A stretch of DNA of 64,000 nt, taken from the IMG/VR virus record IMGVR_UViG_3300045974_000132, positions 186,001 to 250,000 of that record; one strand, given 5' to 3'. The notes under the pieces were generated by a model. It was not told the DNA's origin. It did no database searches and saw only the letters and a program-made list of their open reading frames with translations. Below, piece after piece: positions 1 through 64,000 of the stretch. The translations under genes were made by a program, and so were the position numbers. Positions within the stretch are counted from its first letter, which is position 1. Each line of letters begins with the position of its first letter.

Positions 1-256
1 GTGTAACAAACCCAGGTAGCTTATAATGATCTATGTTAAGCTGCTCAACCCGAGCTTCGTCGATTTCACGCTTCTCATACAAGAAGTCAATTACCTCTTT
101 AGACAAGAAGATATTTGTTTGTGTCCACTTATCAGGGTTTGCACTCACAGCTTCCCGCAAACTGCTAACATCAACGACAAAGGGAATGTCAGAGGATGTG
201 AATGTCTCTCTTGCCAGCCCAGCTTCGATCAAAGCCATTGCTTCACTTTTAGTCAT
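1..256 (-). CDS. hypothetical protein, runs off the window edge (MTKSEAMALIE...)
   Basis: ATG at 256 preceded by AGAGGTGG RBS; frame stays open to the window start. Confidence 0.6.
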   Translation of the reverse strand, partial: MTKSEAMALIEAGLARETFTSSDIPFVVDVSSLREAVSANPDKWTQTNIFLSKEVIDFLYEKREIDEARVEQLNIDHYKLPGFVT

Positions 257-319
257 TATGCCACCTCTTAGAAAGACTTAATCAAGTAGCCTGTTTCCAA
301 GCTACTCTGTTAAATAGTT

Positions 320-802
320 CTACGGCTTTTGGTCAGATCGGAGTACTACCATTTGTTCTGACATACCATAGTTATGAAGAATAACACGGCATTGCGATTG
401 AGCATAGTGAGATTGTAAAAACTCACATGTAACATCCCGCGTATCGAGCCATCTTGGGCCTTCTTTACTAAACCACTTCTTGCGCGAACTGGAATAGATA
501 GCGTAGGTGAAGGGCTGTTCAGCGGCTTCATAAAGATCGTCAGCAGGGCCACCTTCTGCATCAGTTTCATTCAATGCGAGTTCGGCTGCACAGTCTTCAG
601 CAACCTCACGACCGAATTCTTCGCAATACAGAATACCGACGCGCTCATACGAGTCAGGCAGGCCTTCTGCTTCTTTCACAACAAGGCAGCCTTTGTGGTC
701 GGGCGTATCGTAGTGAATCTCGAAAGCGCCGTCTGTTTCAAACAACTCGACGCGCAAAGCTTGCCCAGGCTTCAGAGTAACGACAACAGGTTCAAGTTTC
801 AT
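320..802 (-). CDS. hypothetical protein
   Basis: 160 aa ORF with AAGGGG RBS, co-oriented with neighbours. Confidence 0.65.
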   Translation of the reverse strand: MKLEPVVVTLKPGQALRVELFETDGAFEIHYDTPDHKGCLVVKEAEGLPDSYERVGILYCEEFGREVAEDCAAELALNETDAEGGPADDLYEAAEQPFTYAIYSSSRKKWFSKEGPRWLDTRDVTCEFLQSHYAQSQCRVILHNYGMSEQMVVLRSDQKP

Positions 803-970
803 TTACTTCCCCTTATTAAGTAATGGACTTATGTCCAATGTACCGCCTGCTTCAACTACGGCACGCATTAAAGTCAACCAACTAGGAACTACCCAGCCTT
901 CGGGTGTAAATTTTGCAAACACACATTCGAGTCTGTCTACCTGCTCTATGGTACAGTGCAATGTAATCAT
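803..970 (-). CDS. small hypothetical protein (55 aa)
   Basis: fills the gap between two minus-strand genes; stop abuts the next start. Confidence 0.5.
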   Translation of the reverse strand: MITLHCTIEQVDRLECVFAKFTPEGWVVPSWLTLMRAVVEAGGTLDISPLLNKGK

Positions 971-976
971 AGTATA

Positions 977-1345
977 TCATATTTCGTCAGAAATGTCAAG
1001 CCCTTCAATATCGCACTCATAGACGACGTAATGCCCAGCATTCTTGTAGTCAATAGACATGAAGACCACAACATGGTTGAAGTTGTAGAACAGCATATCG
1101 CAGGGAATCAGGTCTGTAAAGACAACCTGAAAAGGAAGCTTAGGAATTACTTCCTTTATCTTTGCCAGAAATTCTTTACGCCCTTGATGCGGATCACTAT
1201 GAACGAGTTGCTCAACCAACTCCGAAAGTTCGCGTGCTTTTACTTCAATCCAAGAGGCTGCCATGATAAAGTCCTCAGAAAACCAACGTTGCAAGCAAAG
1301 CAATACCGGGCAAAGGTTTGCCGGCAACAATAAGGTATATAGCAA
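977..1345 (-). CDS. hypothetical protein (start may be internal)
   Basis: ORF in the co-oriented early cluster. Confidence 0.55.
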   Translation of the reverse strand: MLYTLLLPANLCPVLLCLQRWFSEDFIMAASWIEVKARELSELVEQLVHSDPHQGRKEFLAKIKEVIPKLPFQVVFTDLIPCDMLFYNFNHVVVFMSIDYKNAGHYVVYECDIEGLDISDEI

Positions 1346-1442
1346 TTATAAGTTGTACTACGACACGAAGTGTCATTTTGTTTCTCCTAGAAAACTTAAT
1401 CAGGTGCTCGATAAAGAACACCCTGTTAAGCCTACTAGAACT

Positions 1443-1847
1443 CTAGTCAAACAGCTTGCCCAAAGAAGGGAAGTCTTCATTGCTGCGAAGCATGCGGTGC
1501 ATCAAACGCTGATGGTGCAGAGCAATACGCAGGCCGTTAAGCATCTTGAGTTCTTCGACAGAGACTTTACCGTCCTTGCCGTCAGCAGAATAACTGTAGA
1601 TGTAGAACGTCCCCTTCGTTTGCCCGATCTTGAGTTTGGCACAAGAAGTCAGGCAGTATTCAAAGAACGATTCTTTACCAGAGCGGTAAGCACGGAACTG
1701 CTGTTCCAGACGTTCTGCTTCCCACTTCGGAAAGCGATGGGTGACGCTCAGAATTTCGGCCATCATCTTGTCAGTGCAGTCGATCTTGATAGCACCAAAC
1801 TGCTCGACACGCTGGCCCTTCTTGTAATGAATTTTCATTTTATCCAA
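1443..1847 (-). CDS. hypothetical protein
   Basis: 134 aa ORF with AAGGA RBS, overlapping the upstream gene. Confidence 0.6.
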   Translation of the reverse strand: MDKMKIHYKKGQRVEQFGAIKIDCTDKMMAEILSVTHRFPKWEAERLEQQFRAYRSGKESFFEYCLTSCAKLKIGQTKGTFYIYSYSADGKDGKVSVEELKMLNGLRIALHHQRLMHRMLRSNEDFPSLGKLFD

Positions 1848-2215
1848 AATCCTTGAGGAGTTAAGTGGTCGTCATTCAGAAAGTGATCGCTACCTGCGAC
1901 TAACGGAAAAGAACCGATCACGTATTGCTTACGGCGAGCAGGCCCATAGCGTGCTTGTTCATGGCAGTTATGAATCGTCACAACATTCGTCCAACGATTG
2001 ATAGACACCCAGACGTTTTTCCAACCACGCTTGCTTGCAGCTTTTGCAACCTCGTTCAGCAGCCAGTAAGTTTCATGCTCAGTTGGACGATACTGCTCAA
2101 TGTCATCATCCAACATTGCTACATGGACTGCGCGTTTACCGATACCTCGTACAAGCCAATCCTTACGCACTGCACGGGGACGACACTTGGTTATCGTAAT
2201 ATTTTTCGTATTCAT
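1835..2215 (-). CDS. hypothetical protein
   Basis: 126 aa ORF with AAGG RBS. Confidence 0.6.
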   Translation of the reverse strand: MNTKNITITKCRPRAVRKDWLVRGIGKRAVHVAMLDDDIEQYRPTEHETYWLLNEVAKAASKRGWKNVWVSINRWTNVVTIHNCHEQARYGPARRKQYVIGSFPLVAGSDHFLNDDHLTPQGFWIK

Positions 2216-2256
2216 TTTGAACCTTTCTTCAGTCTAGTGTGACACTTTCATCTTAT

Positions 2257-2940
2257 CTAGGGCAGCTCACATATATTTGGTTCTTGTTTCTCGTAAGTTG
2301 AAAGATTAGATTTAGTAGGCCAAGGTAAAGAGCCTGCAATACGCCTAGTGCTTTCTGAAATTGATCCGCAGATGAAAAGATTTTCCTTTTCATTATGTGT
2401 CTTATCGTTGTCTAGGTGCAGGACATGTTCATATTTTTCAAGCTCTCGACCTATGCACTGTTCAGCTACTAGCCTGTGAGCAGCAGTATAATCACCGACT
2501 CGATTCTCACGCTTTGTCAGGACTATGTCATAGCCTTCAGTGGTTTTAGACTTTCCACCTTTCCACCTATGATGACGTTCACCCAACATATCCTTACGCT
2601 GGCAAGCATCTGTGCAGTAAGTTTTCTCACCGCCTGACACCGCAGAAGGTTTGCGCGTAAACGATTTTTTGCAGCAATCGCAGACAAGAGATACCTGTTC
2701 ACCAGTCTGTGCAATATCAAAGCAAACCTTTGAACAATACTTTGCACCGCGCGGTCTTAATGACTTAGCTATAGTGATCGTATTTTTACATGTCGGACAC
2801 TCAAACGTTATTTGCCCGTCAAGCGTTTTACACTCACGACAGCAGTATGATTTTCCCTTAGCAACCTGAGAAGGCTTTCTTTTGAATGTCTTAGAGCAGG
2901 GTGCATAAGAACATACAAGAGAAACTACATAGGCTTTCAT
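2257..2940 (-). CDS. HNH endonuclease with N-terminal repeated Cys zinc-ribbon modules (free-standing homing endonuclease-like)
   Basis: three CxxC..K.F.RKPS..YCSxxC-type units, then HRWKGG and AHRLVAE...HVLHLDNDKTHNEKENL HNH motif. Confidence 0.8.
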   Translation of the reverse strand: MKAYVVSLVCSYAPCSKTFKRKPSQVAKGKSYCCRECKTLDGQITFECPTCKNTITIAKSLRPRGAKYCSKVCFDIAQTGEQVSLVCDCCKKSFTRKPSAVSGGEKTYCTDACQRKDMLGERHHRWKGGKSKTTEGYDIVLTKRENRVGDYTAAHRLVAEQCIGRELEKYEHVLHLDNDKTHNEKENLFICGSISESTRRIAGSLPWPTKSNLSTYEKQEPNICELP

Positions 2941-3119
2941 CGTCCGTCCTCAGTTATAAAAGCTTGCGAGTAGCAAATCTTAGCAGCCATGCTACCGTTA
3001 GTACGAATATCGACAGTTGAAACACCACCGACAATCTCTGCACCACAGGCCAACAAGTCATTGCATTTGTTGACAAATTCCTTTTTGGAAGTTTCTTGTA
3101 CTAAAACATACTTTCTCAT
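2937..3119 (-). CDS. small protein, DUF1737-like
   Basis: KYVLVQE..K.EFVNKCN.LL..G.EIVGGVS...YSQA pattern; start moved to the internal ATG with GAGG RBS. Confidence 0.55.
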   Translation of the reverse strand: MRKYVLVQETSKKEFVNKCNDLLACGAEIVGGVSTVDIRTNGSMAAKICYSQAFITEDGR

Positions 3120-3120
3120 T

Positions 3121-3423
3121 TTATTCGTTCCTCTCCATATTAATCTTAGAAGCCATATTAATCTTAGAAGCCATATTATTCCAAAATGCAGCATTGGCGC
3201 TATGACAAGATTCAACATGAGCATCTACGTAAGATAATGCCCATTCTGGATTTGATCTCCACTTACCTAGAGTATCAGGTATTTTCCAAGTGCTAGGAGC
3301 AGGTGCGACGCCAATACCGAATCGAAGTTTTCTAAGAGCCTCCTCCAAAAGACTTTTACTATGTTCGGTCCTTTTTATAGCTGCTATAAAAGCTTCGTAT
3401 TCAGCCCTTGTTAATTGTTGCAT
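3121..3423 (-). CDS. hypothetical protein with a C-terminal tandem duplication (NMASKI)
   Basis: AAGGAG RBS; 100 aa. Confidence 0.55.
   Translation of the reverse strand: MQQLTRAEYEAFIAAIKRTEHSKSLLEEALRKLRFGIGVAPAPSTWKIPDTLGKWRSNPEWALSYVDAHVESCHSANAAFWNNMASKINMASKINMERNE
3135..3178. repeat. 18-bp tandem repeat CCATATTAATCTTAGAAG, about 2.4 copies
   Basis: directly visible. Confidence 0.9.
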
Positions 3424-3503
3424 AATTGCTCCTTGTTCGGTAGTTGCATCAACCTAAGCCACTTTCACAATGACTTAGGGTAAGCATAACTACAGGTTTT
3501 AAT

Positions 3504-3743
3504 TCAGCACTCGAAGAAGCGGTCTTCCTCAGAGTATATGTAGCCGCTACAGTCATCATCGGCTTCCATATCCTCGTCGTCGCGTTCACATTCAATGCTA
3601 TCTTCGTCTTCGAGAGGTTTATTCATAAGAGCCTCGACGGTAGTATTGGTCACGCCACCGTTTGCTTCGTAGATAACTACCTTTTTGCCTTTGACGAAAG
3701 CGCGAGGAAGTTTATTGAATACATGGTCTGCAGGAATAGCCAT
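3504..3743 (-). CDS. small acidic hypothetical protein
   Basis: AAGGAG RBS; D/E-rich C-terminus. Confidence 0.65.
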   Translation of the reverse strand: MAIPADHVFNKLPRAFVKGKKVVIYEANGGVTNTTVEALMNKPLEDEDSIECERDDEDMEADDDCSGYIYSEEDRFFEC

Positions 3744-3775
3744 TTCAGTTCTCCTTGAGAAAAGCTTTTACGAAT

Positions 3776-4261
3776 TTAATCGGGTTCGTGCAACTGGCTA
3801 CCGTGTTCAGGATCCATCCAGCAATACTGATCGTCAGCCTTGATCCTCTTCGTATTCAGAACCCATACGTCATCTTGCCGCTGCATGATCGGCTTACTGC
3901 AATGCTTGCACTTATCGAAGCGCGGCCGCTTATCAGGATAGGCACTAACAATCCAGTGTTTGCCGTTCGCATCACGGAACTCGATTTCACTGAAGTGGTA
4001 GTCACTGACGGTCAGCAGTTCAGTAATTGCTTCGGTCAGATTGGACTTCGGCTCACCGCTGAACTTATAGTTGCGCCCGTCATCGCCCTCTTCTTCAGGC
4101 GACTCATACTTACCTGCGACGACGACAAACTTTTCTTTCAGTAGAGCATCAAGTCGTGCCTTCAAAATCGCAGCACACGAATGGGTGCCACTAAGGCCGC
4201 GCTTCCATTGAAAACCGCAAGTGCTGCATGTACACATTTCAGATTCAACTGCGTTGTTCAT
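3776..4261 (-). CDS. hypothetical protein with CxxC motifs
   Basis: AAGGAG RBS; CSTC and CKHC. Confidence 0.65.
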   Translation of the reverse strand: MNNAVESEMCTCSTCGFQWKRGLSGTHSCAAILKARLDALLKEKFVVVAGKYESPEEEGDDGRNYKFSGEPKSNLTEAITELLTVSDYHFSEIEFRDANGKHWIVSAYPDKRPRFDKCKHCSKPIMQRQDDVWVLNTKRIKADDQYCWMDPEHGSQLHEPD

Positions 4262-4541
4262 TTTGTTTCTCCTTTGTGGCCTGCATCAAGTGCATCAATT
4301 CAGGCTTGCCGTAAAAGATGCGAACGAAGGGGCCTTCAGCATTGATAATCGCAATGCACGTAACACGCGCAAACCACTGCCCAGGTTTCTTGTCACGCTC
4401 TACGTACATACGACTTAGAGGATGCTGTGTCAACAACACCCGATGACAATTCATGAAAGCACGACTGACAGGATGAAGCAGGGCAACTGCAAAGCATGTC
4501 ACCCACACTATTAGCAAACTATAAGGCAGTATGTCAAGCAT
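4245..4541 (-). CDS. hypothetical protein with N-terminal TM helix
   Basis: GAGG RBS; hydrophobic N-terminus. Confidence 0.6.
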   Translation of the reverse strand: MLDILPYSLLIVWVTCFAVALLHPVSRAFMNCHRVLLTQHPLSRMYVERDKKPGQWFARVTCIAIINAEGPFVRIFYGKPELMHLMQATKEKQNEQRS

Positions 4542-4542
4542 G

Positions 4543-4806
4543 TTACACCTCGTTTTTGTTTAAATCAGCGGTATCAAATGTTTTCCGCTTGTCTGAGAGG
4601 TTCTTCAGATGTTCATCCCAATCATCAATAGAAAGCTTAAACATCGCTTTCGCGGGCAGATCATACATTTGAAGTAGAGCTTTCACCTGAAGATCATCAC
4701 ACTGCAAGGCTAGCAGTAGCTCAACATCAGAAACAAGACCTTGCGCGTGTTGTTTGATTACTTCCAGCATTTCTGCGAATGTACGTTGAGCCATGATTAC
4801 TTGCAC
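4543..4806 (-). CDS. hypothetical protein
   Basis: co-oriented, tightly packed ORF. Confidence 0.55.
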   Translation of the reverse strand: MQVIMAQRTFAEMLEVIKQHAQGLVSDVELLLALQCDDLQVKALLQMYDLPAKAMFKLSIDDWDEHLKNLSDKRKTFDTADLNKNEV

Positions 4807-5255
4807 TCCCGGTAATGAGTGATAGTTGAGTCACCTTGCAACAACGTCCAATCCCAATCACTGGGATTCTGATTGTAGCGTATGCAGTCAACACCCGGCC
4901 ACTCTTCTTCGTAACAGTTGAGTTTTATATCAACCCGCTTTGCATCAGGCTTAACGCCCGTGTTTGATACCCAAGCCGACTTGTCGTCGAGAGTAAGGAA
5001 GCGTTGTAGCTCTGCATTCCACTTGTTATTGCACGAACGTCCTTCAGGCAAAGGGAACATCAGAGCGCCTTGAACGATCTGCATCGTGCAGTTGTCGCCC
5101 AAGTCAGTAATACGAAGTTCGTAAAACTTTTCGATGTTCTCAACCATGAAGGCCATCAACGCAGCTTCACTATCAAGACGAACAGGCTTGTCGTAAGTCT
5201 GTTCAAAGGTCGTGCAATAACCCAACATCGGTTCCCACACTTCAGTGTTGCTCAT
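4797..5255 (-). CDS. hypothetical protein
   Basis: probable start at MSNTE with AGGGAG RBS. Confidence 0.6.
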   Translation of the reverse strand: MSNTEVWEPMLGYCTTFEQTYDKPVRLDSEAALMAFMVENIEKFYELRITDLGDNCTMQIVQGALMFPLPEGRSCNNKWNAELQRFLTLDDKSAWVSNTGVKPDAKRVDIKLNCYEEEWPGVDCIRYNQNPSDWDWTLLQGDSTITHYRECK

Positions 5256-5357
5256 TTCGATCTCCCTTTCCAGCAAGTTTTGTGAAAGAAGTTTGTCGGA
5301 GTACCGCGCATATCGACAAACCAAATACCATTGCGCTTGAGCGCAGCCCGAAGAATC

Positions 5358-5798
5358 TCAGGACTTACTTTTGTTATCATTATCTGCTCCGGGGAGGCTG
5401 CCACCCTCATAAAGAACATACCCGTGTGCTTCAAGAACTTCCGTCAACTCTTGAAGATGCCTTCTACCGAAGTGAGGTAACCTCAAAATACGCTTACTAC
5501 CCCACTCCAAAACTTTTACAACAGTGTCAATCTTGTGGTGCAGCAGAAGGTTTGTCGTGCGCACCGACATGTCCAAATCAAGCACTGTTGGAGATTGGCT
5601 TGTCTGCGGTTGAATCTCCAAAACCATTTTGCCCTGATCGAAGAAGTACGACAAAACTTCGTACTTGCCAGAAGGCCCATGAATAACAATATCAGCGTTC
5701 ATGGCTTCAGCAACTTGATAAACAGGTGTGTTGGGAGAGCTATCACCCTTGAACACAACAAAATCAATCGGCTTCATTTTCTTCTCCAAATCAATCAT
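5358..5798 (-). CDS. protein with a C-terminal RNA polymerase alpha-subunit CTD-like domain
   Basis: LDLDMSVRTTNLL...IDTVVKV...ILRLPHFGRRHLQELTEVL matches the alpha-CTD pattern LELTVRSANCL...LLKTPNLGKKSLTEI. Confidence 0.8.
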   Translation of the reverse strand: MIDLEKKMKPIDFVVFKGDSSPNTPVYQVAEAMNADIVIHGPSGKYEVLSYFFDQGKMVLEIQPQTSQSPTVLDLDMSVRTTNLLLHHKIDTVVKVLEWGSKRILRLPHFGRRHLQELTEVLEAHGYVLYEGGSLPGADNDNKSKS

Positions 5799-6018
5799 TT
5801 AGCACAACAAGAGAGATACAGCCAGCAAGTTGTATATACATTGCTTTTTGCTCATTGACAGTAACGCGCACAAAGTTTTTCTTGTTGCCTATATCCGTTT
5901 CAAATTCTTTCGGGAAAAAGCCCGGTGCAAGGCCAAGAGCGCAAGCATGGACAGTGTATTCAAAGCCGCAGTGGCTTACAGGAAACTCAACATCCTCTAA
6001 GCCAATAAACAGTCCCAT
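5791..6018 (-). CDS. hypothetical protein
   Basis: GAGGAG RBS; overlaps the next gene. Confidence 0.6.
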   Translation of the reverse strand: MGLFIGLEDVEFPVSHCGFEYTVHACALGLAPGFFPKEFETDIGNKKNFVRVTVNEQKAMYIQLAGCISLVVLND

Positions 6019-6022
6019 GATG

Positions 6023-6394
6023 TTACTCCTCAGACTCTAACTCAAAACGTTCAATAGCGTACCAGCCAACACCTATCGGCAACCCAAGTTCTTTACGGCG
6101 ACGCGAAAGTTGCCCGAGCGTGTAAAGCCTAATGTGCGGCTTCTTGTCGCAGCAGTACAGGCACACCAAATGTTCTTCTACGCAAACATTCACAAGCTTG
6201 CGAAAGTTGAAAATGTTGCTGACGTACAACCAGTTATTGATACCTTTGGTCTTGAACTCGACAGCGAGAATGACCGCACGTTTACCGTTACGAGTAACCT
6301 GACTTTTAAATAGGCTTGTATAAAACGCATTCAAGGCGCGCTTCAGATTTTTCGAGTTCATGTTCTTCTCCACACGTTGGTTAACTTTAATCAA
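6023..6394 (-). CDS. hypothetical protein (probable start at MNSKN)
   Basis: GGAG upstream of the internal ATG. Confidence 0.55.
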   Translation of the reverse strand: MIKVNQRVEKNMNSKNLKRALNAFYTSLFKSQVTRNGKRAVILAVEFKTKGINNWLYVSNIFNFRKLVNVCVEEHLVCLYCCDKKPHIRLYTLGQLSRRRKELGLPIGVGWYAIERFELESEE

Positions 6395-6431
6395 GCAACC
6401 TGCAAGAAATCACAAGTTGCTTTGTTAAAGG

Positions 6432-6728
6432 TTAGTTAACGGTACTTTGTTCACGCCTCCAACCGGACCCTGGTGCAACTACACCGCAATGCTCAGGCTT
6501 AAACAGCACTTGGAAAACAATACGTCCATTTTCCAAAACCCGATACCCGACAATACAACCGCTGAAGAAAGAGGGTGATGACTTAGTGCGGTGTGCATAA
6601 AGAGTAGCCCCGATCAAACGTTGAGCTTTCTTTTTAGACACCACCCAGGCACCACACTCGCAAAGCAGAGTAGTCCAGTTGATTGTAACAATGCTGCTAC
6701 CCTTGACGACGAAACTGATTGAAGTCAT
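6432..6728 (-). CDS. hypothetical protein
   Basis: AGGAG RBS. Confidence 0.65.
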   Translation of the reverse strand: MTSISFVVKGSSIVTINWTTLLCECGAWVVSKKKAQRLIGATLYAHRTKSSPSFFSGCIVGYRVLENGRIVFQVLFKPEHCGVVAPGSGWRREQSTVN

Positions 6729-6863
6729 TTTGTTTCTCCTAAAAGATTAGACTGCGAAAGGAAGCATAATATTCCTGCTCCCGGTTCTCTATGGTAGAAT
6801 TGAACTACCGTGGCCTAATACCTAGAGAATAACCGTCTTAGGAGTAACAGCATTGTTAGTGGG

Positions 6864-7184
6864 TTACATCAACTTACTGTACTTGAACATCGGCCCCCAG
6901 TCCCACACATACACAGAGTAGGACATCGAGAAGTCGAAGTCAGTCCCGCGAATCCACTCGCGCTTTTCTTTCAACCACTCTACCAACTGGCCGATGTTAT
7001 CGAAATATACAACAGTGACCGGTTGCCAAACTTTCGGGAACTGACGATCTTGCAACTTGTACTCGACGCCGAATCTCGAACTATTCGGCCAGTGCATCGG
7101 GTTTGTTATATCCGATGTGCCTGTATCGTAAGAGGAACACAGCGCAGCATGGACAACTTGGGAAGCGACTGTCTGTACGTTCAT
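6864..7184 (-). CDS. hypothetical protein
   Basis: AGGAG RBS; ATGA overlap with the upstream gene. Confidence 0.65.
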   Translation of the reverse strand: MNVQTVASQVVHAALCSSYDTGTSDITNPMHWPNSSRFGVEYKLQDRQFPKVWQPVTVVYFDNIGQLVEWLKEKREWIRGTDFDFSMSYSVYVWDWGPMFKYSKLM

Positions 7185-7699
7185 TTTGATCTCCTAGACT
7201 TTGTACTACTACCTTCTAGTTCTTGAATACGTGCACCAATAATTGAATGGTACTTTATGTTACTTATTATGTGGCTAACAAAACCTAATTGCTCCTGCGT
7301 CAAACTCTTGATGAATTCATCAACAGGTATATCTTTACAGCTTGCCCGATAACGAGGATGCGAAGAAAACTTCTCAGGATTCGCCTTCGCTTCAGCTAAC
7401 AACCTGATTACGTCTTCCTTAGTTACCTCACAGTAGAAAGAGTCTTTGAAAAAATCAGCAGTAGGTTCTGAACCATTCTGCGCTTTCAAAGTCTTCAGCA
7501 CCTTATTCAAAGGTGTTCCCAGGTCTAGTGCTGGGTGGATCAAACCGACTGGTGAGATTTCACACTTCCAACCTCCGTATCGGGTCTTCCCTCTTTCAAC
7601 CCAAGTTGCAGTAACAAGAAATACACGATGCTCAGGGCAACCGCTACGGACAGCTTTCTTAGTGTGCATGAACATTTTGGGTGCAGTTGTAACTGACAT
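7181..7699 (-). CDS. hypothetical protein, first gene after the early promoter
   Basis: AAGGAG RBS. Confidence 0.7.
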   Translation of the reverse strand: MSVTTAPKMFMHTKKAVRSGCPEHRVFLVTATWVERGKTRYGGWKCEISPVGLIHPALDLGTPLNKVLKTLKAQNGSEPTADFFKDSFYCEVTKEDVIRLLAEAKANPEKFSSHPRYRASCKDIPVDEFIKSLTQEQLGFVSHIISNIKYHSIIGARIQELEGSSTKSRRSK

Positions 7700-7786
7700 T
7701 TTGATCTCCTTGTGATTTTCTCAAAAACGTAACCCTGATTTCTTGCATTTTGCATAGCGATATACGGTCGCGCGTTACGTGCACGT

Positions 7787-7815
7787 ATTATAGCATAAAA
7801 AAGTCGATTTGTCAA
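7787..7815 (-). promoter_or_regulatory. consensus sigma70 (early) promoter TTGACA-N17-TATAAT with extended -10 TG
   Basis: minus strand reads TTGACAaatcgacttttttatgcTATAAT. Confidence 0.9.
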
Positions 7816-7865
7816 ACCGTCGATTTTACGCGCTTTTCGAGAGCTTTTGAGCAAAGCATGGACGT

Positions 7866-7890
7866 AAAAAAAGGGCCCGAAGACCCTTTT
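7866..7890 (-). terminator. intrinsic terminator GGGTC-TTCG-GGCCC-T7
   Basis: cUUCGg hairpin plus U tract directly after the VWA gene. Confidence 0.85.
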
Positions 7891-7897
7891 CTAATTG

Positions 7898-10213
7898 CTA
7901 CATCATACTGTTTCCAACGCGCACTAATTCAAGCTCCATATTCTTCCGAGTAACATTTACGCATTCGTCAACCCACGGAAGATGCTTCTTATTACTGACC
8001 AGAACTGCCGTCGTCTTGACCCCTGGAGGTTTCTTGGCCTTAGTAGCTTCACTGATAGTCCCATATCCATCTGACACAAGTAGGCCTTGAGCATTGAGCC
8101 ACCCATACTTCAAGCAGACATCAAAGAAGGCTTGAAGCGCATCATCGAAGTCAGTGCCACCACCGCTCGGTGTAGATAGAGCTTGAGCCAATTCAGCTAG
8201 AGTTGGAACGCGCTGCCCTTTCTCCCAAACGTGTATGCTATCGACGCCTCCTGAGAACTTGATTAAGGCAATGCCTCGCTTAGACAGGTAGAGCTTATGA
8301 ATCATTGACAGACAGAAGCCTGCGGCCATTTCATAATAAGAGCCACCCATAGAGCCTGAACAATCTAGCATCAGTACAATAGGACCACGACGCGGGTCTA
8401 GGTCTGTGTATTGAAGCAAATTGCCGTTAGCTAAATCGACTAAGAATGACAGTCGCGCAAAGTCACTACCCAATCGGCCTAGTTCGGAAGCAGGAAGTCT
8501 AGTTAGGTCTGTACCGAACGTAAGAGTACGATCAATCATACCTTCATCATTCGGTTTGAACGAAGGCTTGACAATAAGCTTAGCCCCGAAGTCATGGGCT
8601 GACTTCAGAATAGCTTTGAAGATTTTGGGGTTGGAAGCAAGCGTATTAAGAGTTACAAGCTTACCGCCGCTGCCTCTACCTGTCCCTTGAGAAGGGGAAT
8701 CTTCATCAGGCATATCTCCGCCACCTAAAGCATCAACGTCAATATCTTCATCGTCGTTAGGAGCAGCGTCTGATCCAGCAGACTGTTTTCCTTTTGAAGG
8801 TTTTTCAGTATCCTCTGAACCATCCTCTGTTTCGCTATCGGTAGTTTCAGAGTTCGCATCGTCTTCTGAATTTTCAAAGTCTTCCTGATCGTCACTGTCC
8901 TGTTCACCCTTCTGCGATTTAGGTAGCTTTTCTTCGGCATCTGCTTCGTCATTCGCATCATCAGGTGCAAAGTCTTTAGCGAAGGTTTTAACATTGGCAT
9001 ACAGGTCTTCAATGTCAGCTAAGAACTCGCCCGCGTTTTTGAGAATGAAGCGAATCAGCTTTATCAGTTCGTGCCCACGATCATACCTAGGTGTATCAGA
9101 TACTAGGTTTATCGCAGATGATAGACAACCTGCTTTAGGATCAAAGCGTTTAACACGAACAGAGGGAATTGCTTTAAGCAAGTCAGGAAGCTTAGGTAGA
9201 GCTTCCAAAGCAGATTGCTTTTCCCGTAGTCGTTTAATACGGTGAGGAATACGATCAATCGAATCCTGAAGCTCACTCTGGGCAGACAAAGAATACTTAC
9301 GCTTTTTACGAAGCGTCACCAACTTCTGCTTAAGGTCGATTCTGCGCTCTTTGGCTCTAGAGATCAACCTGTCAATGTAGATGATCCTCTTCTCTACAAT
9401 CTTGTTGGCTTCATTCAGGGTGTTGACTAAATGAACAGCCGCAAACATTGCAAACTCAGGGTCGTCAAAAGCATCTATCTTGGTAAGAGTAGGCACTATC
9501 GAAAGTGTTTGGGTGTGCGATAGAACTCGATCAAAGCTTGAGTGAATCCACCTAGGAGACATTTGATAGTGGCGCACCCACAGATTACGCACGACTACAT
9601 CGGGATTGATATTGGGCAGATTCTGAAACTTGAATTCAGGGTAGTGCTTCCGAAGTTCTGAATAGTAAGCATCCTCATACTTGAACTTCAAAATCTCAGG
9701 ATGCAAAGCCTTAATGCCTAACGCATCACGCAACTGTTTAGCGATCTTGATAACGATAGGGTGACGCATGTGACTGTTAAAATGCTGAGGTAGCTTCGAC
9801 GGTAGAAGGGCACAGATTTGCTCAATCGAAAGAGCGTCATACTTAATAGAACGCAAGCCCTTGAACTTCACTGCCTGCACATCATACCCAAAGAACTCTC
9901 CTAGGTATTGATTGATCTTGTAGTCAGCAGCCGTATTCACAGTGTTGGCTCTATACACATGGAGGATTGATTCATCCTCAACTACTTCGTGCATAATCTC
10001 ATGTGCTACATACACTTCCAGATTGAAGGTATCTTCATCAACGCATTTGTCAGTCAGCTTAATCCCTACAGCATCAATACAAGCTACAGGAAAGCCGCAA
10101 GTTTTATGATCGACTATCTCAACAGGTAGGAACAGCACATCAGGCCCGAACTTTTGTGCCAGGCGCTGAAGTGCTGCTTCTACTGAACGCATCCTACGTT
10201 CATACGATTTCAT
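7898..10213 (-). CDS. VWA-domain protein (ViaA/CoxE-like) with an N-terminal HExxH metallopeptidase-like domain and an acidic linker
   Basis: AHEIMHE; MIDAS LDCSGSM, GGGTDF, VSDG; adjacent to a MoxR ATPase. Confidence 0.8.
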   Translation of the reverse strand: MKSYERRMRSVEAALQRLAQKFGPDVLFLPVEIVDHKTCGFPVACIDAVGIKLTDKCVDEDTFNLEVYVAHEIMHEVVEDESILHVYRANTVNTAADYKINQYLGEFFGYDVQAVKFKGLRSIKYDALSIEQICALLPSKLPQHFNSHMRHPIVIKIAKQLRDALGIKALHPEILKFKYEDAYYSELRKHYPEFKFQNLPNINPDVVVRNLWVRHYQMSPRWIHSSFDRVLSHTQTLSIVPTLTKIDAFDDPEFAMFAAVHLVNTLNEANKIVEKRIIYIDRLISRAKERRIDLKQKLVTLRKKRKYSLSAQSELQDSIDRIPHRIKRLREKQSALEALPKLPDLLKAIPSVRVKRFDPKAGCLSSAINLVSDTPRYDRGHELIKLIRFILKNAGEFLADIEDLYANVKTFAKDFAPDDANDEADAEEKLPKSQKGEQDSDDQEDFENSEDDANSETTDSETEDGSEDTEKPSKGKQSAGSDAAPNDDEDIDVDALGGGDMPDEDSPSQGTGRGSGGKLVTLNTLASNPKIFKAILKSAHDFGAKLIVKPSFKPNDEGMIDRTLTFGTDLTRLPASELGRLGSDFARLSFLVDLANGNLLQYTDLDPRRGPIVLMLDCSGSMGGSYYEMAAGFCLSMIHKLYLSKRGIALIKFSGGVDSIHVWEKGQRVPTLAELAQALSTPSGGGTDFDDALQAFFDVCLKYGWLNAQGLLVSDGYGTISEATKAKKPPGVKTTAVLVSNKKHLPWVDECVNVTRKNMELELVRVGNSMM

Positions 10214-10222
10214 TGCAATGCC

Positions 10223-11689
10223 CTATTCTGTTTTGGCAAGGGAAGAAACTTCAAGAGTGATACCTGCTTTGATGAACGTCTGCTTCAGGGTAGTTAGCTT
10301 GTGGTCGCTATACCAATAATTGGCCTTACGCTTGTGACGGAAGCCAAATGCACGAAGCTCCTTGCTAGACCATGACATGGTTGAAGACTGAGAAGCTTTG
10401 ATCTGAATCCCTGCCCCTACATGCACACGGATGATACGGAACACTTTGCGCTCTTTGATGATATGAGCGAAAGACATACCGATAGACTTGATTTCAGCAG
10501 CAGCTTGCCTAGCATACCGACTACTAAGCTTATTGACCTCTGCATACAATTTCTTCAATTCCGAAAGCTTGCTGCGAAGGTCACCGCCTTGTCCAATAGT
10601 CTCACGTAGGGCATGAGCGCGTTCCAAGTAAGTCGAAATCTCAGCGGTGTCGCCCGACGTATTGGAAAACACAATAGACTGAACCTTACTGACTTGCGCA
10701 GGCTCATTCCAGAAGATGTTTGCAAGCACCTCCAAGTCTTTGTTGATAATCTCAGAACGACCGTCGAGAATAGCAGCAGCTTGCATAACACGGAAGGACT
10801 TGATAAATCGACGATCACTGATTTTGATATTCAGAGCATACTCAACCTGACGGCGAATACGCATAGCCATATCACGCAGCTTATCCGGTAGCGTTACAGC
10901 ACGGGTAGTCTTACGAAGTTGCTCTACCTCAGGCGAAGTAAGATAGTGAGTTTCAATCAAGTCTGGGATGTCGAGAGACTTAGCAATCAGCTTGCGGACA
11001 TTCTCTTCGTCCTTCAGGTAGGCTACATTGAAGCGTAACAGAAAGCGATCATACAGTGCTTTCAGAATAGGGTCATTAGGCAGTTCGTTTGATGCTGCGA
11101 AAGTTGCCTTGACCTTACACTTGATAATCCCATTATCCCCGTCACGGAACAGATGCTCATTGATGATCCAGAGCAAAGGATTTAGGACAGTAGCATTTGA
11201 TTTGAAGATTTCGTCGAAGAACAGAATCTCACAATCGGGGGCATACCCAATGTATTTTGTTTGTTGTCTGCCCTGAGCTAGAGCCGGGATGTCCGTCGGC
11301 CCAAAAATCTGATCAGGTTTTACAGTCTCACTCATGAGGATGTCAAAGTTCGACAAGCCTAGTAGGGAAGACGCTGTTTGAATATGGAATGTCTTTGCAG
11401 TACCTACGTCACCGAAGAACAGAGCATTCGAGCCAGATAGAATACACAGTAGGATACCGTCTGTTTCATCGTGCCGTTCATACACGAACTCATTCAAGAC
11501 AGAACGAACCTTCTGCAATTTCTCAAACAAAGGGTTGTCGTACTTGACAGGGACTTCCTGGACAGCTTCTTCAAAAGCAGCAGCTTCCTTAACAGCTTTC
11601 TCAGCACGTTCCGCCTTAGTCGGTAGCGGCTTAGAGGGCCGTAACGATGGACGGTTGGAACTACGCAAAAGAGGTTTAGGTAGAGGCAT
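10223..11689 (-). CDS. MoxR-family (RavA-like) AAA+ ATPase
   Basis: GDVGTAKT Walker A, FFDEIFKS Walker B, ASNELP, ALYDRF. Confidence 0.9.
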   Translation of the reverse strand: MPLPKPLLRSSNRPSLRPSKPLPTKAERAEKAVKEAAAFEEAVQEVPVKYDNPLFEKLQKVRSVLNEFVYERHDETDGILLCILSGSNALFFGDVGTAKTFHIQTASSLLGLSNFDILMSETVKPDQIFGPTDIPALAQGRQQTKYIGYAPDCEILFFDEIFKSNATVLNPLLWIINEHLFRDGDNGIIKCKVKATFAASNELPNDPILKALYDRFLLRFNVAYLKDEENVRKLIAKSLDIPDLIETHYLTSPEVEQLRKTTRAVTLPDKLRDMAMRIRRQVEYALNIKISDRRFIKSFRVMQAAAILDGRSEIINKDLEVLANIFWNEPAQVSKVQSIVFSNTSGDTAEISTYLERAHALRETIGQGGDLRSKLSELKKLYAEVNKLSSRYARQAAAEIKSIGMSFAHIIKERKVFRIIRVHVGAGIQIKASQSSTMSWSSKELRAFGFRHKRKANYWYSDHKLTTLKQTFIKAGITLEVSSLAKTE

Positions 11690-11769
11690 GGGATTTCCGA
11701 TACGTTTTATGTACTATATATTTACACTATGTCGTAGTCATATAGAATACGGCCTTCCGGAAATAGAAA

Positions 11770-11791
11770 TAGGAGCCAAAAGAGGCTCCTA
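11770..11791 (-). terminator. probable intrinsic terminator TAGGAGCC/GGCTCCTA
   Basis: 8-bp stem followed by a T-rich tract on the minus strand. Confidence 0.6.
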
Positions 11792-11800
11792 GTTTCATAG

Positions 11801-12061
11801 TCAAAGAGTGAATTGACCTTCGGGAGGTTTCCACTTTGGGTCTGGCTGAAAGAACTGAGTTGAAGAGTAATTTGTCCAGCCGATCTTTGTTTTAAGGCCG
11901 ACCGGACAGTTCAAAGTCTTTGCTAAGTGGCTACCGCGATCTTTCCCACAAAGCAAACACTTATGGCAAATATTACTCTTCGTCTTCGTCGTCTCCGCTT
12001 TCTTCTTCGTCATCGTTACCCTTGTCACTATCTTTACCACCCTGTAGAGTGTATTCAACAA
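11801..12061 (-). CDS. small Cys/His hypothetical protein (start uncertain, overlaps the recA end)
   Basis: CLLCGK..H......C; ends just before the terminator. Confidence 0.4.
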   Translation of the reverse strand: MLNTLYRVVKIVTRVTMTKKKAETTKTKSNICHKCLLCGKDRGSHLAKTLNCPVGLKTKIGWTNYSSTQFFQPDPKWKPPEGQFTL

Positions 12062-13772
12062 AGAGGTCGATGCCGCGTCCGTTAGCGAGTTGAGCGAAAC
12101 ACTTGTCCCGAATCTTGACAGGCTTCATACCCACAGAGGCACAGATTTCCTTAATCTCAGCAGTCTTACCTAAGATAAGTTTCTTGAAGTCCATCCAAGA
12201 CATAAACTTCGTAGCTTCGTTACCTTCAAACATCAGCTTCATCTTGCGACGAGGGCCAGACACTTGACCGGTGAACTTCAGATACTGGAATACGTCGAAT
12301 ACTGGATCGAAGCCTTGTGCATTGCCCTTAGCATCAGTAATCCATAGACGCAGATACATTTCCAAGTACGGACGGCTGAGCTTGTTCTTGAATGCCCGAA
12401 CATGCAAGTAGCGATAGTTGTCCATACCTTTACCGTAAGTAGCGGAACGCTCAGATTCAATCTGGCCTTCACCCTTGACAGTCTCACCAAGGTGCTTACT
12501 AACAGCAGAGAGGGCGCGAGAGGTATGCTTCAGACGAACATCGCTGTAAAGCTTTAGTGCTTCACCGCAGGGCTCATATTCAGGATTACCCATCATCACC
12601 ATAGGACGCAAACGTAGCTGATTGATACCTAGGACAGCAATACGCTTACCCTTCATCTTACCCTTGACTCGACGAAGTTGCTCGGCAAACATACGAGCTT
12701 GAACACCGATAGAGCTATTCGGGTCATCAACGTCTTGTGTCTCAGGAAGCATAGCAGGATAGCTATCGACCAAAACCATAGCTTGCAGAGTACCGTCTTT
12801 AGCAGGGATGCGCCATAAGCCAGTCTTCTTGAAATAGTTCTTGTCGTACTTATCACCTACGATTGCTTGATTGGCTTTGTGAACCATCGACTTGCCCTTG
12901 ACCATCTTTTTGGACTCGTAGATGTAATACCAGTTTTCACCGATCTTCTTCTTATCAGGCAGCATACGCTGAAGCTGTGCCAGATAGTCGAAGAACTTTT
13001 CAGCGATAGCTTCTGAGTTGTAACGAACGCGAGGCTTGACAACCCAGTTGCCAGTCTTTTCATCCCGAACACCAAAGATGGATTTTACGTCAGCTTTAAC
13101 GCCCATGTTGCGCATGATGTTTTCGATGTAGTCAGGAGTAGCACTACCCTCGAAGTCAAAATACGACAAGATGGGAACATCAGAGTTCAGAGCCGCTGCA
13201 AGCATTGTTACCGCGTCAGTCGTCTTACACGACTGCTCTTGCCCGAAGTTTGTGTACCAGCCAGCAGTGATACCGCCACCTAGCACCAAGTCCATTGCAA
13301 GCGTACCTGTACTTTGGCGAGAATCGCTACCGTCCATTGAAGAAGCAGACAGACCGATGTGACGTTCGATTTCATCCAGCTGATTGTCAAGGTGGGCATA
13401 AGGATCAAAGTATTCAGTAGAAGCAAGAGCTTCAGCTTTGGTTTTCTTACGACCAGATACTACTACCTCTTCACCAGTTTCTGCTTTTGCACCGCGAGTT
13501 CTACGAGTAGGCTTTGTTTCAACAACTTCCTCAGCAGTTTTCCGAGAACGCCTTGTGGGCTTCTTCTCTTCAACCACTTCCTTAGAGGCCCGAGTAGTTC
13601 TACGCGCAGGCTTTGCTTCCTCAACAGGTGCTTTTGCAGTACGAGTTCTACGAGTAGGCTTTTCTTCTACTTCTTTAGCAGCCCGAGTACGACGCGCAGG
13701 TTGAGCTTCTTTTGTAGCAGCAGCAGAAGTACGACGACTACGTGCGGGTGGGGCTTCAGATTTTCTAGCCAT
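11973..13772 (-). CDS. recA: RecA/UvsX-like recombinase with a long Arg/Lys-rich N-terminal extension
   Basis: STGTLAMDLVLGGG, GQEQSCKTT, VLVDSYPAM, QARMF, INQLR, GEALKLYSDVRL, KNKL. Confidence 0.9.
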   Translation of the reverse strand: MARKSEAPPARSRRTSAAATKEAQPARRTRAAKEVEEKPTRRTRTAKAPVEEAKPARRTTRASKEVVEEKKPTRRSRKTAEEVVETKPTRRTRGAKAETGEEVVVSGRKKTKAEALASTEYFDPYAHLDNQLDEIERHIGLSASSMDGSDSRQSTGTLAMDLVLGGGITAGWYTNFGQEQSCKTTDAVTMLAAALNSDVPILSYFDFEGSATPDYIENIMRNMGVKADVKSIFGVRDEKTGNWVVKPRVRYNSEAIAEKFFDYLAQLQRMLPDKKKIGENWYYIYESKKMVKGKSMVHKANQAIVGDKYDKNYFKKTGLWRIPAKDGTLQAMVLVDSYPAMLPETQDVDDPNSSIGVQARMFAEQLRRVKGKMKGKRIAVLGINQLRLRPMVMMGNPEYEPCGEALKLYSDVRLKHTSRALSAVSKHLGETVKGEGQIESERSATYGKGMDNYRYLHVRAFKNKLSRPYLEMYLRLWITDAKGNAQGFDPVFDVFQYLKFTGQVSGPRRKMKLMFEGNEATKFMSWMDFKKLILGKTAEIKEICASVGMKPVKIRDKCFAQLANGRGIDLFVEYTLQGGKDSDKGNDDEEESGDDEDEE

Positions 13773-13835
13773 TATCACTTCCCTTAAATGAGTAAAGGGC
13801 TCGACCTTTTACAGCCAAGCCCCTGTACTTAGAAG

Positions 13836-15173
13836 TTAAAAAGGAATGTCGTCCTCTTCATCCTCGTCATCTTCATCACGCGACTTACGAGCAGGCTTCT
13901 TGGCAGGAGCCTTCTTAGGAGGAGCCTTCTTTGCGGGTGCGGCCTTCTTTACACCACGCTTGGGAGCGGGTTCATCATCCTCGTCGTCTTCGTCATCCAG
14001 ATCGTCGTCTTCATCATCGTCGAGGTCTTCATCATCCTCGTCGTCATCCTCGTCATCTTCATCACGGGAAGAACGCTTCTTGGAAGGAGCCGCTTTCTTT
14101 GCAGTAGCTTTCTTACCACGAGCAGGCGGTTCATCATCCTCGTCATCATCGTCGAGGTCTTCGTCATCCTCGTCGTCATCCTCGTCGTCATCCTCGTCTT
14201 CGTCACGCGAAGGACGCTTCTTGGAAGGAGCCTTCTTAGGAGGAGCCTTCTTTGCGCCGCGCTTAGGGGCCGGCTCGTCATCTTCGTCATCGTCGTCGAG
14301 GTCTTCATCATCCTCGTCGTCTTCGTCTTCATCATCGTCGAAGAATTCTTTACCCTTCTTTGCGGGAGCACCCTTCTTTGCAGGCGCTTTCTTCTTCTTA
14401 CCGCCTAGGTCATCCCCGTCATCATCGTCATCACCTTCGCCGTCAAATTCTTCGGCACCGACGATTTGCATAGAATCAAGTTGCTTCTTAGCAATAGCAG
14501 GGCTTTCAAGACCCATTTCCGTCAACAGCTCCGGATTCAGATCATAGACCAGATACCCGAGTTGTTCTTCAGTCAGCGGAGACTTGTCAGCTAGGTTGAT
14601 CTGATACTTGTCGCCACCCTTTGCTTTTTCATCGTAGCGGATATTAATGTCAATACCGTACTTAGCATCACTGATATGGAACGTCTTCTTAGCGCCCTTG
14701 ATAACACGCTTGTTGAGTTCCTTCAGGTCTTGAATCTTACGCATCAAGGTAGCAGTAATACGCATTACCTTAACAGGAGTCCAAGAGTTGCTAGACAGCT
14801 CCTTGAAGCCTGTCTTCTTTTCTTCCGGAGTAATACGAGCCTTACCCGGCTTTTCTTCTTCAACAGAGCGAACGATAACGTTCGCCAGATAGTTGACAGA
14901 AGTTTGGCTTTCAATAGTGCAGTATGGGCACTTGCAACCCTTCTTGCTCTCTTCCGTGATCGGGTCGAAAGAAACGCACAGCTTAGGAATCTTAACTTCG
15001 CGCTTAGTCTTACCTGCGAGAATATTAATCCAGTGAGTCTTCATTGCCAAAATGTCATTCGGCATAATACGAAGTTGAACCCACTTACCGTTCGGCAGTT
15101 TCAAAACATCGACAAGGTCTTCCAGTCGAGCATGGTCACCGCGTGTTTGAGGCTTGGCATCACCTAATTTCAT
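13836..15173 (-). CDS. probable single-stranded DNA-binding protein (gp32-like N-domain) with a long acidic/basic tail ending DDIPF
   Basis: next to recA; H..C/CPYC Zn-site-like residues; C-terminal DDIPF identical to the bacterial SSB tip. Confidence 0.7.
   Translation of the reverse strand: MKLGDAKPQTRGDHARLEDLVDVLKLPNGKWVQLRIMPNDILAMKTHWINILAGKTKREVKIPKLCVSFDPITEESKKGCKCPYCTIESQTSVNYLANVIVRSVEEEKPGKARITPEEKKTGFKELSSNSWTPVKVMRITATLMRKIQDLKELNKRVIKGAKKTFHISDAKYGIDINIRYDEKAKGGDKYQINLADKSPLTEEQLGYLVYDLNPELLTEMGLESPAIAKKQLDSMQIVGAEEFDGEGDDDDDGDDLGGKKKKAPAKKGAPAKKGKEFFDDDEDEDDEDDEDLDDDDEDDEPAPKRGAKKAPPKKAPSKKRPSRDEDEDDDEDDDEDDEDLDDDDEDDEPPARGKKATAKKAAPSKKRSSRDEDDEDDDEDDEDLDDDEDDDLDDEDDEDDEPAPKRGVKKAAPAKKAPPKKAPAKKPARKSRDEDDEDEEDDIPF
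13850..14450. repeat. imperfect coding repeats (e.g. CATCGTCGAGGTCTTC) encoding alternating D/E blocks and KKAP blocks
   Basis: visible in both DNA and translation. Confidence 0.85.
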
Positions 15174-15207
15174 TACAACTCCTTGTATTAAAATAGTACA
15201 ACATTAA

Positions 15208-16320
15208 TTATTTACAGTTACGTGTAGGTTGCACTGAAGCAGCCGCTACTAAAGCACTTTCAACACCTTTAGTCGGCATGAAGCCTAACTGTTTCTTCAT
15301 AGATCGAAGCATTCTGATCTTTTCCTTTCTAGATATATACTCGTCAAGGTCGAGATACAAACGAGCAATACCTAGATTGTCTGCACTTTTTATAAGATAG
15401 AGAAGAGTGGCAGACTCTTGGTCATCCTCTATCTGTCGATCAACACCCTGACAACCTACTAAGAAGTGCTTTAAGTCTATAGCACCTTCATCTTCGTTGT
15501 CACTCATTACGCTATCCAGGCTTACACTGAAGTTTACCTGAGACGCTTTAGTACCTTGTACATTCCTCTTTTGCAACTGAGGCATTGTATAAGCGATACC
15601 GTACTCATGCCCATAGTTGGCATTTGAATACGTTTGAGCATTTAGAATCCAATAGTTTATGTAACTGGTGAGAGCTCCTTTACTACTATCGTATTTATCA
15701 ATAGCTTTAGTAATTGCCGCCATTAAGCTTTGATAAACGTCTTTGAAGTCAAAGTTTCCAGTCTTTTGTTTGCAGAACGCATGGGCTTGCTTGTAACCAT
15801 GCTTTAGATACTGCTCCACAATGTTATTTCTAAAGGTATACGCGAGTTCAACGTAGTGCCTACATATGTTCAATGTAGAAAACAAGTGGTCGCGTGTAAA
15901 TCCTACGGTACGTTCTATAGCCTGCAACTTAAGGTCTAGGGTGGTTCGCTCCATGTGCTTGGAGCAAGTAAGGTATTTGGTATATAGATCCGTGTAATCT
16001 TCTGTTTCCGAAAGGAAGTTCACAAGGAAACTATATACAAAGCTGCGTTCAATCTTTGCTTTAGATAAAAGGTCTATCTTCCGATCAAGATCAGTAGTGG
16101 TAAGTACATTGCACAGACAGACAATGAATACTTCCCGCTCTAGGGCAGAGATTTTTCTTTTCTTGTTTGTTGCAGCTACACCTAATAGATGGGCTACTTG
16201 TATATCAAATACCTGACTATGGCGAATAATGGGTTCAAGACCCTTATAGATAAGGAAATCAAGAGCTTCCTGTATCTGCCCACCGGTCAGGTTTGAAGTG
16301 TCAATGGGCTTTTTATCCAT
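15208..16320 (-). CDS. phage sigma70-family sigma factor (divergent)
   Basis: region 2 DVYQSLMAAITKAIDKYDSSKGALTSYINYWI; region 3.2-like VSLDSVMSDNEDE. Confidence 0.75.
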   Translation of the reverse strand: MDKKPIDTSNLTGGQIQEALDFLIYKGLEPIIRHSQVFDIQVAHLLGVAATNKKRKISALEREVFIVCLCNVLTTTDLDRKIDLLSKAKIERSFVYSFLVNFLSETEDYTDLYTKYLTCSKHMERTTLDLKLQAIERTVGFTRDHLFSTLNICRHYVELAYTFRNNIVEQYLKHGYKQAHAFCKQKTGNFDFKDVYQSLMAAITKAIDKYDSSKGALTSYINYWILNAQTYSNANYGHEYGIAYTMPQLQKRNVQGTKASQVNFSVSLDSVMSDNEDEGAIDLKHFLVGCQGVDRQIEDDQESATLLYLIKSADNLGIARLYLDLDEYISRKEKIRMLRSMKKQLGFMPTKGVESALVAAASVQPTRNCK

Positions 16321-16377
16321 ACGATACCTTGAGTAAGTGTGTTATACTGATTCTTTTACAGTATCGCTAGTTTTATG

Positions 16378-16917
16378 TTACATGTGTTCTTCAATAACAG
16401 TACCAGCTAGTCTAACTAGGTGCTTGCACAGCATAGGTTGAAGCTGAGGATTGGTAACATTTGGGTGTTCACCGTTGGAATACTTGATCTTAGCACTACC
16501 CCAATGGTTTAGAGCTACCTCACAGTAGTAAAGGAAGTAGTCGCATTGGCAGGATACCAGAACATGCTTCTGCCTAGACAGAGGAATATCCTTTTCCTTA
16601 CCGATAATATCAGTAGCGTACACATTGCGCTGACCTTTATTACCAACAGACAACACCTTTGCACGAATAGCCGGAAAGCCACCCTTGGTGGTAGCCGGCT
16701 TTAGCATCTTGACCAACACTTCATGAGCATTGTTTTTGATGAAAGGCGGGGTAGCACGAATCAAAGCTTTAAGGCTTAAGCCATCTAGCTTATAATCTAT
16801 TGTCTCAGGCTTTGCTTTACCACGAGGTGCAGGGGCTACCTTGTCACGTTTTACCTGAACCGGACTGGGCTTTGTCTGAGCTACGCGTCTTCCTGCTTTA
16901 ATAGTAATCTTTGCCAC
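16378..16917 (-). CDS. SWIM-type zinc finger protein
   Basis: VSCQCDYF...LCKHL. Confidence 0.7.
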   Translation of the reverse strand: MAKITIKAGRRVAQTKPSPVQVKRDKVAPAPRGKAKPETIDYKLDGLSLKALIRATPPFIKNNAHEVLVKMLKPATTKGGFPAIRAKVLSVGNKGQRNVYATDIIGKEKDIPLSRQKHVLVSCQCDYFLYYCEVALNHWGSAKIKYSNGEHPNVTNPQLQPMLCKHLVRLAGTVIEEHM

Positions 16918-16966
16918 GATGTACTCTCCTTATAAATGAGTACAATTAAATTAGCAACGGTGGCAT

Positions 16967-17329
16967 TTAAGAGGATATGCGCTGCGTAACAGTTGCCCCG
17001 TTCTCAAGGTCTTCAGAAACCTCAACAGAACAATTGCGAACACCGTAGCAGGAGTTCAAATACCCGATCACATTATGTGCAATCATTTCACAAGATCGGT
17101 GTTGCAGATCAGTACCTGTTAAGAACTTATCCAGCCCACGTTTGACCAAGATGAACTCAAGTTCACGATCATCATGGAAGACTTCAATAGTTGCCTTCAC
17201 ATGAAAGATGTGTCGGTGAGGGCTACGAAGGAATGCTACTTCATCAGGGGCATCTGGGTAGCAATGAATGCCTTCAAAAGAAGTAGTAACAAAGATCGTA
17301 GTATGGCAGGAAGTAATCACAGGGACCAT
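16967..17329 (-). CDS. QueD/6-pyruvoyltetrahydropterin synthase-like (T-fold) protein
   Basis: FEGIH...HRHIFHV metal-binding His motif; SCEMIA; VSED. Confidence 0.7.
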   Translation of the reverse strand: MVPVITSCHTTIFVTTSFEGIHCYPDAPDEVAFLRSPHRHIFHVKATIEVFHDDRELEFILVKRGLDKFLTGTDLQHRSCEMIAHNVIGYLNSCYGVRNCSVEVSEDLENGATVTQRISS

Positions 17330-18270
17330 TTGTCAGCCTCAATGTGTTTGAAGAACTCAATAGTTTTCAGAACGCCATCTTCTAAGGGCAGATACAGACG
17401 CTTAGAAAAGACACGCTTATACTTAGACAAGTCAGGCTTACGCACTTTGGGATCATCCGCCGGTAGGTCTTTGTGGATGAATTGATCGAACTTAGTTAAG
17501 CGCCCTACAATATCTGCAAGTTGCTCAATTGTAAACTCTTGGTCATTGCCTAAGTTCATCGGCCCATAGTTGTTATCGTTTGTCATGACCTGCCAGAGCA
17601 TATCAATCATATCACTAACGTAACAGAAGCTACGAGTCTGCTCACCTGAACCATAGATTGTAATAGGCTTGCTTTCGAGAGCTTGAGTGATAAAGTTTGA
17701 AACTACCCGTCCGTCGTTGTAGGCCATGTTAGGCCCATAAGTGTTGAACAGTCGAACAACACGGATATCAACGTTGGTAGTACGCTTATAATCTGCACAA
17801 AGCGTTTCAGCAGCCCGCTTACCTTCATCGTAGCAAGCACGTGGGCCAGTGATACTTACGTTGCCGTTGTACGACTCAGGCTGCGGATGTACTTCAGGGT
17901 CACCGTAAACTTCAGAAGTAGAGGTGAACAGCATACGTGCGCCTGTCTTGTTGGCAAGATCAAGCATGTTTTTCGTGCCGATAACAGAAGTCATCAACGT
18001 CTTAATCGGATCACGCGAATACCACTCAGGGCTTGCAGGACAAGCTAAGTGATATATGTAATCCAGATCAGACAGATAGAAACCAGTATCACAAACATCC
18101 AAATTGATGAAGTGAAAGTTCTTATGTTGCAGGAAGGGCTTAATGTTAGCACCCGATGAACAGCTAAGGTTGTCCAAACAGAACACTTCATTGTTGGGAT
18201 TGCAGAGCAGTCGATAGCAAAGATTACTACCTAGAAAACCTGCACCGCCTGTTACTAGAATGCGTGACAT
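17317..18270 (-). CDS. UDP-glucuronate decarboxylase (UDP-xylose synthase-like SDR)
   Basis: GGAGFLG, HLACPASP, STSEVYGDP, PRACYDEGKR, RLFNTYGP, DGRVVSNF, DDPKVRKPD. Confidence 0.9.
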   Translation of the reverse strand: MSRILVTGGAGFLGSNLCYRLLCNPNNEVFCLDNLSCSSGANIKPFLQHKNFHFINLDVCDTGFYLSDLDYIYHLACPASPEWYSRDPIKTLMTSVIGTKNMLDLANKTGARMLFTSTSEVYGDPEVHPQPESYNGNVSITGPRACYDEGKRAAETLCADYKRTTNVDIRVVRLFNTYGPNMAYNDGRVVSNFITQALESKPITIYGSGEQTRSFCYVSDMIDMLWQVMTNDNNYGPMNLGNDQEFTIEQLADIVGRLTKFDQFIHKDLPADDPKVRKPDLSKYKRVFSKRLYLPLEDGVLKTIEFFKHIEADKWSL

Positions 18271-19463
18271 TACAATCTTCCTTGTGTTAGAGCATAACAG
18301 ATTTGAGTATCACCGATGTAGTGTTCCATGAGCATACCGGACTGCTGCAATAGACCATTACTTCCATAAGAAGGATCATCAAACTGCGTAAGCATTTCCT
18401 TGATCTTATTAACCAATTCTTCTTTATGGGCAAGATAACTTTCAAAGCTAAGTGTCCATTCAGAAGGATACAAGAAACGTTTGAAGTACATTTCGGAGTA
18501 CGACAAACGATCAGGGCTTAGAGACATGGCACCTGCAAAGATAGCTTCTGTCTGTGCAATACCGTAAGTCTCCTGCAGTGCTGCGGAGAATACAAGCTTG
18601 CTGCGACCTAGAAGATCATGATACTCGGGTTTAGTCAGTTGCTTTTCCTGACACACAATAAACTTGTAGTCCTCATATCCAGGTTCATTAGCAAACGTGT
18701 TTTCAAGGTCGTAGAAGATTTCAATTTGCTTCTCAGGAGCAATACGATGTGGGAAGAGAATGATGTTCTCTTTAGGCTTTACACTGTAGGGCGCAAGCTT
18801 ATCAAACAGATACGAATTCGGATAGCCTACCCGCAGAATCTTTTCACGAAGACTTGCCTGTGTTTCGTCACCCGCTAGTAGGTAGTCCCTTAGCCTTGAG
18901 AAGAATAGCTTGATATAAGCCTCGGTAGTGAATAGGTTTATATCAATAGCGTGAAACAAAGATGCTTCAAAAGCAGGAGCCCATTCACTCTTGATCTTAC
19001 GCCCTAAGAAGTCATTGGGGTCATGCCAACCCGCGTGCCATTGCCCAACAATAGTAACAGGGATGTCAAGCAAGTCCGACATGTAGCGCACTTGGATGAT
19101 TGCAGGATTCCAAGCATCTGTGAAGTAGAACACATCGCCAGGCTGAACACGATCATTATGGAAGTGATCTGCAATCTTTTGAGCCTGTGAAGACTTCCAA
19201 ACATTCGTAGAAGCAAAGTTAATGAAGGCACCAGTAGAAGCATCTTGCGTAGGCATATCGCCTTCGATGTTAACCAAACGGACCTCGGGTGTATTATACT
19301 CACGGAAGTGGGCATAGTGCCACGCATCATCTTGGCGCAAAAACTTGATGTTGTTTTGAGCGCAATACTTTTCAATCATTGCAGGGATGTGATCTGCCCA
19401 CTCATACGTGTAACGAGTTTCAATCTTTTCCAGTGGCACCAGCCAGATTGTTTTCATAGTCAT
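18270..19463 (-). CDS. GT-B fold glycosyltransferase
   Basis: FPHRIAPEK and QETYGIAQTEA (Ex7E) motifs. Confidence 0.8.
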   Translation of the reverse strand: MTMKTIWLVPLEKIETRYTYEWADHIPAMIEKYCAQNNIKFLRQDDAWHYAHFREYNTPEVRLVNIEGDMPTQDASTGAFINFASTNVWKSSQAQKIADHFHNDRVQPGDVFYFTDAWNPAIIQVRYMSDLLDIPVTIVGQWHAGWHDPNDFLGRKIKSEWAPAFEASLFHAIDINLFTTEAYIKLFFSRLRDYLLAGDETQASLREKILRVGYPNSYLFDKLAPYSVKPKENIILFPHRIAPEKQIEIFYDLENTFANEPGYEDYKFIVCQEKQLTKPEYHDLLGRSKLVFSAALQETYGIAQTEAIFAGAMSLSPDRLSYSEMYFKRFLYPSEWTLSFESYLAHKEELVNKIKEMLTQFDDPSYGSNGLLQQSGMLMEHYIGDTQICYALTQGRL

Positions 19464-19465
19464 GG

Positions 19466-19654
19466 TTATTTAATCTCAGGAATGCACATCATCAAAGCTT
19501 TATGGGCTTCTTCAACGTGACGGACGTAAACTACTACTCCATCATTCATATCATTGATTGCTGCCTTCGTACAAGCCAGTTGAACATCAGTAGGCGTTAT
19601 AGGAAGCAGAGCGTATTTTGTTTCGTCGTAGGTGATTGTTTTCATAAGATGCAA
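19466..19654 (-). CDS. small hypothetical protein
   Basis: inside the tightly coupled operon. Confidence 0.5.
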   Translation of the reverse strand: MHLMKTITYDETKYALLPITPTDVQLACTKAAINDMNDGVVVYVRHVEEAHKALMMCIPEIK

Positions 19655-20055
19655 AGATCGGACAGAGTTAGTACCGCTATGTTAGGGCGCAATTCTGCTA
19701 TGCGTGATGCGATCTTCTCACAGCTTTCTACAAAGATGGTAATATTGTTTTCGTCGATAGCGTTTACTTTGAATAGAGCAGACTCTTCTGTATCCAAAAC
19801 CTTATCTTCAGAATTATGTACGACACGGCACCGCAATTGGAAATAATTCTGTGCCCAAATATAAGTATCGTGATAGTCAGAAGACGGACGACCTGTAACA
19901 ATGTAGAAGTGTTCATGCTGCGGTATGAACAAAGGCTTCAGATGATACCTAGCCTTAACTACCGACATTAATTGTTCTTGTGATAAACCTTCTACGTTAA
20001 TGTCAGGGCATAATATTCCGTCAAGATCATACCCATAAATGTCAGCTAGTCCCAT
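19642..20055 (-). CDS. HAD-superfamily phosphatase-like protein
   Basis: YDLDGIL, VTGR, conserved K, FVES. Confidence 0.7.
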   Translation of the reverse strand: MGLADIYGYDLDGILCPDINVEGLSQEQLMSVVKARYHLKPLFIPQHEHFYIVTGRPSSDYHDTYIWAQNYFQLRCRVVHNSEDKVLDTEESALFKVNAIDENNITIFVESCEKIASRIAELRPNIAVLTLSDLCIL

Positions 20056-20512
20056 ATTTACTACTCCCTTCGCTAAACAAATTCTTATCGCCTACTGTTA
20101 CTTTACAGCTTTCTTCATTTGGCATAATAAGCCATTTGTCTTTAGCAACTTCTCCGACTAAATCTACTTCGTAGTCACCTACCTGGAATACCGCAGAGTA
20201 CATAACTTCTTTGTTAGGGAAGAATTTGTCAAGGTAGTATTTAACTAGATCGAATGTACGTCCTTGATCGACCATGTCATCGACGACCAACAATCGTTGA
20301 AATAGGTCTAGACCTGCCGATTGGGTCATATGACCATATCGAATAATAAAAGCAATAGGTAGGTTCAATGCTTTAGCAATGATATGGGAAGCAGTCATGC
20401 CCCCGCGGGCAATACAAAGTACAGCGTCTGGCCTAAACAGTTGAGCCTGCTCTGACATGCTCAAACAAAGAGCTTTAAACTCAGTGTAAGGAACTTCATA
20501 AGGTTGGATCAT
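20042..20512 (-). CDS. type I purine phosphoribosyltransferase (XGPRT-like)
   Basis: IARGG; LLVVDDMVDQGRT PRPP loop; WLIMP. Confidence 0.85.
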   Translation of the reverse strand: MIQPYEVPYTEFKALCLSMSEQAQLFRPDAVLCIARGGMTASHIIAKALNLPIAFIIRYGHMTQSAGLDLFQRLLVVDDMVDQGRTFDLVKYYLDKFFPNKEVMYSAVFQVGDYEVDLVGEVAKDKWLIMPNEESCKVTVGDKNLFSEGSSKYGTS

Positions 20513-21357
20513 ACATAGTCCACTGCGATAGGAAAGTCAGGTAGTGCTAAACGAGTCTCTACCTGACGTTGATAGAAGTCACTATGATCTTCCAGATTAT
20601 CACTCCAGTCGAACGTCTTCATACCTACATGCTCAATATAAGCACCAAGCATCAAGTAGATAGGGACTTTGTTCTCGACCAGAGCTTCTTGGATCATGCA
20701 GTCATAGCCGCGCATACCTTTCTTCCAATTACTCATTGACTCAAGAACAGACCAAGCACAATTGTTGTAATGGAAGAGGAAGAATCTAACAGGAATTATC
20801 CAGCCGTTGCTGATATAGTCAGTACGAATAACTTCTGTTTTATCCGTAGCCCATTTCTGGTGAGCAACGCTCTTGATACCAAAACGTTCAACGAAAGGAA
20901 CAAGATGGTGCATATAACGAAGCTCATTACTCCAGTCGTCATAGCTATGAACATTCATAACGTCAACCGCCGCGCACGTTATAACTTTGTTCTTACAGAA
21001 GCCTTGACGAATAGCATACTGAAGCAACGCCAACGTCTTGTAAGGAAATATATGGTCATCATCAACATTGAATACCAGATCAGTAGTAAGCAGTTCCCTT
21101 ATAACGCGTGCCTTCGATTGAGCAACAGACAGTTCCGGTGAATGATTATGAATAACAAGAGTATTGTTATTAGCTTGGGCAATTTGCTGAAGCAAATAAA
21201 GATGCTCAAAGGTATCAGAATCATACTGGAAGCAAACATGCCATCTAACGCATTCAACGTTGCTCAGAATGTTTGCCATTGTTGCAAATAACTCTGTCTT
21301 ACGCCCTTGCCCTGTAACAGTCAGCAAGTTAAGAGCCATGCCTCTGAAGTTTATCAT
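20509..21357 (-). CDS. putative GT-A fold glycosyltransferase
   Basis: VFNVDDDH DxD motif; later GYD and EH; operon context. Confidence 0.6.
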   Translation of the reverse strand: MINFRGMALNLLTVTGQGRKTELFATMANILSNVECVRWHVCFQYDSDTFEHLYLLQQIAQANNNTLVIHNHSPELSVAQSKARVIRELLTTDLVFNVDDDHIFPYKTLALLQYAIRQGFCKNKVITCAAVDVMNVHSYDDWSNELRYMHHLVPFVERFGIKSVAHQKWATDKTEVIRTDYISNGWIIPVRFFLFHYNNCAWSVLESMSNWKKGMRGYDCMIQEALVENKVPIYLMLGAYIEHVGMKTFDWSDNLEDHSDFYQRQVETRLALPDFPIAVDYV

Positions 21358-22745
21358 TTCAGTTGATTCTCCAAGCTAGCCAGCAGATTAGAAGTACGCT
21401 CATACAATTCCTTCTGCGAAGACTTTTCAGAAGTAGAGGTTGTATCGAACAAAGACTGCGGTATGTCATCAGACTGACGCCAGTTGTTAATATGGCGCGC
21501 ATACTTCTTCTGAGCTTCCTTAAGACCGTGCTGTGTAACCACATCAATGTAATCGAGAGCCAGCTTAACGTCAGCTTTGTTCTTGATGTTCTTCAGTTGG
21601 AGTATAACGTACTTGTTATACTCATGAGGAGTAAGGTGTCGACAGGCTTCCTGAAGAGACTGGGTATATCGAGCCATCTGAATCGCATTGTGCAGCGCCA
21701 AAAATCCATTGAAGCGATTATGGCCGAATGCAAATATATCCCGATACTTGATTGCTCCGCACACTGGGCAACTGCAATTTAGATGCAAAGCAGGGTTTGA
21801 GATACTACCTGCTTTAGTTCCGTATGCTTGCCTACTCATAATGTGTTGCTCATTCATCTGAATATGGTAGACGTTATTCAGAGAGGCTTGAATGTGACTG
21901 GTACTGTCGCTAGTGATATGAGGAGGATTGTCACCGCTGTTTGCAATCTTAACCAGCAGAGCCAGATAAGACATATCAAACACACCTAGTGCGTGATATT
22001 GCTTATAGCGATACGACCCACCTTCAATGATCTCATATAACGTGTTGACACCTGTGAGGGGCTTTTGTAGAAGAAGACCGCCGATAGCAACCCGCGGAAT
22101 ACGTTCGTCTTCAACAATGTCCCGATACTTTTTGCGATCTTCAACGCTGCCTCCGTGAAATATATTGATTAGCTCTAAGCCCTTACGCCCATTCTTCAGC
22201 ATAACCTCATTGTTCTTACGCTGGAGAAGTGCTGCTCGTTTAGCGATCTTGTCATCCTTAATCCACAACGGAATGTCAAGTACCATACCTGCATCGACGT
22301 TCTTGTTGTAGAACTCAACCAAGTCTTTCGGATGAATCAGTCCAGCTACTTCCCGTGCTAATTGCAGACCGCCGCTGTCAGAAAGAATTTGAACTTTCTT
22401 TGCACTAGCAGGCAGGGAATCACGATTGATAGCTTCACTATTGTTATGCGTGAAGTTGGTCATGAAGTAGTCGATACCAATACCTGCGCCAAGATCATCA
22501 CGGAAGGTATTTAGATCGAGACACAGATCAAAGGATTCATTCGGATAGAACGCATCATCGTTGAATGAGTCCCGGACGAACACGAATTCCCGATCAGGAC
22601 AATCATACCAGATATAGTTCTTATCTACCCGTTTAATGGTGATTTCGTTAGACTTTGTTTTCTTGTATTTGACATAGATAGTCAAGCCGCCATAATTCTG
22701 AAACAAGTTGGCGGCCGCCACAAACCGATAGCCGTTGAAGTCCAT
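21354..22745 (-). CDS. tRNA-guanine transglycosylase / DpdA-like base-exchange enzyme
   Basis: SDSGGLQ, VLDIP, GGL, HALG, SDSTS and Zn site CSCPVC...HN. Confidence 0.85.
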   Translation of the reverse strand: MDFNGYRFVAAANLFQNYGGLTIYVKYKKTKSNEITIKRVDKNYIWYDCPDREFVFVRDSFNDDAFYPNESFDLCLDLNTFRDDLGAGIGIDYFMTNFTHNNSEAINRDSLPASAKKVQILSDSGGLQLAREVAGLIHPKDLVEFYNKNVDAGMVLDIPLWIKDDKIAKRAALLQRKNNEVMLKNGRKGLELINIFHGGSVEDRKKYRDIVEDERIPRVAIGGLLLQKPLTGVNTLYEIIEGGSYRYKQYHALGVFDMSYLALLVKIANSGDNPPHITSDSTSHIQASLNNVYHIQMNEQHIMSRQAYGTKAGSISNPALHLNCSCPVCGAIKYRDIFAFGHNRFNGFLALHNAIQMARYTQSLQEACRHLTPHEYNKYVILQLKNIKNKADVKLALDYIDVVTQHGLKEAQKKYARHINNWRQSDDIPQSLFDTTSTSEKSSQKELYERTSNLLASLENQLK

Positions 22746-22811
22746 ATCAACTCACTTTATGAAAGGGATTATATACATACAGTTTACAGTTTTCTCTTTT
22801 TGCGGACATGG

Positions 22812-22835
22812 AAAAGGGTAGCTCAAAGGCTACCC
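22812..22835 (-). terminator. intrinsic terminator GGGTAGC/GCTACCC-TTTT
   Basis: 7-bp stem plus T tract after the Cas4-like gene. Confidence 0.7.
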
Positions 22836-22856
22836 AATTCTTTAAAGCTTTAAATC

Positions 22857-23798
22857 TTACAATACGACTAACGAATTGTCCTTCTTAGCTTTCTTGTAAT
22901 CCCGGAAAGTGAGTTTAACAAACTTCTCAATCTTAGGAGTGAAGCACAAGGACTCTAATGGGCATCCTGTGAAGCCCTTGAAATGCTCATTGTAGTAGCC
23001 TATAGACTTACAGGGCTTGGTATCAATTAAGAATTCAATGTCTTCCTTAGTCTGTAGATCCTGAATTACTTCATACTGTTCATCATACAATTCGCATTTC
23101 TTGATGATGGCTTTCTTGATAGTCTTTGTCACAGTTCCGGTAGAGACTTCGACCATAAAGGGATCATCACGCGCGACATATAGTAATGCCCAGCCCGCAA
23201 TAACAATCTTGTACTTTTTCTCAATCAGGGCACAGTAGGTGAGAATCTGCGCTTTATTCTTAGCATAGGGAAATAAGCCTCCCTCCCGCTTGTGTCGACG
23301 GATGTTTTTAACGGAAGTTGTCTTGTAGTCGATTACCCAAAACTGACCACGACTATCTTCATACACCCCGTCGATGTGTCCAGACAGATGACGGAAAGCT
23401 TTGACTTCAAACTCTTCGTACTCCATTTCAGTCTTGCACTTAGGGCAATTCTGTTTAACACCGAATTCGATAAAGTGATTACATTGCTTGTTGTAGCACT
23501 TCCAGTTGCCCCAAATCTTACCGTTCTGCCCTAGCCAGCGTTGAAAGACTAAGTGAGCAGCAGTACCGACGGACGTATAGAACTCTCGACCAGCATCTGC
23601 TTTCTCTGGGAGTTTCTTCTTAGGGTCTTGTTCTTTGACCATCTTCTCGTAAGCTTTCTTAAGCCCACAAAAAGGAAAGCCCGATACTCGAAGCTTATCG
23701 TCCCTCTTTATCAGGTCGGCCAGCTCCGTTCGCATCGACTTATCGAAGTAGCTGGATATCTCCCTTGATATAGAGAAGACAGGCGTTAGATTTGACAT
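22857..23798 (-). CDS. Cas4-like PD-(D/E)XK exonuclease
   Basis: N-terminal Cys, GTAAH, GHIDG, IDYKT, QxxxY, C-terminal Cys cluster; extra CxxxxC/CPKC ribbon. Confidence 0.8.
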   Translation of the reverse strand: MSNLTPVFSISREISSYFDKSMRTELADLIKRDDKLRVSGFPFCGLKKAYEKMVKEQDPKKKLPEKADAGREFYTSVGTAAHLVFQRWLGQNGKIWGNWKCYNKQCNHFIEFGVKQNCPKCKTEMEYEEFEVKAFRHLSGHIDGVYEDSRGQFWVIDYKTTSVKNIRRHKREGGLFPYAKNKAQILTYCALIEKKYKIVIAGWALLYVARDDPFMVEVSTGTVTKTIKKAIIKKCELYDEQYEVIQDLQTKEDIEFLIDTKPCKSIGYYNEHFKGFTGCPLESLCFTPKIEKFVKLTFRDYKKAKKDNSLVVL

Positions 23799-23860
23799 AG
23801 TTGTGTTATCCAGATACTGTAAAAGTAATGTACTTGATTCAAATTATGGTCGATGTAAAA

Positions 23861-24904
23861 ATGGCACAAGACATAGACAACTTCGATGTGATTAGGGACG
23901 CTCTTCATCAGTATGGAGGACGGCAGAAGCCTGCAGGCGATTGGAGAATGATTCAATGCCCATTCCCTGACCACAATGACGGTGGACCTTCATGTGGCGT
24001 GTATATGCGGCGTGACGGTAGAGCTAAATTAGGATTCTTCAACTGTTTGGGCTGCGGGAAGAAAGGCGGATGGAATACATTAGCAGGCGTTGCAAATCTC
24101 CCGACAATCCAAGAATGGAATAATGCGGAAAAAAGCGTCGGTGAAGTAATCTCTAAAGCAGATGAAGAAAGTTTGCTGGGTGATCAAAGTTTGACAGTAC
24201 GCCGAGTGCTTAAAATAATGAAGTGTGAAGAAGCGCAGCCCTGGCCTGAGAATATACCTTGGCGTGGATTCAAAGGTAATCTACTTCGCTTGGTAGGCGG
24301 TCTGATTATCAATGACTACTACAATGATTCTATTGCAGCTTTATTCCCTGTACGCATCGCAGGTAAAGTCAGAGGCGCTGTCAAAGCAGTATATGAGAAG
24401 AAGACTAAAGAGCAGTTAGGTTATATCACAATGTCAGGAGAATGGGTAAACAGTTACGGACTGTTCCCATTTGAGTTTACCAAGAAGTTGATTGATAAAT
24501 ATCATTACAACTTTGTGATATTGGTTGAAGGGCCACGTGATGCACTTCGCTTATTGAAGCTCGGAATTCCAGCACTAGCTGTGTTAGGTGCAAATACGAT
24601 CGGTCGTACTAAAGCTCTTTACATTAGCAGCTTAGGCGTAGATACATATTATGTTATGCCTGATAATGATATGGGCGGTACAAAACTGTGGAAGAATCTG
24701 AAGGAAGCTCTAGGTAGAAAGAAATGCAATGTAAAGCAGTTGAAGCTTCCGAAAGAAAAAGGAGAGGACGGTAAAGTAATAAAGATGGATCCGTTCAATG
24801 CCCCACGTGAGGTAATATCTAATTTAAAGACTCTGTTGAGAGAACGTCACGGCTGGGCTAATGAAGACATATATGCAATTCAGACGCGAAAGGTTGGTGT
24901 ATGA
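23861..24904 (+). CDS. DNA primase (Zn finger + TOPRIM)
   Basis: CPFPDH...CLGC; VEGPRDA; PDND. Confidence 0.85.
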   Translation: MAQDIDNFDVIRDALHQYGGRQKPAGDWRMIQCPFPDHNDGGPSCGVYMRRDGRAKLGFFNCLGCGKKGGWNTLAGVANLPTIQEWNNAEKSVGEVISKADEESLLGDQSLTVRRVLKIMKCEEAQPWPENIPWRGFKGNLLRLVGGLIINDYYNDSIAALFPVRIAGKVRGAVKAVYEKKTKEQLGYITMSGEWVNSYGLFPFEFTKKLIDKYHYNFVILVEGPRDALRLLKLGIPALAVLGANTIGRTKALYISSLGVDTYYVMPDNDMGGTKLWKNLKEALGRKKCNVKQLKLPKEKGEDGKVIKMDPFNAPREVISNLKTLLRERHGWANEDIYAIQTRKVGV

Positions 24905-25209
24905 GTTCTTGGATTCTTGAAATAGATACTGATTCAGACTGTTGGTTGAACTTTATAAATCCTGTAAATAATGAAGAGAACAAGTTAAGATCAAGAATAA
25001 GGGCAGAATTTAACGGAGCTACGCATTTAACAAAGCTATTCAGTTTTCTTGATACGCTAGAGGTTGTAGATAGGCCAGATAAAGAAGGTTGTGCAGTAGA
25101 ATTAAAGCGCTACCTAAAACAGTTACGCAGAGTCAAAAGTGAAGACTTCCGCAAGGGTGGAAACATCACAGTCTCTTATAAGAAGTTGGTTGTTGAATTT
25201 TCAATATAA
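24901..25209 (+). CDS. hypothetical protein
   Basis: ATGA overlap with primase. Confidence 0.65.
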   Translation: MSSWILEIDTDSDCWLNFINPVNNEENKLRSRIRAEFNGATHLTKLFSFLDTLEVVDRPDKEGCAVELKRYLKQLRRVKSEDFRKGGNITVSYKKLVVEFSI

Positions 25210-25218
25210 GGATTAATT

Positions 25219-25908
25219 ATGTCAATAAAAAGCGACAAGTGGATTACAAGGATGTGTTCTCCGAACGGGGAAGAAGGAGAGCGCTACGGTAACGACGGTG
25301 AGATACTAGTACCGGGTAGGGAATCACGTTTACCAATGATCTGGCCGTTCGAGCCTAATCAAGTACGTTCGCGGGAAGCACCGGTAGTGTATAGCCCAGG
25401 GTCAAACTTGCATGACGATCTGTACCGAGGACCACGGCCTGTTATAAGCTACGGCTGTTCCTCTTACGGTTACGACATTCGCTGCGGCCGTGAGTTCAAG
25501 ATATTCACCAACATCAATTCATCAATCATTGATCCAAAGAACTTTGACCCAAAGTGTTTTGTAGATCACATTGGTGAATACTGCATAATCCCACCCAATT
25601 CGTTTGCACTAGCACGCACTGTTGAGTATCTTCGTATTCCTCGCGCTGTTCTGACTATTTGCTTAGGTAAGTCAACGTATGCGCGATGCGGTATCATTGT
25701 CAATGTAACGCCGTTTGAACCCGAGTGGGAGGGTTACGCTACACTGGAATTCTCGAATACAACACCCTTGCCTGCAAAGATTTATGCTAACGAAGGTTGT
25801 GCTCAGATCATGTTCTTCGAGAGCGATGAACAATGTGAAACATCTTATAAGGATCGCAATGGAAAGTATCAGTGTCAAGAAGCATTGCCCGTAACACCAA
25901 AGCTGTAA
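25219..25908 (+). CDS. dcd: dCTP deaminase (proteobacterial type, with insertions)
   Basis: [36 protein letters not shown]. Confidence 0.95.
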
Positions 25909-25972
25909 CACCTGAGTTACATAACACAATACAATAGAATCACTATAAACCCAAGCAATAAAGGTATAATCC

Positions 25973-28462
25973 ATGACTTTTATCGAGTCTATCAAAGATG
26001 TATATGAGGTACCAGAAGGCATGCCTCTAGCGGTATTTCAGAATAAGTACAGCCGAGTCAAATACCTCGAAGACAACCCGAACTATGATGCAACTGTAAT
26101 AGGTAGCAACCCGAAACGCCCTGTATATCAAACATGGGAAGAGCGTATCACAGAAGTTGTCGAAGGTAACTTCACTCTCGATCCGCGTTTCGGACCAAAG
26201 ACGCCAGAAAACTGTGCTTCATTCTTTGATGATCTGTATGCACCCTGGGACAATCTAGGTACTAAAGAAGAATTCTCAGCACGTAAAGAATTCCGTGATA
26301 CACTGCGCTTATCTAAGCAAGGTGTAATGCCTTACTCCGGTCGACATTTGCAGCACGGTGATAGAGTTCAGTATGCAAAGACAGGTGAGTTATTTACCAA
26401 CTGTTCTACTGCAATGTTCTCATGGACATTGTTCTATCTTCTACTCAAAGGCAGCGGTGTAGGTCGTGATTACTCTTCAGATATTTGCTGGGTTGACTGG
26501 GAGTACATGCCTGAGTGCCGTTTCGTACTCGACGGGCCAGATCAATGGGGTAACGGCGGTCATCCGGACTATGAGCCGTGGATTGAAAGTCTGCGTTCAG
26601 CAAGACACAAGTACGACAGTGAAGGTGAGAAGGTTCGTTGGTTTGATGTAGAAGACAGCGCAGAAGGCTGGGTCAAGATGATTATGATTCTTGAGACAGC
26701 TGCCTTCCATAAGAACAACAAAGAGCATCTGTTTGTCTTTAACTTTACGCCAGTTCGGAGTAAAGGCACGCCAATAAAAGGTCAGCAAGATAGACCAGCT
26801 TCAGGACCAGTACCGTTGATTGAAGCAATGATTAAGATAATGACCATCAAAGGGGCAGGATTTAAACCTTGGAAGCAAGCATTATTCATTGATGACTATC
26901 TAGCAGCATGCGTTGCAGTAGGTGGAATTCGGCGGGCTGCACGAATGTCTACTAAGTATTGGAAAGACCGTGATGCTCTGGAATTTGCTGACATTAAACG
27001 TGAAGGCTTCTTGAAGAGTGCTAATAATAGCTTGCTGGTAGACGCTGAATTTTGGGAGCTTGTGCGCAACCCAACAAACCGCGAATCATGGGCTGTACAT
27101 GCGCGCCGTGTGTTTGCAGCTGCAACGGAAGCTGCGTATCATGATGGTACAGGGGAACCTGGCTTCATCAACGTCGATCAACTTACGTGGAGCGATGAAG
27201 GTATTGATGAAATCACGGTGGACAACTACATAGATGTTCATTACGATAAGAATGTTCTTCGTGTGCACAAGAAGACGAAGGAAATGATTGGCTACATGCT
27301 GGACAAAGCCAAGCATAAGAAGTACAAGGTGATCGTGAATCCTTGTGCAGAAATCCCAATTGCGGTTTGGGGTGCTTACTGTACGATCGGTGATATCTGC
27401 GGTACTTATGCACGAACGCTTGAAGAATTCAAGTATGCTTGCTGGTTGATGGCTCGTGCCCTGATGCGTGTAAACCTGATGCAGTATATGTACAGTGCGG
27501 AAGTAAAACGCACTATGCGTATCGGCGTAGGTATGATTGGCATCTTCGAGTTTGCTTGGAATCACTTCCAAATCAATCTGCACGAAATCCTGCTGTCTGA
27601 ATTGCCGCCAGATCATCCGAAGGTGCTGGCTGCTATCGAAGCGGAAATAGTCCAGACAATGGGAGAAGATGGCTCTACGTTGGATAGTTACAACGTATAT
27701 GAGCGGAGCTTGCAGTACGCCAAGTTCATCGAAGAGTGTCGTGAAACAGTTGAACAATCGGCTCGTCAATATGCTGCTGAAATCGGTGTCAATGTTCCGC
27801 ACACGTTTATTACATTGAAGCCCTCAGGCACTGCATCTAAAGCACTAAATAGTACCGAAGCTGCAAACCCACCCTCAAACAATTTCTATCTGCGTAATAA
27901 CCAGTATCCGTTTGATGATCCTCAGTATCTTGAACTACGTCGTCGCGGATATCCTTGGCAAGACATAAGTCACTCGTATGCAGGTCATCACATCGTTGGT
28001 TTTCCAACCAAGCAGCAAATATCGGACATCATGGGTGACAAGGTTGTTGTATCAGCAGAACTTACGCCTGAAGATCAGTATGAGTGGTTGCGTTGGCTTG
28101 AACGTCATTGGTTTGGTGGCAAAGGCCGTAATGGTCAAGTATCATTCACAATGAAATACTACCCAGATCAGGTATCATTCAAAGAGTTTCAACAGTTGTT
28201 AATCGAGCACCAAAGCACAGTTAAGTGTTGCTCATGGATGCAGATCATGGATATGAGTAAGTTCCCATATCAGCCTGAGCAGCCAATTACTGAAAAGCAA
28301 TACTATGATTACCTAGAAGGCATTGATCGTGTTCAGATTGAAAGCTATGATGAATCAGAACTACAGTGTCCCGGTGGCTTCTGCCCAATCGAGAAAGATC
28401 AGTTGGTCTTTGCAGACGGTAGTAATGTGACAGATGCTGATCTTCAAGGTGCTTCAAACTAA
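25973..28462 (+). CDS. nrdJ: class II (adenosylcobalamin-dependent) ribonucleotide reductase
   Basis: TNC, GSGVG, ASGP, VGGIRRAA, GEPG, NPCAE, KPSGT, C-terminal CPGGFC; no beta subunit nearby. Confidence 0.85.
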   Translation: MTFIESIKDVYEVPEGMPLAVFQNKYSRVKYLEDNPNYDATVIGSNPKRPVYQTWEERITEVVEGNFTLDPRFGPKTPENCASFFDDLYAPWDNLGTKEEFSARKEFRDTLRLSKQGVMPYSGRHLQHGDRVQYAKTGELFTNCSTAMFSWTLFYLLLKGSGVGRDYSSDICWVDWEYMPECRFVLDGPDQWGNGGHPDYEPWIESLRSARHKYDSEGEKVRWFDVEDSAEGWVKMIMILETAAFHKNNKEHLFVFNFTPVRSKGTPIKGQQDRPASGPVPLIEAMIKIMTIKGAGFKPWKQALFIDDYLAACVAVGGIRRAARMSTKYWKDRDALEFADIKREGFLKSANNSLLVDAEFWELVRNPTNRESWAVHARRVFAAATEAAYHDGTGEPGFINVDQLTWSDEGIDEITVDNYIDVHYDKNVLRVHKKTKEMIGYMLDKAKHKKYKVIVNPCAEIPIAVWGAYCTIGDICGTYARTLEEFKYACWLMARALMRVNLMQYMYSAEVKRTMRIGVGMIGIFEFAWNHFQINLHEILLSELPPDHPKVLAAIEAEIVQTMGEDGSTLDSYNVYERSLQYAKFIEECRETVEQSARQYAAEIGVNVPHTFITLKPSGTASKALNSTEAANPPSNNFYLRNNQYPFDDPQYLELRRRGYPWQDISHSYAGHHIVGFPTKQQISDIMGDKVVVSAELTPEDQYEWLRWLERHWFGGKGRNGQVSFTMKYYPDQVSFKEFQQLLIEHQSTVKCCSWMQIMDMSKFPYQPEQPITEKQYYDYLEGIDRVQIESYDESELQCPGGFCPIEKDQLVFADGSNVTDADLQGASN

Positions 28463-28473
28463 GGAAAACTTAA

Positions 28474-28755
28474 ATGGACGTAGGTACTAGTAGGGAAATG
28501 CCTAAGTATGTGTGCCACAAAGAAGTATGGGCACTAAAGATCAAAGCTATTGAGGTTTTGTTTGTAGATGAAGATGATTCAGTACATGCAATCATCACGC
28601 CTGAAGAAGAAGGCTATGCTCCTTTTAAAGTAGATGAAGCATACCTTAACAAGCACAAACCTTTAGTAGGCGGTTACTATGTCTTATACAAAGGTGGCTA
28701 TCAATCCTTTAGTCCAGCTAAGGAATTTGAGGAAGGCTATACGCAATTAGTGTAA
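28474..28755 (+). CDS. conserved phage hypothetical protein
   Basis: KYVCHKEVWALKI...GYYVLY..GYQSFSPAKEFEEGY pattern. Confidence 0.7.
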   Translation: MDVGTSREMPKYVCHKEVWALKIKAIEVLFVDEDDSVHAIITPEEEGYAPFKVDEAYLNKHKPLVGGYYVLYKGGYQSFSPAKEFEEGYTQLV

Positions 28756-28758
28756 AAA

Positions 28759-28791
28759 GATAGGGAGTGTACAGTCTGCACTCCCTATTTT
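28759..28791 (+). terminator. intrinsic terminator ATAGGGAGTG/CACTCCCTAT-TTT
   Basis: long stem plus T tract. Confidence 0.75.
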
Positions 28792-28809
28792 CATTTGAAG
28801 GAATAATAT

Positions 28810-29097
28810 ATGTTGCTACTTCATGTGCAGTGTGAAAACCCATATGATCTAAATAGTAGTACCAAGAAACAAGATCGTGCCTATGCAACTAACAAAGAAC
28901 TCCATGAAGCTATTGCAGACCTAAAGGAGTATAAAGCTCTTATTGAAAATAGGTCTACTGCATTTAAGCCTAACATGATCTTGCTTTCAGTTAGTGAAAT
29001 TGACAATCTTACAGCCGATGAAATGAAATTCATGGGCATTACTCTTATTGAAGGTATGCTGGAAGCTATAAAGGCACATCCAGCTATATCACAATGA
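28810..29097 (+). CDS. hypothetical protein
   Basis: AAGGA RBS. Confidence 0.6.
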   Translation: MLLLHVQCENPYDLNSSTKKQDRAYATNKELHEAIADLKEYKALIENRSTAFKPNMILLSVSEIDNLTADEMKFMGITLIEGMLEAIKAHPAISQ

Positions 29098-29387
29098 TAA
29101 CAATTGTCCACTGTGAACAAAAGCCCTTTGACATCTATATAGGTAGAGAGAGTCATGGTCGAAAACGATCAAAGTGGGCAAACCCTTTCATAATAGGGCG
29201 TGACGGCACTAGAAAAGAAGTGATTGCAAAGTTTAGGCAATGGATGAAGAACAATCCTCTACTAGCAGACTTGCATGAACTTGACAATAAAGTATTAGGC
29301 TGTTGGTGCGGAAAGAAGTCTTGTCATGGGCAAGTGCTTATAGAATTACGCGAACAACAAAAACGAAAATCATTGTTTCCTATATAG
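29094..29387 (+). CDS. DUF4326-like protein
   Basis: DIYIGR...SKWANPF...LGCWC...CHG. Confidence 0.8.
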   Translation: MITIVHCEQKPFDIYIGRESHGRKRSKWANPFIIGRDGTRKEVIAKFRQWMKNNPLLADLHELDNKVLGCWCGKKSCHGQVLIELREQQKRKSLFPI

Positions 29388-29396
29388 GTAGGCATT

Positions 29397-30464
29397 ATGC
29401 TACGCGGTGTATCAACATCTGACTGGCACCTTGACGGTGGCCTTAGTAATGTATTCAAAGAAAAAGCTTTACCAAAGATGCTCCATGAACTTGATAAGAT
29501 TTTCAAGTATTGTGTCGAGAACGATATTCACCATCTATTTATGTCCGGTGATATTTCTGATAAAGCTAGGCTGGATGAAGAAACATTTATTGCTTTAGTT
29601 ACCTTGCTGTTGAAATACGATCAGTATGTAAACTTCTACTACCTATTAGGCAATCATGATGTGGCGCATGTTGGTCGTACATCAATTGACGTTCTTCGTA
29701 TTTTTGCAGAGAACGGTGGTCTAAAGAATGTTCGTATATTCAGCAAGCCTGAAGTTATCACTATCGACGGTATTGAAGTAGGATTTGTACCATTCCCTTA
29801 TACGCAACTTGAGACTAAAGATAAAACACCTAAGCTAATCTTTGCACACATTGAAGAAGCTGGAGCAATAGGTGACAATGGACATCCTCTGAAGTCACAG
29901 CACCTTAAGTTGCTACGTAGCAAGGATGATTTTGTATTCAGTGGACACCTGCATACTTATCAAGTAATGAAAGATAGACGTATTGTGTTCCAAGGTGCTC
30001 CGTATCAGAAGAACTTCGGTGAGCAAGGTAAGAAGGGCTTTGTTGAATTCAAAGCTCGTTATAGTCGTGACGGTGATCTTCAGGTCAAACCAACGTTCGT
30101 AGATAATCGTCCTGAGTTTACTCTTATCAATCTTGCGATCAATGAGGATGCAGACTTTGATAAGATTGAGCGCAATGAAAACATGCTTTACAAGATCACA
30201 TTAGGTGAAGGAGTTATTGCACCTAAGGGTATTACGCGAGACTTTCCAAACATCATTATGTTGAACGGCGTGTCTTATAAAGGGCGCTCAAACATTGATA
30301 CCTCTGAGAAAATGTCAGCGGAAGATATTCCAAAGATCACTCCTCTTACAGGCCTTGTTAAGTATCTGCACAAGTATGAGCTTGAAAAAGCAGAAGTAAA
30401 ACGAGCAGTAAGTATGGTCAAGGAAGCTATTGCGTTCATCCAAAATAACGGAGTACCGAAATGA
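29397..30464 (+). CDS. SbcD/Mre11 (gp47-like) nuclease
   Basis: SDWH, GDISD, GNHD, SGHLH, GAPYQKNFGE. Confidence 0.9.
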   Translation: MLRGVSTSDWHLDGGLSNVFKEKALPKMLHELDKIFKYCVENDIHHLFMSGDISDKARLDEETFIALVTLLLKYDQYVNFYYLLGNHDVAHVGRTSIDVLRIFAENGGLKNVRIFSKPEVITIDGIEVGFVPFPYTQLETKDKTPKLIFAHIEEAGAIGDNGHPLKSQHLKLLRSKDDFVFSGHLHTYQVMKDRRIVFQGAPYQKNFGEQGKKGFVEFKARYSRDGDLQVKPTFVDNRPEFTLINLAINEDADFDKIERNENMLYKITLGEGVIAPKGITRDFPNIIMLNGVSYKGRSNIDTSEKMSAEDIPKITPLTGLVKYLHKYELEKAEVKRAVSMVKEAIAFIQNNGVPK

Positions 30465-30625
30465 AATTTTTAAACTGGCTACGCAAAGTCAAATGTAAGC
30501 ATGACTGGAAGTTGAAGTTTGTGCATGTAGTTACAGGTGCTCCTCTTGAACGCCATTGTACTAAGTGTTCTGCAATACAACGTGCTGAAACAGTTTGGTG
30601 CACAGTCAATAGAGGTACTATATGA
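30461..30625 (+). CDS. small Zn-ribbon-like protein (54 aa)
   Basis: CKHDW...CTKC; ATGA overlaps at both ends. Confidence 0.6.
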   Translation: MKFLNWLRKVKCKHDWKLKFVHVVTGAPLERHCTKCSAIQRAETVWCTVNRGTI

Positions 30626-30834
30626 GCGTAGAAGATACTGAAAGATTAGATTGGGCAGAACAGCATCCTTTGGAGTTTATTGAGCAAGTATTAGGAAAGT
30701 GCCCCGACGGCTCAGACGGACTTAGAGTAACTGCCCCTTTAACAGGAAGGACTCTTGAAAGCGGAGCATTGGAGATCGGTAAGCCTCACTGGAACATGCG
30801 TTTAGCTATTGATGAAGCTAGGAGTAAAACATGA
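30622..30834 (+). CDS. hypothetical protein
   Basis: DTERLDW...RLAID phage-type motif; coupled start. Confidence 0.6.
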   Translation: MSVEDTERLDWAEQHPLEFIEQVLGKCPDGSDGLRVTAPLTGRTLESGALEIGKPHWNMRLAIDEARSKT

Positions 30835-31127
30835 GCATGATACGAATTGATAAGTCTGCCTTGATTAGAACAATCGTAGGCAACACTGATGCGAATGAAC
30901 AAGACGCCCGCGCTATAATCAATACAGTGATGTTCAAGCAAGAAAAAGAACACGGAAGCAAGTGTCAAGAAGACAGATCGTGGATGGATGTATGTGAAGG
31001 CACTTACGCAGACAAAGTTGATGAATGCTTACGCCTTGTCGAAACAATCCGTGCTATATATGCCTTAGCAGGAGAGAATCCGCAAATTAAAAATCTAGTT
31101 GACGAGGCTTTGATTGATTATGACTGA
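30831..31127 (+). CDS. hypothetical protein
   Basis: AGGAG RBS; coupled. Confidence 0.6.
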   Translation: MSMIRIDKSALIRTIVGNTDANEQDARAIINTVMFKQEKEHGSKCQEDRSWMDVCEGTYADKVDECLRLVETIRAIYALAGENPQIKNLVDEALIDYD

Positions 31128-31413
31128 GTTCGATACTCAAGTAGCTAGGTTGAGACTAGGTGCGACACCTAAGCTTCATCTTCTATACACAGGTGGTGGT
31201 CGTGGCCTACCCATATACATTCTGCATCGGCAGGAACTTACGAAAGACAGCCTTGAAAAAGGGTACATTAAACCTTATTTAGCAAGGTGGTCAGAAGGTT
31301 GCGCAGTATTAGATGACAAATCTTACGAGGTTTGGTTGAAGGACTATAAACGTGCAGGTAGTCCTGTAGTTACTCGACACAATAAAAGTTACATGCAACT
31401 GGCTGAGAGGTAG
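31114..31413 (+). CDS. hypothetical protein
   Basis: GAGG RBS; packed. Confidence 0.55.
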   Translation: MIMTEFDTQVARLRLGATPKLHLLYTGGGRGLPIYILHRQELTKDSLEKGYIKPYLARWSEGCAVLDDKSYEVWLKDYKRAGSPVVTRHNKSYMQLAER

Positions 31414-31419
31414 GATCAA

Positions 31420-31659
31420 ATGCCTAATCGAATGAATTGTGATACGTGCGATCATAAAAAGATCAATCGCGATCCTGAACTGCATTGCTACATGTTCAAA
31501 GTAGAACCTGTCTGTACGTGTATGCAGCATACCTGTTTCAAGGAAGAAGTAAAAGCCTTCGCAGCTATCATCAAAGGTAATGTTAAAGACCACCTTGAGC
31601 TTATGAAGAAGCGCCGAGAGTATGCTAGGAGCTGTTTAAATCCTGACAAGAATACCTGA
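31420..31659 (+). CDS. small Cys-rich hypothetical protein
   Basis: CDTC..HCYMF...C; ends before the terminator. Confidence 0.55.
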   Translation: MPNRMNCDTCDHKKINRDPELHCYMFKVEPVCTCMQHTCFKEEVKAFAAIIKGNVKDHLELMKKRREYARSCLNPDKNT

Positions 31660-31671
31660 AATTCAGCCAAC

Positions 31672-31709
31672 AAAAAGCCCCGGCTCTTAATTGAGTACGG
31701 GGCTTTTTT
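31672..31709. terminator. bidirectional terminator AAAAAGCCCCG...CGGGGCTTTTTT
   Basis: inverted repeat between convergent genes. Confidence 0.85.
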
Positions 31710-31715
31710 ACGTCC

Positions 31716-32264
31716 TTATTTTCTATCAGTTTCTAAGTAGGTTACCTTCCGATGCTTATCTATTACGCACCTTTCATATACAAACCCTAGAGTATGAATA
31801 AACCTAATAATATGATTGGTGAAGTATCCGCTGTATGTTCCGACTTCCTCAAAAGTAGGAAAGCAATCTATAAAGCTATTGTTTAACGGATCATAGAACA
31901 AAGGAATTCTAGTCTGACCTCTATATACGATCTTAGGTATTGGGAACTCTAGGTTTGTATATACATGTCTACCTAGGTTTGTTAAACTCCGTAGACAATG
32001 CTTTTCCCAAGGATCTTTATGGACGGTATACTTTCGATCTATACCTCGAAAAGTAGATATTAACTCTACCTTTGACGGTAGAACTCCTCGTGACTTACAT
32101 AAGGGACATATACCTACTAGATGGTTTACATTGTTTATCTCAGGGCAGGCAAATACAGACTTAGAAGCCTTTCTATACATTCGTGTAATTCGCTTCCTAT
32201 AAAGGTCGGGAAAATCCTTGAAGGTCGGGAATTTTTTATGTTTTTTAGCGTACTCGGTTGTCAT
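31716..32264 (-). CDS. AT-rich basic hypothetical protein
   Basis: only minus-strand gene in the block; ends at the bidirectional terminator; CTGTAAATA upstream. Confidence 0.6.
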   Translation of the reverse strand: MTTEYAKKHKKFPTFKDFPDLYRKRITRMYRKASKSVFACPEINNVNHLVGICPLCKSRGVLPSKVELISTFRGIDRKYTVHKDPWEKHCLRSLTNLGRHVYTNLEFPIPKIVYRGQTRIPLFYDPLNNSFIDCFPTFEEVGTYSGYFTNHIIRFIHTLGFVYERCVIDKHRKVTYLETDRK

Positions 32265-32344
32265 AAAAATACCGTGTGTAAAATAAATATGAGAAAACTA
32301 CACTTGCATGTATTATTTACAGTTTTTGATATAAATCAATAGTT

Positions 32345-33195
32345 TAGCGTGCCTTACTAGAAAGCACTTTAAATAGACGGTATATGCTATTGGGAAACAC
32401 CTGGCAGAATCTACGGGAAAACAGAGCCTAGAAAAGATAGCGTATGTAGGTTTCTGACTAGGGCTTAAACCATACTGTAAACTACGGTTATAACATGAGT
32501 GTTGTGTGAGTTGGATCGCAGAGCCAATGAGTGTAGCTTGTTATACAGAGTAGCTAGCCGTCGGCGATTGAGACATGTGGGAGTATCATGTGCACTGGAT
32601 CTTTAAGGTTTAGCTAATCGGGCAATTGAACTTTCCAGCAGTCTCTAGTGTGGGCTGACCAGTTCGCTACTGTGCTACCATATAGGCGTCACCGCTGAAG
32701 GCGGGGCGGGAGAGGGTTTAGAAGCCGGAGGCTGATGATTCCCTGACTTGAATTTCGCGGAGCGTAAGTGGCCGTAGTGAGCGGAGCGAGCGAAGGGAAG
32801 TAACGTAGCGTAGCAGGAAATTTAAGGCCTTGAGTGAGCGCAGCGAACGAAGGATATAAGGCAACACAAATGACAACGGAAAAGCAGCTACCATATAGGC
32901 GATTGACAGGCTCCGGGTGTTTGTCAGCTACCTATAAGGCGAACAGATGCCGTGAGGCAAGGTTGCTCATATCCGCGGTCTTACAGACCTTACTTATTAT
33001 GAGTAATCAGTAAAATCTTAAGGAATAATCTAATTTGAACTAAGTTAGAAGGATGTTAACTTATAGATCCTTAATAGAAGTTTTTCCAAAGGAAAAACTT
33101 TGTTTTCTTTAAACACGCGACGCTTCGGCGCCTGCGCTCACCCTGATGATTGCTCTCGGGATGACCGCGCTGGCCACCGCCTGTGCGTAGCTAAA
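32345..33195. other. structured non-coding island (candidate replication origin and/or long ncRNA)
   Basis: no ORF of 60 aa or more; 15-bp and 21-bp direct repeats; many hairpins; AT-rich segment. Confidence 0.6.
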
Positions 33196-33199
33196 TAGT

Positions 33200-33697
33200 T
33201 TGTTAAAGGTTATGCAAAAAAGACTATTAGCGCACCAGTTAGTAGAAGCCTCTAAAGTATTTGCTTACAAAGGTGAGCTATACTTTAAAAGGATTGCTCC
33301 TACTACAGCCGTTGCTCCTCTGTACAACACGGGTCATTACTTCGACCTATCATGTAACGGACTGAGCTTAAAATTCCACCCTATAAGCTTTACACTCCGC
33401 TCTGTACAGCCTATAATCTCTATCAGGGACTTACTTGATCGTGAGTGCTTGCTTGAACGTGCTTTCTTCACCTGCTATTACGATCCTTATTTGTTGATCG
33501 AGGACGTCAAGATCGTTACTAAGATTACCTTAGAAAGTGCAGGTATATCTTACTTATTAAACTGTAAAGTATATACACCGAAGTACGAAATGTTCTATGA
33601 CTACCTTTTGCCAGGTGCTCAAAGACGACATGTTACCGTAAGGGTGGAAAATGTTACAGTCGCACCTTCAATTATCATCAAAAATAAAGCTCCTTAG
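33200..33697 (+). CDS. hypothetical protein
   Basis: 165 aa ORF. Confidence 0.55.
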   Translation: MLKVMQKRLLAHQLVEASKVFAYKGELYFKRIAPTTAVAPLYNTGHYFDLSCNGLSLKFHPISFTLRSVQPIISIRDLLDRECLLERAFFTCYYDPYLLIEDVKIVTKITLESAGISYLLNCKVYTPKYEMFYDYLLPGAQRRHVTVRVENVTVAPSIIIKNKAP

Positions 33698-34061
33698 TCC
33701 TACGTTTGTGCAAGCGGCCATCCAGTTTAATAGGGATGCAATAGCGAAGCCAAACTACTTGGGTAGCAATGAATGGTTGTATAGTCCCACTGTAGACCTA
33801 TACATCAAAAGTTATTTTCGACACATTAAAGGTGAGTATGTCCGAACGCTTGTTGTATCCAACGTTCGGGTATATACTCAGCACAAAGGACTGTATGATG
33901 CAGTCCTCAGTTTAATGTACAGCCTTCTTTCAGTCGGTGAAGCTGTCTTCATCGAGAACGTATTAGACCCTGAGCAAATTCCTATTTATACGCGCAGAGG
34001 TTTTCAGCAATACAATGTTGGGCAAGAAGGACCTCCGTCTTTCTTTTTCATCAAAGTATAA
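33651..34061 (+). CDS. putative GNAT-like acetyltransferase
   Basis: VRVYTQHKGL and YTRRGF resemble GNAT motifs A and B. Confidence 0.45.
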   Translation: MLQSHLQLSSKIKLLSPTFVQAAIQFNRDAIAKPNYLGSNEWLYSPTVDLYIKSYFRHIKGEYVRTLVVSNVRVYTQHKGLYDAVLSLMYSLLSVGEAVFIENVLDPEQIPIYTRRGFQQYNVGQEGPPSFFFIKV

Positions 34062-34206
34062 ACATCTTTAACTCAAACCGTAGGAGGTAGCACACGAAAC
34101 ATACCCGCCCTTTAAGGGTGGAACAACGCGATATGGAAACTTTAAATAACGTCGGTATCACAAACATCCATATTACGCTCAACCACATCTTCTAAGGAGG
34201 TGCCGA

Positions 34207-34869
34207 ATGTATATTCCGCATATATCCTGCCTTTTCAAGGCTGCAACAAAATCACTTTCATCAACCCTTTGCCTGCTTGCTCTAGTTTTGATTCCGTTGC
34301 AAGCTTGTAGTAATATCGAATCATTATCTTCTGTTTCTCCTGAGCTACCTATCGTTTTGAACAACGAAACTTTCAAGCAGGAAGAAGCAGCGCAAAAGCC
34401 GCTAGTGACCGATGATACTGATTCCGTCTTTGCGGCTAAGGCCTCTTCATACATGAAGAGGGTAAATAAAAACCTTTCAGACAATGATGCTCGTGCTTTT
34501 GCCGTGTACATCAATCGTGCGTCTGAGGAGTACGGTGTTGATAAACACTTGCTCTTAGCGTTGATTCGGATAGAAAGCCGATTCAATCGCACTGCCAAGT
34601 CACCAGATGGCGCTAAAGGTTTAACTCAGGTGATTCCCAGGTATCATAGGAGTAAGATCGCAGAAGCACAACGCTTCTATAAAGGCGACTTATTTCATCC
34701 GGGGGTAAGTATATTCGTAGGGGCTTCTGCATTCCGTGAATGTATTCAGAACACTAGGGATATATCGTCAGCTTTGTTGTGCTACAACGGAAGCCAATGG
34801 GACAGGTCTAAGCATTATGCTAAACTTGTACTCGGGGAATACCGGGTAGTTAAAGCACAAGTTCTATAA
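34207..34869 (+). CDS. soluble lytic transglycosylase (SLT) with N-terminal signal or lipobox-like segment
   Basis: LIRIESRFN..AKS..GAKGLTQV; ALLCYNG. Confidence 0.9.
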   Translation: MYIPHISCLFKAATKSLSSTLCLLALVLIPLQACSNIESLSSVSPELPIVLNNETFKQEEAAQKPLVTDDTDSVFAAKASSYMKRVNKNLSDNDARAFAVYINRASEEYGVDKHLLLALIRIESRFNRTAKSPDGAKGLTQVIPRYHRSKIAEAQRFYKGDLFHPGVSIFVGASAFRECIQNTRDISSALLCYNGSQWDRSKHYAKLVLGEYRVVKAQVL

Positions 34870-34872
34870 GCA

Positions 34873-34909
34873 AAAGGGCAGTTGTCTAATCGGGCAGCTG
34901 CCCTTTTTT
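34873..34909 (+). terminator. intrinsic terminator AAAAGGGCAG.../CTGCCCTTTTTT
   Basis: stem plus T6 directly after SLT. Confidence 0.8.
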
Positions 34910-34977
34910 GCCTTCTGGATTACGCATTCAATACTGTAAAAACTGTATATGATTACTCTAACTTCGACCCTACGTCC

Positions 34978-35580
34978 ATGCCCTTTGATCCCTACACATG
35001 CCTTAATTGGTATGAAATAAGTCCTGAGTACAAGCCAGATAAGCACAAAGGCTATTCCTTCCTTATGCTTGCGTATTGCGTTGACGACCTTGTTATCGAA
35101 ATGGGTCAGGTTGCTGTAACAAGTACGAATGAATATTGGTGGTTTACTACCAATCCGAATATACACTGTAAGCATACTGCTTCCTCTCATTATAAGTATC
35201 CTGAAGATGCAAGGGAAGCACTTGGTGACTATGTAGCGTCGGAGATTATAAGAATGCGAAACTTAGATACACCTGTATTCAATCACGATCTACCTAAAGT
35301 AGTTTGGTGTAAGTCAGATGAAAAAGCAAGAGCCGATAGTGATTATGATATAGGTGGTTTTCAAGCAGGGATGGATTGGGCTTTACGAACAAGCGGGGTT
35401 CCTCGTAAGCCTACTTGGGCAACTTACATTGTTCAAAACCGCGACAGATCATTAACTTGGTTTGAATGTAAACCTACTTATCATCACAATGACGGAAAAT
35501 GGATTTGTGATGAAGGTAGATCAGAGGTAGTAATTCTTTACGATAGTCAATGGAGCAAAGCGATTAAAAGGATTAAATAA
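34978..35580 (+). CDS. hypothetical protein (probable start at MPFDPY)
   Basis: the longer ORF start lies inside the terminator; PTWATYIVQ..D...WFECKP phage-type motif. Confidence 0.6.
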   Translation: MPFDPYTCLNWYEISPEYKPDKHKGYSFLMLAYCVDDLVIEMGQVAVTSTNEYWWFTTNPNIHCKHTASSHYKYPEDAREALGDYVASEIIRMRNLDTPVFNHDLPKVVWCKSDEKARADSDYDIGGFQAGMDWALRTSGVPRKPTWATYIVQNRDRSLTWFECKPTYHHNDGKWICDEGRSEVVILYDSQWSKAIKRIK

Positions 35581-35581
35581 C

Positions 35582-35812
35582 ATGAAAGCAGCCTCGCTTA
35601 AACGTCTAGCTTACAGGTTCTTCACTTTCAGGTGGGCTTGGACTTGGATGCTAATGGATTCAGATGATCCGACTTGTCACTGTGCTTTGTACAGAGACCG
35701 GGGCTGCTCGTATGTAGATAGCTGTTTATGCAAGTACCCTTACTGCTCAATACTAAAAGAGTATAAACGAACTAAACCTAGAGGACATCATGGGCCTTTA
35801 TCGAATATATGA
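35582..35812 (+). CDS. small Cys-rich hypothetical protein
   Basis: packed ORF. Confidence 0.5.
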   Translation: MKAASLKRLAYRFFTFRWAWTWMLMDSDDPTCHCALYRDRGCSYVDSCLCKYPYCSILKEYKRTKPRGHHGPLSNI

Positions 35813-36017
35813 AACGGGTGTAGCTACACCTGTCGGAGTTATTGTTGCAAAGAATAAAGCGGTAGCGGAAGCTTATGCTCAAGGCAAATACGGAGCAAGC
35901 TCTTCTGTACAACTTGTTAATTGGAAGCAAGTTCTTGAGCAGGGTCAAGTTTGCGTAGTAATTGAAACTCATGAGAAGAGTACAGGACTTCACGGAACTA
36001 TTCGGGTAATAACATGA
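35790..36017 (+). CDS. hypothetical protein
   Basis: GAGGA RBS. Confidence 0.6.
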   Translation: MGLYRIYETGVATPVGVIVAKNKAVAEAYAQGKYGASSSVQLVNWKQVLEQGQVCVVIETHEKSTGLHGTIRVIT

Positions 36018-36469
36018 TGGAAATAACAGAGCATATAAAACATCAGTCTTGGAAGCTCCTTGTAGATCAACATATAGGCGGTGGGAGTGCACGCGCTGTT
36101 TGGTCTTCATTGTTATTCCCAGACGCTGTTATAAAAGTCGAAGATGATGCACGATCATTCCAAAATGTTATGGAATGGGAGACTTGGCATCGAGTAAAAG
36201 GTAGTGCTTACGAAAAATGGTTTGCACCTTGCTTGCACATAAGCCCAGATGGTACTCTCTTGCTTATGGCTAAGACTACATTGCCCGGCATGAGTGATCT
36301 TCCTCCGAAGATGCCTATTTTTCTATGTGACTTCAAACGAACAAACTATGGGCTGCTAGATGGAAGAATTGTATGCCATGATTATGGCCTACCTCATTCT
36401 ATTAAAACAGGTATGTCTAAGCGTATGCAAGATGTAACTTGGACAGACAACGTTAAGGTTGCATATTAA
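36014..36469 (+). CDS. minimal protein-kinase-like fold protein
   Basis: IGGGSARAV Gly loop, VIKV, helix-C Glu, DFKRTN catalytic loop, DYG. Confidence 0.75.
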   Translation: MMEITEHIKHQSWKLLVDQHIGGGSARAVWSSLLFPDAVIKVEDDARSFQNVMEWETWHRVKGSAYEKWFAPCLHISPDGTLLLMAKTTLPGMSDLPPKMPIFLCDFKRTNYGLLDGRIVCHDYGLPHSIKTGMSKRMQDVTWTDNVKVAY

Positions 36470-36481
36470 ATAGGCCATATA

Positions 36482-37387
36482 ATGAAACTTACACGACGCG
36501 GTTTTCTAAAGCTTTCTGGCAGCATGTTCTTGGCAGCAGTTCCTATACCTGCTTTCTGTGAGGTATCTTCTTCTGAGAATGTTATAACTCAGGCTTTGCT
36601 AAATCCTAGCATCCCTCTACCTATTACAGCACTGACTGACATAAACAATATCATCTGCTCCGTGCATGAAGCTTATGAATTCATTATCAATAAGTTTGAA
36701 GTTAATGATGCAAGAACGCAGTCTTACATGCGCGAGGGTGTATATCAAACTATGCAGGAGTTTCAGTCCCGGCGTCAGATATATGATTTCGCTGTTGTCT
36801 GTGATGATTCAAACAACCCTGTGTCTGTCATTGATTCTAATGATCTGATACTAGACGTTGCTATTAAGGTATTTCCTTTTGCAGATGCTCATTTGCGATT
36901 TTCAATGCAGGAAGACTTACGGGATGTGATTGATAAGTCTTTGCATATTTCAGATGTGATACTTGTCACCAATGATCTGAATCTGGATGTGCAAACGCTT
37001 GCTAAGAGTAAGCCTGCCTTATGCGTATATGCAGTAGCCCAATCTGCAACACCTTCAGACTTAGAGAATTTACACTCGGCTATATGCTCCACCTTTTTTG
37101 ACAATTATCGTTCACATAAAGAATACGGTGAAGATAATACATTGATGGGGCCGCGCAGAGGACTCCTTAGGTCTGAGCATATGTCTAAGGTGAATTGGAA
37201 TAGTACCTACTTGTCACACGCTCAACGCGATGCCGCTTATGCGCGAGGTATAAACTCTTTTACTAACTATCCGGGTATGGGTGTATGTGCCTGGAGTTCA
37301 TTTGCTTGGTTTAACGGTGTTCTGTATGATCGAACTACCATAACATCTTTTACTTCACGCGATATTTCTTTTGAGGAAGTTGTATGA
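36482..37387 (+). CDS. Tat-signal protein built from tail-sheath-like domains in permuted order
   Basis: TRRGFLK Tat motif; FEVND...IYDFAVVCDDSNN..VID; RRG...QRDAAY.RGIN...PGMG. Confidence 0.7.
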   Translation: MKLTRRGFLKLSGSMFLAAVPIPAFCEVSSSENVITQALLNPSIPLPITALTDINNIICSVHEAYEFIINKFEVNDARTQSYMREGVYQTMQEFQSRRQIYDFAVVCDDSNNPVSVIDSNDLILDVAIKVFPFADAHLRFSMQEDLRDVIDKSLHISDVILVTNDLNLDVQTLAKSKPALCVYAVAQSATPSDLENLHSAICSTFFDNYRSHKEYGEDNTLMGPRRGLLRSEHMSKVNWNSTYLSHAQRDAAYARGINSFTNYPGMGVCAWSSFAWFNGVLYDRTTITSFTSRDISFEEVV

Positions 37388-37611
37388 CTACGCCTACGCC
37401 TACACAACATGATCTGACACGCGAAGAAGCAATTGCATGGGCTATTGCAAACAACTGTAATTTCCAAGCACCTGTGTTTCCTCCGCCTCAGGGTTGGATG
37501 TGGGCTGATCGAGCAGTTGGTGGGGTGTATAGTATTATTCTTACTCCAGTGTTCACAAATACTGAAGACGCTGAAATAACTATCTCTGATTTAATTAAGG
37601 ATATAACATAA
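37384..37611 (+). CDS. hypothetical protein
   Basis: translationally coupled at both ends. Confidence 0.6.
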   Translation: MTTPTPTQHDLTREEAIAWAIANNCNFQAPVFPPPQGWMWADRAVGGVYSIILTPVFTNTEDAEITISDLIKDIT

Positions 37612-38606
37612 TGAAACAATACTTAGACCTTCTTCGTCGAATTCGTGATACAGGTACGCGTCAAGCTAATCGCACAGGCATTGATTCAATCTTTGTACCT
37701 GGCGCCATGATGCAGTTTGACCTACGCGAAGGCTTCCCAGCTGTCACAACAAAGAAGTTGTTCTTCAAGAAGACTATTGGTGAGAACATCGGCTTCTTGC
37801 AAGGTAAGGACAACGCTGCTGACTTTCGTGCATTAGGTTGTGACATTTGGGATGGCAATGCTAATCGTGACGGCGTTGATCTTGCAGGTAATGTAGTACC
37901 TAATCTGTGGCTGACAAACAAGAATCGCAAAGGTGAAGATGATCTTGGTCGCATCTATGGTGTGCAATGGCGTCACTGGCGTGGCAAGCCTATTCTGAAA
38001 GAATCTACTCCTGTATTTTCTGATGCAAAGAATATGCACTTCCTAGCTGAAATGGACTTCATTGAAGTCGATCAAGTTCAAAACATCCTGGCAAAACTCA
38101 AGACCAATCCTACAGATCGTCGCATGATTATCAATGCTTGGCGTCCTGATGAATTCGATCAGATGGCTTTGCCTCCGTGTCACATCATGTACCAGTTCAT
38201 TGCCAACGTTGAAAAGAATGAACTGCACCTGTGTATGTACCAGCGTAGCTGTGATATGTTCCTCGGTGTTCCGTTTAATATCGCAGGCTCTTCGATCTTG
38301 CTTACTGTGATTGCTGCTTTGACAGGCTTCCAACCTGCTACCTTCACTCACTTCTTAGCTGATGCTCATATCTATGTGAATCACCTTGAGCAGATTGAAC
38401 TGCAACTCAGTCGTGAACCTAAGCAAGCACCTGTTCTTGCTTACACAGGTCCAGGTAGCGAAGAGTGGAACTCTGAAAATGAAATTCCACTATATTCAAG
38501 TGACGGCATTATCTGTGCCTCAGTGTTTGATGAATTGAAGCCTGAACACTTCAACCTTCTTGACTACGATCCGCATCCTGCAATCAAAGCTGACATGGCT
38601 GTATAA
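37611..38606 (+). CDS. thyA: thymidylate synthase
   Basis: RTG, GFPAVTTKK, YGVQWR, ALPPCH, YQRSCD..LGVPFN, DAHIY. Confidence 0.97.
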   Translation: MKQYLDLLRRIRDTGTRQANRTGIDSIFVPGAMMQFDLREGFPAVTTKKLFFKKTIGENIGFLQGKDNAADFRALGCDIWDGNANRDGVDLAGNVVPNLWLTNKNRKGEDDLGRIYGVQWRHWRGKPILKESTPVFSDAKNMHFLAEMDFIEVDQVQNILAKLKTNPTDRRMIINAWRPDEFDQMALPPCHIMYQFIANVEKNELHLCMYQRSCDMFLGVPFNIAGSSILLTVIAALTGFQPATFTHFLADAHIYVNHLEQIELQLSREPKQAPVLAYTGPGSEEWNSENEIPLYSSDGIICASVFDELKPEHFNLLDYDPHPAIKADMAV

Positions 38607-38621
38607 CTAAGGAGAATCAAA

Positions 38622-39041
38622 ATGAATGAAACGAGACCTAAATCTAAAAAAGCTATGGCCCGTGCAGCAAGCGGTAGCACTATATCTGCTCCTAGCTTTG
38701 GTATGAAATCCCCAGGTACGTCTATTGGCGATAGCACACCTTCTATCTCTCAAGTTACCGGTGTATTTAGTACAGCAAATCCTGCTGAAGAATTAGCTAC
38801 ACCTACTTCTCAAGCCTTTGATGATCTTCGTACTATGCTTGATGCAACTGCTATGTATGTAAGTCAGCTTGAGCGTCGGTTGAAACCCGTATCTTCCCAA
38901 CGTGACTGCGGGGAAGGTAAGATGGAATCATATCCTTCTCGCGGGTCAAGTCCTATTGTTACACACATTGAATCTTTGGCCAACTATGTTCAAAATCTAA
39001 ACTGTCAACTTTCTTCCATCATTACTGATCTTGAAATCTAA
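38622..39041 (+). CDS. hypothetical protein
   Basis: AAGGAG RBS. Confidence 0.65.
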   Translation: MNETRPKSKKAMARAASGSTISAPSFGMKSPGTSIGDSTPSISQVTGVFSTANPAEELATPTSQAFDDLRTMLDATAMYVSQLERRLKPVSSQRDCGEGKMESYPSRGSSPIVTHIESLANYVQNLNCQLSSIITDLEI

Positions 39042-39046
39042 TCACC

Positions 39047-40012
39047 ATGACTAAATCTACACAAGCTTCATCCAATAAAATCACCATCAATCACATGTAC
39101 GACCTCTATGAGTTGTACGCGGTTATGTACTCACGCGACTATGCTTGGAAGGCAGCAGAAGCTCGGGGCCTAAGTTATGTTATGACCCAGGCTGCAATCC
39201 GTTCTAAGAAGCTCCTTGCTCAAGGCAAGAAAGCTTATGACTATGCTAAGAACGGTTTCAACGTGCTTGAAGTATTCAGCGGCAAGGGTGAGCATCTTCC
39301 TCACGTTAAGCTGCCTAAAGACCTTACACTGAAGTCTTACACCCATAATGATCTTCGTAATCATACAGGTGTTGCTACAAACTTTGTTCAAGGTGACGCA
39401 CTGACCACTAAGTTTGATGGTCACAACTTTGCTTGTGCTTTGTTCTATAGCATGAGCAGCCTTCATGATGAACACGGGTCCCACAATCGGAAGTATCTGA
39501 TCCAGCTGTTCAAGAACATGTATGACAGTCTGCCTGAAGGCGGCTGCTTCTTCGTAGACTTCTGCCCAGATGGTTATCGTCTAAGCTTGTCTGTTGAATC
39601 TACTGACAACGAAGACATGGCTGAAATCACCGTTGATCCTAATGCTGATCTTCGTGAACGTTTCAACATTCCTTTTGATGTTGAGTGTAAGCTCCGGTAC
39701 AAGAAGCATGTGTATTATGATCGTTCATTGGCTCAGTGCTTCGATCAATTCACTACACCCGTTTCAATCATGGTCGGTAACAAGACTGTTGCCAGTATTA
39801 CAATCGAAGAACCGATGACTCAGCGGTATTTCTCTGAAGCAGAGTTGGCCGATATTGCTCGGGAAGCTGGCTTCAAAGACTTCATGTTCTTCGACCTCAA
39901 CTACTCCAATAGTGATTTCAGTGTTGCTGAAAACATTGTTGAAAGCGATGAAGGTATTGAAACTGAAGAAGCGGACGGCTATATGGTTAACGGCATGATG
40001 GTGATAAAATAA
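39047..40012 (+). CDS. putative class I SAM-dependent methyltransferase
   Basis: VLEVFSGKG motif I, VQGD, LPEGGCFFVD. Confidence 0.65.
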   Translation: MTKSTQASSNKITINHMYDLYELYAVMYSRDYAWKAAEARGLSYVMTQAAIRSKKLLAQGKKAYDYAKNGFNVLEVFSGKGEHLPHVKLPKDLTLKSYTHNDLRNHTGVATNFVQGDALTTKFDGHNFACALFYSMSSLHDEHGSHNRKYLIQLFKNMYDSLPEGGCFFVDFCPDGYRLSLSVESTDNEDMAEITVDPNADLRERFNIPFDVECKLRYKKHVYYDRSLAQCFDQFTTPVSIMVGNKTVASITIEEPMTQRYFSEAELADIAREAGFKDFMFFDLNYSNSDFSVAENIVESDEGIETEEADGYMVNGMMVIK

Positions 40013-40638
40013 TGCTTACACCTGATCAAATTGAACATAACTGGAATGAGCTTCAACGTTACATTCCTGAGCATCTAAAACCTATCTTCTCTCGTTACAA
40101 TCACGATGTGCAAGTAGAGGATGTTCAAATACTAGGACTCATGTGTGCACCTGCTGGTAAGGGTGTGCATCATGCTTATCAAGGAGGCTTAGTTGAGCAT
40201 ATCCTTGAAATGGTCTACTATCTCAATTCTTTTGATAGTCTTCTTGACGAGAGTGATAATCGTGCTTCCTTGGATCACGCAGCTATGATTGAAGGCGCTC
40301 TGTTGCATGATATTCATAAAGGCTTCATGCACTTCTATGTACAGAAGGACGGTAGCTTTGATTACTACAAGGGTGCTTGGAACGCTTTCAACACACCTAA
40401 TCAAAAAACTATTGCTATGCTGATGGAGTGCGATGTTATTATCAGTCCGAAAGTATTGCACATCCTCAATTGTAGTGAAGGCGGCTGGGCTGAGAATGCT
40501 CCTCGCGAAGCAACGGTAGAAGCAAAGCTCGTTTATGTTGCAGATGAATTGAGCGTTGTCAATAGCCGTCTCAAGCAAGGTAACACTAAATCTATTCGTG
40601 ACCAAAAGCCTTCTTGGTTTGATCTATCCGCTTTTTAA
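40012..40638 (+). CDS. HD-domain phosphohydrolase (YhaM-like)
   Basis: APAG..HHAYQGGLVEH; LLHD; EA.LV..AD. Confidence 0.85.
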   Translation: MLTPDQIEHNWNELQRYIPEHLKPIFSRYNHDVQVEDVQILGLMCAPAGKGVHHAYQGGLVEHILEMVYYLNSFDSLLDESDNRASLDHAAMIEGALLHDIHKGFMHFYVQKDGSFDYYKGAWNAFNTPNQKTIAMLMECDVIISPKVLHILNCSEGGWAENAPREATVEAKLVYVADELSVVNSRLKQGNTKSIRDQKPSWFDLSAF

Positions 40639-40647
40639 AAGGTACTT

Positions 40648-41094
40648 ATGTCACAACATCCTCTTCCCATTACATCTAAAAAAGGTGTATCTACTCGCTG
40701 CTTTGTTGAATATGAAATCGACCTAGGTGGTAGTGAGCTTAAACTTCAAACACCTGTGCTGTTCAAGCGTATCCTGCGCGTGGGTACTAAGTTTATTGTC
40801 GTCGCTGAGATTCTCGGTAATCCTGTGGCGGAGTATTCTTTGCAAATTCTCCAAGTAGCTTCAATGAACTACATCCCACTAAGTGCGAAGTACATTGATT
40901 CTATAGTGCTTGCAGATAGTACCTTGGTGCATTTCTTTGCTCAACCTAAGGGCGCAAGTACCGATACTTCTGCACCAGTATCTGAACTAGCGGCTGCTCA
41001 AGTACGTCGTCCTACTAGCCCTCCTCGCGAAGAAGACCTAGTACGTCAAAGTAAGAGCAATCTTCGTGAACAAGTAAAGAACGACAAGGAATAA
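40648..41094 (+). CDS. hypothetical protein
   Basis: AAGG RBS. Confidence 0.6.
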   Translation: MSQHPLPITSKKGVSTRCFVEYEIDLGGSELKLQTPVLFKRILRVGTKFIVVAEILGNPVAEYSLQILQVASMNYIPLSAKYIDSIVLADSTLVHFFAQPKGASTDTSAPVSELAAAQVRRPTSPPREEDLVRQSKSNLREQVKNDKE

Positions 41095-41098
41095 TATC

Positions 41099-41800
41099 AT
41101 GCACGTAATCCCACTCGGTACCGGCGGCGCTTTTGATGAATACGAAACCTGTTACCTAGTTAATGATTCTGTTTTGATTGACTGCGGTCCGTCTTCAATC
41201 AAACGAGCATTCCGGTATGGGTGGGCTGAAGATATTACTCACGTGTTCCTTAGTCACATACATGCAGACCACATTGGTGGTTTTGAAGCCTTGTACTACT
41301 ATCGCAAGTATGTGACTAAGACACCTATCAAGGAAGTATATTGTCCGGGTGAATTCTATAAGCTTGCAAAGCAAATGCCTTTCTTACGTAACAATAAGGT
41401 CAACTTCCAGTTCAACTTCCTAGCAAGCTATTCCAGCAACTTCGTATTTATTGATACTGAGTTTGGTACTATAGGTGTACAACCGTTTCATGTGCTGCAC
41501 GGTGAACTAGAAGCTTACGGCTTTACTATCATTGACCAAGCAACTGGTAAAGTATTAATCATATCAGGTGATACAGACGGCCCTGTTAATGCTCGCCGCA
41601 GTAAATTTGATCTTATGTTTCATGACATAGGATGGGAAGGTCTACCCACTGAGTCTGATGACCATAAAGTTCATCCTCGTGAGTCCGAACTCGTAGAAGC
41701 TTTTGGGGAAGGGGCACCGATTGTTACAATTCACACCGCTGATCGTACTCCCCTTGGTGTATATCCCCGCGCTAAAATTGATAAGGTGTACAATGTCTGA
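41099..41800 (+). CDS. metallo-beta-lactamase fold hydrolase (RNase Z-like)
   Basis: LGTGGA, LIDCG, SHIHADH, SGDT. Confidence 0.85.
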   Translation: MHVIPLGTGGAFDEYETCYLVNDSVLIDCGPSSIKRAFRYGWAEDITHVFLSHIHADHIGGFEALYYYRKYVTKTPIKEVYCPGEFYKLAKQMPFLRNNKVNFQFNFLASYSSNFVFIDTEFGTIGVQPFHVLHGELEAYGFTIIDQATGKVLIISGDTDGPVNARRSKFDLMFHDIGWEGLPTESDDHKVHPRESELVEAFGEGAPIVTIHTADRTPLGVYPRAKIDKVYNV

Positions 41801-43175
41801 TAACAAACCGTTAGTTGTGTATCACAAAATCTCAGAGGCTCTCGATTGCTCTGATGGTTTTGCGTCTGCTTTTGTATTCTGGTTGCGCCACGGTGATAGC
41901 TATGACTACGTACCGGGTATGTACCATAAGAGGCTACCTCTTGAACTCTTTAAAGATCGTGAAGTTTATTTCGTAGACTTTGCCTATGATGATACCGAGT
42001 ACATGGATCAGATAAATTCAGTTTCTGAATCGTTATTAGTGCTAGACCACCATAGAACTTCGATGATCTCTTTAGGCACTAAGCCTTATGCTAGATTGGA
42101 CACTAAAAGTTGCGGCTGCAAGATGGCTTGGGATCTTTTATTTCCAACTCTTCCTTTTCCTTTGATGCTCGATCAGGTGTTTGATAAAGATGTCCAGTCT
42201 AAAAGACTTGCAGATAATGAGCCTTTTATGCAACGCTTACGTAGTATGCCCAATGACTTTAAAGTATGGCATAAGCTCCAGCTTACGTTAGATACTCGTG
42301 GCCCTGCATATGATAAGTTTGTTAAAGAAGGCGACCTCCTTCTCGCTGGGCATAATCAACATTGTGATATTATTGCAGCCAGTGCTTTTCCTATTGTCTT
42401 AGGTGGCATTGAAGGGCTTGCAGTAAATGCTAATAAGTTTTATGCCCATGACGTAGGTGAACTTCTTGCACTAAAGTCTAATACTTTTGGAGCCTCTTTC
42501 CATTTTCGTGAAGATAACTGTGTAGAATTCAGCCTTACAAGTGTAAATGACTTTGATGTAGAAAAGCTTGCCTTTAAGTATAAAGGAGGAGGCCATATTA
42601 ACGCATCCGGCTTCTATATTCCTATTACAAGCTTCTCCAGCATAGTCGACCTTTCAAGTAAGAATGTTTCCTTCTATCTTACTCTTCAAACGCACATTGA
42701 TGAATTCTGCACATCGTATTCTGCACCTTTATTCAGTGAGCAAGCTTCTCATAGGATTGTGCATGATCTAGCAGAATACCTATCTACTAAGTTGGGTAGT
42801 GTGGTAGATGAACTTCAGATTAAAGTCACTACAGTTCGTTCTGAGAATATTGCCCTTAATACTCGAATCCTTCTGTTCATTGCTAATACACTGAATCTAC
42901 CTATGAAGGACTCTAAGAAACGATGGTATCATCATATACTTCCTTACAAGATAAAATCAGTTCCTGTATATGACGACAGCCAGATTTCAGAACTGCTGGA
43001 GTTAGCCCGTTCTGATAATCAAGCGGATACTAACGATTTCATCGTTAACAACCTTCTTCAAACTGTAAAATATAGGTATGAAGCAACACTTATAGACCCT
43101 ACTGCTTATGAAGCATCTGTCAACGTTAGCTTCCCTAATAGCAATTTCTTCATCCAACATAAATTCTCTGTCTAA
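41793..43175 (+). CDS. DHH/DHHA1 phosphoesterase with an extra C-terminal domain
   Basis: DG, FVDF, LDHH, GGGH; about 170 aa C-terminal extension. Confidence 0.85.
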   Translation: MSDNKPLVVYHKISEALDCSDGFASAFVFWLRHGDSYDYVPGMYHKRLPLELFKDREVYFVDFAYDDTEYMDQINSVSESLLVLDHHRTSMISLGTKPYARLDTKSCGCKMAWDLLFPTLPFPLMLDQVFDKDVQSKRLADNEPFMQRLRSMPNDFKVWHKLQLTLDTRGPAYDKFVKEGDLLLAGHNQHCDIIAASAFPIVLGGIEGLAVNANKFYAHDVGELLALKSNTFGASFHFREDNCVEFSLTSVNDFDVEKLAFKYKGGGHINASGFYIPITSFSSIVDLSSKNVSFYLTLQTHIDEFCTSYSAPLFSEQASHRIVHDLAEYLSTKLGSVVDELQIKVTTVRSENIALNTRILLFIANTLNLPMKDSKKRWYHHILPYKIKSVPVYDDSQISELLELARSDNQADTNDFIVNNLLQTVKYRYEATLIDPTAYEASVNVSFPNSNFFIQHKFSV

Positions 43176-43187
43176 GGAATACACACC

Positions 43188-43886
43188 ATGATTTTCAATA
43201 CTCCCGCTCACCCTCTTAAACTTACCGGAACGGTATTCAAAGCTATTGATCCTTTAACCGGTGAGCGCGACTCTTATATCAGTTTGGCCATTCGTACTGC
43301 CTCTCCTTTGAATGATCGCCAGAATCTGCTTCATGCGGTACTGGGTATTGCTGATGAACTGGTTGAACTCGGTAGCTTAATCCGCTATGAGCAACCTGTT
43401 GAAGGTGCTGTATCGGCTTTTGAAAAGTTTAATCTAGCCCTGATTAAAGAGCTAGGCGACATTACTTGGTTTACGGCTCTGTTCGCTGATTGGGTTCAAA
43501 AGGTAAGCTTGGATGTTGATGCCAACACTCTATTTACTCAAATGGTTGAGACATCTACCAATAACTTCTTGGCTACTAAAGAAGTTAGTCAAGGTGATAC
43601 CTCTGATGATCTTATCAGCGACATCTATCAAGAAGGTGTGTACGGTACTGTTGGTCGGTGTATTTCTTTGACTAAGAAGGAATACGCTTACGGTAAGCCG
43701 ATGTCCTTAGATGCTGCTCAACGCTTGTTTGAGGAAGCTCTTACTATCGTTATGACCGTTACTGGTGAAAAGAATATTCCTTTTCTTGATGTGCTGGATC
43801 GCAACATTGAAAAGCTTTCTGCTCGTTACAAGAAAGCAACCTTCACGCAAGAAGAAGCTATCAATCGTGATGAAACGAAGGAGTAA
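43188..43886 (+). CDS. MazG-like nucleotide pyrophosphohydrolase
   Basis: GIADELVE, ELGDITWF, NIEKLSARY. Confidence 0.8.
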   Translation: MIFNTPAHPLKLTGTVFKAIDPLTGERDSYISLAIRTASPLNDRQNLLHAVLGIADELVELGSLIRYEQPVEGAVSAFEKFNLALIKELGDITWFTALFADWVQKVSLDVDANTLFTQMVETSTNNFLATKEVSQGDTSDDLISDIYQEGVYGTVGRCISLTKKEYAYGKPMSLDAAQRLFEEALTIVMTVTGEKNIPFLDVLDRNIEKLSARYKKATFTQEEAINRDETKE

Positions 43887-43888
43887 TC

Positions 43889-44290
43889 ATGGCACCTGAT
43901 ACTCCACCCTCTGCACAAGCTGTCCTAAACGGCTTTGAAGAACTGTATGTAGCCAGTACCTATTATGCAAATCTGCGTAAAGCTTTGTATGAAATAGAAG
44001 CTACCACTTTTACAATGATGGATATTTCTGTACAGGATAACATCATTGCTTCGATCCAAACAAGCTTGCTTCATTTCTTTCTGGAAGTTGGTGGGTTGTT
44101 AGAAGATAATTATTCTTTTGATCCCTTTATCAACATCAACTTCCACAGTGACTTGTGTACGGCTCACTACATACCTTTTGCTATCACTATGCTGTTTGAC
44201 AAGAAGGGTGACGAAAAAGACTTAGGGCTTCTTTCAGTTCTATTCAGTCTCACAATCCTTGAAGGTCGTATTGTTCTGCGATGCGAATAA
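43889..44290 (+). CDS. hypothetical protein
   Basis: AAGGAG RBS. Confidence 0.6.
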   Translation: MAPDTPPSAQAVLNGFEELYVASTYYANLRKALYEIEATTFTMMDISVQDNIIASIQTSLLHFFLEVGGLLEDNYSFDPFININFHSDLCTAHYIPFAITMLFDKKGDEKDLGLLSVLFSLTILEGRIVLRCE

Positions 44291-44622
44291 CCACTTTCCA
44301 GTGGCAACAACGAGTCTTCACCGCTAAGTCATACAAGATCAAGAAGGAAATGGTCGAGTGTGTAGCTTCAGATGGTGAAGCTCGTTCTTTCCCACTTAAA
44401 GACCTTATCTGGGTGAATGAACTAAAACGTGGTAAGCATATTCGTTTTCGAGTCTGCTATCGTGTTAAGCAGGAAGTTAGTGGTGTTCAGATAAAGAGCA
44501 TTAAAAACTCTCCAGCTGTTCCCGGATTCTCAACTGCTATTCTTCCTGACGGTAGTACTCTACTTGTTAATAGGAAGTTGAATACTTTATATCGTAAGGA
44601 CCCTCCTGATGCAAGTCGGTGA
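44281..44622 (+). CDS. hypothetical protein
   Basis: overlapping, packed ORF. Confidence 0.55.
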   Translation: MRITTFQWQQRVFTAKSYKIKKEMVECVASDGEARSFPLKDLIWVNELKRGKHIRFRVCYRVKQEVSGVQIKSIKNSPAVPGFSTAILPDGSTLLVNRKLNTLYRKDPPDASR

Positions 44623-45562
44623 ATACATAATCCTAGCAATCACGCCTATCAAGAATGTTTTAGGGCGCGTAGTCAAGATGGATAAAGAACGAAAGAAGTA
44701 TCAAGCTGTTCTTGAAAAAGATAGCGTCGATGGTCAAAATGTTCCGTTTGACTTTAAGCTTGCTGAGGTAGTTGCTTACTTAGGTAGATCACCTAAAGCA
44801 GGTAGTGCGTACGGTGTTCAAGTAGAGCCTCTTCGTGAGCGTATCGACCATTCGTATTGGGGCGAGATTCGTATCTTTGCTGAGATTGATGACAACCAGC
44901 GTAAAGCAATACGCCTTGCTCTGAAACTCACCAAAGAGAAGCTTGCAAAGATGCGTATGCCTCAGCTTCCTTTGACTGTTGAGATTCGTGAGCAAAAAGG
45001 TAAGCTGCGCGGTTTTTACAAGCACAAGCCTAAAGCAGAGTTTGATACCCTGTGCGCAAAAATCGACGAAGGTGTTTCAGAAATGGACTATATCGTGTCG
45101 CACGAATACGCGCATGGTATTTGGTTCCGTCACATGACACCTAAGCAGCGCATGTCATGGGTACGTCTATACCATGATGCGATCACGTTGAATGATGTTG
45201 CACCGAAAGAACTCAAAGCAATTCTTGAAGACCTCAAGAGTAACGGTGATCTTCGTTCGTATGCTAAGGAAGTTGAGGAAGAAACATTGTTAATCCTCAA
45301 AGCTGTCTTCCGTCATATCAGTCAGGTTCACTCTATTACTCGCCAGCACTTTGAAATGGCTTTGATGCTAGGTGACGATGTATCTGTCTACTGGCCGAAG
45401 AGTGTAGAGCTTAGTGAGAAGAATGTACTCCTAACGGAATACTCAAAACGCTCGCCTGAGGAATTATGGGCAGAAGCCTTTGCTTTGCATTTTACAGGCA
45501 AAAAATTACCTAGTAAGATACATGATCTTCTTGATCGGCACATGCGTACCTTAGTTAAGTGA
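44609..45562 (+). CDS. putative zincin metallopeptidase
   Basis: HEYAH plus downstream EY...PEELWAEAF. Confidence 0.65.
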   Translation: MQVGEYIILAITPIKNVLGRVVKMDKERKKYQAVLEKDSVDGQNVPFDFKLAEVVAYLGRSPKAGSAYGVQVEPLRERIDHSYWGEIRIFAEIDDNQRKAIRLALKLTKEKLAKMRMPQLPLTVEIREQKGKLRGFYKHKPKAEFDTLCAKIDEGVSEMDYIVSHEYAHGIWFRHMTPKQRMSWVRLYHDAITLNDVAPKELKAILEDLKSNGDLRSYAKEVEEETLLILKAVFRHISQVHSITRQHFEMALMLGDDVSVYWPKSVELSEKNVLLTEYSKRSPEELWAEAFALHFTGKKLPSKIHDLLDRHMRTLVK

Positions 45563-45569
45563 GGCTTAT

Positions 45570-45887
45570 ATGGGTGCAGTTACTGGTTTAGATTATACAC
45601 CTGTTACACGATATGAAAATACTCATACGAATGATGAACTTATAAGCCTAGCCCTTAACTCTCCTAGCGATCTTGTTAAAGAGCTTGGGCTACGTTTGCA
45701 TCTTGCACTATTAGGTGAGTACGATGATGAAGGCAATCCTAAGTCTGACGGAGAGGAAAAAGAATTCTCCGTTACTAAGGTTAAGGGTAATGTGATTACA
45801 TGTCAAGACGCAGCAACATTTCAAGTTACCTGCCCGGGTTGCTATCATCCTTTTAAACTTATTCAATCGTTAAATGAAAGAACATAA
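45570..45887 (+). CDS. hypothetical protein
   Basis: GAGG RBS; CPGC. Confidence 0.6.
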   Translation: MGAVTGLDYTPVTRYENTHTNDELISLALNSPSDLVKELGLRLHLALLGEYDDEGNPKSDGEEKEFSVTKVKGNVITCQDAATFQVTCPGCYHPFKLIQSLNERT

Positions 45888-46354
45888 TGAGTTTAGACTT
45901 TAAGGAAGTTCTTGATCTTCGCATAGCTGTGCAAGAAAAGATTAAGAATGATCCAGAGGTATCTTCGGAAGCTTTAATTCGGGACGCTATTATCTGTAGT
46001 AATACGGCTCTTGCAGGCAGTACGCCTAGATCCTGTTTGATTGAAGCGATTGCTTTACTAACAGTGGCTGTAGACCTTAATGATTATGAAAGGCATACTC
46101 CTCACCATAAGATTAAAGCTTTACTAGTCAATGGTACTAAGCACGGTGAGATTGTTGAAGTCTCCCCTGAAATAAGTATGCACCTTGCTGATGATAGTAA
46201 AGAAATCTATACTCGACATAGCCATACTGAAAAGGATGGTCACTACTATCTAGTACTGGTGTTGGAACTGTCTTTAGTCTCTGTGCATCTGATAAGTATA
46301 GAAGAAAACATTGCACATGCTAAATCTAAAATGAAGTTAGGAGTATCTGCATGA
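45887..46354 (+). CDS. hypothetical protein
   Basis: coupled. Confidence 0.6.
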   Translation: MSLDFKEVLDLRIAVQEKIKNDPEVSSEALIRDAIICSNTALAGSTPRSCLIEAIALLTVAVDLNDYERHTPHHKIKALLVNGTKHGEIVEVSPEISMHLADDSKEIYTRHSHTEKDGHYYLVLVLELSLVSVHLISIEENIAHAKSKMKLGVSA

Positions 46355-47106
46355 AACTACTATTAGTCGGTGGGTCTTGTCATGGCTCCACCCATGATGT
46401 TGCATCCCCTTATTCTGCTTTTTATGCACTTAAGGGCTGTGCTTACAAAGTTACTCCTGAAACGATCACTGTAGAAGAACGTAAGCAGAAAGTAACCGTT
46501 GCTATCTATGAAGGTTGCAGCGACCTTGAAACTTGGGAATTATCTGAGCGCATACTAAATGCTATTCACCTGTATGCTGCTAAGGCTGTAGAACAGATAG
46601 GTGAGGAAGGCGTACAAAGTGTTAAGTGTGTACCCGGTCTTTCTGGACCCAATATTCCAAATATCGTCGGTGAAGCTGCTGACAAGGTACCCGGTGCAGA
46701 CAAACGTACTGTTGCTGGCGTAGTAGGCCGCTTGCTAGAAGAAGCTGTTGAACTAGCTCTTGAAGCAGGACTTCCTACAGGTGAGATATATGCACATGTT
46801 ACAGACAGTATCTATAATCAGTATGTCAAAGCTTCAAAAGTAACAGGTAGTATCATCTACCCTTCTACTAAGCTTGACGATGATCCTTGGGCGTTCCGAG
46901 CAGAAGTCGCGGGTGAAATAGGTGACGTTGCTGTGATGCTTATGGATGTAGCACACCGTGCCGGAATTGACTATGAAGCAGCACGCCAAGCAAAGATACA
47001 GTCCTTCATTACTAAGGTAGACGAGGGCAAGTTCTATGCCAATGATAAAGGCTTGCTGTACGTTCGTAAACCGCACATGGATTTTAAGAACAATGGAACT
47101 GAATAG
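46351..47106 (+). CDS. protein with a C-terminal MazG-like (all-alpha NTP-PPase) domain
   Basis: RLLEEAVELA...GEIGDV. Confidence 0.6.
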   Translation: MKLLLVGGSCHGSTHDVASPYSAFYALKGCAYKVTPETITVEERKQKVTVAIYEGCSDLETWELSERILNAIHLYAAKAVEQIGEEGVQSVKCVPGLSGPNIPNIVGEAADKVPGADKRTVAGVVGRLLEEAVELALEAGLPTGEIYAHVTDSIYNQYVKASKVTGSIIYPSTKLDDDPWAFRAEVAGEIGDVAVMLMDVAHRAGIDYEAARQAKIQSFITKVDEGKFYANDKGLLYVRKPHMDFKNNGTE

Positions 47107-47302
47107 CAACCTACAAGAAATTGTTGAACACCATGTTCACGTAGATAGAGAAGGTGTCATTCATAAGTGCTACCACCAATGTCGCAGACTAATGACTGAC
47201 CCTTCTTTTTGGGTAGGCTTAACTATAGGTTTTCCTTTTGAACATCTGCTTTGGGAAAAGGTATGGCCCTTTAAACTGCTTACTGCTTTAATGGGCCTAT
47301 AA
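47093..47302 (+). CDS. small membrane-type hypothetical protein (probable start MELN)
   Basis: hydrophobic C-terminal half. Confidence 0.5.
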   Translation: MELNSNLQEIVEHHVHVDREGVIHKCYHQCRRLMTDPSFWVGLTIGFPFEHLLWEKVWPFKLLTALMGL

Positions 47303-47313
47303 GTGTAAAAGAC

Positions 47314-47814
47314 ATGAATAAAGAATCTCAGAAGGTGAATGTGCAAGAGTTAATGAAGCAGGTAGATGCTTCTATTGCAGCCTCTAAAGTATTTGACTAT
47401 AAAGGCTTAGCTGATGGTGTTACAAAGGCTACTTTCAATTTTTTTGCCGACTTAAGGGATCGAGGTGTTATCACCTCTTTTGCCGTTTCTGATGCAAAAG
47501 TAGTACGTCACACTTGGACAACATTGTATCCTAATTTGCTAAAGCGCCTTCTAGCTTGGATTGCTTATGACTTAGGCTTAGGCGATGAAACAACACCTAG
47601 GTGGTATCATCGTGTTCTACCTTACACTGTTATTAAAGCTATCGTAGTAAATCAAGAATACTTCGATACTGATACACCTAAAGAAGAAGTGTATTGGTAT
47701 ATTAATGAAATATATGAGGCTACGATTAAGTATCCTCATGAAACAATCTGTCAAGACATAGCGGTAGCTCCTGTAACTCCTATAGAGCGTATCTGCATAA
47801 CACTTAAAGCTTAG
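47314..47814 (+). CDS. protein resembling the tail-sheath C-terminal domain with an RWYHxxLPY insertion
   Basis: FFADLRDRGVITSFAV and DIAVAPVTPIERICITL ends. Confidence 0.55.
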   Translation: MNKESQKVNVQELMKQVDASIAASKVFDYKGLADGVTKATFNFFADLRDRGVITSFAVSDAKVVRHTWTTLYPNLLKRLLAWIAYDLGLGDETTPRWYHRVLPYTVIKAIVVNQEYFDTDTPKEEVYWYINEIYEATIKYPHETICQDIAVAPVTPIERICITLKA

Positions 47815-47825
47815 GGCATAACATA

Positions 47826-48941
47826 ATGGAATCCACTTCACTAGCAGTCAAGTATCGTCCTAAGACTCTAAATGGGCTGATAGGACAAGACCATATTATC
47901 TCTGCTGTTACAGGCATGCTGAAGACTAAGAAAATGCCTTCTGCTATCATGTTGTATGGTCCAACAGGTTTGGGTAAGACAACTACTGCCCGCATCATTG
48001 TTCGCTACTTGAACTGTGCAAACCCAAATCCTGAAACATATGCTCCTTGCGGCGAATGTCAAAGCTGCAAGATGAAAGAACACCCAGACGTTATGGAACT
48101 CAACGCTGCTGACTCTCGCGGTATTGATGACGTTCGTAATCTTATCAACTTGGCTAAGAACATGCCTACGTTTGGTAAGAAACGTTTTATGATTATCGAC
48201 GAAGCACAGCAGCTTCCTACTTTGTCACAACAAGCTTTGCTGAAACCTATCGAGGAGCCACCTAAAGATACAATCTGGATCATTTGTACGATGACTCCAG
48301 AGAAGATGCTTCCTGCTATTGCAAAGCGTTGTACTAGATTGCAAGTTAAGCCTGTTGAGGCGCAAGTATTGGTGAAGCGCCTTTGGCAAATCGGCAAGCG
48401 TGAAGGTGTAGATTTTAAAACAATTGAAAACGGTACTAAGGTACTTAAAACAATTGCTGATTTCTCTAACGGTGGGGTACGTGATGCTATCTCTGCTTTA
48501 GAACCTATTATCTATGCTGTACAGAGCGGAGAAAATGTAGATCCTAATACCGTATTATCTAACTTCCTCGCAAGCCCTGAAGCGGAACTAGATAAGCAAG
48601 CTGTGAATGTCCTTATCGCTGTATTCAAGAATGATCTGAAACTTTTGTTAGAACAAACGCAGGTGTCAGATAATATTCGAGGCATTCTTAATAAGCTTCG
48701 CTGGTTGATCGACTACCTTCTGTCTAACAGTATAGGTAAAGCAAAGTTCATTCCTTATAGCGGGCGTCTATTTGCTAAAGAGTCTAAAGCTTACAGTATA
48801 AAGGTAACACTTGCTACCCTTATCAGCCTTCAGAGTCTTCTGGTAGATATTGAAGTTCGCTTAAATAGCTTCAGCCTTGAGGAGCGCGTTGTCTTTACTG
48901 CGATGGTAGGAGAACTCATTAATAACAGGGCTTCAAAATGA
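47826..48941 (+). CDS. dnaX: clamp loader subunit, DNA Pol III gamma/tau-like
   Basis: LAVKYRP, GPTGLGKTT, CGECQSC, IIDEA, LLKPIEEPP, RC. Confidence 0.9.
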   Translation: MESTSLAVKYRPKTLNGLIGQDHIISAVTGMLKTKKMPSAIMLYGPTGLGKTTTARIIVRYLNCANPNPETYAPCGECQSCKMKEHPDVMELNAADSRGIDDVRNLINLAKNMPTFGKKRFMIIDEAQQLPTLSQQALLKPIEEPPKDTIWIICTMTPEKMLPAIAKRCTRLQVKPVEAQVLVKRLWQIGKREGVDFKTIENGTKVLKTIADFSNGGVRDAISALEPIIYAVQSGENVDPNTVLSNFLASPEAELDKQAVNVLIAVFKNDLKLLLEQTQVSDNIRGILNKLRWLIDYLLSNSIGKAKFIPYSGRLFAKESKAYSIKVTLATLISLQSLLVDIEVRLNSFSLEERVVFTAMVGELINNRASK

Positions 48942-49156
48942 AGTATGTCTTAATCCTATTTATCTTTCTGGCCGGATGCGCTAATGAAGACTGGCAAGAA
49001 ACACGTAAAAATAATCTTGATAAGGTGAAAGCGTCGTGTGCTAGTTCTGGTGGACAACTAACTATCACTTATGAAGTATCGACCTTTACTTCATCTATTC
49101 GTGTTACCTGTTCCTATCCTTCACAGCTTGACCCTAACTTGGACTTACAACAATGA
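48938..49156 (+). CDS. small lipoprotein
   Basis: lipobox LAGC. Confidence 0.7.
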   Translation: MKYVLILFIFLAGCANEDWQETRKNNLDKVKASCASSGGQLTITYEVSTFTSSIRVTCSYPSQLDPNLDLQQ

Positions 49157-49635
49157 AACATCTTACACAAACTCAACTGGTCAATCGAATCTCTGCTCTA
49201 ATCAAAGGTCAGCTTGCTTCAGATTGTGTTAATGCACTACTGATGAATGCTACCAGTATCTTTGAGAACTGTGGTCACAACCTGCTCAAGATTTCTATTG
49301 CTGGCACTATGACGACCCTAACAGGCCGTTTGACTCAGCACCTTGTAACTGAAAAAGCTTTTTCTCTCAATGCTGAACTGCAACAATTGCTGGAAGACAT
49401 TGTAGAGAATGGGCCGATCAATACTGTTGGCCATCCTGTCGATTCTGACAACTTGGTGAAAGCAGGTTTGCTTGTGCGTATCGTTAATCAAGGTATGCCG
49501 ACATTCATTGCTGCTACGCCTAATGGTCTTGCTCTATACCTTAGTTGGTATAGTGTATCTACTATTGAAGAAGCTAAGGCTAAGAAAGCAGCGCCTACAG
49601 AAAATCCGCTTCAGCCTAGCTTGGTTGAGAGTTAA
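49153..49635 (+). CDS. hypothetical protein
   Basis: coupled. Confidence 0.6.
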   Translation: MKHLTQTQLVNRISALIKGQLASDCVNALLMNATSIFENCGHNLLKISIAGTMTTLTGRLTQHLVTEKAFSLNAELQQLLEDIVENGPINTVGHPVDSDNLVKAGLLVRIVNQGMPTFIAATPNGLALYLSWYSVSTIEEAKAKKAAPTENPLQPSLVES

Positions 49636-49637
49636 AC

Positions 49638-50060
49638 ATGTTTTCAGAACAGTTCCTTAAAGAACTTAGGCATGCTATAGCCAGTGTAAGAACTTCTAGG
49701 TTTTCTGTTCCTATTAGTGTCCAACTACTCGCAAACATGCGAAGGTCTATCACTGATAAAAATATACCTGTTACGCATATCGTATGCGGTTCAGATGTAT
49801 GGCCTATACTGTCTTCAGATGACACACTGCGTGCCCTGATTATACCTACTGAAAACATAGAGCAGGTTAATATAGGCTTCGTTGCAACAGTCTTTGCGCT
49901 ACCCATAATCTGCGAAGGTGCGCTACCTAAGCTTAAACGATTTTTAAAGCCGAATACTCTTGCTGTTGCAGCCCTGGATACTACACATAAGAATACTTGG
50001 CATACTAAATTTCCAGAGCTTAGTGTCTTAGATGCAGTAGCCTCTTCTATCAGCCGTTAA
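49638..50060 (+). CDS. hypothetical protein, paralogue of 50112-50705; possible major-capsid A-domain-like fragment
   Basis: shared PIS..L..NMR.SI...THI..G.D...G...T..L.......KR.L pattern. Confidence 0.6.
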   Translation: MFSEQFLKELRHAIASVRTSRFSVPISVQLLANMRRSITDKNIPVTHIVCGSDVWPILSSDDTLRALIIPTENIEQVNIGFVATVFALPIICEGALPKLKRFLKPNTLAVAALDTTHKNTWHTKFPELSVLDAVASSISR

Positions 50061-50111
50061 TTAAAAACTTCTGTTTAATGTTCTTCAATCAACTGAGTTT
50101 AAGGATGTATA

Positions 50112-50705
50112 ATGAATAAACAAGCATTGGAAACCTTAGAAGCACTGCATAAAGATATGGGTAAACAGATAGAAACTTTGCTGCAGGATATTAAGCGTTC
50201 TGTTCCTCTTTCACCCGAACTAAAAGAGTTCCTTACTGAGTGGGCCGCTGGTCGTACACCTGTAGCCCCGATTGATGACCAGCCCCCTACTTACTCAAAA
50301 GAATTTCTTTTGCAAGTTCGTGAGTTGGCTTTGCATGAGTCTTCAGAGGTGCGCTTTATTACACCTATTAGTGCGGGTCTTATTTCCAACATGCGTAGCT
50401 CCATCAGCAAGGGTTGCTCTTTCACACCTACGCACATACTAGCAGGCAATGACTTTTTTAAGTTGATGTTTTCAGAATACACTTTAAGCAAACTGTTCGA
50501 TCCGATTACTCGTTATACCGATGTTATATCTGGTTACTTGGGTACTCTGATTGGTCTAGATGTTCTCATTGACTCTTACGACTCTCCGGAGAAACGAATT
50601 CTTCCCAATGGGTTTTTAGCAGTTGTTTCTATAGAAACTTATAAGAACGATGACGGTTCTATCTACCTTAAAATGCACCGCTGCGTTAATGCGTTAATCT
50701 CATAA
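50112..50705 (+). CDS. hypothetical protein, paralogue of 49638-50060; possible major-capsid A-domain-like fragment
   Basis: LFDPITR..VISGYLGTLIGLDVLIDSY...KRIL. Confidence 0.6.
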   Translation: MNKQALETLEALHKDMGKQIETLLQDIKRSVPLSPELKEFLTEWAAGRTPVAPIDDQPPTYSKEFLLQVRELALHESSEVRFITPISAGLISNMRSSISKGCSFTPTHILAGNDFFKLMFSEYTLSKLFDPITRYTDVISGYLGTLIGLDVLIDSYDSPEKRILPNGFLAVVSIETYKNDDGSIYLKMHRCVNALIS

Positions 50706-50727
50706 TTAAAAGCTACAAGGTTGGAAT

Positions 50728-53106
50728 ATGCTTACCATCAGCGGATTAGACTTGAACGACGTTATCTCCTTCAAGAAAGTATCTGTAGACTTTAAAGAAG
50801 GCCTTACATATGTTCGAGGTATTAACAAAGACTCTGATCTAGCTCGCCCTACAGGTAACGGTACAGGTAAGTCATTGTTCTTCTCTGCAATACCTAATGT
50901 TGTCTATGCTGCACCTCCTCTTGCTTTACGTAAGAAGTCGCGTAAAGACTTGCTTGGGCGTAAGGGTAGTAACATCGGATTTATTCTTAGACCTAGTGCA
51001 GATAGTCCTGAGTATGAGATTATTCAGACAGGCAGCAAATACACAATCTTTGAAGATGGAAAAGACTTAGAGGTAAATACAATTCCTCGATCTGAAGCTT
51101 TCATCAAGAAGCTATTCCCTATTTCTGAGATTGACTTCTACAGTAGGTGCTATGTATCAACACAGAAGCCCTACGCTTTACTGCGTGATTCTGATTCCGA
51201 TCGGCTTCAGCATATAATTGATATTGCTCTCCTAGATCAGTATAGCGACCTGCAAAAGTTCTTCTCCTTGAAAGCAAGTGCAATTAAGGATAATGAAATT
51301 AGGCTGTCAGTGCTGGAGCAGCAACTAGCAGGTGTTAAGAAGAAACTTCGTGAGTCTAAGTCTGACATTACGAAGGTAGAGTATCGCAAGTTGAAGACCC
51401 AGTATGATGGGTATGCTGAGAAAATTGAAAAGCTCCAATCTAATAAGTTTAAGCTACTCACCCAACAACAAGCTCTCCAGTCATTGCTTACTGTCGAGAA
51501 AGAGTTGGACGAACTTCGTAGCAAATACACCTTTAAAGCACCGCCTTCTAAACAGTTGAAAGCTTTACGTGCAGATAAAGATGCAGCTAGTGAATGGGAA
51601 ACTTATGTTGCAGAAGTAGCTAAGGCTTCTAAGTCCCAGCAACGCTTACGCCTTGCAATAAAGAAGATTGAAAAATCTCTGCCGGAAGAGGCTACCGAGG
51701 GCTTGAGCAAACGTGCTAAGACCTTGAACAAAGAATTGAATACCGTGACTTCCGAAATTGCTAAAATGGAAGGCATTGAAACGCAAGTTGAAGAACTGCG
51801 TGAGGAACAAACAAGCTTACAAGAAGAGTTCGATGGGCTTGAAGTAGATGAAAGTAAAGTAGTCCTTGAGAAGGACTACGGTGAGTTTATTGCTGAGGCA
51901 AAGATTCGTCTAAAGTTGGAGGCTTTGTTAGAGCATGAAGATAGCCATGCTTCATCCGGGACTTGCCCTACTTGCCAAGCTGAGATTGACTATGACGCCA
52001 TTCGGAGTATTGTTAGAGGTGAACGTAAGGCTTTAAACATTGCTGTAAAGAACAAGAAGGCTCAGCAATGTTTAATCGCTCTTAAGGATGTTAAACGGAA
52101 ACTTGCAAAGCTTTCCTTTGATGCCCCTGAACTTAAAGCACTCCGCACTAAAAAGAAGCAACTCGCAAAGGATGTTGAGACCGTTGAAGAGAACTTGGAT
52201 AAGTTTGAGGAGTTGTCTTCCCTTCGCAATCAACTACGCGCAATTGAAATACCGGTTGAACCCGAGTGCGAGAAGCCTGCCCTAGATTTATCCGATATTG
52301 AAGAGGGCATTGATCTTTGCCATGAGATTGAAAAACATCTAAAGGCTAAGGCTGCAATCATTGAAAATCATTCCGACTTTGAATCCTTTCGTAGTGCCAA
52401 GGCTGTTTCTACGGAGAATACAAAGGTAGGAGAACAGATAGCAAAGATTTCCAAGGAGATACGTACCCTAGAATCTGCTCAGGCTGACTGTGCCGGTAAG
52501 GTTTCTTCCTATGAGCAATATGCCAATACTGTAAAAATATATCAAGGGGAGCAAGAAACTACCCAAGCTGAGATTGATAAGCTCCGTCCTTCCGTGGATG
52601 ATAAGAAGCTAGTTACAATCCTTAGCAAAGCTTACGGCACTAAAGGCTTGCGGGCTTATGCTGCAAATGCCTTTTGCAACCTCTTGCAAACCAACTTAAA
52701 TCACTATCGGGATTTGATCTTTGCAGAGCCCTTTGAATTTAGTGTAGAGGCATCGGATTCGGGCGTTTCTATAATGGTTGATCGTAATAACGGTAAGCCG
52801 GATGCTGTATCAGATGTACGCCATTTATCGGGTGCAGAGTCTGAGTGTTTTGCTCTGCTTTGCGCTGCCTCACTGATAACACTGACGCCTGATAGTCGCA
52901 AGTTAAATATGATCGTGCTGGATGAGCCTACCTCACACATGCACCAAGTTACACGGGAACTTTTTAATCAGAAGTTCGTACCGTTTCTACGTGAGCTAGT
53001 TCCTTCTATCTTTATTATTACACCGCACGACGATGACTGTAGCCCCAATAGTGCTGAATGGGTCGTCGAAAAGAGCAAAGGTGTATCACGACTAATTCAA
53101 ATGTGA
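50728..53106 (+). CDS. SbcC/Rad50 (gp46-like) SMC ATPase
   Basis: NGTGKS, coiled coils with CPTC hook, LSGAE signature, VLDEP. Confidence 0.92.
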   Translation: MLTISGLDLNDVISFKKVSVDFKEGLTYVRGINKDSDLARPTGNGTGKSLFFSAIPNVVYAAPPLALRKKSRKDLLGRKGSNIGFILRPSADSPEYEIIQTGSKYTIFEDGKDLEVNTIPRSEAFIKKLFPISEIDFYSRCYVSTQKPYALLRDSDSDRLQHIIDIALLDQYSDLQKFFSLKASAIKDNEIRLSVLEQQLAGVKKKLRESKSDITKVEYRKLKTQYDGYAEKIEKLQSNKFKLLTQQQALQSLLTVEKELDELRSKYTFKAPPSKQLKALRADKDAASEWETYVAEVAKASKSQQRLRLAIKKIEKSLPEEATEGLSKRAKTLNKELNTVTSEIAKMEGIETQVEELREEQTSLQEEFDGLEVDESKVVLEKDYGEFIAEAKIRLKLEALLEHEDSHASSGTCPTCQAEIDYDAIRSIVRGERKALNIAVKNKKAQQCLIALKDVKRKLAKLSFDAPELKALRTKKKQLAKDVETVEENLDKFEELSSLRNQLRAIEIPVEPECEKPALDLSDIEEGIDLCHEIEKHLKAKAAIIENHSDFESFRSAKAVSTENTKVGEQIAKISKEIRTLESAQADCAGKVSSYEQYANTVKIYQGEQETTQAEIDKLRPSVDDKKLVTILSKAYGTKGLRAYAANAFCNLLQTNLNHYRDLIFAEPFEFSVEASDSGVSIMVDRNNGKPDAVSDVRHLSGAESECFALLCAASLITLTPDSRKLNMIVLDEPTSHMHQVTRELFNQKFVPFLRELVPSIFIITPHDDDCSPNSAEWVVEKSKGVSRLIQM

Positions 53107-53113
53107 GAATCAA

Positions 53114-53938
53114 ATGGTCAGAGTATTCGGTGTTGCAAATCATTCGCCTGAAGCAGTAATCCGCGCCTTAATTAAATTCAAACGTGCGGGAACTCCTGAT
53201 ATAGGTATTCTACCTGTTCAGAATATTCTGTCAATTAAGAAGCCCGTTAAGCACACCTTTCTTTTGTTCTTGACGGTAGCTGACTTGATGCGTAATTTGG
53301 AGGTATTAAATTCTCCTAAGTACGAAGGCTGTAGTGCTATTGTATTTGCCAATCCTATGAAGCTACATGAATTGGTAGGATTGCAACCCTTAGACTTTGC
53401 ACCTAATCCTGAGTTTAAAGGCTTCGGCTTTACTCTAAGAACTCTCGATATGAATAAGATTCGCACCTTCAAAGGTAGTGAGACTATTGAACGGCGTTCT
53501 GGTAAGTATCTTGCGAAGCTTGTTGAACATGTTCAGCAGGGTAGCTTACTAAATCCGTTTATGACTTTCATCTATACTCTACCTTCAGTAATGCAAGGGC
53601 CAACTAAGACAGCCGTACTTCGCTGGCTGTTTACTGGAAAGTCGGATACATATCTTACTAAAGCTCTTGACGGTATTGAGCAAGGGACAGTTACTGCGCG
53701 TGTTCGGACTAAGTTGAAAGACATACTTCTAACGGAAGTTGGTCGTTCTTTCCAAGTGGCTTTTAAAGCCTACAGGGAATCCAAGAAAGCAGGGAGCGTT
53801 AATATAACAAAACTGGCTAAAGCCCATAGCGTGTCTGACTACGAAATGCGTTACATCCTTTCTGTTATTGAGAATGTTAAACGCTCTGATCTGTATGTGG
53901 ACAGCTTCGATAAAGCCAAGAACAGAAAGCGAGCCTAA
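53114..53938 (+). CDS. hypothetical protein
   Basis: 274 aa ORF directly after SbcC. Confidence 0.7.
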   Translation: MVRVFGVANHSPEAVIRALIKFKRAGTPDIGILPVQNILSIKKPVKHTFLLFLTVADLMRNLEVLNSPKYEGCSAIVFANPMKLHELVGLQPLDFAPNPEFKGFGFTLRTLDMNKIRTFKGSETIERRSGKYLAKLVEHVQQGSLLNPFMTFIYTLPSVMQGPTKTAVLRWLFTGKSDTYLTKALDGIEQGTVTARVRTKLKDILLTEVGRSFQVAFKAYRESKKAGSVNITKLAKAHSVSDYEMRYILSVIENVKRSDLYVDSFDKAKNRKRA

Positions 53939-53940
53939 TC

Positions 53941-54384
53941 ATGTCCTCAGATGACACTGAGGTTTCCAGAATTCTGATAAATCTAGGTGGTGAATTTTCG
54001 CTAGGTGACGGACGGGTTGGTACAGTGGTAAGTTCCCCCGAATTGTCTGAGCTTAATTCATTCCTGGGTGTCCTTAAGGAATCACTGGAACCGACAAACG
54101 GTTTTGAAACGTTATTTGCAAAACTCGGTAAGAAGTTTCGTAAGCAAAAAGGAAGTATTCTTGAGATTCGGACTACTTCGGATGGGAAAGAACTCACCCA
54201 TTCATTCAGTCTGTCTAATCAGGAAAATTTGACTTATGAAGAAACGGATGAATTGCTGACAAAAGCAGGGTGGTCTTTAGACTGCTGGCATCCGTTGGAA
54301 ATCAGTTGTGCTGAAGGGACGGGATCAGTAGCTACAGGGCACGCAGCTAAACTCCTAATTAAACACCTTCAGCAAACCCTATGA
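53941..54384 (+). CDS. hypothetical protein
   Basis: packed ORF. Confidence 0.55.
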   Translation: MSSDDTEVSRILINLGGEFSLGDGRVGTVVSSPELSELNSFLGVLKESLEPTNGFETLFAKLGKKFRKQKGSILEIRTTSDGKELTHSFSLSNQENLTYEETDELLTKAGWSLDCWHPLEISCAEGTGSVATGHAAKLLIKHLQQTL

Positions 54385-54429
54385 CAATCGTATTGCTAGA
54401 GGGTCTGAAAACTACGCAAAATCGAGGGC

Positions 54430-54458
54430 TTGACAAAGTTCTTGATTTATGCTATAAT
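54430..54458 (+). promoter_or_regulatory. consensus sigma70 (early) promoter TTGACA-N17-TATAAT with extended -10 TG
   Basis: TTGACAaagttcttgatttatgcTATAAT. Confidence 0.9.
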
Positions 54459-54554
54459 ACGTATACGCGCGAAGCTGTGCGCGAAGAATGATTATTGAAT
54501 ACTGCTCGAATGAGTATGAGCGTGTTTTGTCGAACCTGTACGACGGAGCCAAAA

Positions 54555-54932
54555 ATGCAAGCCCAAGTCCAAAGCCTGATTAGTACCGTGAACCTTTCCT
54601 CAATCGTTCCCGAAGAAGATTGCACCCTCTGCACTCTTGTAAGCCTGCTCAAGCAGGTTGAACTGTCTGACGAAGTAGATCAAGCCGAAATCTTTGAAGA
54701 GGACGGCTGCCGCTACCTTACGAACGGCCAGTTCGATGAAATCCCTCCTTTGATTCAACGCATTCTTTCTCTTGCAGATGACCTCCTCATTACGAGTGAC
54801 GGTGGTTGCAACTATGCTTCCCATAGCTACCTTCGTGGCTTTGGCTTTAACGTCACGCCTGGTGAGAAAGATTCGTTCGGGTGGCTCACAGGTTGTATTC
54901 ATACAAAGAAGGGTATCATCGTTTACGGCTAA
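54555..54932 (+). CDS. hypothetical protein (probable start MQAQV)
   Basis: GGAG RBS; GEKDSFGWLTG C-terminal motif. Confidence 0.65.
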   Translation: MQAQVQSLISTVNLSSIVPEEDCTLCTLVSLLKQVELSDEVDQAEIFEEDGCRYLTNGQFDEIPPLIQRILSLADDLLITSDGGCNYASHSYLRGFGFNVTPGEKDSFGWLTGCIHTKKGIIVYG

Positions 54933-54977
54933 GCATAAACCTGTTTAGCCCATTTTATTTATACGTCGAGGTCAATC

Positions 54978-55280
54978 ATGGCTACCTTAAAGCAATTGCG
55001 TGAGTTATCCGCAAAAGCTCTTGCAAAGCATCACAGTTATGAGCGCCGTATTAAAGCGCTCCTTGAAAAACGAAAAGAAACATGCCCTCACATCAAGACG
55101 CGCGTTGTTCGCCAAGACTATATGGAAGAAGGGCGTATGCGATCTCCTATAGAATGGGAAGAGCTTTTATGTTGTCGGTGTAAGAAGGTCCTTGCTACGC
55201 GCGGTGACAATGTAGTAAAAAGCGAATGGCAAGCTAAAGAAGGTATCAATCTTGAAGCCGTTCTAGTAAAGGGGACTTAG
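54978..55280 (+). CDS. hypothetical protein with CPH/CxxC
   Basis: GAGG RBS. Confidence 0.65.
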   Translation: MATLKQLRELSAKALAKHHSYERRIKALLEKRKETCPHIKTRVVRQDYMEEGRMRSPIEWEELLCCRCKKVLATRGDNVVKSEWQAKEGINLEAVLVKGT

Positions 55281-55286
55281 CAAATT

Positions 55287-55433
55287 ATGAATAGTTTTTT
55301 GCGGTATCTTGTGTTGTACATCCTGTTAGCTGTGTATGGTGTTTACATAGGGGCTGAGATTTCTACTCTGATCCTCTCTTCCGTTGCACTAACAATTTTA
55401 ATGGGTATGGCTCCTTCGAGCTTATCTATCTAG
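55287..55433 (+). CDS. small membrane protein (48 aa)
   Basis: hydrophobic; fills the gap. Confidence 0.45.
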   Translation: MNSFLRYLVLYILLAVYGVYIGAEISTLILSSVALTILMGMAPSSLSI

Positions 55434-55442
55434 GGAGCAGTA

Positions 55443-55922
55443 ATGATTTCGTTTTTCTTCTTTACTAAGAAAGCTGTTTACAAGCGGCAGCTTCTTCGCA
55501 TTGATGTTGAAACCTCTTATCACAGTTTGAAAGATGCAAGCAAGCGCGTGTGCCCTGAAGTTCTTTTGTTTGCAGCAGCTGGCATATATGACCACGATGA
55601 AAAGCGGTGGCCTAAGTTCAACTACGATGCGTTGCCTAATCCCAGACTTACTGAATCTGAAACACAAACGATTCTACCGGATGAAGTAAAGGTTGAAGTC
55701 GATCATACCTTCTTCAACATGATGGGTTTATGTTGGCACATCATTTCAGATGATCGCTTTCATCTTGACTTCCGAAACTGCTGCTCTAGGTTTTGTGAGT
55801 TCAATGCTTCATTGAAGATGGGCCAGTCTGCGGAGTGTGAGGCCCTGAAAGAGTTTTTGAAGAGCAGGTGTCATGGACAACTCCATGAAGAGTCTCTTGC
55901 TTATACGTATTTTCCGTTGTAG
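55443..55922 (+). CDS. hypothetical protein
   Basis: GGGAG RBS. Confidence 0.6.
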   Translation: MISFFFFTKKAVYKRQLLRIDVETSYHSLKDASKRVCPEVLLFAAAGIYDHDEKRWPKFNYDALPNPRLTESETQTILPDEVKVEVDHTFFNMMGLCWHIISDDRFHLDFRNCCSRFCEFNASLKMGQSAECEALKEFLKSRCHGQLHEESLAYTYFPL

Positions 55923-55943
55923 TTCAAAACCTGTAGTCAAATC

Positions 55944-56762
55944 GTGAGGGTAGCTAAAATGAGTTCAGTAGTTAATATAAATAGCGTCGCTGCTAAAGAT
56001 GATCGGGTTCATATTGTCTGGAACCATCCCGAGAAGCTTAGTATCACTAGGACATTCATGCGACTGTACGGAAAGACGCTCAAGGGTATTGTTGTTTCCC
56101 AAGCACTGCGCGTTGTTCAGGATACGTGTGTTGCTGAAAATACGCTGGCAGCACATCGTGTTCGTACAAGTATCCCAGGTGCAGCATCCTTTCCGTGGTT
56201 TGATAAATACGTCAAACTGGTTGAAGCTGAACAGCGGTCTGCTATCAAGCATCAAAATGCTGAAGAAGAAGACGCTCCGATGGAAGACATTGCAGAAGAA
56301 GAGGATGAGACGGGCGCTCCTCCTTATCAGCGAACTCTTGAAATCTTTCCTCGTCCCAAGATTCGCAACTTTGAACCTGCTTCTTATTCCAGCGTGAATG
56401 AATTCTATGAACGGAACGTTGAGTTCATTCAAGATAACGCAGGCCGTTTTACTATCGAACAAGCTTCCAGCATCGTTAAGCTACTGACGGGCAGCTTCGG
56501 TGCTTCGATACTTGGTAAGAAGTCTGGCCCTATAGTCGCACTGGTTAGCAATAACAGTTACTTCCAATTCCTGGCAGACAGTAGCGAACAGTCTTGCAAA
56601 CACATCGTTGTTGTTTCGGTTGAAGACATTAAGCACAACAAGGATGTACTCAGCGAAGCTTCTGAAATCTTTTCTATCGAAAATGAAGGCCGTCAATTTG
56701 ACTTTGACGTTACCCGTATTACTTTCGGTGGCTTCGTTAAGTTTCTAAAAGAAGGATGCTAA
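55944..56762 (+). CDS. hypothetical protein
   Basis: about 270 aa, two domains with an acidic linker. Confidence 0.65.
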   Translation: MRVAKMSSVVNINSVAAKDDRVHIVWNHPEKLSITRTFMRLYGKTLKGIVVSQALRVVQDTCVAENTLAAHRVRTSIPGAASFPWFDKYVKLVEAEQRSAIKHQNAEEEDAPMEDIAEEEDETGAPPYQRTLEIFPRPKIRNFEPASYSSVNEFYERNVEFIQDNAGRFTIEQASSIVKLLTGSFGASILGKKSGPIVALVSNNSYFQFLADSSEQSCKHIVVVSVEDIKHNKDVLSEASEIFSIENEGRQFDFDVTRITFGGFVKFLKEGC

Positions 56763-57145
56763 CACGAAACCTATACAACGCCGTTATCAATATTAAGATA
56801 ACGGCGTTGTCAAAGAACTACGATGCAGCCCGTAGTCTAGTTCGTAAGGTTGCAAGCAAAATTCGTGAGCAGAGTAGGAAGACAAAAAGAGGATTTGGAA
56901 TTCCAAACTTCAGCCTCTCTTGTGCAATCTCTTCACTTCGTAAAGCAGAAAACTACGAAGGCCAGTATGATGCAAACTTGGTAGTAACTATATTGGTTGA
57001 AGAGGCGACTATTCACAAAGCAGAACTCTTTACAGGCTCTTCTTCAAAGCGTATTAAAGAGGAAGCAAGGAAGCACAAAAAAGAACTTGGGTTTACTCTG
57101 GTTTGTAAAGTCGCCAGCGTAAGTCATATAAAACGTTTGATCTAA
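56756..57145 (+). CDS. hypothetical protein
   Basis: packed. Confidence 0.55.
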   Translation: MLTRNLYNAVINIKITALSKNYDAARSLVRKVASKIREQSRKTKRGFGIPNFSLSCAISSLRKAENYEGQYDANLVVTILVEEATIHKAELFTGSSSKRIKEEARKHKKELGFTLVCKVASVSHIKRLI

Positions 57146-57148
57146 AGG

Positions 57149-58051
57149 GTGGGTGAAATGTCTTCAATAGATGGTTCAAAAGTTTTTGAAACACGTTGGA
57201 ACTGCAATGCGCTGTACGGAAAGTTTACTGGGCGCTTCTTGCTCCCTTTGCTTGATAGCACCCTTCTTGGCAACCTTCTGTGCGTCAAGGAAGACGTTTA
57301 TGACTTTTACAATTTCTTTCCGCAAATTGCTAATCGTTTTCCTGAACCGTATCGGGATAAGATGGTCGCTGTGAAATATGGTTATGCTCCTGCTACTAAA
57401 GCAAACCTATTTACACTGCTGAAGCAATCAATCGAACTGGCCGCACTTTTTGATCTGCCCTTGTCTGTTGATGCTTTGAAGCAAGAAATACGAACTGCGA
57501 TCTTGGGTAAGAATGTGTATGTTCGGTATATCAATGTGTATAAGACTTCAGGAAGATGTGAAGCAACCCTTGTTCATCCGAAGCAGCTTGCCCGAGAGGC
57601 GCGTGAAGAAGCCGAGACTCTACGTCGGAATAAAAGCATAACTGTTCATCTGTGCGATGACACTGTTCCTATTAAAGCACCTGTTGTGAAGCCTGATCCC
57701 GTTGTTGCTGCGGTAGTACCACCGAAAGTTGTTGAAGCTAAGCCTGAACCCAAAGCTGAGCCTGCTATTGCTGCTGAACCAGAAGATGAAGAGTACGCTC
57801 ATATAAATACGAACTTGCCTTCGGTGTGCGGCTTCCCAGAAGCGGGTATGTCTGAAACGTTTTGCTTCTGCGGTGTTCCTGAATACGAGTATCAAGATCC
57901 GTATGACACGTTTGATACTGAGTTGCACAGCATACTTAGGCATATGCCTAAAGCAGGTTTGTTCTCGCGTACTTACTTATTAGGTGACGGTAAAGATTAC
58001 ATTCAACTGCCTGTTGTGTCTACCGTTGATCGTGATTGGTTGAAACATTGA
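57149..58051 (+). CDS. hypothetical protein with a Pro/Ala/Glu linker
   Basis: 300 aa ORF. Confidence 0.65.
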   Translation: MGEMSSIDGSKVFETRWNCNALYGKFTGRFLLPLLDSTLLGNLLCVKEDVYDFYNFFPQIANRFPEPYRDKMVAVKYGYAPATKANLFTLLKQSIELAALFDLPLSVDALKQEIRTAILGKNVYVRYINVYKTSGRCEATLVHPKQLAREAREEAETLRRNKSITVHLCDDTVPIKAPVVKPDPVVAAVVPPKVVEAKPEPKAEPAIAAEPEDEEYAHINTNLPSVCGFPEAGMSETFCFCGVPEYEYQDPYDTFDTELHSILRHMPKAGLFSRTYLLGDGKDYIQLPVVSTVDRDWLKH

Positions 58052-58067
58052 TAACGCGGGGAATGAA

Positions 58068-58382
58068 ATGCCTATCAATAAACTCAAAGGTGCTTCACAG
58101 ATGGTTGCGAACATGCTCAAGCGTGACAACACGCCTGTTCGTACAGAAGCTGTTGAGGAACTCCTGAATGTTGTCGCTGATGTTGAGTCGGGTTATGCTA
58201 AAAGCCGTGAACGTGCTTTGACTCAAGCGCGTAAGGCCGATGAACTTTCTGACATGCTTGAGAAGGTAACTAAGCTGTGGGAAGATCGCTTTCAAGCAGC
58301 TGGGTTGGAAGGCGTTACTTTTCATCCTGACATTGTTGCATGTGTCAAGGACTCACGCTCTCTTTTGAATCGAAAGGGTTGA
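58068..58382 (+). CDS. hypothetical protein
   Basis: GGGG RBS. Confidence 0.6.
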   Translation: MPINKLKGASQMVANMLKRDNTPVRTEAVEELLNVVADVESGYAKSRERALTQARKADELSDMLEKVTKLWEDRFQAAGLEGVTFHPDIVACVKDSRSLLNRKG

Positions 58383-58384
58383 AA

Positions 58385-58798
58385 ATGGATTTGTTTCTTT
58401 TAGTAAATGACCATGAGAAGAAGTATGCTTTTGCTCCTGCTCATTCTCAATTCAATCTGGGTGATACGTGGGTACCTACTTGGATTTCTGATTGCGCTGA
58501 CTACGCAGGTACTTACTTACTTCCTTGTAAGGATATGCGCGATGAAGTACAACATTATGTAGCACCTGACTACGCAGAAGTACCGTTTCAAGAATTGGTT
58601 CCTACAATCGGTTGGGTGCTTCGTTCTGACTATCGTGTGTTCCTCAAGTTGTACAAAGAAACGTATGCTGCTACCCAACGTCGCGGTCAAGCTTTTCTGA
58701 ATCACTTCAATGATCGCTTCCCTGATCCTTGGCCTGAACTCTTCTACTGCGAAGATGACAACAAGGTGATGGCAATGCTTAACGATAAGGTGTTCTAA
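58385..58798 (+). CDS. hypothetical protein (probable start MDLF)
   Basis: QRRGQAF...PELFY phage-type motif. Confidence 0.6.
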   Translation: MDLFLLVNDHEKKYAFAPAHSQFNLGDTWVPTWISDCADYAGTYLLPCKDMRDEVQHYVAPDYAEVPFQELVPTIGWVLRSDYRVFLKLYKETYAATQRRGQAFLNHFNDRFPDPWPELFYCEDDNKVMAMLNDKVF

Positions 58799-58799
58799 C

Positions 58800-59027
58800 A
58801 TGGCACGCATTAAACTTGTGAAACTCGACATCCCTTACACTGTGCGCGAGACTACCGAAAAGAATTATACGGTGCAGCAAGCTCTTGAAGCTGCCAGTGT
58901 TCGTGTTAATGGCCGGCCGATTTGCCTTGATGCAATTAGACGCCGTAGTCGTGATGAAAAGATCACGCTGGTCGAGTTGAACGAAATCGCTGATTCTGTT
59001 GTTGACGATACTCATTACTACGGGTGA
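58800..59027 (+). CDS. hypothetical protein
   Basis: AAGG RBS. Confidence 0.55.
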   Translation: MARIKLVKLDIPYTVRETTEKNYTVQQALEAASVRVNGRPICLDAIRRRSRDEKITLVELNEIADSVVDDTHYYG

Positions 59028-59031
59028 CACT

Positions 59032-59379
59032 ATGTTTGCAAACCAGTTTGTTTCACTTACGAATGGGTTTACTGATCGACAACGAATTGCCGCCGAGCTA
59101 CTAATTATCGGTGTAGCTTTTCAAAGAACCAATACAACTTGGCAAGTTATTTCAATCGAAGGTGACGATCTAGGTGTTATAAGCACCTTCGTTGTTTCTG
59201 AAACAGCTTGTATGTTAAAGAAATGCGGTTTGAAGTCTAATGCCGCTAAGAAATTTTATATGGGCATGGACAAGCCTTATATAACTTTTGCTCACGATGA
59301 CAAGCTTTCTAGTATTCCTGATGAAGTAGTTCGTGAAATGCTTGATCGTCGCTTTCGCAACCCTGTTACCTTAATGTGA
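59032..59379 (+). CDS. hypothetical protein (probable start MFAN)
   Basis: packed. Confidence 0.55.
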   Translation: MFANQFVSLTNGFTDRQRIAAELLIIGVAFQRTNTTWQVISIEGDDLGVISTFVVSETACMLKKCGLKSNAAKKFYMGMDKPYITFAHDDKLSSIPDEVVREMLDRRFRNPVTLM

Positions 59380-59963
59380 GGTTGGTCATGTACTCCTTCT
59401 CTAAGTTGTTAAATACGTTCCGTGTAGGTACTGCTGTGTGGTGCAGCAACAATGCAACGGTGTCTCGTTTGCTAGCCTGTGTAGCATTCAATCTTGCAAC
59501 TGGCCGCTCTAACGAAAATCAAAATGTGGCTTACACCTACTCGATGTTTAGCCGTAACACTGATTGTATGAAGTACATATTGGAAGGCTTGCAGTATCCG
59601 GAGTTCTACGAAGACGCAATGCGTATCTTGATTGAAGATTCTGAAAAAGGGATTATCTGGAAACGTGAACTCCATCATGCTTTCAATTACTTTTCGATCT
59701 ACTATGATCGACAGAGTAAATACACATGCCAGTCCATCAGTATTGACTTCAATCAGTCTGGCCCTCGGGTGTTTCTCCGTGAGAAAAAGATGCTTCGCTA
59801 TTTCGAGGAATGTTGTCGTCTCCATGCTCAAGGTATGATTGAAAACATCATTTACTTTGACACTGAAATGGATGAACTTGATTCAGCCCTAGACAGTATC
59901 TGCCTTGATGATCGTGAGTCAGACTATGATGAAGACCCTCACTACAACGGCTACCAAGATTAA
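59376..59963 (+). CDS. hypothetical protein
   Basis: packed; acidic tail. Confidence 0.6.
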   Translation: MRLVMYSFSKLLNTFRVGTAVWCSNNATVSRLLACVAFNLATGRSNENQNVAYTYSMFSRNTDCMKYILEGLQYPEFYEDAMRILIEDSEKGIIWKRELHHAFNYFSIYYDRQSKYTCQSISIDFNQSGPRVFLREKKMLRYFEECCRLHAQGMIENIIYFDTEMDELDSALDSICLDDRESDYDEDPHYNGYQD

Positions 59964-59971
59964 GGACTAGC

Positions 59972-60181
59972 ATGTTCGATCTATTAATGTATGCGCTCAT
60001 AGTATTTGCTATGTCCTTCATAAGTGACCAGATAATTGAAGCTCCTCACTTTGAAATAGCTGTCCTAAATTGCAAAGATCATGGCAGCTTAAAGTCACTT
60101 GAAGCTAGTTCCTACTTCGGCAAGAAAGCTTTTACTGCTCATTGTACTGACGGTACTAGCATTACGGAGAAAACAAAATGA
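59972..60181 (+). CDS. small membrane-anchored protein
   Basis: N-terminal TM; AAGGA RBS. Confidence 0.6.
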   Translation: MFDLLMYALIVFAMSFISDQIIEAPHFEIAVLNCKDHGSLKSLEASSYFGKKAFTAHCTDGTSITEKTK

Positions 60182-60399
60182 AAGTAGGCGTCGTTACACG
60201 TAGGCTGGTTCTAAGTCCAAATCTTCACTACGATCCGGTTGTCAGTGCTGTGTTCGAGGATCCAAATGATCCCGAGATTGATGACTTGGAACATTACTTC
60301 AAGTCTCGCATGGACGATCATGCTAAGGAATTCGCAGCAAAGTTTGTTGAGTTCAAGGATGCTGAATGGCATCTTACTGTGATGGACACTTTGAAATGA
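60178..60399 (+). CDS. hypothetical protein
   Basis: ATGA overlap. Confidence 0.6.
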   Translation: MKVGVVTRRLVLSPNLHYDPVVSAVFEDPNDPEIDDLEHYFKSRMDDHAKEFAAKFVEFKDAEWHLTVMDTLK

Positions 60400-60456
60400 A
60401 AGTAAATGTGTATGAGGCTATTCGGCCTCTACTAGATTAACTAAGTAGCAAAACGT

Positions 60457-61044
60457 TTGGAGACTGCAATGCTCAAATTGCCAGATTTTATTCCCTTCCC
60501 CAAAGATGCAAAGGTGCGATTTCTTGATGTACCCGAGATACCACAATTCAATATCCGTCCAGACCCAGAAGTTGCATCGCGCTTGGGCCTAGGTACCGAC
60601 GCCCATTTTGATTACATCAAGCGTAATGCTTGCGAAGCGTGGGAGTCTTTAGCGGACTTGCACGTAAAAGTCTTGAACTGTGAGACTGTACCTGTTAGAG
60701 GGCGCCACTCGCATTCTGAAAACGAAACGGACGCAGAACAACGGGCTCACTGTATGGGTTGTATCATTGAAAAGAAGCAAGCTGAAGGGCGTCCCGTTGT
60801 TCGCGTCCAGGTTATGGCACTTCGTGATGTGCAACCTGTCGAGCTTGTTGAAACACCTGTTGTTCCTCAGCAGCACAAAAAGAAACGCTGGATGTCCGAA
60901 ACGTATCACAGACGAACGCAAAAGAAATGGAACAAGAAGGTTGCGGGTTTGACTGAGCTTCGGCCTAAGCAGGAGACAGTTATGATTTCAATGTCTCAGG
61001 CAGCGTTCAAAGCAATCTCCAATAAATTTGCAGGACAATACTAA
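60457..61044 (+). CDS. hypothetical protein
   Basis: 195 aa ORF. Confidence 0.6.
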   Translation: METAMLKLPDFIPFPKDAKVRFLDVPEIPQFNIRPDPEVASRLGLGTDAHFDYIKRNACEAWESLADLHVKVLNCETVPVRGRHSHSENETDAEQRAHCMGCIIEKKQAEGRPVVRVQVMALRDVQPVELVETPVVPQQHKKKRWMSETYHRRTQKKWNKKVAGLTELRPKQETVMISMSQAAFKAISNKFAGQY

Positions 61045-61045
61045 A

Positions 61046-61276
61046 ATGGCAACAATCGAAATCAACGACATGTCTGCTATGTCAATGGCCGCTCAGGTGT
61101 TTACTGAACTCAGCGATGAACAGTATGCAAAGCTGTACAACCGAATTGTTCGTGAAGGCAAGTATCGTCGCAATCTCGATTTTGAAGCGTTGGTTAAAAA
61201 GACTCAACGCTCTTGGGGAGCAGAACCTGTGAAGCATTCAAAATCAGTGGATGCAGACGAAACTATGGGGCTTTAA
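61046..61276 (+). CDS. hypothetical protein (probable start MATIE)
   Basis: AGGA RBS. Confidence 0.55.
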   Translation: MATIEINDMSAMSMAAQVFTELSDEQYAKLYNRIVREGKYRRNLDFEALVKKTQRSWGAEPVKHSKSVDADETMGL

Positions 61277-61277
61277 C

Positions 61278-61508
61278 ATGGCTGATTCAAAATGTATTCT
61301 GCCCCACAAGGATGTTCATATAACGACATTCATTGCCAACAACTTTTCTAACAGCGGTCTTATGCACAAGCCTGTTGTCGAGCTAGGCTTCACAAAGATG
61401 ACAGATGGTACTTTCTGGTCAAGCTTGCAGTTAAATTCCAGGAAGGATGCTTTGACTCTTGCTAATGCAATCCTCGAAGCTGCTGAATTTTTACCGGAGA
61501 ATTCATAA
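61278..61508 (+). CDS. hypothetical protein (probable start MADSK)
   Basis: GGGG RBS. Confidence 0.55.
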   Translation: MADSKCILPHKDVHITTFIANNFSNSGLMHKPVVELGFTKMTDGTFWSSLQLNSRKDALTLANAILEAAEFLPENS

Positions 61509-62059
61509 TGACGAAATTCAAACGAATCAAAGCAGGTGAACTTGCGGCCATCTTGTTGCAGAACCCTGAGCAGTATGTAGTGGTCGAAGATCAAGAGTGC
61601 TGCCTTGTAGCTCATGATAGTATTGCTGTTACACAAGTAAACCATGAGCACCTAGGCCCTTGCGTGAATCTTATTGTTCTTCCACCGGCCGAACGCAAAC
61701 CAAACTTTCAGTACCGTGCAGAAGAAGCTACACCTAAAGCTCAGTGCCTCAGTTTCACCGCCGGCGATGACAGTGAAAAGATTTTGACGCCGTACAAGTA
61801 TCGCAGCCTACCTTGCACTAACTCAACGCATTCAGTTTGCGGTACTGACAAGCTAAGCGGCCAAGGGGTTCTTGAATGGTGCAGCACTCTTTTAGATGCT
61901 CAGATAATGTTTGACAGAATGTCTGAGTATGCTCAGTTTGAAAATCTTACAATTCGCTGTAATCTGGATACCAACATGGACGAAGAAGTCAAACAACAAC
62001 CCGTACCTCCAGGCCATCATGTACGCTTAAGGTGGTCATCACTGGGTGCAGGAAGTTGA
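61508..62059 (+). CDS. hypothetical protein
   Basis: TAATG coupling. Confidence 0.6.
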   Translation: MTKFKRIKAGELAAILLQNPEQYVVVEDQECCLVAHDSIAVTQVNHEHLGPCVNLIVLPPAERKPNFQYRAEEATPKAQCLSFTAGDDSEKILTPYKYRSLPCTNSTHSVCGTDKLSGQGVLEWCSTLLDAQIMFDRMSEYAQFENLTIRCNLDTNMDEEVKQQPVPPGHHVRLRWSSLGAGS

Positions 62060-62351
62060 TTTCGATGGGCGTCTCGGTGAGACAATCGTTCTTCAGTGGG
62101 CTCCCGGTGTAAAGCGTTGGGTGCATTCTGGTAATCTTGCTACAGGCACTTACGTGAATATCGAAGGCTGGAAGTATGTTGCTGCGTGTCCTATGCCTCC
62201 CTTCGAGAAAGCAGAAGACCTGACTATCGAGGAGCTTTCAAGCATTGCTTTTACGGTGGGTGTTGAAGAACATGGCCCACTGACAAGGAACTGGAGCTTT
62301 GAACAAAAGCAGCTTCTTGCATTCGTCAAAGCTTTGACCAATCATGCCTAA
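62046..62351 (+). CDS. hypothetical protein
   Basis: packed. Confidence 0.5.
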   Translation: MQEVDFDGRLGETIVLQWAPGVKRWVHSGNLATGTYVNIEGWKYVAACPMPPFEKAEDLTIEELSSIAFTVGVEEHGPLTRNWSFEQKQLLAFVKALTNHA

Positions 62352-62556
62352 CTGCGACAACTGCGGGAGACCACATACGCGGAAACGGTTTTGCAGCAAC
62401 AAGTGTAAAGATATTTATCACAATCGAAACAATCCTCGCGGTCTTGCTTTACAAAGAAACGATGAAGGTGAGAGTATCGAGCATGATGAACACACTGCTG
62501 CAATGGACGGGGCAACGACTGGTTGGGATGAAGGTGGCTGGTTGGGGGACGATTAA
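62344..62556 (+). CDS. small Zn-finger protein
   Basis: CDNC...FCSNKC. Confidence 0.6.
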   Translation: MPNCDNCGRPHTRKRFCSNKCKDIYHNRNNPRGLALQRNDEGESIEHDEHTAAMDGATTGWDEGGWLGDD

Positions 62557-62748
62557 GTCTGAGGAGTAACTGTGTTTAAAGTACATATAAAATATACGGA
62601 CGCTAAAGGTAACATTCATTACTGCCCGTATGAAATTAGCGCAAAAACTCGGGAAGAAGCTGGAACAAAAGCTTTGGCAGCAGCTTCAAGAAATCGTCAG
62701 ACCAATGCTTCTGTCCATTCGACTCGACAATTGTAGTAGGAGAAAATC

Positions 62749-62958
62749 GTGAACATGATTACGAAAGAAGAGGTAGAAGTGAAACGCTACAAGAACTCTG
62801 AAAAGGTTCCTGAGGTCGATGACGTAGTTGATACGGGCTATGAAAAGCAAGTAGTTGGACAACTCGGTGGCTGCATGACGATGTTTCAGAATTGCACGTT
62901 CGGTAGCACGTTCGTTCTGACGCATCCCGAAGAATGTACTTTGGTCAAAGGAGCCTAA
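62749..62958 (+). CDS. hypothetical protein
   Basis: AGGAG RBS. Confidence 0.55.
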   Translation: MNMITKEEVEVKRYKNSEKVPEVDDVVDTGYEKQVVGQLGGCMTMFQNCTFGSTFVLTHPEECTLVKGA

Positions 62959-62959
62959 C

Positions 62960-63391
62960 ATGGCTACGGTTAAGAAACCAATTAAAGAGCCTAGCATTCG
63001 CAATGCTGGCTACACGCTTACTTACAAGCAAATCGCTTTTGAAGATACGCGCTGCCACTTTCTAACTTCCAACTCTACAGAGGTTGCGCGTTTCAAGAAG
63101 GGTCAGTTCAGTATTGAATTCCTGACCGCTTTTACGTCTGCTCAATTGAAAGACTATGCAAAGCTTGTTGAGGCTTACGACAAGTGGCTTGATACTCAAC
63201 CGAAGTATTCTCTTTCAAAGAAAGCTGCTACGATGGTCGATAATGTCATCAAGGCGGCACGGGATCAGGCGTGGGCTGAAGAATCAAGCGGCGCTTCTGC
63301 TGTAGATAAAGCTGACAAGAAGTTGCAGTTTGTTTCTGTCTTACTTCATACCTATATCGCCGAACTGGAGCAGCGTCCATCATGTACGTAA
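62960..63391 (+). CDS. hypothetical protein
   Basis: AAGGAG RBS. Confidence 0.6.
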   Translation: MATVKKPIKEPSIRNAGYTLTYKQIAFEDTRCHFLTSNSTEVARFKKGQFSIEFLTAFTSAQLKDYAKLVEAYDKWLDTQPKYSLSKKAATMVDNVIKAARDQAWAEESSGASAVDKADKKLQFVSVLLHTYIAELEQRPSCT

Positions 63392-63717
63392 CTATTAATC
63401 AAGCTGTAAATTTCTGGCATGAACTTGTCGGGTGTTATTATTCAGACAACGGATTCGGCGGTGACACTGCTGAAATCTATATCCATACGATGATGGAGCA
63501 CAGTAATAGCTACGCTCAAAAGATGGAAGGTAACTCTTCAGAAGAAGCTCGACGTAATGCTTGCCAAGCGATGTACAATCTGTGCAAGAAGTTTGAAGCA
63601 CTGTACAACTGCAAGGTAGAGTTTGCAGACGGGGCTTCTATTGAAGTTTTGAATCAGCAGCCCTTGTCGTGGCGCATACACCTTAAAGTAGTTCGTGGAG
63701 ACCAAAATGGCTCATGA
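63382..63717 (+). CDS. hypothetical protein
   Basis: GGAG RBS. Confidence 0.6.
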   Translation: MYVTINQAVNFWHELVGCYYSDNGFGGDTAEIYIHTMMEHSNSYAQKMEGNSSEEARRNACQAMYNLCKKFEALYNCKVEFADGASIEVLNQQPLSWRIHLKVVRGDQNGS

Positions 63718-63910
63718 GAAACTTAAAGAGATTTACAAACAAGCTCGGTGCTTACGAATGTCGACCAATGACTTCGCATTGGAAGACTGGGAAATAAAAT
63801 TCGCAGAAGCGATTGTACGTGATTGTGCTACCCTCGTAAATAAAAATGACTTTGAAGGTAGCAAGCTCGGTGACTCACTTCTTTTTGAACACTTTGGACT
63901 CGGGAAATAA
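63707..63910 (+). CDS. hypothetical protein (probable start MAHEK)
   Basis: IKFAEAIVRDC phage-type motif. Confidence 0.55.
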   Translation: MAHEKLKEIYKQARCLRMSTNDFALEDWEIKFAEAIVRDCATLVNKNDFEGSKLGDSLLFEHFGLGK

Positions 63911-64000
63911 AATGCCGCTGGCTAAGAAAGAAGTCTATATTGGGTATTGGAATAACAGCCATAATCAATACCCTCAGTTCGGGATGCCTGTCGATGTGGG

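What the first reader, a model, noticed from the sequence alone, without database searches (positions are those of the whole stretch)
11719..34941. Recurrent (C/G)TGTAAA motif upstream of replication genes: candidate promoter for the phage sigma factor
Seen: the motif lies on the coding strand about 30-50 nt upstream of starts for MoxR (11719-27), recA (13807-14), SSB (15209-17), sigma itself (16354-61), TGT (22782-89), primase (23817-24), the 32264 gene (32314-22) and the 34978 gene (34934-41), and also at 32475. It is often followed 6-10 nt later by TA(T/C)A. I saw no TTGACA/TATAAT pair at these genes. Inference: a middle-class, -10-only style promoter analogous to T4 TATAAATA, with possible sigma autoregulation.
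Basis: partly seen in the sequence, partly recalled or inferred. Interest (0 to 1): 0.6.

Follow-up and report, generated by a model that had tools for sequence, protein, structure and literature searches.

The report
Conserved jumbo-phage middle promoter motif
The recurring CTGTAAA motif is real and is almost certainly a compact, -10-only promoter for DNA-metabolism genes; related giant phages share it and phage Lu11 already annotates it, but which of two phage sigma-like proteins reads it is unresolved.

Summary
The window is bases 186001-250000 of a 286-kb pond-metagenome jumbo phage of the Lu11/PaBG/NCTB/Y3 group.

One (32475) is marginal. The recA site is a chance copy in a terminator loop.

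The full element is aAWA-CTGTAAA-TA-NNNN-GTA, with no -35 partner. It faces the downstream gene, usually 31-39 nt before the start codon. It is enriched about eight-fold (27 vs 3.2 hits of at least 14 bits). It is the only invariant block upstream of the ssDNA-binding-protein gene in nine phages whose sigma is 35-100% identical.

Ribosome-binding sites begin as little as 12 nt after it, so it must act as a -10-type element, not an upstream activator box.

The Lu11 GenBank record already annotates the same 16-mer as 'putative middle/late promoter', so this is a new member of a known kind.

Assigning it to the sigma at 15208-16320 is not shown. The genome has a second conserved -10-like motif (TAATTTA) before late genes, and a second, ECF-like sigma-like protein outside the window. 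Both sigma-like genes lie downstream of CTGTAAA sites, so the pairing of factor and motif is open. The site before the sigma gene recurs only in the closest relative checked, so autoregulation is not a clade feature.

The parts
15211..15217 (-). M1 promoter core CTGTAAA (full element about 15197-15221) overlapping the last codons of the sigma gene, 37 nt before the SSB start at 15173
   Evidence: 22.2 bits on the relatives-only matrix. ACTGT.AA is the only invariant block in the SSB upstream region of nine phages.
16355..16361 (-). M1 core 34 nt before the sigma start at 16320
   Evidence: 12.2 bits. L004 has GATA-GTGTAAA at the same place. Absent in L005-L007.
22783..22789 (-). M1 core 37 nt before the start (22745) of a 463-aa protein of unknown family
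   Evidence: 14.2 bits. Conserved before the ortholog in L004, L005 and L006. Preceded by the terminator-like hairpin 22835-22816.
23817..23823 (+). M1 core 37 nt before the primase start at 23861, in a divergent intergenic region
   Evidence: 16.5 bits. Conserved before primase in L004, L006 and L007. Toprim_2 and DnaG zinc-ribbon hits.
11721..11727 (-). M1 variant GTGTAAA-TATATA-GTA, 31 nt before the MoxR-like ATPase start at 11689
   Evidence: 13.8 bits. L004 has ATGTAAA at the same place. Both follow a terminator hairpin, here 11791-11770.
32316..32322 (-). M1 core 51 nt before the start (32264) of a 182-aa protein of unknown function
   Evidence: 20.9 bits; context.
34934..34940 (+). M1 core 37 nt before the ATG at 34978 (200-aa protein)
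   Evidence: 18.7 bits; context.
32475..32481 (+). Marginal M1-like copy inside an ORF-poor stretch of about 930 nt
   Evidence: 8.5 bits. No ORF of 60 aa or more on the + strand until 33200.
13808..13814 (-). Chance CTGTAAA in the loop of the terminator hairpin after the SSB gene; not a promoter
   Evidence: Below 8 bits, no A-rich flank. L004 has the same hairpin with the loop CTAATA.
24962..24968 (+). Candidate internal M1 site inside the 102-aa gene, 250 nt before the dCTP-deaminase-like gene
   Evidence: 15.8 bits. A CTGTAAA also lies inside the L004 gene that follows primase. Coding constraint is not excluded.
15208..16320 (-). Phage sigma factor, 370 aa, sigma-70 regions 1.2 to 2
   Evidence: Sigma70_r2 at E 6.7e-7. 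phrog_17569 at E 3.8e-95. Model residues 9-247 match the E. coli sigma-70 fragment 1SIG (Z 12.5, 223 aligned, rmsd 3.6). It is the only region-2 match in the genome.
16941..16948 (-). Second-class motif CTAATTTA (M2), about 30 nt before the 179-aa gene that precedes sigma
   Evidence: Conserved before the ortholog in L004 and L005.
11770..11791 (-). Terminator-like hairpin directly upstream of the MoxR M1 site
22816..22835 (-). Terminator-like hairpin directly upstream of the M1 site at 22789

Best explanation
The motif is the core of a compact, single-block promoter, aAWA-CTGTAAA-TA-NNNN-GTA. Its most likely register is TG at -14/-13, TAAATA at -12 to -7, and the A of GTA at about +1. There is no -35 element.

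It starts transcription of DNA-metabolism ('middle') genes of this jumbo phage: SSB, sigma, primase, a MoxR-like ATPase and several unknowns. The same element is used in the relatives examined (Lu11, NCTB, Y3 and the metagenomic contigs).

Host core RNA polymerase carrying a phage-encoded sigma-like factor most likely reads it. The window's sigma (15208-16320) is one of two candidates.

Shown: the motif, its orientation, its position, its enrichment and its conservation. Inferred: promoter function, the start site and the factor.
For: - Enrichment and orientation.
- Matrix trained on relatives only: 27 hits of at least 14 bits in this genome against 3.2 +/- 1.4 in Markov-simulated genomes.
- Same word over-represented in relatives against its backwards control: G001 19 vs 2 and Lu11 25 vs 2; NCTB 27 vs 8 and Y3 19 vs 4.
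- Orthologous conservation before SSB, primase and the 463-aa gene while the flanks diverge. ACTGT.AA is the only invariant block in nine phages.
- The pooled profile has no information at -25 to -5, and has TA and R-T-A at fixed offsets.
- Shine-Dalgarno sequences begin 12-20 nt after the motif in 7 of 16 clear cases, so the start site must lie within about 12 nt of it.
- Terminator-then-motif arrangement.
- The Lu11 record annotates the same 16-mer as 'putative middle/late promoter', there before Pol III and endonuclease genes.
- A sigma with a sigma-70-like domain 2 is encoded here.
Against: - No transcript data exist. Only DNA runs from pond and freshwater metagenomes hold this sequence.
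- Nothing links the motif to a particular factor.
- A G at the second position of TGTAAA, or an A at -7 in the alternative register, departs from what sigma-70-type domains usually read (my own knowledge).
- PaBG shows only weak enrichment (9 vs 3) and has CTGTCAA before SSB. Sen-NF has the sigma but no enrichment.
- One site precedes a tail-tube gene, so 'middle only' is not strict.
Confidence: 0.75

Rival explanations
1. The motif is a promoter, but the window's sigma does not read it. The second sigma-like protein (G000 126748-127848, ortholog of PaBG gene 112) reads CTGTAAA. The window's RpoD-like sigma, itself made from CTGTAAA promoters as a middle gene, reads the late TAATTTA promoters. 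This would be a two-step cascade like SPO1 or T4.
For: - A second conserved motif, TAATTTA, precedes tail sheath, tail fibre, head protease and holin genes.
- Its hexamer TAATTT keeps the TAnnnT pattern typical of sigma-70-type -10 elements (my own knowledge).
- The window's sigma sits among CTGTAAA-driven genes and directly behind one.
- The 366-aa protein models with sigma-2-like and sigma-4-like parts. Z is 8.4-9.3 to ECF and sigma-28 factors, with 78-79 residues at rmsd 2.4-3.1 to RpoE and SigE domain 2, and Z 6.6 to T4 gp55.
- Two of its homologs are named sigma-24 by JGI. PaBG authors reported HHpred 97% to sigma (PMC7412058).
- It is present in the relatives examined except Sen-NF.
Against: - Z values of 8-9 for a helical protein are in the grey zone by the tool's own note. 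There is no Pfam hit and no significant PDB hit by sequence.
- The second gene also lies downstream of CTGTAAA sites in G001 and Lu11, so cascade logic does not favour it either.
- The late motif also stands before the 179-aa gene and sigma, which fits several schemes.
Confidence: 0.3
2. The motif is a binding box for a phage activator that redirects host sigma-70 holoenzyme, like the MotA box of T4 middle promoters, with a separate -10 element downstream.
For: - Some sites have TATAAT-like hexamers 7-9 nt downstream (22789, 16361, 34934).
- One genome copy lies in the spacer of a perfect TTGACA-N17-TATAAT (G000 132296).
Against: - No conserved TAnnnT at a fixed offset in the pooled profile or in the nine-phage alignment.
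- Ribosome-binding sites start 12-20 nt after the motif in 7 of 16 clear cases. A start about 20 nt downstream would leave them out of the mRNA.
Confidence: 0.07
3. The motif acts at the RNA level, as a 5'-UTR processing, stability or translational-control site, or is another DNA signal unrelated to initiation.
For: - It is strand-specific and upstream of genes, as an RNA element would be.
- Several copies are followed by hairpins.
Against: - Distance to the start codon varies from 23 to over 100 nt.
- Copies sit just after terminators and on both sides of a divergent intergenic region.
- The conserved A-rich 5' flank and the fixed GTA offset fit an initiation site.
- No Rfam family matches.
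Confidence: 0.05

Closest known systems
'Putative middle/late promoter' features of Pseudomonas phage Lu11 (GenBank JQ768459; CTGTAAATAnnnnGTA)
   Same: Same core, same A-rich 5' flank, same TA and GTA offsets, and the same kind of downstream genes (SSB, Pol III, endonuclease). The genome is of the same phage group and has orthologous sigma, SSB and RecA in the same order.
   Different: This is a metagenomic phage with 43.7% G+C and a sigma only about 39% identical. C is more often replaced by G or A at weaker sites. The Lu11 annotation is itself only a prediction; I found no experimental test. The Lu11 paper could not be read.
T4 late promoters (TATAAATA, read by gp55 with gp33 and the sliding clamp)
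   Same: A single AT-rich -10-type block without a -35 element. TGTAAATA differs from TATAAATA at one base. A phage-encoded sigma-family protein is the presumed reader.
   Different: It serves DNA-metabolism genes, not late genes. It has an added conserved C and A-rich flank. The window's sigma is a 370-aa protein with sigma-70 regions 1.2 to 2, not a gp55 ortholog. No gp33 or clamp dependence is known here.
Extended -10 promoters of bacterial sigma-70 (TGnTATAAT)
   Same: A TG just upstream of an AT-rich hexamer, and no need for a -35 element.
   Different: TG abuts the hexamer without the spacer base. The hexamer is TAAATA (A, not T, at -7) or TGTAAA (G at -11). This genome has true sigma-70 consensus promoters elsewhere, and they look quite different.
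T4 middle promoters (MotA box plus sigma-70 -10)
   Same: Same temporal class of genes; a phage-specific box upstream of them.
   Different: No fixed downstream -10 element, and the ribosome-binding sites are too close for the box to sit at about -30.

Membership tests
Lu11-type CTGTAAA 'middle/late' promoter of Lu11/PaBG-group jumbo phages | Core CTGTAAA with an A-rich 5' flank | tested here: met
   Pooled profile A(-4) 33/62, A(-3) 44/62, A/T(-2) 57/62, A(-1) 50/62. Seven window sites score at least 12 bits on a matrix trained on G001 and Lu11 only.
Lu11-type CTGTAAA 'middle/late' promoter of Lu11/PaBG-group jumbo phages | TA directly after the core and GTA six bases after it (the Lu11 16-mer) | tested here: met
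   T 42/62, A 40/62, then G/A 52/62, T 38/62, A 36/62. In the window this is clear at 11727, 22789 and 23817, and looser at 15217 and 16361.
Lu11-type CTGTAAA 'middle/late' promoter of Lu11/PaBG-group jumbo phages | Intergenic, co-oriented, a few tens of nt before start codons | tested here: met
Lu11-type CTGTAAA 'middle/late' promoter of Lu11/PaBG-group jumbo phages | Genome belongs to the phage group (orthologous sigma-SSB-RecA block) | tested here: met
Lu11-type CTGTAAA 'middle/late' promoter of Lu11/PaBG-group jumbo phages | Transcripts start at the element | not testable with these tools
   No RNA run holds the sequence. No published mapping was found for the group.
T4 late promoter | 8-bp TATAAATA box | tested here: not met
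   Consensus is TGTAAATA. CTATAAA is only weakly enriched: 12 intergenic to 28 coding.
T4 late promoter | No -35 element | tested here: met
   Information content is 0.11 bit or less at -25 to -5.
T4 late promoter | Serves late (virion, lysis) genes | tested here: not met
   Downstream genes are SSB, sigma, primase, MoxR and (in Lu11) Pol III. In this genome late genes carry TAATTTA instead.
T4 late promoter | Read by gp55 with gp33 and the sliding clamp | not testable with these tools
   The only relevant result is a weak fold match of the second sigma-like protein to gp55 (7d7d_F, Z 6.6).
Bacterial sigma-70 -35/-10 promoter | TTGACA, 16-18 nt, TATAAT | tested here: not met
   41 matches against 33 +/- 6 expected in 11000-30000, none at these genes. 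The genome's five perfect consensus promoters lie elsewhere.
T4 middle promoter (MotA box) | Box near -30 with a sigma-70 -10 element 11-13 bp downstream | tested here: not met
   No fixed downstream hexamer. Ribosome-binding sites begin 12-20 nt after the motif.

The most novel reading that the evidence does not exclude
In the giant phages examined here (Lu11, PaBG, NCTB, Y3, Motura, PhiXhv-12 and metagenomic relatives), gene expression may run on two -10-only promoter classes of identical geometry: cTG-TAAATA-N4-GTA for DNA-metabolism genes and s-TAATTT-a-N3-GTA for virion and lysis genes. Each would be read by one of two very divergent phage sigma-like proteins. One is RpoD-like and has no recognisable region 4; the other is ECF-like with a 130-aa N-terminal extension. 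A few perfect host-type sigma-70 promoters would start the cascade. To my knowledge neither the TAATTTA class nor the two-factor scheme has been described: TAATTTA is not annotated at the two Lu11 sites I checked.
Probability: 0.35. Interest if true: 0.55.

Novelty: new member of a known kind. Interest (0 to 1): 0.35.

Why it matters
Jumbo phages without their own RNA polymerase are assumed to redirect the host enzyme with their own sigma factors, but for this group nobody appears to have mapped a promoter or paired it with a factor (2026 review).

The comparative evidence here turns a database annotation into a well-supported, clade-wide regulatory element with a defined register and predicted start site. 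It also shows a second motif class and a second candidate factor. That gives a concrete two-by-two in vitro transcription experiment in cultivable relatives such as Lu11, PaBG or Y3.

For annotating metagenomic jumbo phages, the two motifs give a cheap way to call operon starts and temporal classes.

Tried and rejected
- Free iteration of a weight matrix over the whole genome at a low threshold drifted into a coding-periodicity signal and was dropped. A matrix trained on relatives only replaced it.
- RNA evidence: the one run search found only three DNA runs (pond and freshwater metagenomes). No reads were laid.
- Pairing factor and motif by presence or absence failed.
  - The profile search finds the second sigma-like protein in every relative examined that has the first (Lu11, PaBG, NCTB, Y3, PhiXhv-12, Motura).
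  - Sen-NF lacks the second protein, but it also lacks both motifs and has too little intergenic DNA to give a motif of its own.
- Pairing by cascade logic failed. Both sigma-like genes lie downstream of CTGTAAA sites in all three whole genomes.
- Profile-profile comparison of the two sigma-like families was not significant, although the aligned stretch was the expected domain 2.
- Sequence search of the second protein against PDB chains, and Foldseek on its model, gave nothing significant. Only the exhaustive structural aligner brought up sigma factors.
- The C-terminal 120 residues of the window's sigma (237-290 low confidence, then helices) could not be classed as region 3/4 or not.
- No tRNA or Rfam family is in the window.
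- The Lu11 genome paper (PMC3372202) is not held. A literature search for the motif word gave no relevant paper.
Full report
**What the window is.**
The window is bases 186001-250000 of a 286,393-bp virus record with direct terminal repeats, rated complete. It has 43.7% G+C and was found only in pond and freshwater metagenome DNA runs.

- Its sigma factor (15208-16320, minus strand, 370 aa) is 35-40% identical to the sigmas of Pseudomonas phages HRDY3, PaBG and Lu11, phage NCTB, and the Dickeya and Erwinia Y3-like phages. It is up to 89% identical to metagenomic relatives.
- The order sigma, ssDNA-binding protein, RecA is the same in PaBG, NCTB, Y3 and Sen-NF and in four metagenomic contigs.
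- It therefore belongs to the group that the PaBG authors call 'Lupandier' (PMC7412058).

Yes, for most sites.

- STGTAAA occurs 38 times in the window against 22.6 +/- 4.4 in shuffles.
- In the whole genome CTGTAAA is 29 intergenic to 50 coding, although 86% of the genome is coding (p = 8e-7). ACTGTAAA is 19 to 14. The same letters read backwards show nothing.
- In upstream regions oriented with their gene the word reads 21 forward to 2 reverse.
- A quarter to a half of all copies in this genome and two relatives lie within 120 nt upstream of a co-oriented start, against about 7% expected. Most distances fall between 25 and 55 nt, clustering at 31-39.

I trained a weight matrix only on sites of two relatives (G001, a 281.6-kb IMG/VR genome with a sigma 56% identical, and Lu11). 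This genome has 27 hits of at least 14 bits against 3.2 +/- 1.4 in Markov-simulated genomes.

- The recA copy lies in the loop of the terminator hairpin that follows the SSB gene. Relative L004 keeps the hairpin but has another loop.

**Anatomy.**
Pooling 62 sites from three genomes gives aAWA-CTGTAAA-TA-NNNN-(G/A)TA. There is no information in the 20 bases upstream, so no -35 partner. Copies inside genes lack the flanks.

In this genome the first C is sometimes G or A: GTGTAAA before MoxR here, ATGTAAA in L004, and GTGTAAA before sigma in L004.

**Comparative evidence.**
- The word AACTGTAAA occurs 19 times in G001 and 25 times in Lu11, against 2 each for the backwards control.
- ACTGTAAA is 27 vs 8 in NCTB, 19 vs 4 in Y3, 9 vs 3 in PaBG and 4 vs 4 in Sen-NF.
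- The element stands before the orthologous SSB, primase and 463-aa genes in contigs with 43-52% G+C, while the sequence around it has diverged.
- In an alignment of the 80 nt upstream of SSB from nine phages, the only invariant columns are A-C-T-G-T-x-A-A. PaBG has CTGTCAA.
- Two window sites follow terminator-like hairpins directly.

**How it most likely works.**
Two readings were compared: a -10-type element with the start a few bases downstream, or an upstream box (like T4's MotA box) with a separate -10 element.

The second reading fails for two reasons. No hexamer is conserved at a fixed offset downstream. And in 7 of 16 sites with a clear Shine-Dalgarno sequence, that sequence begins only 12-20 nt after the motif, so a start about 20 nt downstream would exclude it from the mRNA.

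With TAAATA as -12 to -7, TG lies at -14/-13 and the A of the conserved GTA falls at +1. In that register the element reads TGTAAATA, one base from T4's late TATAAATA.

The genes served are SSB, sigma, primase, a MoxR-like ATPase, unknowns and, in Lu11, Pol III and an endonuclease. One tail-tube gene is an exception. Promoter function and start site are inferred; no RNA data exist.

**Already known?**
The Lu11 GenBank record carries 16-nt 'regulatory' features noted 'putative middle/late promoter'. Their sequences are CTGTAAATACATAGTA, CTGTAAATACAGTGTA and CTGTAAATGGTGAGTA, each preceded by AAAA. This is the same element.

I could not read the Lu11 paper, and I found no experimental mapping for this group. 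A 2026 review says only that such sigmas 'likely' direct host polymerase to phage promoters.

**Which factor?**

- First, a second motif is at least as enriched: CTAATTTA here (19 intergenic to 8 coding), TCGTAATTTA in G001 and GTAATTTAA in Lu11, with the shared core TAATTTA. It precedes tail sheath, tail fibre, head maturation protease and holin genes. Pooled, it has the same geometry as the first motif: TAATTT, four bases, then GTA, and no -35 element.
- Second, the genome has only one Pfam region-2 sigma. Its model matches the E. coli sigma-70 fragment 1SIG over residues 9-247 (Z 12.5).
- Third, there is also an ortholog of PaBG gene 112 (G000 126748-127848, 366 aa). The PaBG authors suspected gene 112 of being a sigma. 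Its model (pLDDT 82.6) aligns best with ECF, sigma-28 and sigma-E domain 2 (Z 8.4-9.3; 78-79 residues at rmsd 2.4-3.1). Over residues 131-366 it aligns with whole two-domain sigmas. These Z values are in the grey zone for helical proteins, but the top of the list is almost entirely sigma factors.
- Both proteins occur in all relatives examined, including Motura and PhiXhv-12 by profile search. Sen-NF has only the first.
- Both genes lie downstream of CTGTAAA sites in all three whole genomes.
- The operon of the 179-aa gene plus sigma carries a conserved TAATTTA site in this phage, L004 and L005.

Neither phyletic pattern nor cascade logic pairs factor and motif. I put the window's sigma reading CTGTAAA at about 0.4, the other protein at about 0.3, and host sigma-70 with an activator below 0.1.

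**Autoregulation.**
The site 34 nt before sigma (12.2 bits) is kept only in L004, as a G variant. In L005, L006 and L007 sigma abuts the upstream gene, and in L007 the two-gene operon has a CTGTAAA site further up. If the window's sigma does read this motif, feedback would exist here, but it is not a conserved feature.

**Verdict.**
The promoter reading is well supported by orientation, position and deep conservation. It is a new member of an already annotated kind. The link to the 15208-16320 protein is open. The second motif class and the second sigma-like protein are the more interesting by-products.

Noticed in passing
Whole genome G000; in the window at 16941-16948 (-), 24819-24826 (+) and about 33030 (+): A second, even more enriched upstream motif: CTAATTTA here, TCGTAATTTA in G001 and GTAATTTAA in Lu11, with the shared core TAATTTA. 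It lies 20-45 nt before tail sheath, tail fibre, head protease and holin genes, and has the same hexamer-N4-GTA geometry as the CTGTAAA element. It looks like the late promoter class. It is not annotated at the two Lu11 sites I checked.
   Followed up: partly
G000:C1:126748-127848 (-), outside the window (L070:1477-2577:-): A 366-aa ortholog of PaBG gene 112 whose predicted structure resembles ECF and sigma-28-type sigma factors (domain 2 at residues 130-225, possible domain 4 at the C-terminus). It has no Pfam hit and is conserved across the phage group. It is a candidate second phage sigma.
   Followed up: partly
window 7815 (-) and 54430 (+); also G000 132296 (-), 178567 (-), 278779 (+): Five perfect TTGACA-N17-TATAAT promoters, four of them with a TG extended -10, where about 0.1 is expected by chance. 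These are probably strong host-type early promoters, and they hint at a host with a standard sigma-70 consensus.
   Followed up: partly
window 5358-5798 (-): A 146-aa protein with a bacterial RNA polymerase alpha C-terminal domain (PF03118, E 6.5e-8, above cut-off). An ortholog with the same domain is in relative L004. A phage-encoded alpha-CTD mimic could be part of host polymerase takeover.
   Followed up: no
window 32265-33200: A stretch of about 930 nt without an ORF of 60 aa or more. It is bounded by a strong CTGTAAA site facing left (32322) and holds a marginal one facing right (32475). There is no tRNA or Rfam hit, only one 15-nt direct repeat and one imperfect inverted repeat. Its function is unknown; it could be a non-coding transcript or an origin.
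   Followed up: partly
It is conserved next to the PD-(D/E)XK nuclease gene in relatives and always has its own CTGTAAA site. Downstream genes here and in relatives include PRTase, epimerase/dehydratase, glycosyltransferase, QueC-like and PAPS-reductase-like proteins, which suggests a DNA-modification or sugar module.
   Followed up: no
window 11973-13772 (-): The RecA-like protein is long (599 aa), with the Pfam RecA match split in two stretches. Orthologs range from 451 aa to over 800 aa in Y3. Insertions or inteins are possible.
   Followed up: no
window 7898-11689 (-): A MoxR-like AAA ATPase (bpMoxR domain) followed by a 771-aa protein with a VWA domain. The pair is conserved in relative L004. 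It is a MoxR-VWA pair in a phage replication module.
   Followed up: no
G000 89304 (-), 184843 (-), 252249 (+); Lu11 130482, 234373, 240977: Several CTGTAAA sites are followed within 10-25 nt by a strong hairpin. Either the terminator of the preceding operon is placed after the next promoter, or this is a stabilising 5'-UTR stem-loop.
   Followed up: no

What the first reader, a model, noticed from the sequence alone, without database searches (positions are those of the whole stretch)
13836..15173. SSB-like protein with a ~200 aa charge-block tail ending in the host SSB tip DDIPF
Seen: several long D/E runs alternate with KKAP/KR-rich blocks, then DDIPF. Known: the bacterial SSB tip (DDDIPF) recruits partners such as RecQ, PriA, Pol III chi and ExoI; alternating charge blocks drive phase separation in nucleolar proteins. 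Inference: the protein recruits host repair and replication enzymes and may scaffold a condensate-type replication compartment.
Basis: partly seen in the sequence, partly recalled or inferred. Interest (0 to 1): 0.6.

Follow-up and report, generated by a model that had tools for sequence, protein, structure and literature searches.

The report
Phage gp32-type SSB, charge-block tail
This gene encodes a pond jumbo phage's T4-gp32-type single-stranded-DNA-binding protein whose 205-residue disordered tail alternates acidic and basic blocks (a trait of its whole phage family) and, in this lineage, ends in the same ...DDIPF peptide that bacterial SSBs use to dock repair and replication enzymes.

Summary
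The ORF is on the minus strand, 13836-15173, and encodes 445 aa. Residues 241-445 form five acidic blocks alternating with four basic blocks (net charge -55, kappa 0.66 against 0.18 for shuffles) and end in DDIPF.

The core is not a bacterial-type SSB. It has the T4/RB69 gp32 fold with a conserved His-Cys3 pattern, and it belongs to PHROG 15004, the SSB of PaBG/Lu11/Yoloswag/Motura-type jumbo phages. The gene always sits next to a RecA/UvsX-like gene, usually in the order sigma factor, SSB, RecA-like.

The charge-block tail is a family-wide feature, present in nearly all 60 homologs examined. The tip is lineage-specific:
- An acidic run followed by [I/V/E]-P-F marks the window's clade (P and F in 20/20 distinct sequences) and two other deep lineages, including cultured Achromobacter phage Motura.
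- Erwinia, Dickeya, Yersinia and Salmonella phages end in poly-K.
- PaBG and Lu11 end in WDDDE.

The phage encodes its own Pol A, DnaB-type helicase, DnaG-type primase and recombinase. Whether the tip binds host or phage partners therefore stays open. Condensate scaffolding is plausible from composition and from in-vitro precedents (E. coli SSB, T4 gp32/UvsX), but it is untested.

Verdict: a new variant of a known kind, of moderate interest.

The parts
13836..15173 (-). Complete SSB gene (445 codons plus TAA stop)
   Evidence: ORF list and translation. PHROG 15004 'single strand DNA binding protein', E 3.4e-79.
15179..15184 (-). Ribosome-binding site AAGGAG, 5 nt before the ATG at 15173
   Evidence: Read directly from the sequence. 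No promoter or terminator consensus above chance in 13600-16500, so the gene is probably co-transcribed with its neighbours.
14454..15173 (-). Core domain, residues 1-240: gp32-type OB fold
   Evidence: AF2 model pLDDT 87.8, pTM 0.83. Foldseek: RB69 gp32 2a1k E 2.5e-6 and T4 gp32 1gpc E 4.8e-5, probability 1.0. VIA-align: Z 9.8 (8gme_B) and 9.1 (2atq_B), next best 4.2. BFVD hits are phage SSBs.
14919..15035 (-). Putative zinc site: H47, C66, C82, C85
   Evidence: H47, C66 and C82 are invariant and C85 is at least 90% conserved in 30 homologs. hhalign places C82-x2-C85 on T4 gp32 C87-x2-C90 plus the following strand, at low probability. The identity of the T4 ligands comes from my own knowledge. 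Metal binding was not tested.
13839..14453 (-). Disordered polyampholyte tail, residues 241-445: five acidic and four basic blocks
   Evidence: Charge statistics. Full-length AF2 gives pLDDT 38-50 and no secondary structure over 241-445. The same architecture occurs in nearly all homologs.
14011..14339 (-). 141-nt tandem repeat (47 aa, one acidic plus one basic block), 2.4 copies, 78% match
   Evidence: Tandem Repeats Finder. Relatives with identical cores differ in block number (P0009 against P0010-12).
13839..13877 (-). C-terminal tip, residues 433-445: ten D/E residues then I-P-F (SSB-Ct-like docking peptide)
   Evidence: Translation. Tip logo over 20 distinct PF-ending sequences: F 20/20, P 20/20, position -3 I/E/V, positions -4 to -6 D/E. 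P444 and F445 are invariant and D442 is at least 90% conserved in the PF-clade alignment.
11973..13778 (-). Downstream neighbour: RecA/UvsX-like recombinase. It has a ~110-aa Arg-rich N-terminal repeat extension (net +18) and an acidic C-tip. The likely true start is the ATG at 13772.
   Evidence: Pfam RecA 1.7e-22 and PHROG 97 UvsX-like 3.4e-42. N-terminal extension analysis. Start context. SSB followed by a RecA-like gene occurs in 16 of the 17 cultured loci and the P0016 contig (BCSR5's record ends just after the SSB gene), directly adjacent in most; a sigma-factor gene lies upstream in most.
15208..16320 (-). Upstream neighbour: phage sigma-70-like factor
   Evidence: Sigma70_r2 6.7e-7 and PHROG 17569 3.8e-95.
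23801..24904 (+). The phage's own DnaG-type primase (context: the replisome looks self-sufficient)
   Evidence: Toprim_2 at 31.5 bits, over the cut-off, and Zn_ribbon_DnaG at 19 bits, below the cut-off, in one 367-aa ORF (ORF list).

Best explanation
This is the sole recognisable ssDNA-binding protein of a 286-kb freshwater jumbo phage. A monomer-type gp32-class OB core, probably zinc-stabilised, coats ssDNA at phage replication forks and recombination intermediates. Its C-terminus is a greatly expanded version of the gp32 'acidic C-domain': a 205-aa disordered polyampholyte built by tandem duplication of one acidic-plus-basic unit.

Inferred mechanism:
(1) In the free protein, the acidic blocks fold back on the basic DNA-binding cleft or on the tail's own basic blocks, as described for the T4 gp32 C-domain and the E. 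coli SSB-Ct. This gates DNA binding.
(2) On ssDNA the tails are released as a dense charged brush. Its blocks make multivalent electrostatic contacts with neighbouring tails and with basic disordered extensions of phage partners, notably the Arg-rich N-terminus of the adjacent RecA/UvsX-like recombinase. This concentrates the replication and recombination machinery.
(3) The exposed terminal acidic-IPF peptide acts as an SSB-Ct-type docking motif, with Pro-Phe and the free carboxylate fitting a basic-rimmed hydrophobic pocket. It most likely brings host SSB-interacting enzymes to phage ssDNA, or titrates them away from host SSB.

Shown: gene, fold class, conserved His/Cys pattern, tail composition and pattern, predicted disorder, tip identity and conservation, synteny, and the phage's replication gene set. 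Inferred: ssDNA binding, zinc binding, fold-back, partner identity, and any condensate.
For: SSB identity and fold: PHROG 15004 E 3e-79; gp32 and RB69 gp32 are the top structural matches, well separated from generic OB folds; phage SSBs dominate the BFVD hits; H47, C66, C82 and C85 are conserved; no bacterial-type SSB was found elsewhere in the complete genome.

Tail as a selected feature: kappa 0.66 against 0.18 for shuffles. The pattern is present in nearly all of 60 homologs from at least 9 host genera, with a median of 5 acidic and 5 basic blocks and kappa 0.62, although the residues used differ: K/A/P-rich here, RGG-like in P0018, S/K-rich in P0020, K/S-rich in the Erwinia phages. Predicted disordered.

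Tip as a selected feature: P and F in 20/20 distinct sequences, with acidic residues at -4 to -6. The tip defines a clade with 99/98 support and recurs in Motura and P0033. It is retained in P0020, where the high-density D/E blocks are replaced by a Ser/Gly-rich, weakly charged linker. The chance of ending in I-P-F from tail composition alone is about 9e-6.

Precedents: the gp32 acidic C-domain binds at or near its own DNA site (PMC5892887 abstract). SSB-Ct recruits at least 17 partners (PMC10018359 abstract). Phage SSB-like proteins ending in (F)DDDIPF have been linked to host SbcB.

No phage gene gain or loss tracks the PF tip in a six-genome contrast: the only candidates were a PhoH-like ATPase, a P-loop kinase-like protein, unknowns and an HD hydrolase. 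This weakly favours host partners.
Against: The host is unknown; the sequence comes from pond metagenomes. The phage encodes Pol A, a DnaB-like helicase, a DnaG-like primase and a RecA-like recombinase, so there is no obvious gap for host enzymes to fill. Relatives infecting Erwinia, Dickeya, Yersinia and Salmonella, whose own SSBs I expect from my own knowledge to end in DDDIPF, use poly-K tips, so mimicry is not needed by the family. Seven of the 20 PF tips have Glu instead of Ile/Val at -3, which may weaken a canonical SSB-Ct contact. There is no sequence-level link to gp32 (hhalign probability 2.7%). The N-terminus lacks an obvious gp32-like basic cooperativity motif. No binding, zinc or biophysical data exist.
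Confidence: 0.5

Rival explanations
1. The PF tip serves phage-encoded partners, not host ones. Above all it would load the adjacent RecA/UvsX-like recombinase, or the phage Pol A, helicase or primase, onto SSB-coated ssDNA, as T7 gp2.5 and the HK620 SSB do with their own partners.
For: SSB followed by a RecA-like gene is conserved across nearly the whole family. In HK620 the last six residues (NDYPPF) of an SSB encoded next to the RecA-like sak4 gene are required for Sak4 binding to SSB-coated ssDNA and for stimulation of its annealing (PMC5928155). The phage has a full replisome of its own. From my own knowledge, T7 gp2.5's acidic tail ending in Phe binds T7 polymerase and helicase; the Sak4 paper cites Kong and Richardson 1998 for this.
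Against: The same partners are conserved in sister clades whose tips are poly-K or WDDDE, which carry opposite charge, so one conserved pocket is unlikely. The tip matches the universal bacterial motif in three separate lineages, which a purely phage-internal contact does not explain. No gene co-occurs with the PF tip. The one complex prediction that was run gave no answer and counts neither way.
Confidence: 0.3
2. The tail is only an autoregulatory flap and spacer: an ssDNA mimic that blocks dsDNA binding and sets cooperativity, as in T4 gp32. It has no scaffold or condensate role, and the block number drifts through repeat slippage.
For: The gp32 C-domain precedent (PMC5892887). The net charge of -55 disfavours homotypic coacervation. 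Tail length ranges from 50 to about 270 aa in intact homologs and differs between relatives with identical cores. The DNA contains a tandem repeat.
Against: An acidic flap does not need regularly interspersed basic blocks, yet the alternation is kept across the family with different residue chemistries. Partner proteins carry complementary charged extensions: the RecA-like basic N-terminus is family-wide and is expanded here, and a 364-aa protein carries the same Arg-rich repeat plus an acidic tail. T4 gp32 and UvsX, and E. coli SSB, do demix in vitro.
Confidence: 0.3
3. The tip is a decoy. Many copies of a host-like SSB-Ct, on a protein that coats only phage ssDNA or floats free, would titrate host SSB-interacting nucleases and helicases (ExoI, RecJ, RecQ) and replication restart factors. 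This would protect phage ssDNA, shut down host DNA metabolism, or interfere with defence systems that read SSB or ExoI status.
For: A phage SSB-like protein with FDDDIPF and host SbcB jointly control DRT10 defence. The same protein activates DRT4. Phage SSBs are toxic to E. coli (PMC13687109). The strongly acidic, DNA-like tail is specific to PF-tipped and acidic-tipped lineages, with net charge -30 to -78 in the charge-block PF tails (P0020 excepted) against about 0 in poly-K lineages.
Against: There is no direct evidence. It is hard to distinguish from productive recruitment. The host and its defence repertoire are unknown.
Confidence: 0.15
4. The tail is non-functional low-complexity expansion and the DDIPF ending is a coincidence.
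For: Repeat-driven, fast-evolving sequence. Tips vary widely between clades.
Against: P and F are invariant across a clade whose cores diverge to about 45% identity. The charge pattern is retained in nearly all homologs. The chance of I-P-F arising from composition is about 1e-5.
Confidence: 0.04

Closest known systems
T4 / RB69 gp32 (helix-destabilising protein)
   Same: Same core fold (Foldseek probability 1.0; Z 9.1-9.8). An equivalent His-Cys3 pattern, with C-x2-C aligning to T4 C87/C90. A disordered acidic C-terminal region. The gene is partnered with a UvsX/RecA-like recombinase.
   Different: No detectable sequence homology. The tail is about four times longer and alternates acidic with basic blocks instead of being a single acidic region. 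It ends in IPF, whereas T4 gp32 ends in ...LNDL. It lacks T4's N-terminal KRKST-type motif.
Bacterial SSB (E. coli type): OB tetramer, disordered linker and SSB-Ct tip
   Same: The modular logic of DNA-binding core, long disordered linker and acidic tip ending in D-D-I-P-F. The E. coli protein's linker and tip drive partner recruitment and phase separation (abstracts of PMC10018359 and 10.1101/797431).
   Different: The core is a different OB family; PF00436 is not matched. The linker is a highly charged polyampholyte, not Gly/Gln/Pro-rich. The oligomeric state is probably different (not testable here).
PHROG 15004 SSBs of PaBG, Lu11, NCTB, Yoloswag, Y3, Dickeya JA/AD1, phiRSL1, BcepSauron and Motura jumbo phages
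   Same: True homologs with 30-44% core identity in 95 phage records. The same pairing with a RecA-like gene and the same charge-block tail. Motura also ends in ...DDDIPF.
   Different: Most cultured members end in poly-K, WDDDE, acidic or other tips and have near-neutral tails. The window's clade is known only from metagenomes. The papers I searched do not discuss the tail.
HK620 SSB / Sak4 pair and T7 gp2.5
   Same: Phage SSBs whose acidic C-termini ending in Phe are essential for loading the phage's own partner proteins. The HK620 ssb gene lies next to a RecA-like gene.
   Different: They have different SSB folds and short tails without charge blocks. Partner dependence has been demonstrated for them, but not here.
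Bas52_0087 and prophage DUF669 SSB-like proteins ending in (F)DDDIPF
   Same: Non-canonical phage ssDNA-binding proteins that copy the host SSB C-tip and are proposed to contact host SSB partners such as SbcB.
   Different: They have a different domain architecture (multi-OB or DUF669), are not gp32-class, and have no charge-block tail.
Eukaryotic nucleolar charge-block proteins
   Same: Alternating D/E and K tracts. A Rhizobium phage homolog is even auto-annotated 'Nop14-like family protein'.
   Different: The resemblance is compositional only, with no homology. The annotation is an artefact of low complexity.

Membership tests
gp32-type phage SSB (structural class) | OB-fold core with gp32 topology | tested here: met
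   Foldseek 2a1k E 2.5e-6 and 1gpc E 4.8e-5. VIA Z 9.8 and 9.1, next best 4.2. The model has pLDDT 87.8.
gp32-type phage SSB (structural class) | Zinc-binding His-Cys3 subdomain | tested here: inconclusive
   H47, C66 and C82 are invariant and C85 is at least 90% conserved. C82/C85 align to T4 C87/C90 at low hhalign probability.
gp32-type phage SSB (structural class) | Sequence membership in the curated gp32 family or similarity to solved gp32 chains | tested here: not met
   No Pfam family at E <= 0.1. The profile found nothing against PDB sequences at E <= 10. hhalign probability 2.7%. It is therefore a structural relative and a separate sequence family.
gp32-type phage SSB (structural class) | Basic N-terminal cooperativity motif (T4 KRKST type) | tested here: not met
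   The window protein's N-terminus, MKLGDAKPQTRGD..., has no such cluster, whereas T4 begins MFKRKST. Checked by inspection only.
gp32-type phage SSB (structural class) | Disordered acidic C-terminal domain | tested here: met
   The tail has net charge -55 and pLDDT 38-50. It is expanded and interspersed with basic blocks.
Bacterial SSB family (PF00436) | SSB-type OB domain | tested here: not met
   No PF00436 hit for the protein or anywhere in the phage genome.
Bacterial SSB family (PF00436) | C-terminal SSB-Ct: acidic run, hydrophobic residue, Pro, terminal Phe | tested here: met
   ...EEDDIPF at the extreme C-terminus. Clade logo. The consensus DDDIPF is quoted in PMC5872125.
Bacterial SSB family (PF00436) | The tip binds SSB-interacting proteins | not testable with these tools
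   The host is unknown. The single complex job, run against the phage RecA-like core, gave no verdict.
PHROG 15004 (jumbo-phage SSB) | Profile match over the core and into the tail | tested here: met
   E 3.4e-79, residues 7-382 against profile positions 12-384 of 421. 95 phage records hold homologs.
PHROG 15004 (jumbo-phage SSB) | Gene order: SSB followed by a RecA/UvsX-like gene, usually with a sigma factor upstream | tested here: met
   Window. A RecA-like gene follows the SSB gene in 16 of 17 cultured loci and the P0016 contig (BCSR5's record ends just after the SSB gene), with one extra ORF between them in Vibrio GR7B and KoPa-5 and a small 105-nt ORF in PhiXhv-16; a sigma factor is annotated upstream in most loci.
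Phase-separating charge-patterned disordered regions | Disorder, a high fraction of charged residues, and strong charge segregation | tested here: met
   Fraction of charged residues 0.67; kappa 0.66 against 0.18 for shuffles; pLDDT below 50.
Phase-separating charge-patterned disordered regions | Actual demixing or focus formation | not testable with these tools
   Only precedents exist: E. coli SSB and T4 gp32/UvsX with PEG.

The most novel reading that the evidence does not exclude
Non-nucleus-forming jumbo phages of the PaBG/Lu11/Motura assemblage organise replication and recombination in an electrostatically driven, membrane-less compartment. Its scaffold would be the SSB's block-polyampholyte tail, with the Arg/Lys-rich disordered extensions of the RecA-like recombinase and other 'sticker' proteins as co-scaffolds (for example the 364-aa protein that carries the same EEKPxRRxR repeats plus an acidic W-DDDE-tipped tail). 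Interchangeable C-terminal tips (acidic-IPF, poly-K, WDDDE) would act as lineage-specific address labels, and the IPF label would import host SSB-interacting enzymes into the compartment.
Probability: 0.18. Interest if true: 0.8.

Novelty: new variant of a known kind. Interest (0 to 1): 0.5.

Why it matters
Three known ideas meet in one protein: a gp32-class core, the bacterial SSB-Ct docking tip, and a strongly charge-patterned disordered region.

If the tip recruits host enzymes, this would be mimicry of the central hub peptide of bacterial genome maintenance by an unrelated SSB class. It has been gained or retained in at least three phage lineages. It is relevant to how jumbo phages without a protein nucleus take over or shield DNA metabolism, and to defence systems that sense phage SSBs or ExoI status.

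If the block pattern drives assembly, the family offers a natural series for testing charge-pattern rules of condensate formation in bacteria. Block number runs from 2 to 8 and net charge from about +18 to -85, with three or more tip types. Cultured, genetically accessible members include Motura/Achromobacter, PaBG/Pseudomonas and Yoloswag/Erwinia.

It also flags an annotation trap, since some homologs are labelled 'hypothetical' or 'Nop14-like'.

Tried and rejected
This is not evidence either way.
- Sequence-level links to solved structures or Pfam: none. hhalign against T4 gp32 gave only a 28-column local match at 2.7% probability.
- Near-identical DNA in cultured phages: none.
- Host identification: only 'pond' and 'freshwater' metagenome labels. 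No host was assigned. The seven phage tRNAs were not used further.
- Phylogenetic-profile contrast for a phage partner that tracks the PF tip. Genes shared by G000 and Motura but absent from BCSR5, BcepSauron, PaBG and NCTB were a PhoH-like ATPase, a P-loop kinase-like protein, three unknowns and one shadow ORF. The reverse contrast gave only an HD phosphohydrolase. No candidate emerged, but only two PF genomes were used, so power is low.
- Tail-length polymorphism in reads: the Logan contigs fragment in the repeat, and low-complexity cross-mapping swamps the signal, so there was no clean indel call.
- Promoter and terminator scan: counts at chance level.
- Pol III alpha and RNase_T/DnaQ/ExoI-type domains were searched for in the phage and not found. 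Pol III chi, RecQ, PriA, RecO and RecJ families were not searched.
- Rejected idea: that the protein is a bacterial-type SSB acquired from the host. The fold and the family scans contradict it.
- Rejected idea: that tip mimicry correlates with enterobacterial hosts. Those phages have poly-K tips.
- The large representative-protein search and the atlas search were not used, because the family was already clear.
Full report
1. OBSERVATION

Coordinates 13836-15173 hold one 445-codon ORF on the minus strand. It has an AAGGAG ribosome-binding site 5 nt before the ATG. The N-terminal ~240 residues are ordinary globular sequence.

Residues 241-445 are 67% charged and are arranged as five acidic blocks (net -11, -21, -23, -28, -10) separated by four K/A/P-rich basic blocks (+8, +9, +8, +13). 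Net charge is -55. The charge-segregation parameter kappa is 0.66, against 0.18 +/- 0.03 for 500 shuffles of the same residues. The protein ends in ...DEDDEDEEDDIPF.

At the DNA level the tail contains a 141-nt unit (one acidic plus one basic block) in 2.4 tandem copies. Logan contigs from the source run tile the repetitive stretch with no differences, and a second pond-metagenome study contains identical pieces, so the tail is not an assembly artefact. The only correction is the strand.

2. WHAT THE PROTEIN IS

Pfam finds nothing. PHROG 15004, 'single strand DNA binding protein', matches at E 3.4e-79, and the match runs into the tail. tblastn finds the core at 30-44% identity in 95 cultured jumbo-phage records: PaBG, Lu11, NCTB, Yoloswag, Y3, the Dickeya JA/AD1 phages, fHe-Yen9-02, phiRSL1, BcepSauron, Motura and others.

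An AlphaFold2 model of residues 1-250, built with a 30-sequence alignment, is confident (pLDDT 87.8, pTM 0.83). Its best matches among solved structures are RB69 and T4 gp32:
- Foldseek gives E 2.5e-6 and 4.8e-5, probability 1.0.
- An independent all-against-representatives search gives Z 9.8 and 9.1, with the next hit, a generic OB fold, at 4.2.
- Among viral models, family members come first, followed by many phage SSBs.

H47, C66 and C82 are invariant and C85 is nearly so across the family. hhalign's only local match to T4 gp32 places C82-x2-C85 on T4's C87-x2-C90 and the following beta-strand. The protein is therefore a gp32-class, probably zinc-stabilised, OB-fold SSB. It is not a bacterial-type SSB, and it forms a sequence family of its own.

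The window lies in a complete 286,393-bp virus record with terminal repeats from pond and freshwater metagenomes. No PF00436 SSB exists in that genome, so this is the phage's only recognisable SSB.

3. CONTEXT

The gene sits between a phage sigma-70-like factor (15208-16320) and a RecA/UvsX-like recombinase (11973-13778). A RecA-like gene follows the SSB gene in 16 of the 17 cultured loci inspected and in a 181-kb metagenomic relative (the BCSR5 record ends just after its SSB gene), directly adjacent in most, and a sigma-factor gene lies upstream in most. No promoter or terminator consensus stands out, so co-transcription is likely.

The phage also encodes a family-A DNA polymerase, a DnaB-type helicase and a DnaG-type primase, which lies in the window at 23801-24904. 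It has no Pol III alpha and no DnaQ/ExoI-type exonuclease domain.

4. THE TAIL IS A FAMILY TRAIT, THE TIP IS NOT

I translated 17 cultured homologs and collected 42 metagenomic ones. Nearly all have alternating acidic and basic blocks. The medians are 5 acidic and 5 basic blocks, a charged-residue fraction of 0.66 and kappa of 0.62.

The residues that build the blocks differ between relatives: K/A/P here, RGG-like Arg/Gly in P0018, Ser/Lys in P0020, Lys/Ser in the Erwinia phages. Relatives with identical cores differ in block number. This is the signature of selection on charge pattern rather than on sequence, with repeat slippage supplying the variation.

The C-terminal tips fall into classes:
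- An acidic run plus [I/V/E]-P-F.
- W-DDD(D)E, in PaBG and Lu11.
- Poly-K, in Erwinia, Dickeya, Yersinia, Salmonella and Vibrio phages.
- A poly-K run ending in F.
- Purely acidic, in phiRSL1 and BcepSauron.
- S/R-rich.

On a maximum-likelihood tree of the cores, the PF tip marks a clade with 99/98 support. Eighteen of its 19 members have the tip, and the exception, P0015, is a frameshift read-through into the RecA-like gene. The tip also occurs in two other deep lineages: P0033 and cultured Achromobacter phage Motura.

Within the 20 distinct PF-ending sequences, F and P are invariant, position -3 is I, V or E, and positions -4 to -6 are D or E. P444 and F445 are among the very few invariant tail columns. 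P0020 keeps DDDIPF even though its tail has become a Ser/Gly-rich linker of low charge density. The tip is thus a selected element in its own right.

PF-tipped tails are strongly net-negative (-30 to -78, P0020's Ser/Gly-rich tail excepted). Poly-K-tipped tails are about neutral.

5. MECHANISM

The full-length fold predicts the whole tail to be disordered (pLDDT 38-50, no secondary structure).

By analogy with T4 gp32, the acidic blocks most likely gate DNA binding in the free protein and are released on ssDNA. The T4 acidic C-domain binds at or near its own DNA site and is the contact surface for other replication and recombination proteins (PMC5892887 abstract; discussion in PMC5928155).

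The terminal acidic-IPF peptide matches the bacterial SSB-Ct (DDDIPF; PMC5872125). In E. coli, SSB-Ct docks at least 17 partners (PMC10018359 abstract).

Copying of this tip by non-canonical phage ssDNA-binding proteins has recently been reported. Examples are Bas52_0087, which ends in FDDDIPF and is genetically linked to host SbcB, and prophage DUF669 proteins. I therefore rate 'a functional docking peptide' as likely (about 0.7).

Which partner it docks remains open. Points for host partners:
- The exact universal motif recurs in three lineages.
- Sister clades with the same phage replisome carry tips of opposite charge.
- No phage gene gain or loss tracks the tip in a six-genome contrast.

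Points for phage partners:
- The replisome and recombinase are self-encoded.
- The RecA-like gene is always adjacent or nearly so.
- In HK620, the SSB's last six residues are needed to load the neighbouring RecA-like Sak4.

The single complex-prediction job (tip against the RecA-like core) returned no verdict.

6. THE CONDENSATE IDEA

The tail has the composition and patterning typical of associative polyampholytes. E. coli SSB and T4 gp32/UvsX both demix in vitro.

There is new circumstantial support from possible partners. Every RecA-like homolog in the family has a basic N-terminal extension and a short acidic C-tip. In this phage the extension is expanded to about 110 aa, with six EEKPTRRTR-type repeats and net charge +18.

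A second protein elsewhere in the genome (364 aa, PHROG 22271, unknown function) carries the same kind of Arg-rich repeat. It also has a ~100-aa acidic tail ending in ...WGDDDE, which is the tip class used by the PaBG and Lu11 SSBs.

These complementary charged modules are what a multivalent electrostatic network would need. Against this, the -55 net charge argues against self-coacervation, and no localisation or biophysical data exist. I put a genuine compartment-scaffolding role at about 0.2-0.3.

7. COMPARISON AND NOVELTY

The protein works like gp32 (core, regulatory acidic C-region, recombinase partner) with an E. coli-SSB-style linker-plus-tip logic grafted on. It is a member of PHROG 15004, a structural but not sequence member of the gp32 class, and not a member of the bacterial SSB family.

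The family and its SSB annotation are known, and tip mimicry by phage SSB-like proteins is known. Not described in the papers I could search are:
- The family-wide block-polyampholyte tail.
- Its interchangeable tips.
- The occurrence of the bacterial SSB-Ct on a gp32-class protein.

Hence 'new variant of a known kind', with interest 0.5.

8. LIMITS

- The host was not identified.
- Zinc-site geometry could not be measured, because no model coordinates were available.
- The T7 gp2.5 details, the identity of the T4 zinc ligands, and the statement that enterobacterial hosts' own SSBs end in DDDIPF rest on my own knowledge plus the citations noted.
- The phylogenetic-profile test used only two PF-tipped genomes.

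Noticed in passing
window 13440-13772 (minus strand; N-terminus of the RecA/UvsX-like ORF 11973-13778): The recombinase carries a ~110-aa disordered N-terminal extension of about six EEKPTRRTR-type Arg-rich repeats (34 K+R, 16 D+E, net +18) and an acidic C-tip (...SGDDEDEE). All family homologs have a shorter basic N-extension and an acidic C-tip. The listed GTG start is probably wrong, and the ATG at 13772 (MARK...) fits the homologs.
   Followed up: partly
L022:3018-4112 (minus strand) = genome C1:171017-172111, outside the window: A 364-aa protein (PHROG 22271, unknown function) has N-terminal EEKPARGRR repeats like those of the RecA-like protein, a small globular domain, and a ~100-aa D/E tail ending in ...DEDWGDDDE. 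That is the tip class of the PaBG and Lu11 SSBs.
   Followed up: partly
L022:2555-2929 (minus strand) = genome C1:~170554-170928: An adjacent 124-aa Ala/Lys/Pro-rich basic protein with AKAAPAK repeats (histone-H1/AlgP-like composition). No family hit.
   Followed up: no
window 7898-11689 (minus strand): Two genes lie downstream of the recombinase gene: a MoxR-type AAA+ ATPase (bpMoxR, AAA_lid_8) and a 771-aa protein with a C-terminal VWA domain and a weak HNH-like N-terminal match. This is a MoxR-VWA pair in a phage replication/recombination neighbourhood.
   Followed up: no
P0015 (metagenomic homolog, 610 aa): The SSB reading frame leaves the tail just before the last acidic block and runs through the intergenic region into the RecA-like gene, whose N-terminus also has PRRSRKP-type repeats. 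This is probably a frameshift error in low-complexity DNA, or less likely a natural SSB-recombinase fusion.
   Followed up: partly
L013:1753-3222 (Xanthomonas phage PhiXhv-16): The annotated homolog has a ~60-residue poly-D run followed by (MT)n and a poly-M run. This looks like a frameshift or sequencing problem inside the GAT repeat, so its true C-terminus is unknown.
   Followed up: no
L016:1741-3024 (Rhizobium phage RHph_N46): The SSB homolog is annotated 'Nop14-like family protein', a compositional false positive caused by the charge blocks. Many Erwinia phage homologs are annotated 'hypothetical protein'.
   Followed up: no
genome C1:158456-158530 (minus strand), outside the window: ARAGORN reports one of the seven phage tRNAs as 'tRNA-???' with a four-base anticodon (tgca). 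It could be a frameshift-suppressor-like tRNA or a mis-call.
   Followed up: no
window 13846-14547 (+ strand): A 233-aa poly-Ser ORF lies antisense to the tail. It is a shadow of the GAT/GAA-rich coding strand and not a gene.
   Followed up: yes
window 13974-14375: In pond metagenomes, contig depth over the tail rises 10- to 100-fold because unrelated D/E-repeat-coding DNA cross-maps there. Logan assemblies also break inside the repeat. This is a caution for abundance estimates on such genes.
   Followed up: yes

What the first reader, a model, noticed from the sequence alone, without database searches (positions are those of the whole stretch)
16967..22745. Candidate sugar-decorated 7-deazaguanine hypermodification operon: TGT/DpdA + QueD + two glycosyltransferases + UDP-xylose synthase
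Seen: eight co-oriented, overlapping or abutting genes: TGT-fold base-exchange enzyme, GT-A, purine PRTase, HAD phosphatase, a small ORF, GT-B, UDP-glucuronate decarboxylase and a QueD-like protein. Known: phage DpdA enzymes insert 7-deazaguanines (preQ0 derivatives) into DNA; QueD acts in preQ0 synthesis; UXS-type SDRs make UDP-xylose; glycosylated queuosine exists in eukaryotic tRNA. Inference: the operon installs a deazaguanine and then adds one or two sugars, probably including xylose, to DNA. I know of no characterised base of this kind. The PRTase and HAD could recycle released guanine or activate and edit the modified base. An alternative target is tRNA. FolE, QueE, QueC and UDP-glucose dehydrogenase are not in this window.
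Basis: partly seen in the sequence, partly recalled or inferred. Interest (0 to 1): 0.85.

Follow-up and report, generated by a model that had tools for sequence, protein, structure and literature searches.

The report
Candidate sugar-decorated deazaguanine DNA modification operon
A jumbo phage carries a tight operon that pairs a guanine-swapping enzyme with a deazaguanine-processing enzyme, two sugar transferases and a UDP-xylose synthase; the same core trio recurs in many phages, including Pseudomonas phage PA5oct, and probably makes a sugar-bearing 7-deazaguanine in DNA, a base nobody has yet described.

Summary
Seven solid genes, plus one doubtful 62-aa ORF, lie co-oriented and overlapping or abutting on the minus strand at 16967-22745 of a 286-kb jumbo-phage contig.

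The 120-aa "QueD-like" protein is a DpdL-type T-fold protein. It carries LxxxHRHxF instead of QueD's CxxxHGH. DpdL is the proposed 7-carboxy-7-deazaguanine decarboxylase of phiST and ACP17.

The decisive evidence is comparative. The TGT-like gene and a SWIM zinc-finger gene are core replication-module genes of this phage clade. The slot between them holds a variable cassette: nothing, QueC, GDP-mannose synthesis plus GTs, or xylose synthesis plus GTs as here.

The GT-B family has at least 549 clusters. It sits beside DpdL, a TGT-superfamily gene and often QueE/FolE/QueD in unrelated phages: PA5oct-like, ACP17, Xanthomonas X1, BCSR5 and Phosso. PA5oct DNA resists restriction at G-containing sites, but its base has not been identified.

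My best reading is a glycosylated (xylose-containing) 7-deazaguanine in DNA. The attachment site, the role of the PRTase/HAD pair and the source of the precursor remain open. I found no paper describing such a base.

The parts
21354..22745 (-). TGT-superfamily base-exchange enzyme (DpdA-like), a core gene of this jumbo-phage clade
   Evidence: Alignment A1 has invariant D123-S124-G125-G126..Q128, D151/D157, D280 and the Zn site C324-C326-C329..H352. The profile hits ArcTGT 1iq8 at 7e-8, and 12 of 26 homologs match PF01702. The AF2 model (pLDDT 88.6) matches TGT structures at probability 1.0. The gene is syntenic between a Cas4-like exonuclease and a sigma factor in all relatives.
20509..21357 (-). 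GT-A (GT2-like) glycosyltransferase, probably adding a second sugar
   Evidence: Atlas feature score is 0.97 to viral and bacterial PF00535 clusters, and structural TM is 0.66. D99-D100-D101 (DxD) is invariant in A9. Homologs occur in the cassettes of L003 and L006 and in L037.
20042..20512 (-). Type I 6-oxopurine phosphoribosyltransferase (XGPRT-like)
   Evidence: PF00156 at 2.7e-8, above cutoff. Profile A3 hits 1vdm purine PRTase at 9e-23, Sulfolobus GpT, and E. coli XGPRT at 6e-15. Relatives sit in deazaguanine clusters L023, L037, L038, L043, L045, L065 and PA5oct-like phages. In L100 it is fused to DpdL.
19642..20055 (-). Small capless HAD phosphatase, always adjacent to the PRTase in this clade
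   Evidence: Atlas scores 0.92-0.95 to viral HAD_PNKP/NT5C clusters; a bacterial PRTase fusion has the same fold. D10-L-D12-G13, T54, K96 and E110-S111 are invariant. It is paired with the PRTase in L003, L010, L100 and the contig of P0002.
19466..19654 (-). 62-aa ORF with a TTG start, of doubtful reality
   Evidence: It has no homolog in any fetched locus. In the 82%-identical relative, HAD and GT-B are only 6 bp apart with no such gene.
18270..19463 (-). GT4-type GT-B glycosyltransferase, the conserved partner of DpdL and TGT-like genes across phage lineages
   Evidence: The AF2 model (pLDDT 90.3) has BshA, MshA, glycogen synthase and PglA as best matches. E298-x7-E306 is invariant. It is 37-41% identical to the GTs next to DpdL in ACP17, PA5oct-like phages and Phosso. 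The family has 549 clusters at E<=1e-30.
17317..18270 (-). UDP-glucuronate decarboxylase (UDP-xylose synthase)
   Evidence: phmmer hits human UXS1 4gll at 3e-95 (322 bits), against 1e-36 for the next family. PF01370 at 1.6e-52. GxxGxxG and YDEGK motifs are visible in the sequence.
16967..17329 (-). DpdL-type T-fold protein (proposed 7-carboxy-7-deazaguanine decarboxylase), not QueD
   Evidence: It carries the LxxxHRHxF motif, read here as L-RSP-HRH-I-F, which is the DpdL signature in Cui et al. 2023. tblastn hits ACP17 at 2e-18 and phiST CGPG_00067 at 1e-9. Alignment A5 separates DpdL from QueD.
16378..16917 (-). SWIM-type zinc-finger protein, invariant downstream partner of the TGT-like gene
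   Evidence: It matches phrog_18980. A homolog follows the TGT-like gene directly in cassette-less relatives and follows the cassette elsewhere. CxC...CxH (C123, C125, C164, H166) is invariant.
22816..22835 (-). Terminator-like hairpin marking the upstream boundary of the operon
   Evidence: The consensus scan finds a 7-bp GC-rich stem plus a T run between the Cas4-like exonuclease gene and the TGT-like gene. The overall number of such sites is not above the shuffled controls, so this is weak evidence.

Best explanation
This is a 7-deazaguanine nucleic-acid hypermodification island, most likely acting on the phage's own DNA.

Proposed pathway:
1. The TGT-like enzyme, working with its SWIM zinc-finger partner, exchanges guanine for a 7-deazaguanine base.
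2. The DpdL-type T-fold enzyme converts 7-carboxy-7-deazaguanine (CDG) to the base that is used. The CDG is either host-made or made by genes elsewhere in the genome.
3. The conserved GT4-type GT-B attaches a first sugar to that base, either before or after insertion.
4. The phage UXS turns host UDP-glucuronate into UDP-xylose, so that xylose is one of the sugars.
5. The GT-A adds a further sugar.
6. The XGPRT-like PRTase and the HAD phosphatase handle the purine or deazapurine base as nucleotide/nucleoside. This could be deazapurine activation, as in tubercidin and toyocamycin biosynthesis, or removal of released guanine.

The slot between the TGT-like and SWIM genes is a swap-in cassette. 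It diversifies the decoration between related phages (nothing, QueC, mannose, xylose, methyl), as expected in an arms race with restriction and modification-dependent nucleases.

What is shown: gene identities, operon structure, and the conserved linkage of TGT, DpdL and GT-B. What is inferred: DNA as the target, the sugar being on the deazaguanine, the order of steps, and the attachment atom.
For: Folds and motifs are supported.

The TGT-like family is linked to deazaguanine genes in relatives:
- QueC right after it in L007.
- QueD and QueE flanking it in L012.
- QueE and FolE in L037.
- QueD, DpdL and QueE in BCSR5.

The cassette families stay with the TGT-like gene despite different gene orders in L003/L004, L010, L100 and the contig of P0002.

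GT-B homologs lie beside DpdL and a TGT-superfamily gene in several settings:
- ACP17, PA5oct-like PAC2, Phosso, X1 and BCSR5, with hhalign probabilities of 93-99.8% to A1.
- 12 of 80 IMG/VR QueE loci within 6 kb.
- 3 of 3 random members of the 549-cluster family.

Sugar-nucleotide enzymes co-vary with the GTs:
- UXS here and in L003, L010 and L100.
- ManC in L006.
- Other SDRs in L028, L031, L035 and PA5oct-like phages.
- A PIG-L deacetylase in BCSR5.

There is chemical precedent. The GT4-type HuiG glycosylates a nitrogen of a preQ0-derived free base, and the tubercidin pathway uses CDG with a PRTase, a decarboxylase and a hydrolase (10.64898/2026.04.15.718813).

The window's ThyA homolog is canonical (D169 and N177 equivalents kept), so no hydroxylated pyrimidine acceptor is evident. 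The Zn site is retained, unlike in the protein-targeting Cap10.
Against: - No chemistry is available for this phage or for any phage with the GT-B/DpdL pair.
- 7-deazaguanine itself offers no obvious hydroxyl acceptor.
- The decarboxylase activity of DpdL is only proposed. Expression in E. coli alongside the respective dpdA genes gave no dDG.
- FolE, QueD, QueE and Ugd are absent from the 64-kb window. No QueE from the 286,393-bp contig appeared among the best 120 of 3022 profile hits.
- An N9-directed PRTase would compete with a base-exchange enzyme for free base.
- The model of the TGT-like protein is closest to tRNA enzymes, and no DpdA structure appeared in the top 50.
- BLAST finds no similarity to DpdA1-4 phages.
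Confidence: 0.55

Rival explanations
1. The operon makes a free glycosylated deazapurine nucleoside or base, a small molecule like tubercidin, toyocamycin, huimycin or dapiramicin. Such a compound might poison the host or competing phages. Under this reading the PRTase, DpdL, HAD and GTs form the pathway and the neighbouring TGT-like enzyme does a separate job.
For: - PRTase plus hydrolase plus decarboxylase acting on CDG is the tubercidin logic, and a GT4 enzyme acting on a deazapurine base is the huimycin logic.
- A PRT::DpdL fusion exists in L100.
- The PRTase and HAD are always adjacent, and a bacterial PRTase-HAD fusion is known.
- The GT-B is structurally closest to the small-molecule GTs BshA and MshA.
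Against: - GT-B and DpdL are adjacent to a TGT-superfamily gene in every lineage examined, including those without a PRTase or HAD, such as ACP17, X1 and Phosso.
- The genes sit in replication modules.
- PA5oct DNA behaves as G-modified.
- No transporter or regulator genes accompany them.
Confidence: 0.15
2. There are two independent functions that happen to be neighbours. The TGT-like enzyme installs a plain deazaguanine. The GT, UXS, PRTase and HAD genes glycosylate something else: another DNA base (for example 5-hydroxy- or 5-hydroxymethyl-pyrimidine), virion proteins or host surface glycans.
For: - Phage DNA glycosylation known so far is on pyrimidines (PMC13326640).
- HAD phosphatases serve sugar activation in those systems.
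- The cassette is absent from many relatives that keep the TGT-like gene.
- Only 64 kb of the 286-kb genome was seen.
Against: - The GT-B family is almost never seen away from DpdL, TGT-like and QueE genes.
- DpdL itself belongs to the cassette and travels with GT-B.
- The window's ThyA is canonical and pairs with a dCTP deaminase.
- No signal peptides or membrane GTs were seen.
Confidence: 0.12
3. The target is tRNA, from the host or the phage. The TGT-like enzyme would insert a deazaguanine at position 34 or 15 and the GTs would decorate it, as with mannosyl- and galactosyl-queuosine in animals.
For: - Foldseek's best matches are the tRNA enzymes QTRT1, ArcTGT and bacterial TGT.
- A GT-B and a GT-A decorate queuosine in eukaryotes (background knowledge, and the Atlas row for QTMAN).
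Against: - No tRNA gene lies in the window.
- The gene is embedded among primase, exonuclease, SSB-like, RecA/UvsX and clamp-loader genes.
- According to Cui et al. [quoted passage not shown]
- The related PA5oct module correlates with restriction-resistant DNA.
- No QueA or QueG genes are present to build the cyclopentenediol that carries the sugars in queuosine.
Confidence: 0.08
4. Incorporation is pre-replicative. The PRTase makes 7-deaza-GMP from the DpdL product, host or phage kinases and the phage RNR make the dNTP, and the polymerase incorporates it. The TGT-like enzyme would only top up or proofread.
For: - The PRT::DpdL fusion.
- A class II RNR in the window.
- An XGPRT-like PRTase would accept a 6-oxopurine analogue at N9.
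- 7-deaza-dGTP is a good polymerase substrate (background knowledge).
Against: - The HAD phosphatase next to the PRTase would undo nucleotide formation.
- Many trio-bearing phages lack the PRTase.
- The literature argues that deazaguanines enter post-replicatively through DpdA.
Confidence: 0.1

Closest known systems
Phage DpdA / 7-deazaguanine DNA modification systems (dPreQ0, dADG, dG+, dPreQ1 and derivatives, dCDG, dDG; DpdA1-4, DpdL, DpdM, DpdN; Hutinet 2019, Cui 2023)
   Same: - A TGT-superfamily enzyme sits in a phage replication module.
- A DpdL-type T-fold protein is present with the exact LxxxHRHxF signature.
- Relatives of the TGT-like gene lie next to QueC, QueD, QueE and FolE.
   Different: - The TGT-like protein is not BLAST-detectable against phages carrying DpdA1-4. 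It is nearest to BCSR5, and only profile-level to the ACP17/X1 group.
- No glycosyltransferase, UXS, PRTase or HAD has been assigned a role in those systems.
- No sugar-bearing deazaguanine is known.
PA5oct-like (Wroclawvirus) jumbo phages, Acidovorax phage ACP17, Xanthomonas phage X1/BUDD, Burkholderia phage BCSR5, Sinorhizobium phage Phosso
   Same: - They carry the same trio of TGT-superfamily gene, GT4-type GT-B (23-41% identical) and DpdL, usually with QueE and FolE.
- PA5oct-like phages also have an SDR fragment and a related PRTase in the same operon.
- PA5oct DNA behaves as G-modified.
   Different: - The TGT subfamilies differ.
- Those phages carry QueE in the same cluster, whereas here none is seen within the window.
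- Only this clade adds a bona fide UXS, a GT-A and a HAD.
Glycosylated pyrimidines in phage DNA (T-even glucosyl-hmC; arabinosyl-5-hydroxycytosine of RB69/DLP3; hexosyl-5hoC of RL38JI)
   Same: - Phage-encoded GTs are paired with phage-encoded sugar-nucleotide synthesis.
- Sugar identity varies between relatives.
- The likely role is evasion of nucleases.
   Different: The acceptor there is a hydroxyl made by a ThyA homolog on a pyrimidine mononucleotide. Here ThyA is canonical and the GTs travel with purine (deazaguanine) machinery.
Deazapurine natural-product pathways (tubercidin, toyocamycin, huimycin, dapiramicin)
   Same: - CDG-based chemistry using a PRTase, a decarboxylation step and a phosphatase or hydrolase.
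- A GT4-type GT that glycosylates a deazaguanine-type base.
   Different: - Those are actinomycete gene clusters without a transglycosylase, and they yield free metabolites.
- Their decarboxylase is UbiD-type, not T-fold.
Mannosyl- and galactosyl-queuosine in animal tRNA (QTMAN, QTGAL)
   Same: One GT-B and one GT-A enzyme decorate a TGT-inserted 7-deazaguanine.
   Different: - The sugars attach to the cyclopentenediol of queuosine, which cannot be built here.
- The substrate there is tRNA.
- No specific homology was shown.

Membership tests
TGT superfamily (PF01702) | TIM-barrel TGT fold | tested here: met
   The AF2 model (pLDDT 88.6, pTM 0.88) gives Foldseek probability 1.0 and TM 0.5-0.6 to QTRT1, ArcTGT and Z. 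mobilis TGT. The profile hits 1iq8 at 7e-8.
TGT superfamily (PF01702) | Catalytic aspartates (DSGG motif and nucleophile Asp) and the CxCxxC...H zinc site | tested here: met
   D123-S-G-G..Q128, D157, D280 and C324/C326/C329/H352 are invariant in 26 sequences. Equivalence to Z. mobilis D102/D156/D280 rests on motif comparison, not on structural superposition.
DpdA (DNA-specific guanine transglycosylases, subfamilies bDpdA and DpdA1-4) | Sequence membership in a named subfamily | tested here: not met
   tblastn against 50,697 phage records finds only 20 jumbo-phage records and none of the known DpdA1-4 phages. hhalign reaches the ACP17 DpdA3 candidate only at 95.6% probability and finds nothing with phiST CGPG_00065 as a single sequence.
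DpdA (DNA-specific guanine transglycosylases, subfamilies bDpdA and DpdA1-4) | Co-location with 7-deazaguanine synthesis genes | tested here: met
   DpdL is in the operon. Relatives lie next to QueC (L007), QueD/QueE (L012), QueE/FolE (L037) and QueD/DpdL/QueE (BCSR5).
DpdA (DNA-specific guanine transglycosylases, subfamilies bDpdA and DpdA1-4) | Exchanges guanine in DNA | not testable with these tools
   Only the genomic context (replication module) and PA5oct restriction data bear on this.
DpdL (proposed CDG decarboxylase) | LxxxHRHxF replacing QueD's CxxxHGH, and homology to phiST CGPG_00067 and the ACP17 protein | tested here: met
   The motif is present. tblastn gives 2e-18 to ACP17 and 1e-9 to phiST. 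Alignment A5 groups the protein with 9 DpdL sequences and apart from 4 QueD sequences.
DpdL (proposed CDG decarboxylase) | Decarboxylates CDG to 7-deazaguanine | not testable with these tools
   The activity is not demonstrated in the literature either.
   The Cys is replaced by Leu and HGH by HRH. There is no PF01242 hit, although true QueD proteins of BCSR5 hit it at 2.7e-15.
UDP-glucuronate decarboxylase (UXS) | Close homology to characterised UXS, an extended SDR with GxxGxxG and YxxxK | tested here: met
   Human UXS1 at 3e-95 over residues 2-308; the next family scores 1e-36. The GGAGFLGS and YDEGK motifs are visible.
GT4-type retaining GT-B glycosyltransferases | Two-Rossmann GT-B fold and EX7E motif | tested here: met
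   Foldseek gives probability 1.0 to BshA, MshA, PglA and glycogen synthase. E298 and E306 are invariant. BCSR5 and ACP17 homologs hit PF00534. The window protein itself has no Pfam hit.
GT-A (GT2-like) glycosyltransferases | GT-A fold with DxD | tested here: met
   Atlas score 0.97 and TM 0.61-0.66 to PF00535 clusters (the Atlas model's pLDDT is only 0.60). DDD is invariant. There is no Pfam hit, so confidence is moderate.
Type I 6-oxopurine PRTases (XGPRT-like) | PRPP-binding loop and homology to purine PRTases | tested here: met
   PF00156 above cutoff. The VVDDMVDQGRT loop is present. The profile hits 1vdm at 9e-23 and XGPRT at 6e-15. Substrate was not tested.
HAD phosphatases | DxD nucleophile motif, Thr, Lys and an acidic motif IV | tested here: inconclusive
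   The motifs are invariant in only 3 sequences. Atlas features score 0.90-0.95 to HAD_PNKP/NT5C clusters. There is no Pfam or PDB sequence hit.
Pyrimidine DNA glycosylation systems (hmC/5hoC) | ThyA homolog with altered specificity residues (N177D or D169N) | tested here: not met
   The window's ThyA keeps PPCH and YQRSCDMFLGVPFN, that is D169 and N177, and scores 239 bits on TIGR03284. The rest of the genome was not seen.
Cap10-like protein-targeting TGT (type IV CBASS) | Loss of the Zn site and of the nucleic-acid surface, with a QueC-like Cap9 partner | tested here: not met
   The Zn ligands are invariant, whereas Cap10 lacks them. No CD-NTase or Cap9 gene is nearby.

The most novel reading that the evidence does not exclude
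The TGT + DpdL + GT4-type GT-B trio defines a widespread, uncharacterised class of phage DNA hypermodification. The GT-B family alone has at least 549 protein clusters, and the trio spans PA5oct-like, Busanvirus, Xanthomonas, Burkholderia, Sinorhizobium and many uncultured jumbo phages. In this class a 7-deazaguanine would carry a glycan, which would be the first sugar-decorated purine in any DNA. Attachment could use unusual chemistry, either N-glycosylation of the 2-amino group as in huimycin-type compounds (attachment site recalled from memory, not confirmed here) or C-glycosylation of the pyrrole carbon. Cassette swapping would set the sugar: xylose here, mannose, GlcN or methyl elsewhere.
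Probability: 0.45. Interest if true: 0.9.

Novelty: new variant of a known kind. Interest (0 to 1): 0.78.

Why it matters
If the reading is right, it adds a new chemical class to natural DNA: a glycosylated purine analogue. It would also explain the unidentified G modification of the therapy-candidate phage PA5oct.

It would give a function to a large orphan glycosyltransferase family. It may also explain why DpdL, expressed in E. coli alongside the respective dpdA genes, gave no product, since partner enzymes may have been missing.

The cassette organisation, with a fixed base-exchange core and interchangeable decoration modules, is a clear example of modular diversification under pressure from restriction enzymes and modification-dependent nucleases such as the END nucleases. 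The enzymes could become tools for site-specific sugar labelling of DNA.

The hypothesis can be tested directly in several cultured phages.

Tried and rejected
- **Single-sequence searches.** Pfam, NCBIfam, PHROGs and PDB searches on single sequences were mostly blank for the TGT-like, GT-A, HAD, GT-B and DpdL proteins. Profiles, models and motifs were needed instead.
- **Megablast.** A search of the region against 50,697 phage records gave no match.
- **Search for folE, queD, queE and queC.**
  - tblastn of phage FolE, QueD, QueE and QueC against the window found nothing.
  - The QueE profile search of the protein collection listed only 120 of 3022 hits, none from the 286,393-bp contig. This is weak negative evidence.
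  - The remaining 222 kb of the contig could not be read with the flank limits.
- **Supplementary tables.** Those of Cui et al. are not held, so the ACP17 dpdA gene identity (ASD50403) is inferred from hhalign.
- **DpdA3 comparison.** phiST DpdA3 as a single sequence does not align to the TGT-like profile.
- **Promoters and terminators.** Promoter-like and terminator-like sites are not enriched over shuffled controls.
- **Literature.** Searches found no report of a glycosylated deazaguanine in DNA.
- **Rejected: GTs acting on hydroxylated pyrimidines.** ThyA is canonical.
- **Rejected: Cap10-like protein deazaguanylation.** The Zn site is retained.
- **Rejected: QueD identity of the 120-aa protein.**
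- **Rejected: L010's 308-aa gene as a GT-A.** It is a SAM methyltransferase.

Full report
**Source and setting.** The window is bases 186,001-250,000 of IMG/VR contig IMGVR_UViG_3300045974_000132 (286,393 bp). This is an uncultured jumbo phage with no near-identical relative among 50,697 GenBank phage records. GC content is about 0.42-0.44 across the operon and about 0.40-0.48 elsewhere in the window. That gives no sign of recent import from a donor of different composition.

**Observation.** The ORF list confirms a minus-strand run of genes at these positions:
- 22745..21354
- 21357..20509
- 20512..20042
- 20055..19642
- 19654..19466
- 19463..18270
- 18270..17317
- 17329..16967

Junctions are 1-14 bp overlaps or a 2 bp gap. 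A terminator-like hairpin at 22816-22835 lies between the upstream Cas4-like exonuclease gene and the first gene. The count of such sites is not above the shuffled controls, so this is weak evidence.

**Gene identities.** As single sequences, only the PRTase and the SDR match Pfam.

- *463-aa protein, TGT superfamily.*
  - 78 homologs were found.
  - In a 26-sequence alignment, DSGG..Q, two further aspartates, D280 and the CxCxxC...H zinc site are invariant.
  - The profile hits archaeosine TGT 1iq8 at 7e-8, and 12 of 26 members match PF01702.
  - An AF2 model (pLDDT 88.6) matches QTRT1, ArcTGT and bacterial TGT at probability 1.0.
- *282-aa protein, GT-A.* Atlas score 0.97 and TM 0.66 to GT2 clusters, with an invariant DDD.
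- *156-aa protein, XGPRT-like 6-oxopurine PRTase*.
- *137-aa protein, small HAD.* The DxDG, T, K and ES motifs are present.
- *397-aa protein, GT4-type GT-B with EX7E.* The AF2 model (pLDDT 90.3) has BshA and MshA as best matches.
- *317-aa protein, UDP-xylose synthase.* It hits human UXS1 at 3e-95, against 1e-36 for the next family.
- *120-aa protein, DpdL not QueD.*
  - It carries LxxxHRHxF, the signature that Cui et al. 2023 give for DpdL against QueD's CxxxHGH.
  - It hits ACP17 and phiST CGPG_00067.
  - It aligns with DpdL sequences and apart from true QueD sequences.
- *62-aa ORF.* It has no homolog and is missing from the closest relative.

**A core pair with a variable cassette.** The order below is conserved in Pseudomonas putida jumbo phages, Vibrio phage GR7B and all metagenomic relatives:

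primase, Cas4-like exonuclease, TGT-like gene, a ~150-180-aa protein, sigma factor, SSB-like protein, RecA/UvsX.

The small protein (window 16378-16917) has an invariant CxC...CxH SWIM zinc-finger signature.

What lies between the TGT-like and SWIM genes varies from phage to phage:

| Locus | Content of the slot |
|---|---|
| L005, Peetri, GR7B, L011 | nothing |
| L012 | nothing in the slot; QueD upstream of the TGT-like gene, QueE after the SWIM gene |
| L007 | QueC |
| L006/L009 | GT-A, DpdL, GT-B, GDP-mannose pyrophosphorylase/isomerase |
| L010 | HAD, PRTase, SAM methyltransferase, GT-B, UXS, DpdL |
| L003/L004 | DpdL, GT-B, UXS, GT-A, PRTase, HAD |
| L100 | HAD, PRT::DpdL fusion, GT-B, UXS |
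| This window and the contig of P0002 | GT-A, PRTase, HAD, GT-B, UXS, DpdL |

The same families therefore stay with the TGT-like gene through several rearrangements. The sugar-supply gene changes with the cassette.

**The trio beyond this clade.** Homologs of the GT-B (23-41% identical) occur in the phage collection almost only next to DpdL and deazaguanine genes.

| Phage | Gene order |
|---|---|
| ACP17 | QueD, FolE, 424-aa TGT-like, GT-B, DpdL, QueE |
| PA5oct-like PAC2 | 540-aa TGT-like, GT-B, DpdL, 86-aa, SDR fragment, PRTase, QueE |
| Phosso | DpdL, GT-B, FolE, QueE |
| Xanthomonas X1 | FolE, GT-B, TGT, DpdL, QueE |
| BCSR5 | QueD, DpdL, PIG-L deacetylase, GT, TGT, QueE |

Among 80 IMG/VR loci fetched through QueE, 12 have the GT-B within 6 kb, 9 have DpdL and several have the PRTase. 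A profile of the GT-B finds 549 clusters at E<=1e-30. All three members sampled at random sit beside DpdL and close to a TGT-superfamily gene. Three different TGT subfamilies are involved, so the linkage is functional rather than inherited by descent.

[quoted passage not shown] Its authors inferred a modified G and noted QueE and PTPS genes, but they did not determine the base (PMC12191111). In phiST, which has DpdL and DpdA3 but no GT-B, all dG is replaced by 2'-deoxy-7-deazaguanosine. DpdL expressed in E. coli alongside the respective dpdA genes gave no product, and the authors suggested that other enzymes may be needed.

**Mechanism.** Most likely, the TGT-like enzyme inserts a DpdL-derived 7-deazaguanine into phage DNA. 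The GT-B then attaches a sugar to it, the UXS supplies UDP-xylose, and the GT-A extends the glycan.

Which GT uses UDP-xylose is uncertain. L010 and L100 have a UXS with only the GT-B, which favours the GT-B.

Two lines suggest that some GT-B homologs use UDP-GlcNAc, as HuiG does on a deazapurine base. First, the GT-B's structural neighbours BshA and MshA use it. Second, BCSR5 has a PIG-L deacetylase next to its GT, which parallels the BshA/BshB and MshA/MshB pairs (that pairing is background knowledge).

The attachment atom is unknown. The 2-amino group or the nucleophilic pyrrole carbon are the options I can see, and both are inference.

The PRTase and HAD are the least certain parts.
- The PRT::DpdL fusion and the tubercidin logic of CDG plus PRTase, decarboxylase and hydrolase point to phosphoribosylation of the deazapurine.
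- The XGPRT-like profile, and the PRTase's presence in QueC-type clusters without GTs (L065), also fit removal of released guanine.

**Rivals.** The main alternatives are weighed in their own section of this report:
- a free deazapurine glycoside metabolite;
- unrelated neighbouring functions;
- tRNA as the target;
- pre-replicative incorporation.

Pyrimidine glycosylation is disfavoured. The window's ThyA keeps the D169 and N177 equivalents that are changed in 5-hydroxy-dCMP and dCMP-specific enzymes. A Cap10-like protein-targeting role is disfavoured because the zinc site is retained.

**Limits.**
- No chemistry exists for this phage or its relatives.
- The precursor genes FolE, QueD, QueE and Ugd are not in the window.
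- The other 222 kb of the contig could not be read, and the two indirect searches for a QueE on it were uninformative or only weakly negative.

**Verdict.** The island is a new variant of the deazaguanine DNA-modification systems. It has a conserved but uncharacterised glycosyltransferase partner and a xylose-specific cassette, and it can be tested directly in cultured phages.

Noticed in passing
L100:1534-2457: A single 307-aa protein fuses a PRTase domain (residues ~31-92) to a DpdL domain (~178-303). It lies between the HAD and GT-B genes in a relative whose TGT-like protein is 46% identical to the window's. This suggests the PRTase and DpdL share a substrate.
   Followed up: partly
L003:16336-18282 and L010:16104-17924: The SWIM-protein homolog is interrupted by an intein with a LAGLIDADG endonuclease (PF14890/PF14528), giving products of 606-648 aa. 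The window's copy (179 aa) is intein-free.
   Followed up: no
window:13836-15173 (-): This 445-aa protein is conserved next to the sigma factor and is annotated as SSB in Peetri. About half of it is an extraordinary C-terminal tail of alternating poly-Asp/Glu and Lys/Ala/Pro-rich repeats.
   Followed up: no
L101:2337-6815: Three tandem paralogs (515, 445 and 523 aa) of the ACP17 424-aa TGT-like (DpdA3-candidate) protein precede a radical-SAM gene, DpdL and GT-B.
   Followed up: no
L010:12332-13258: In this relative a class I SAM methyltransferase (PF13489, 1.4e-18) occupies the place of the GT-A. This suggests methylation as an alternative decoration.
   Followed up: partly
L014 (Burkholderia phage BCSR5 MW460245.1, 14186-14893): A PIG-L/LmbE-family deacetylase lies beside the GT and TGT genes, alongside an AAA_28 protein and a PAPS-reductase-like protein. 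This points to a GlcNAc-then-deacetylate route like the BshA/BshB pair.
   Followed up: no
window:19466-19654 (-): A 178-bp gap between the HAD and GT-B genes holds only a TTG-initiated 62-aa ORF with no homologs. In the 82%-identical relative the two genes are 6 bp apart.
   Followed up: partly
window:15208-16320 (-): A phage sigma-70-family factor (region 2 only, PF04542 at 6.7e-7) is conserved right after the SWIM gene across the clade. Promoters of the operon are therefore probably not sigma-70 type, and the sigma-70 scan was not enriched over shuffles.
   Followed up: no
window:25219-25908, 37611-38606 and further plus-strand genes: The window also encodes a dCTP deaminase, a canonical ThyA, a class II RNR, a clamp loader, a MoxR/VWA pair, a lytic transglycosylase and a tail sheath protein. 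It has no tRNA genes.
   Followed up: partly
L037:1196-2425: A DUF2264 protein (3.8e-58) lies between a GT-A-like gene and the PRTase, upstream of a TGT-like gene, QueE and FolE. This is another, different decoration cassette.
   Followed up: no
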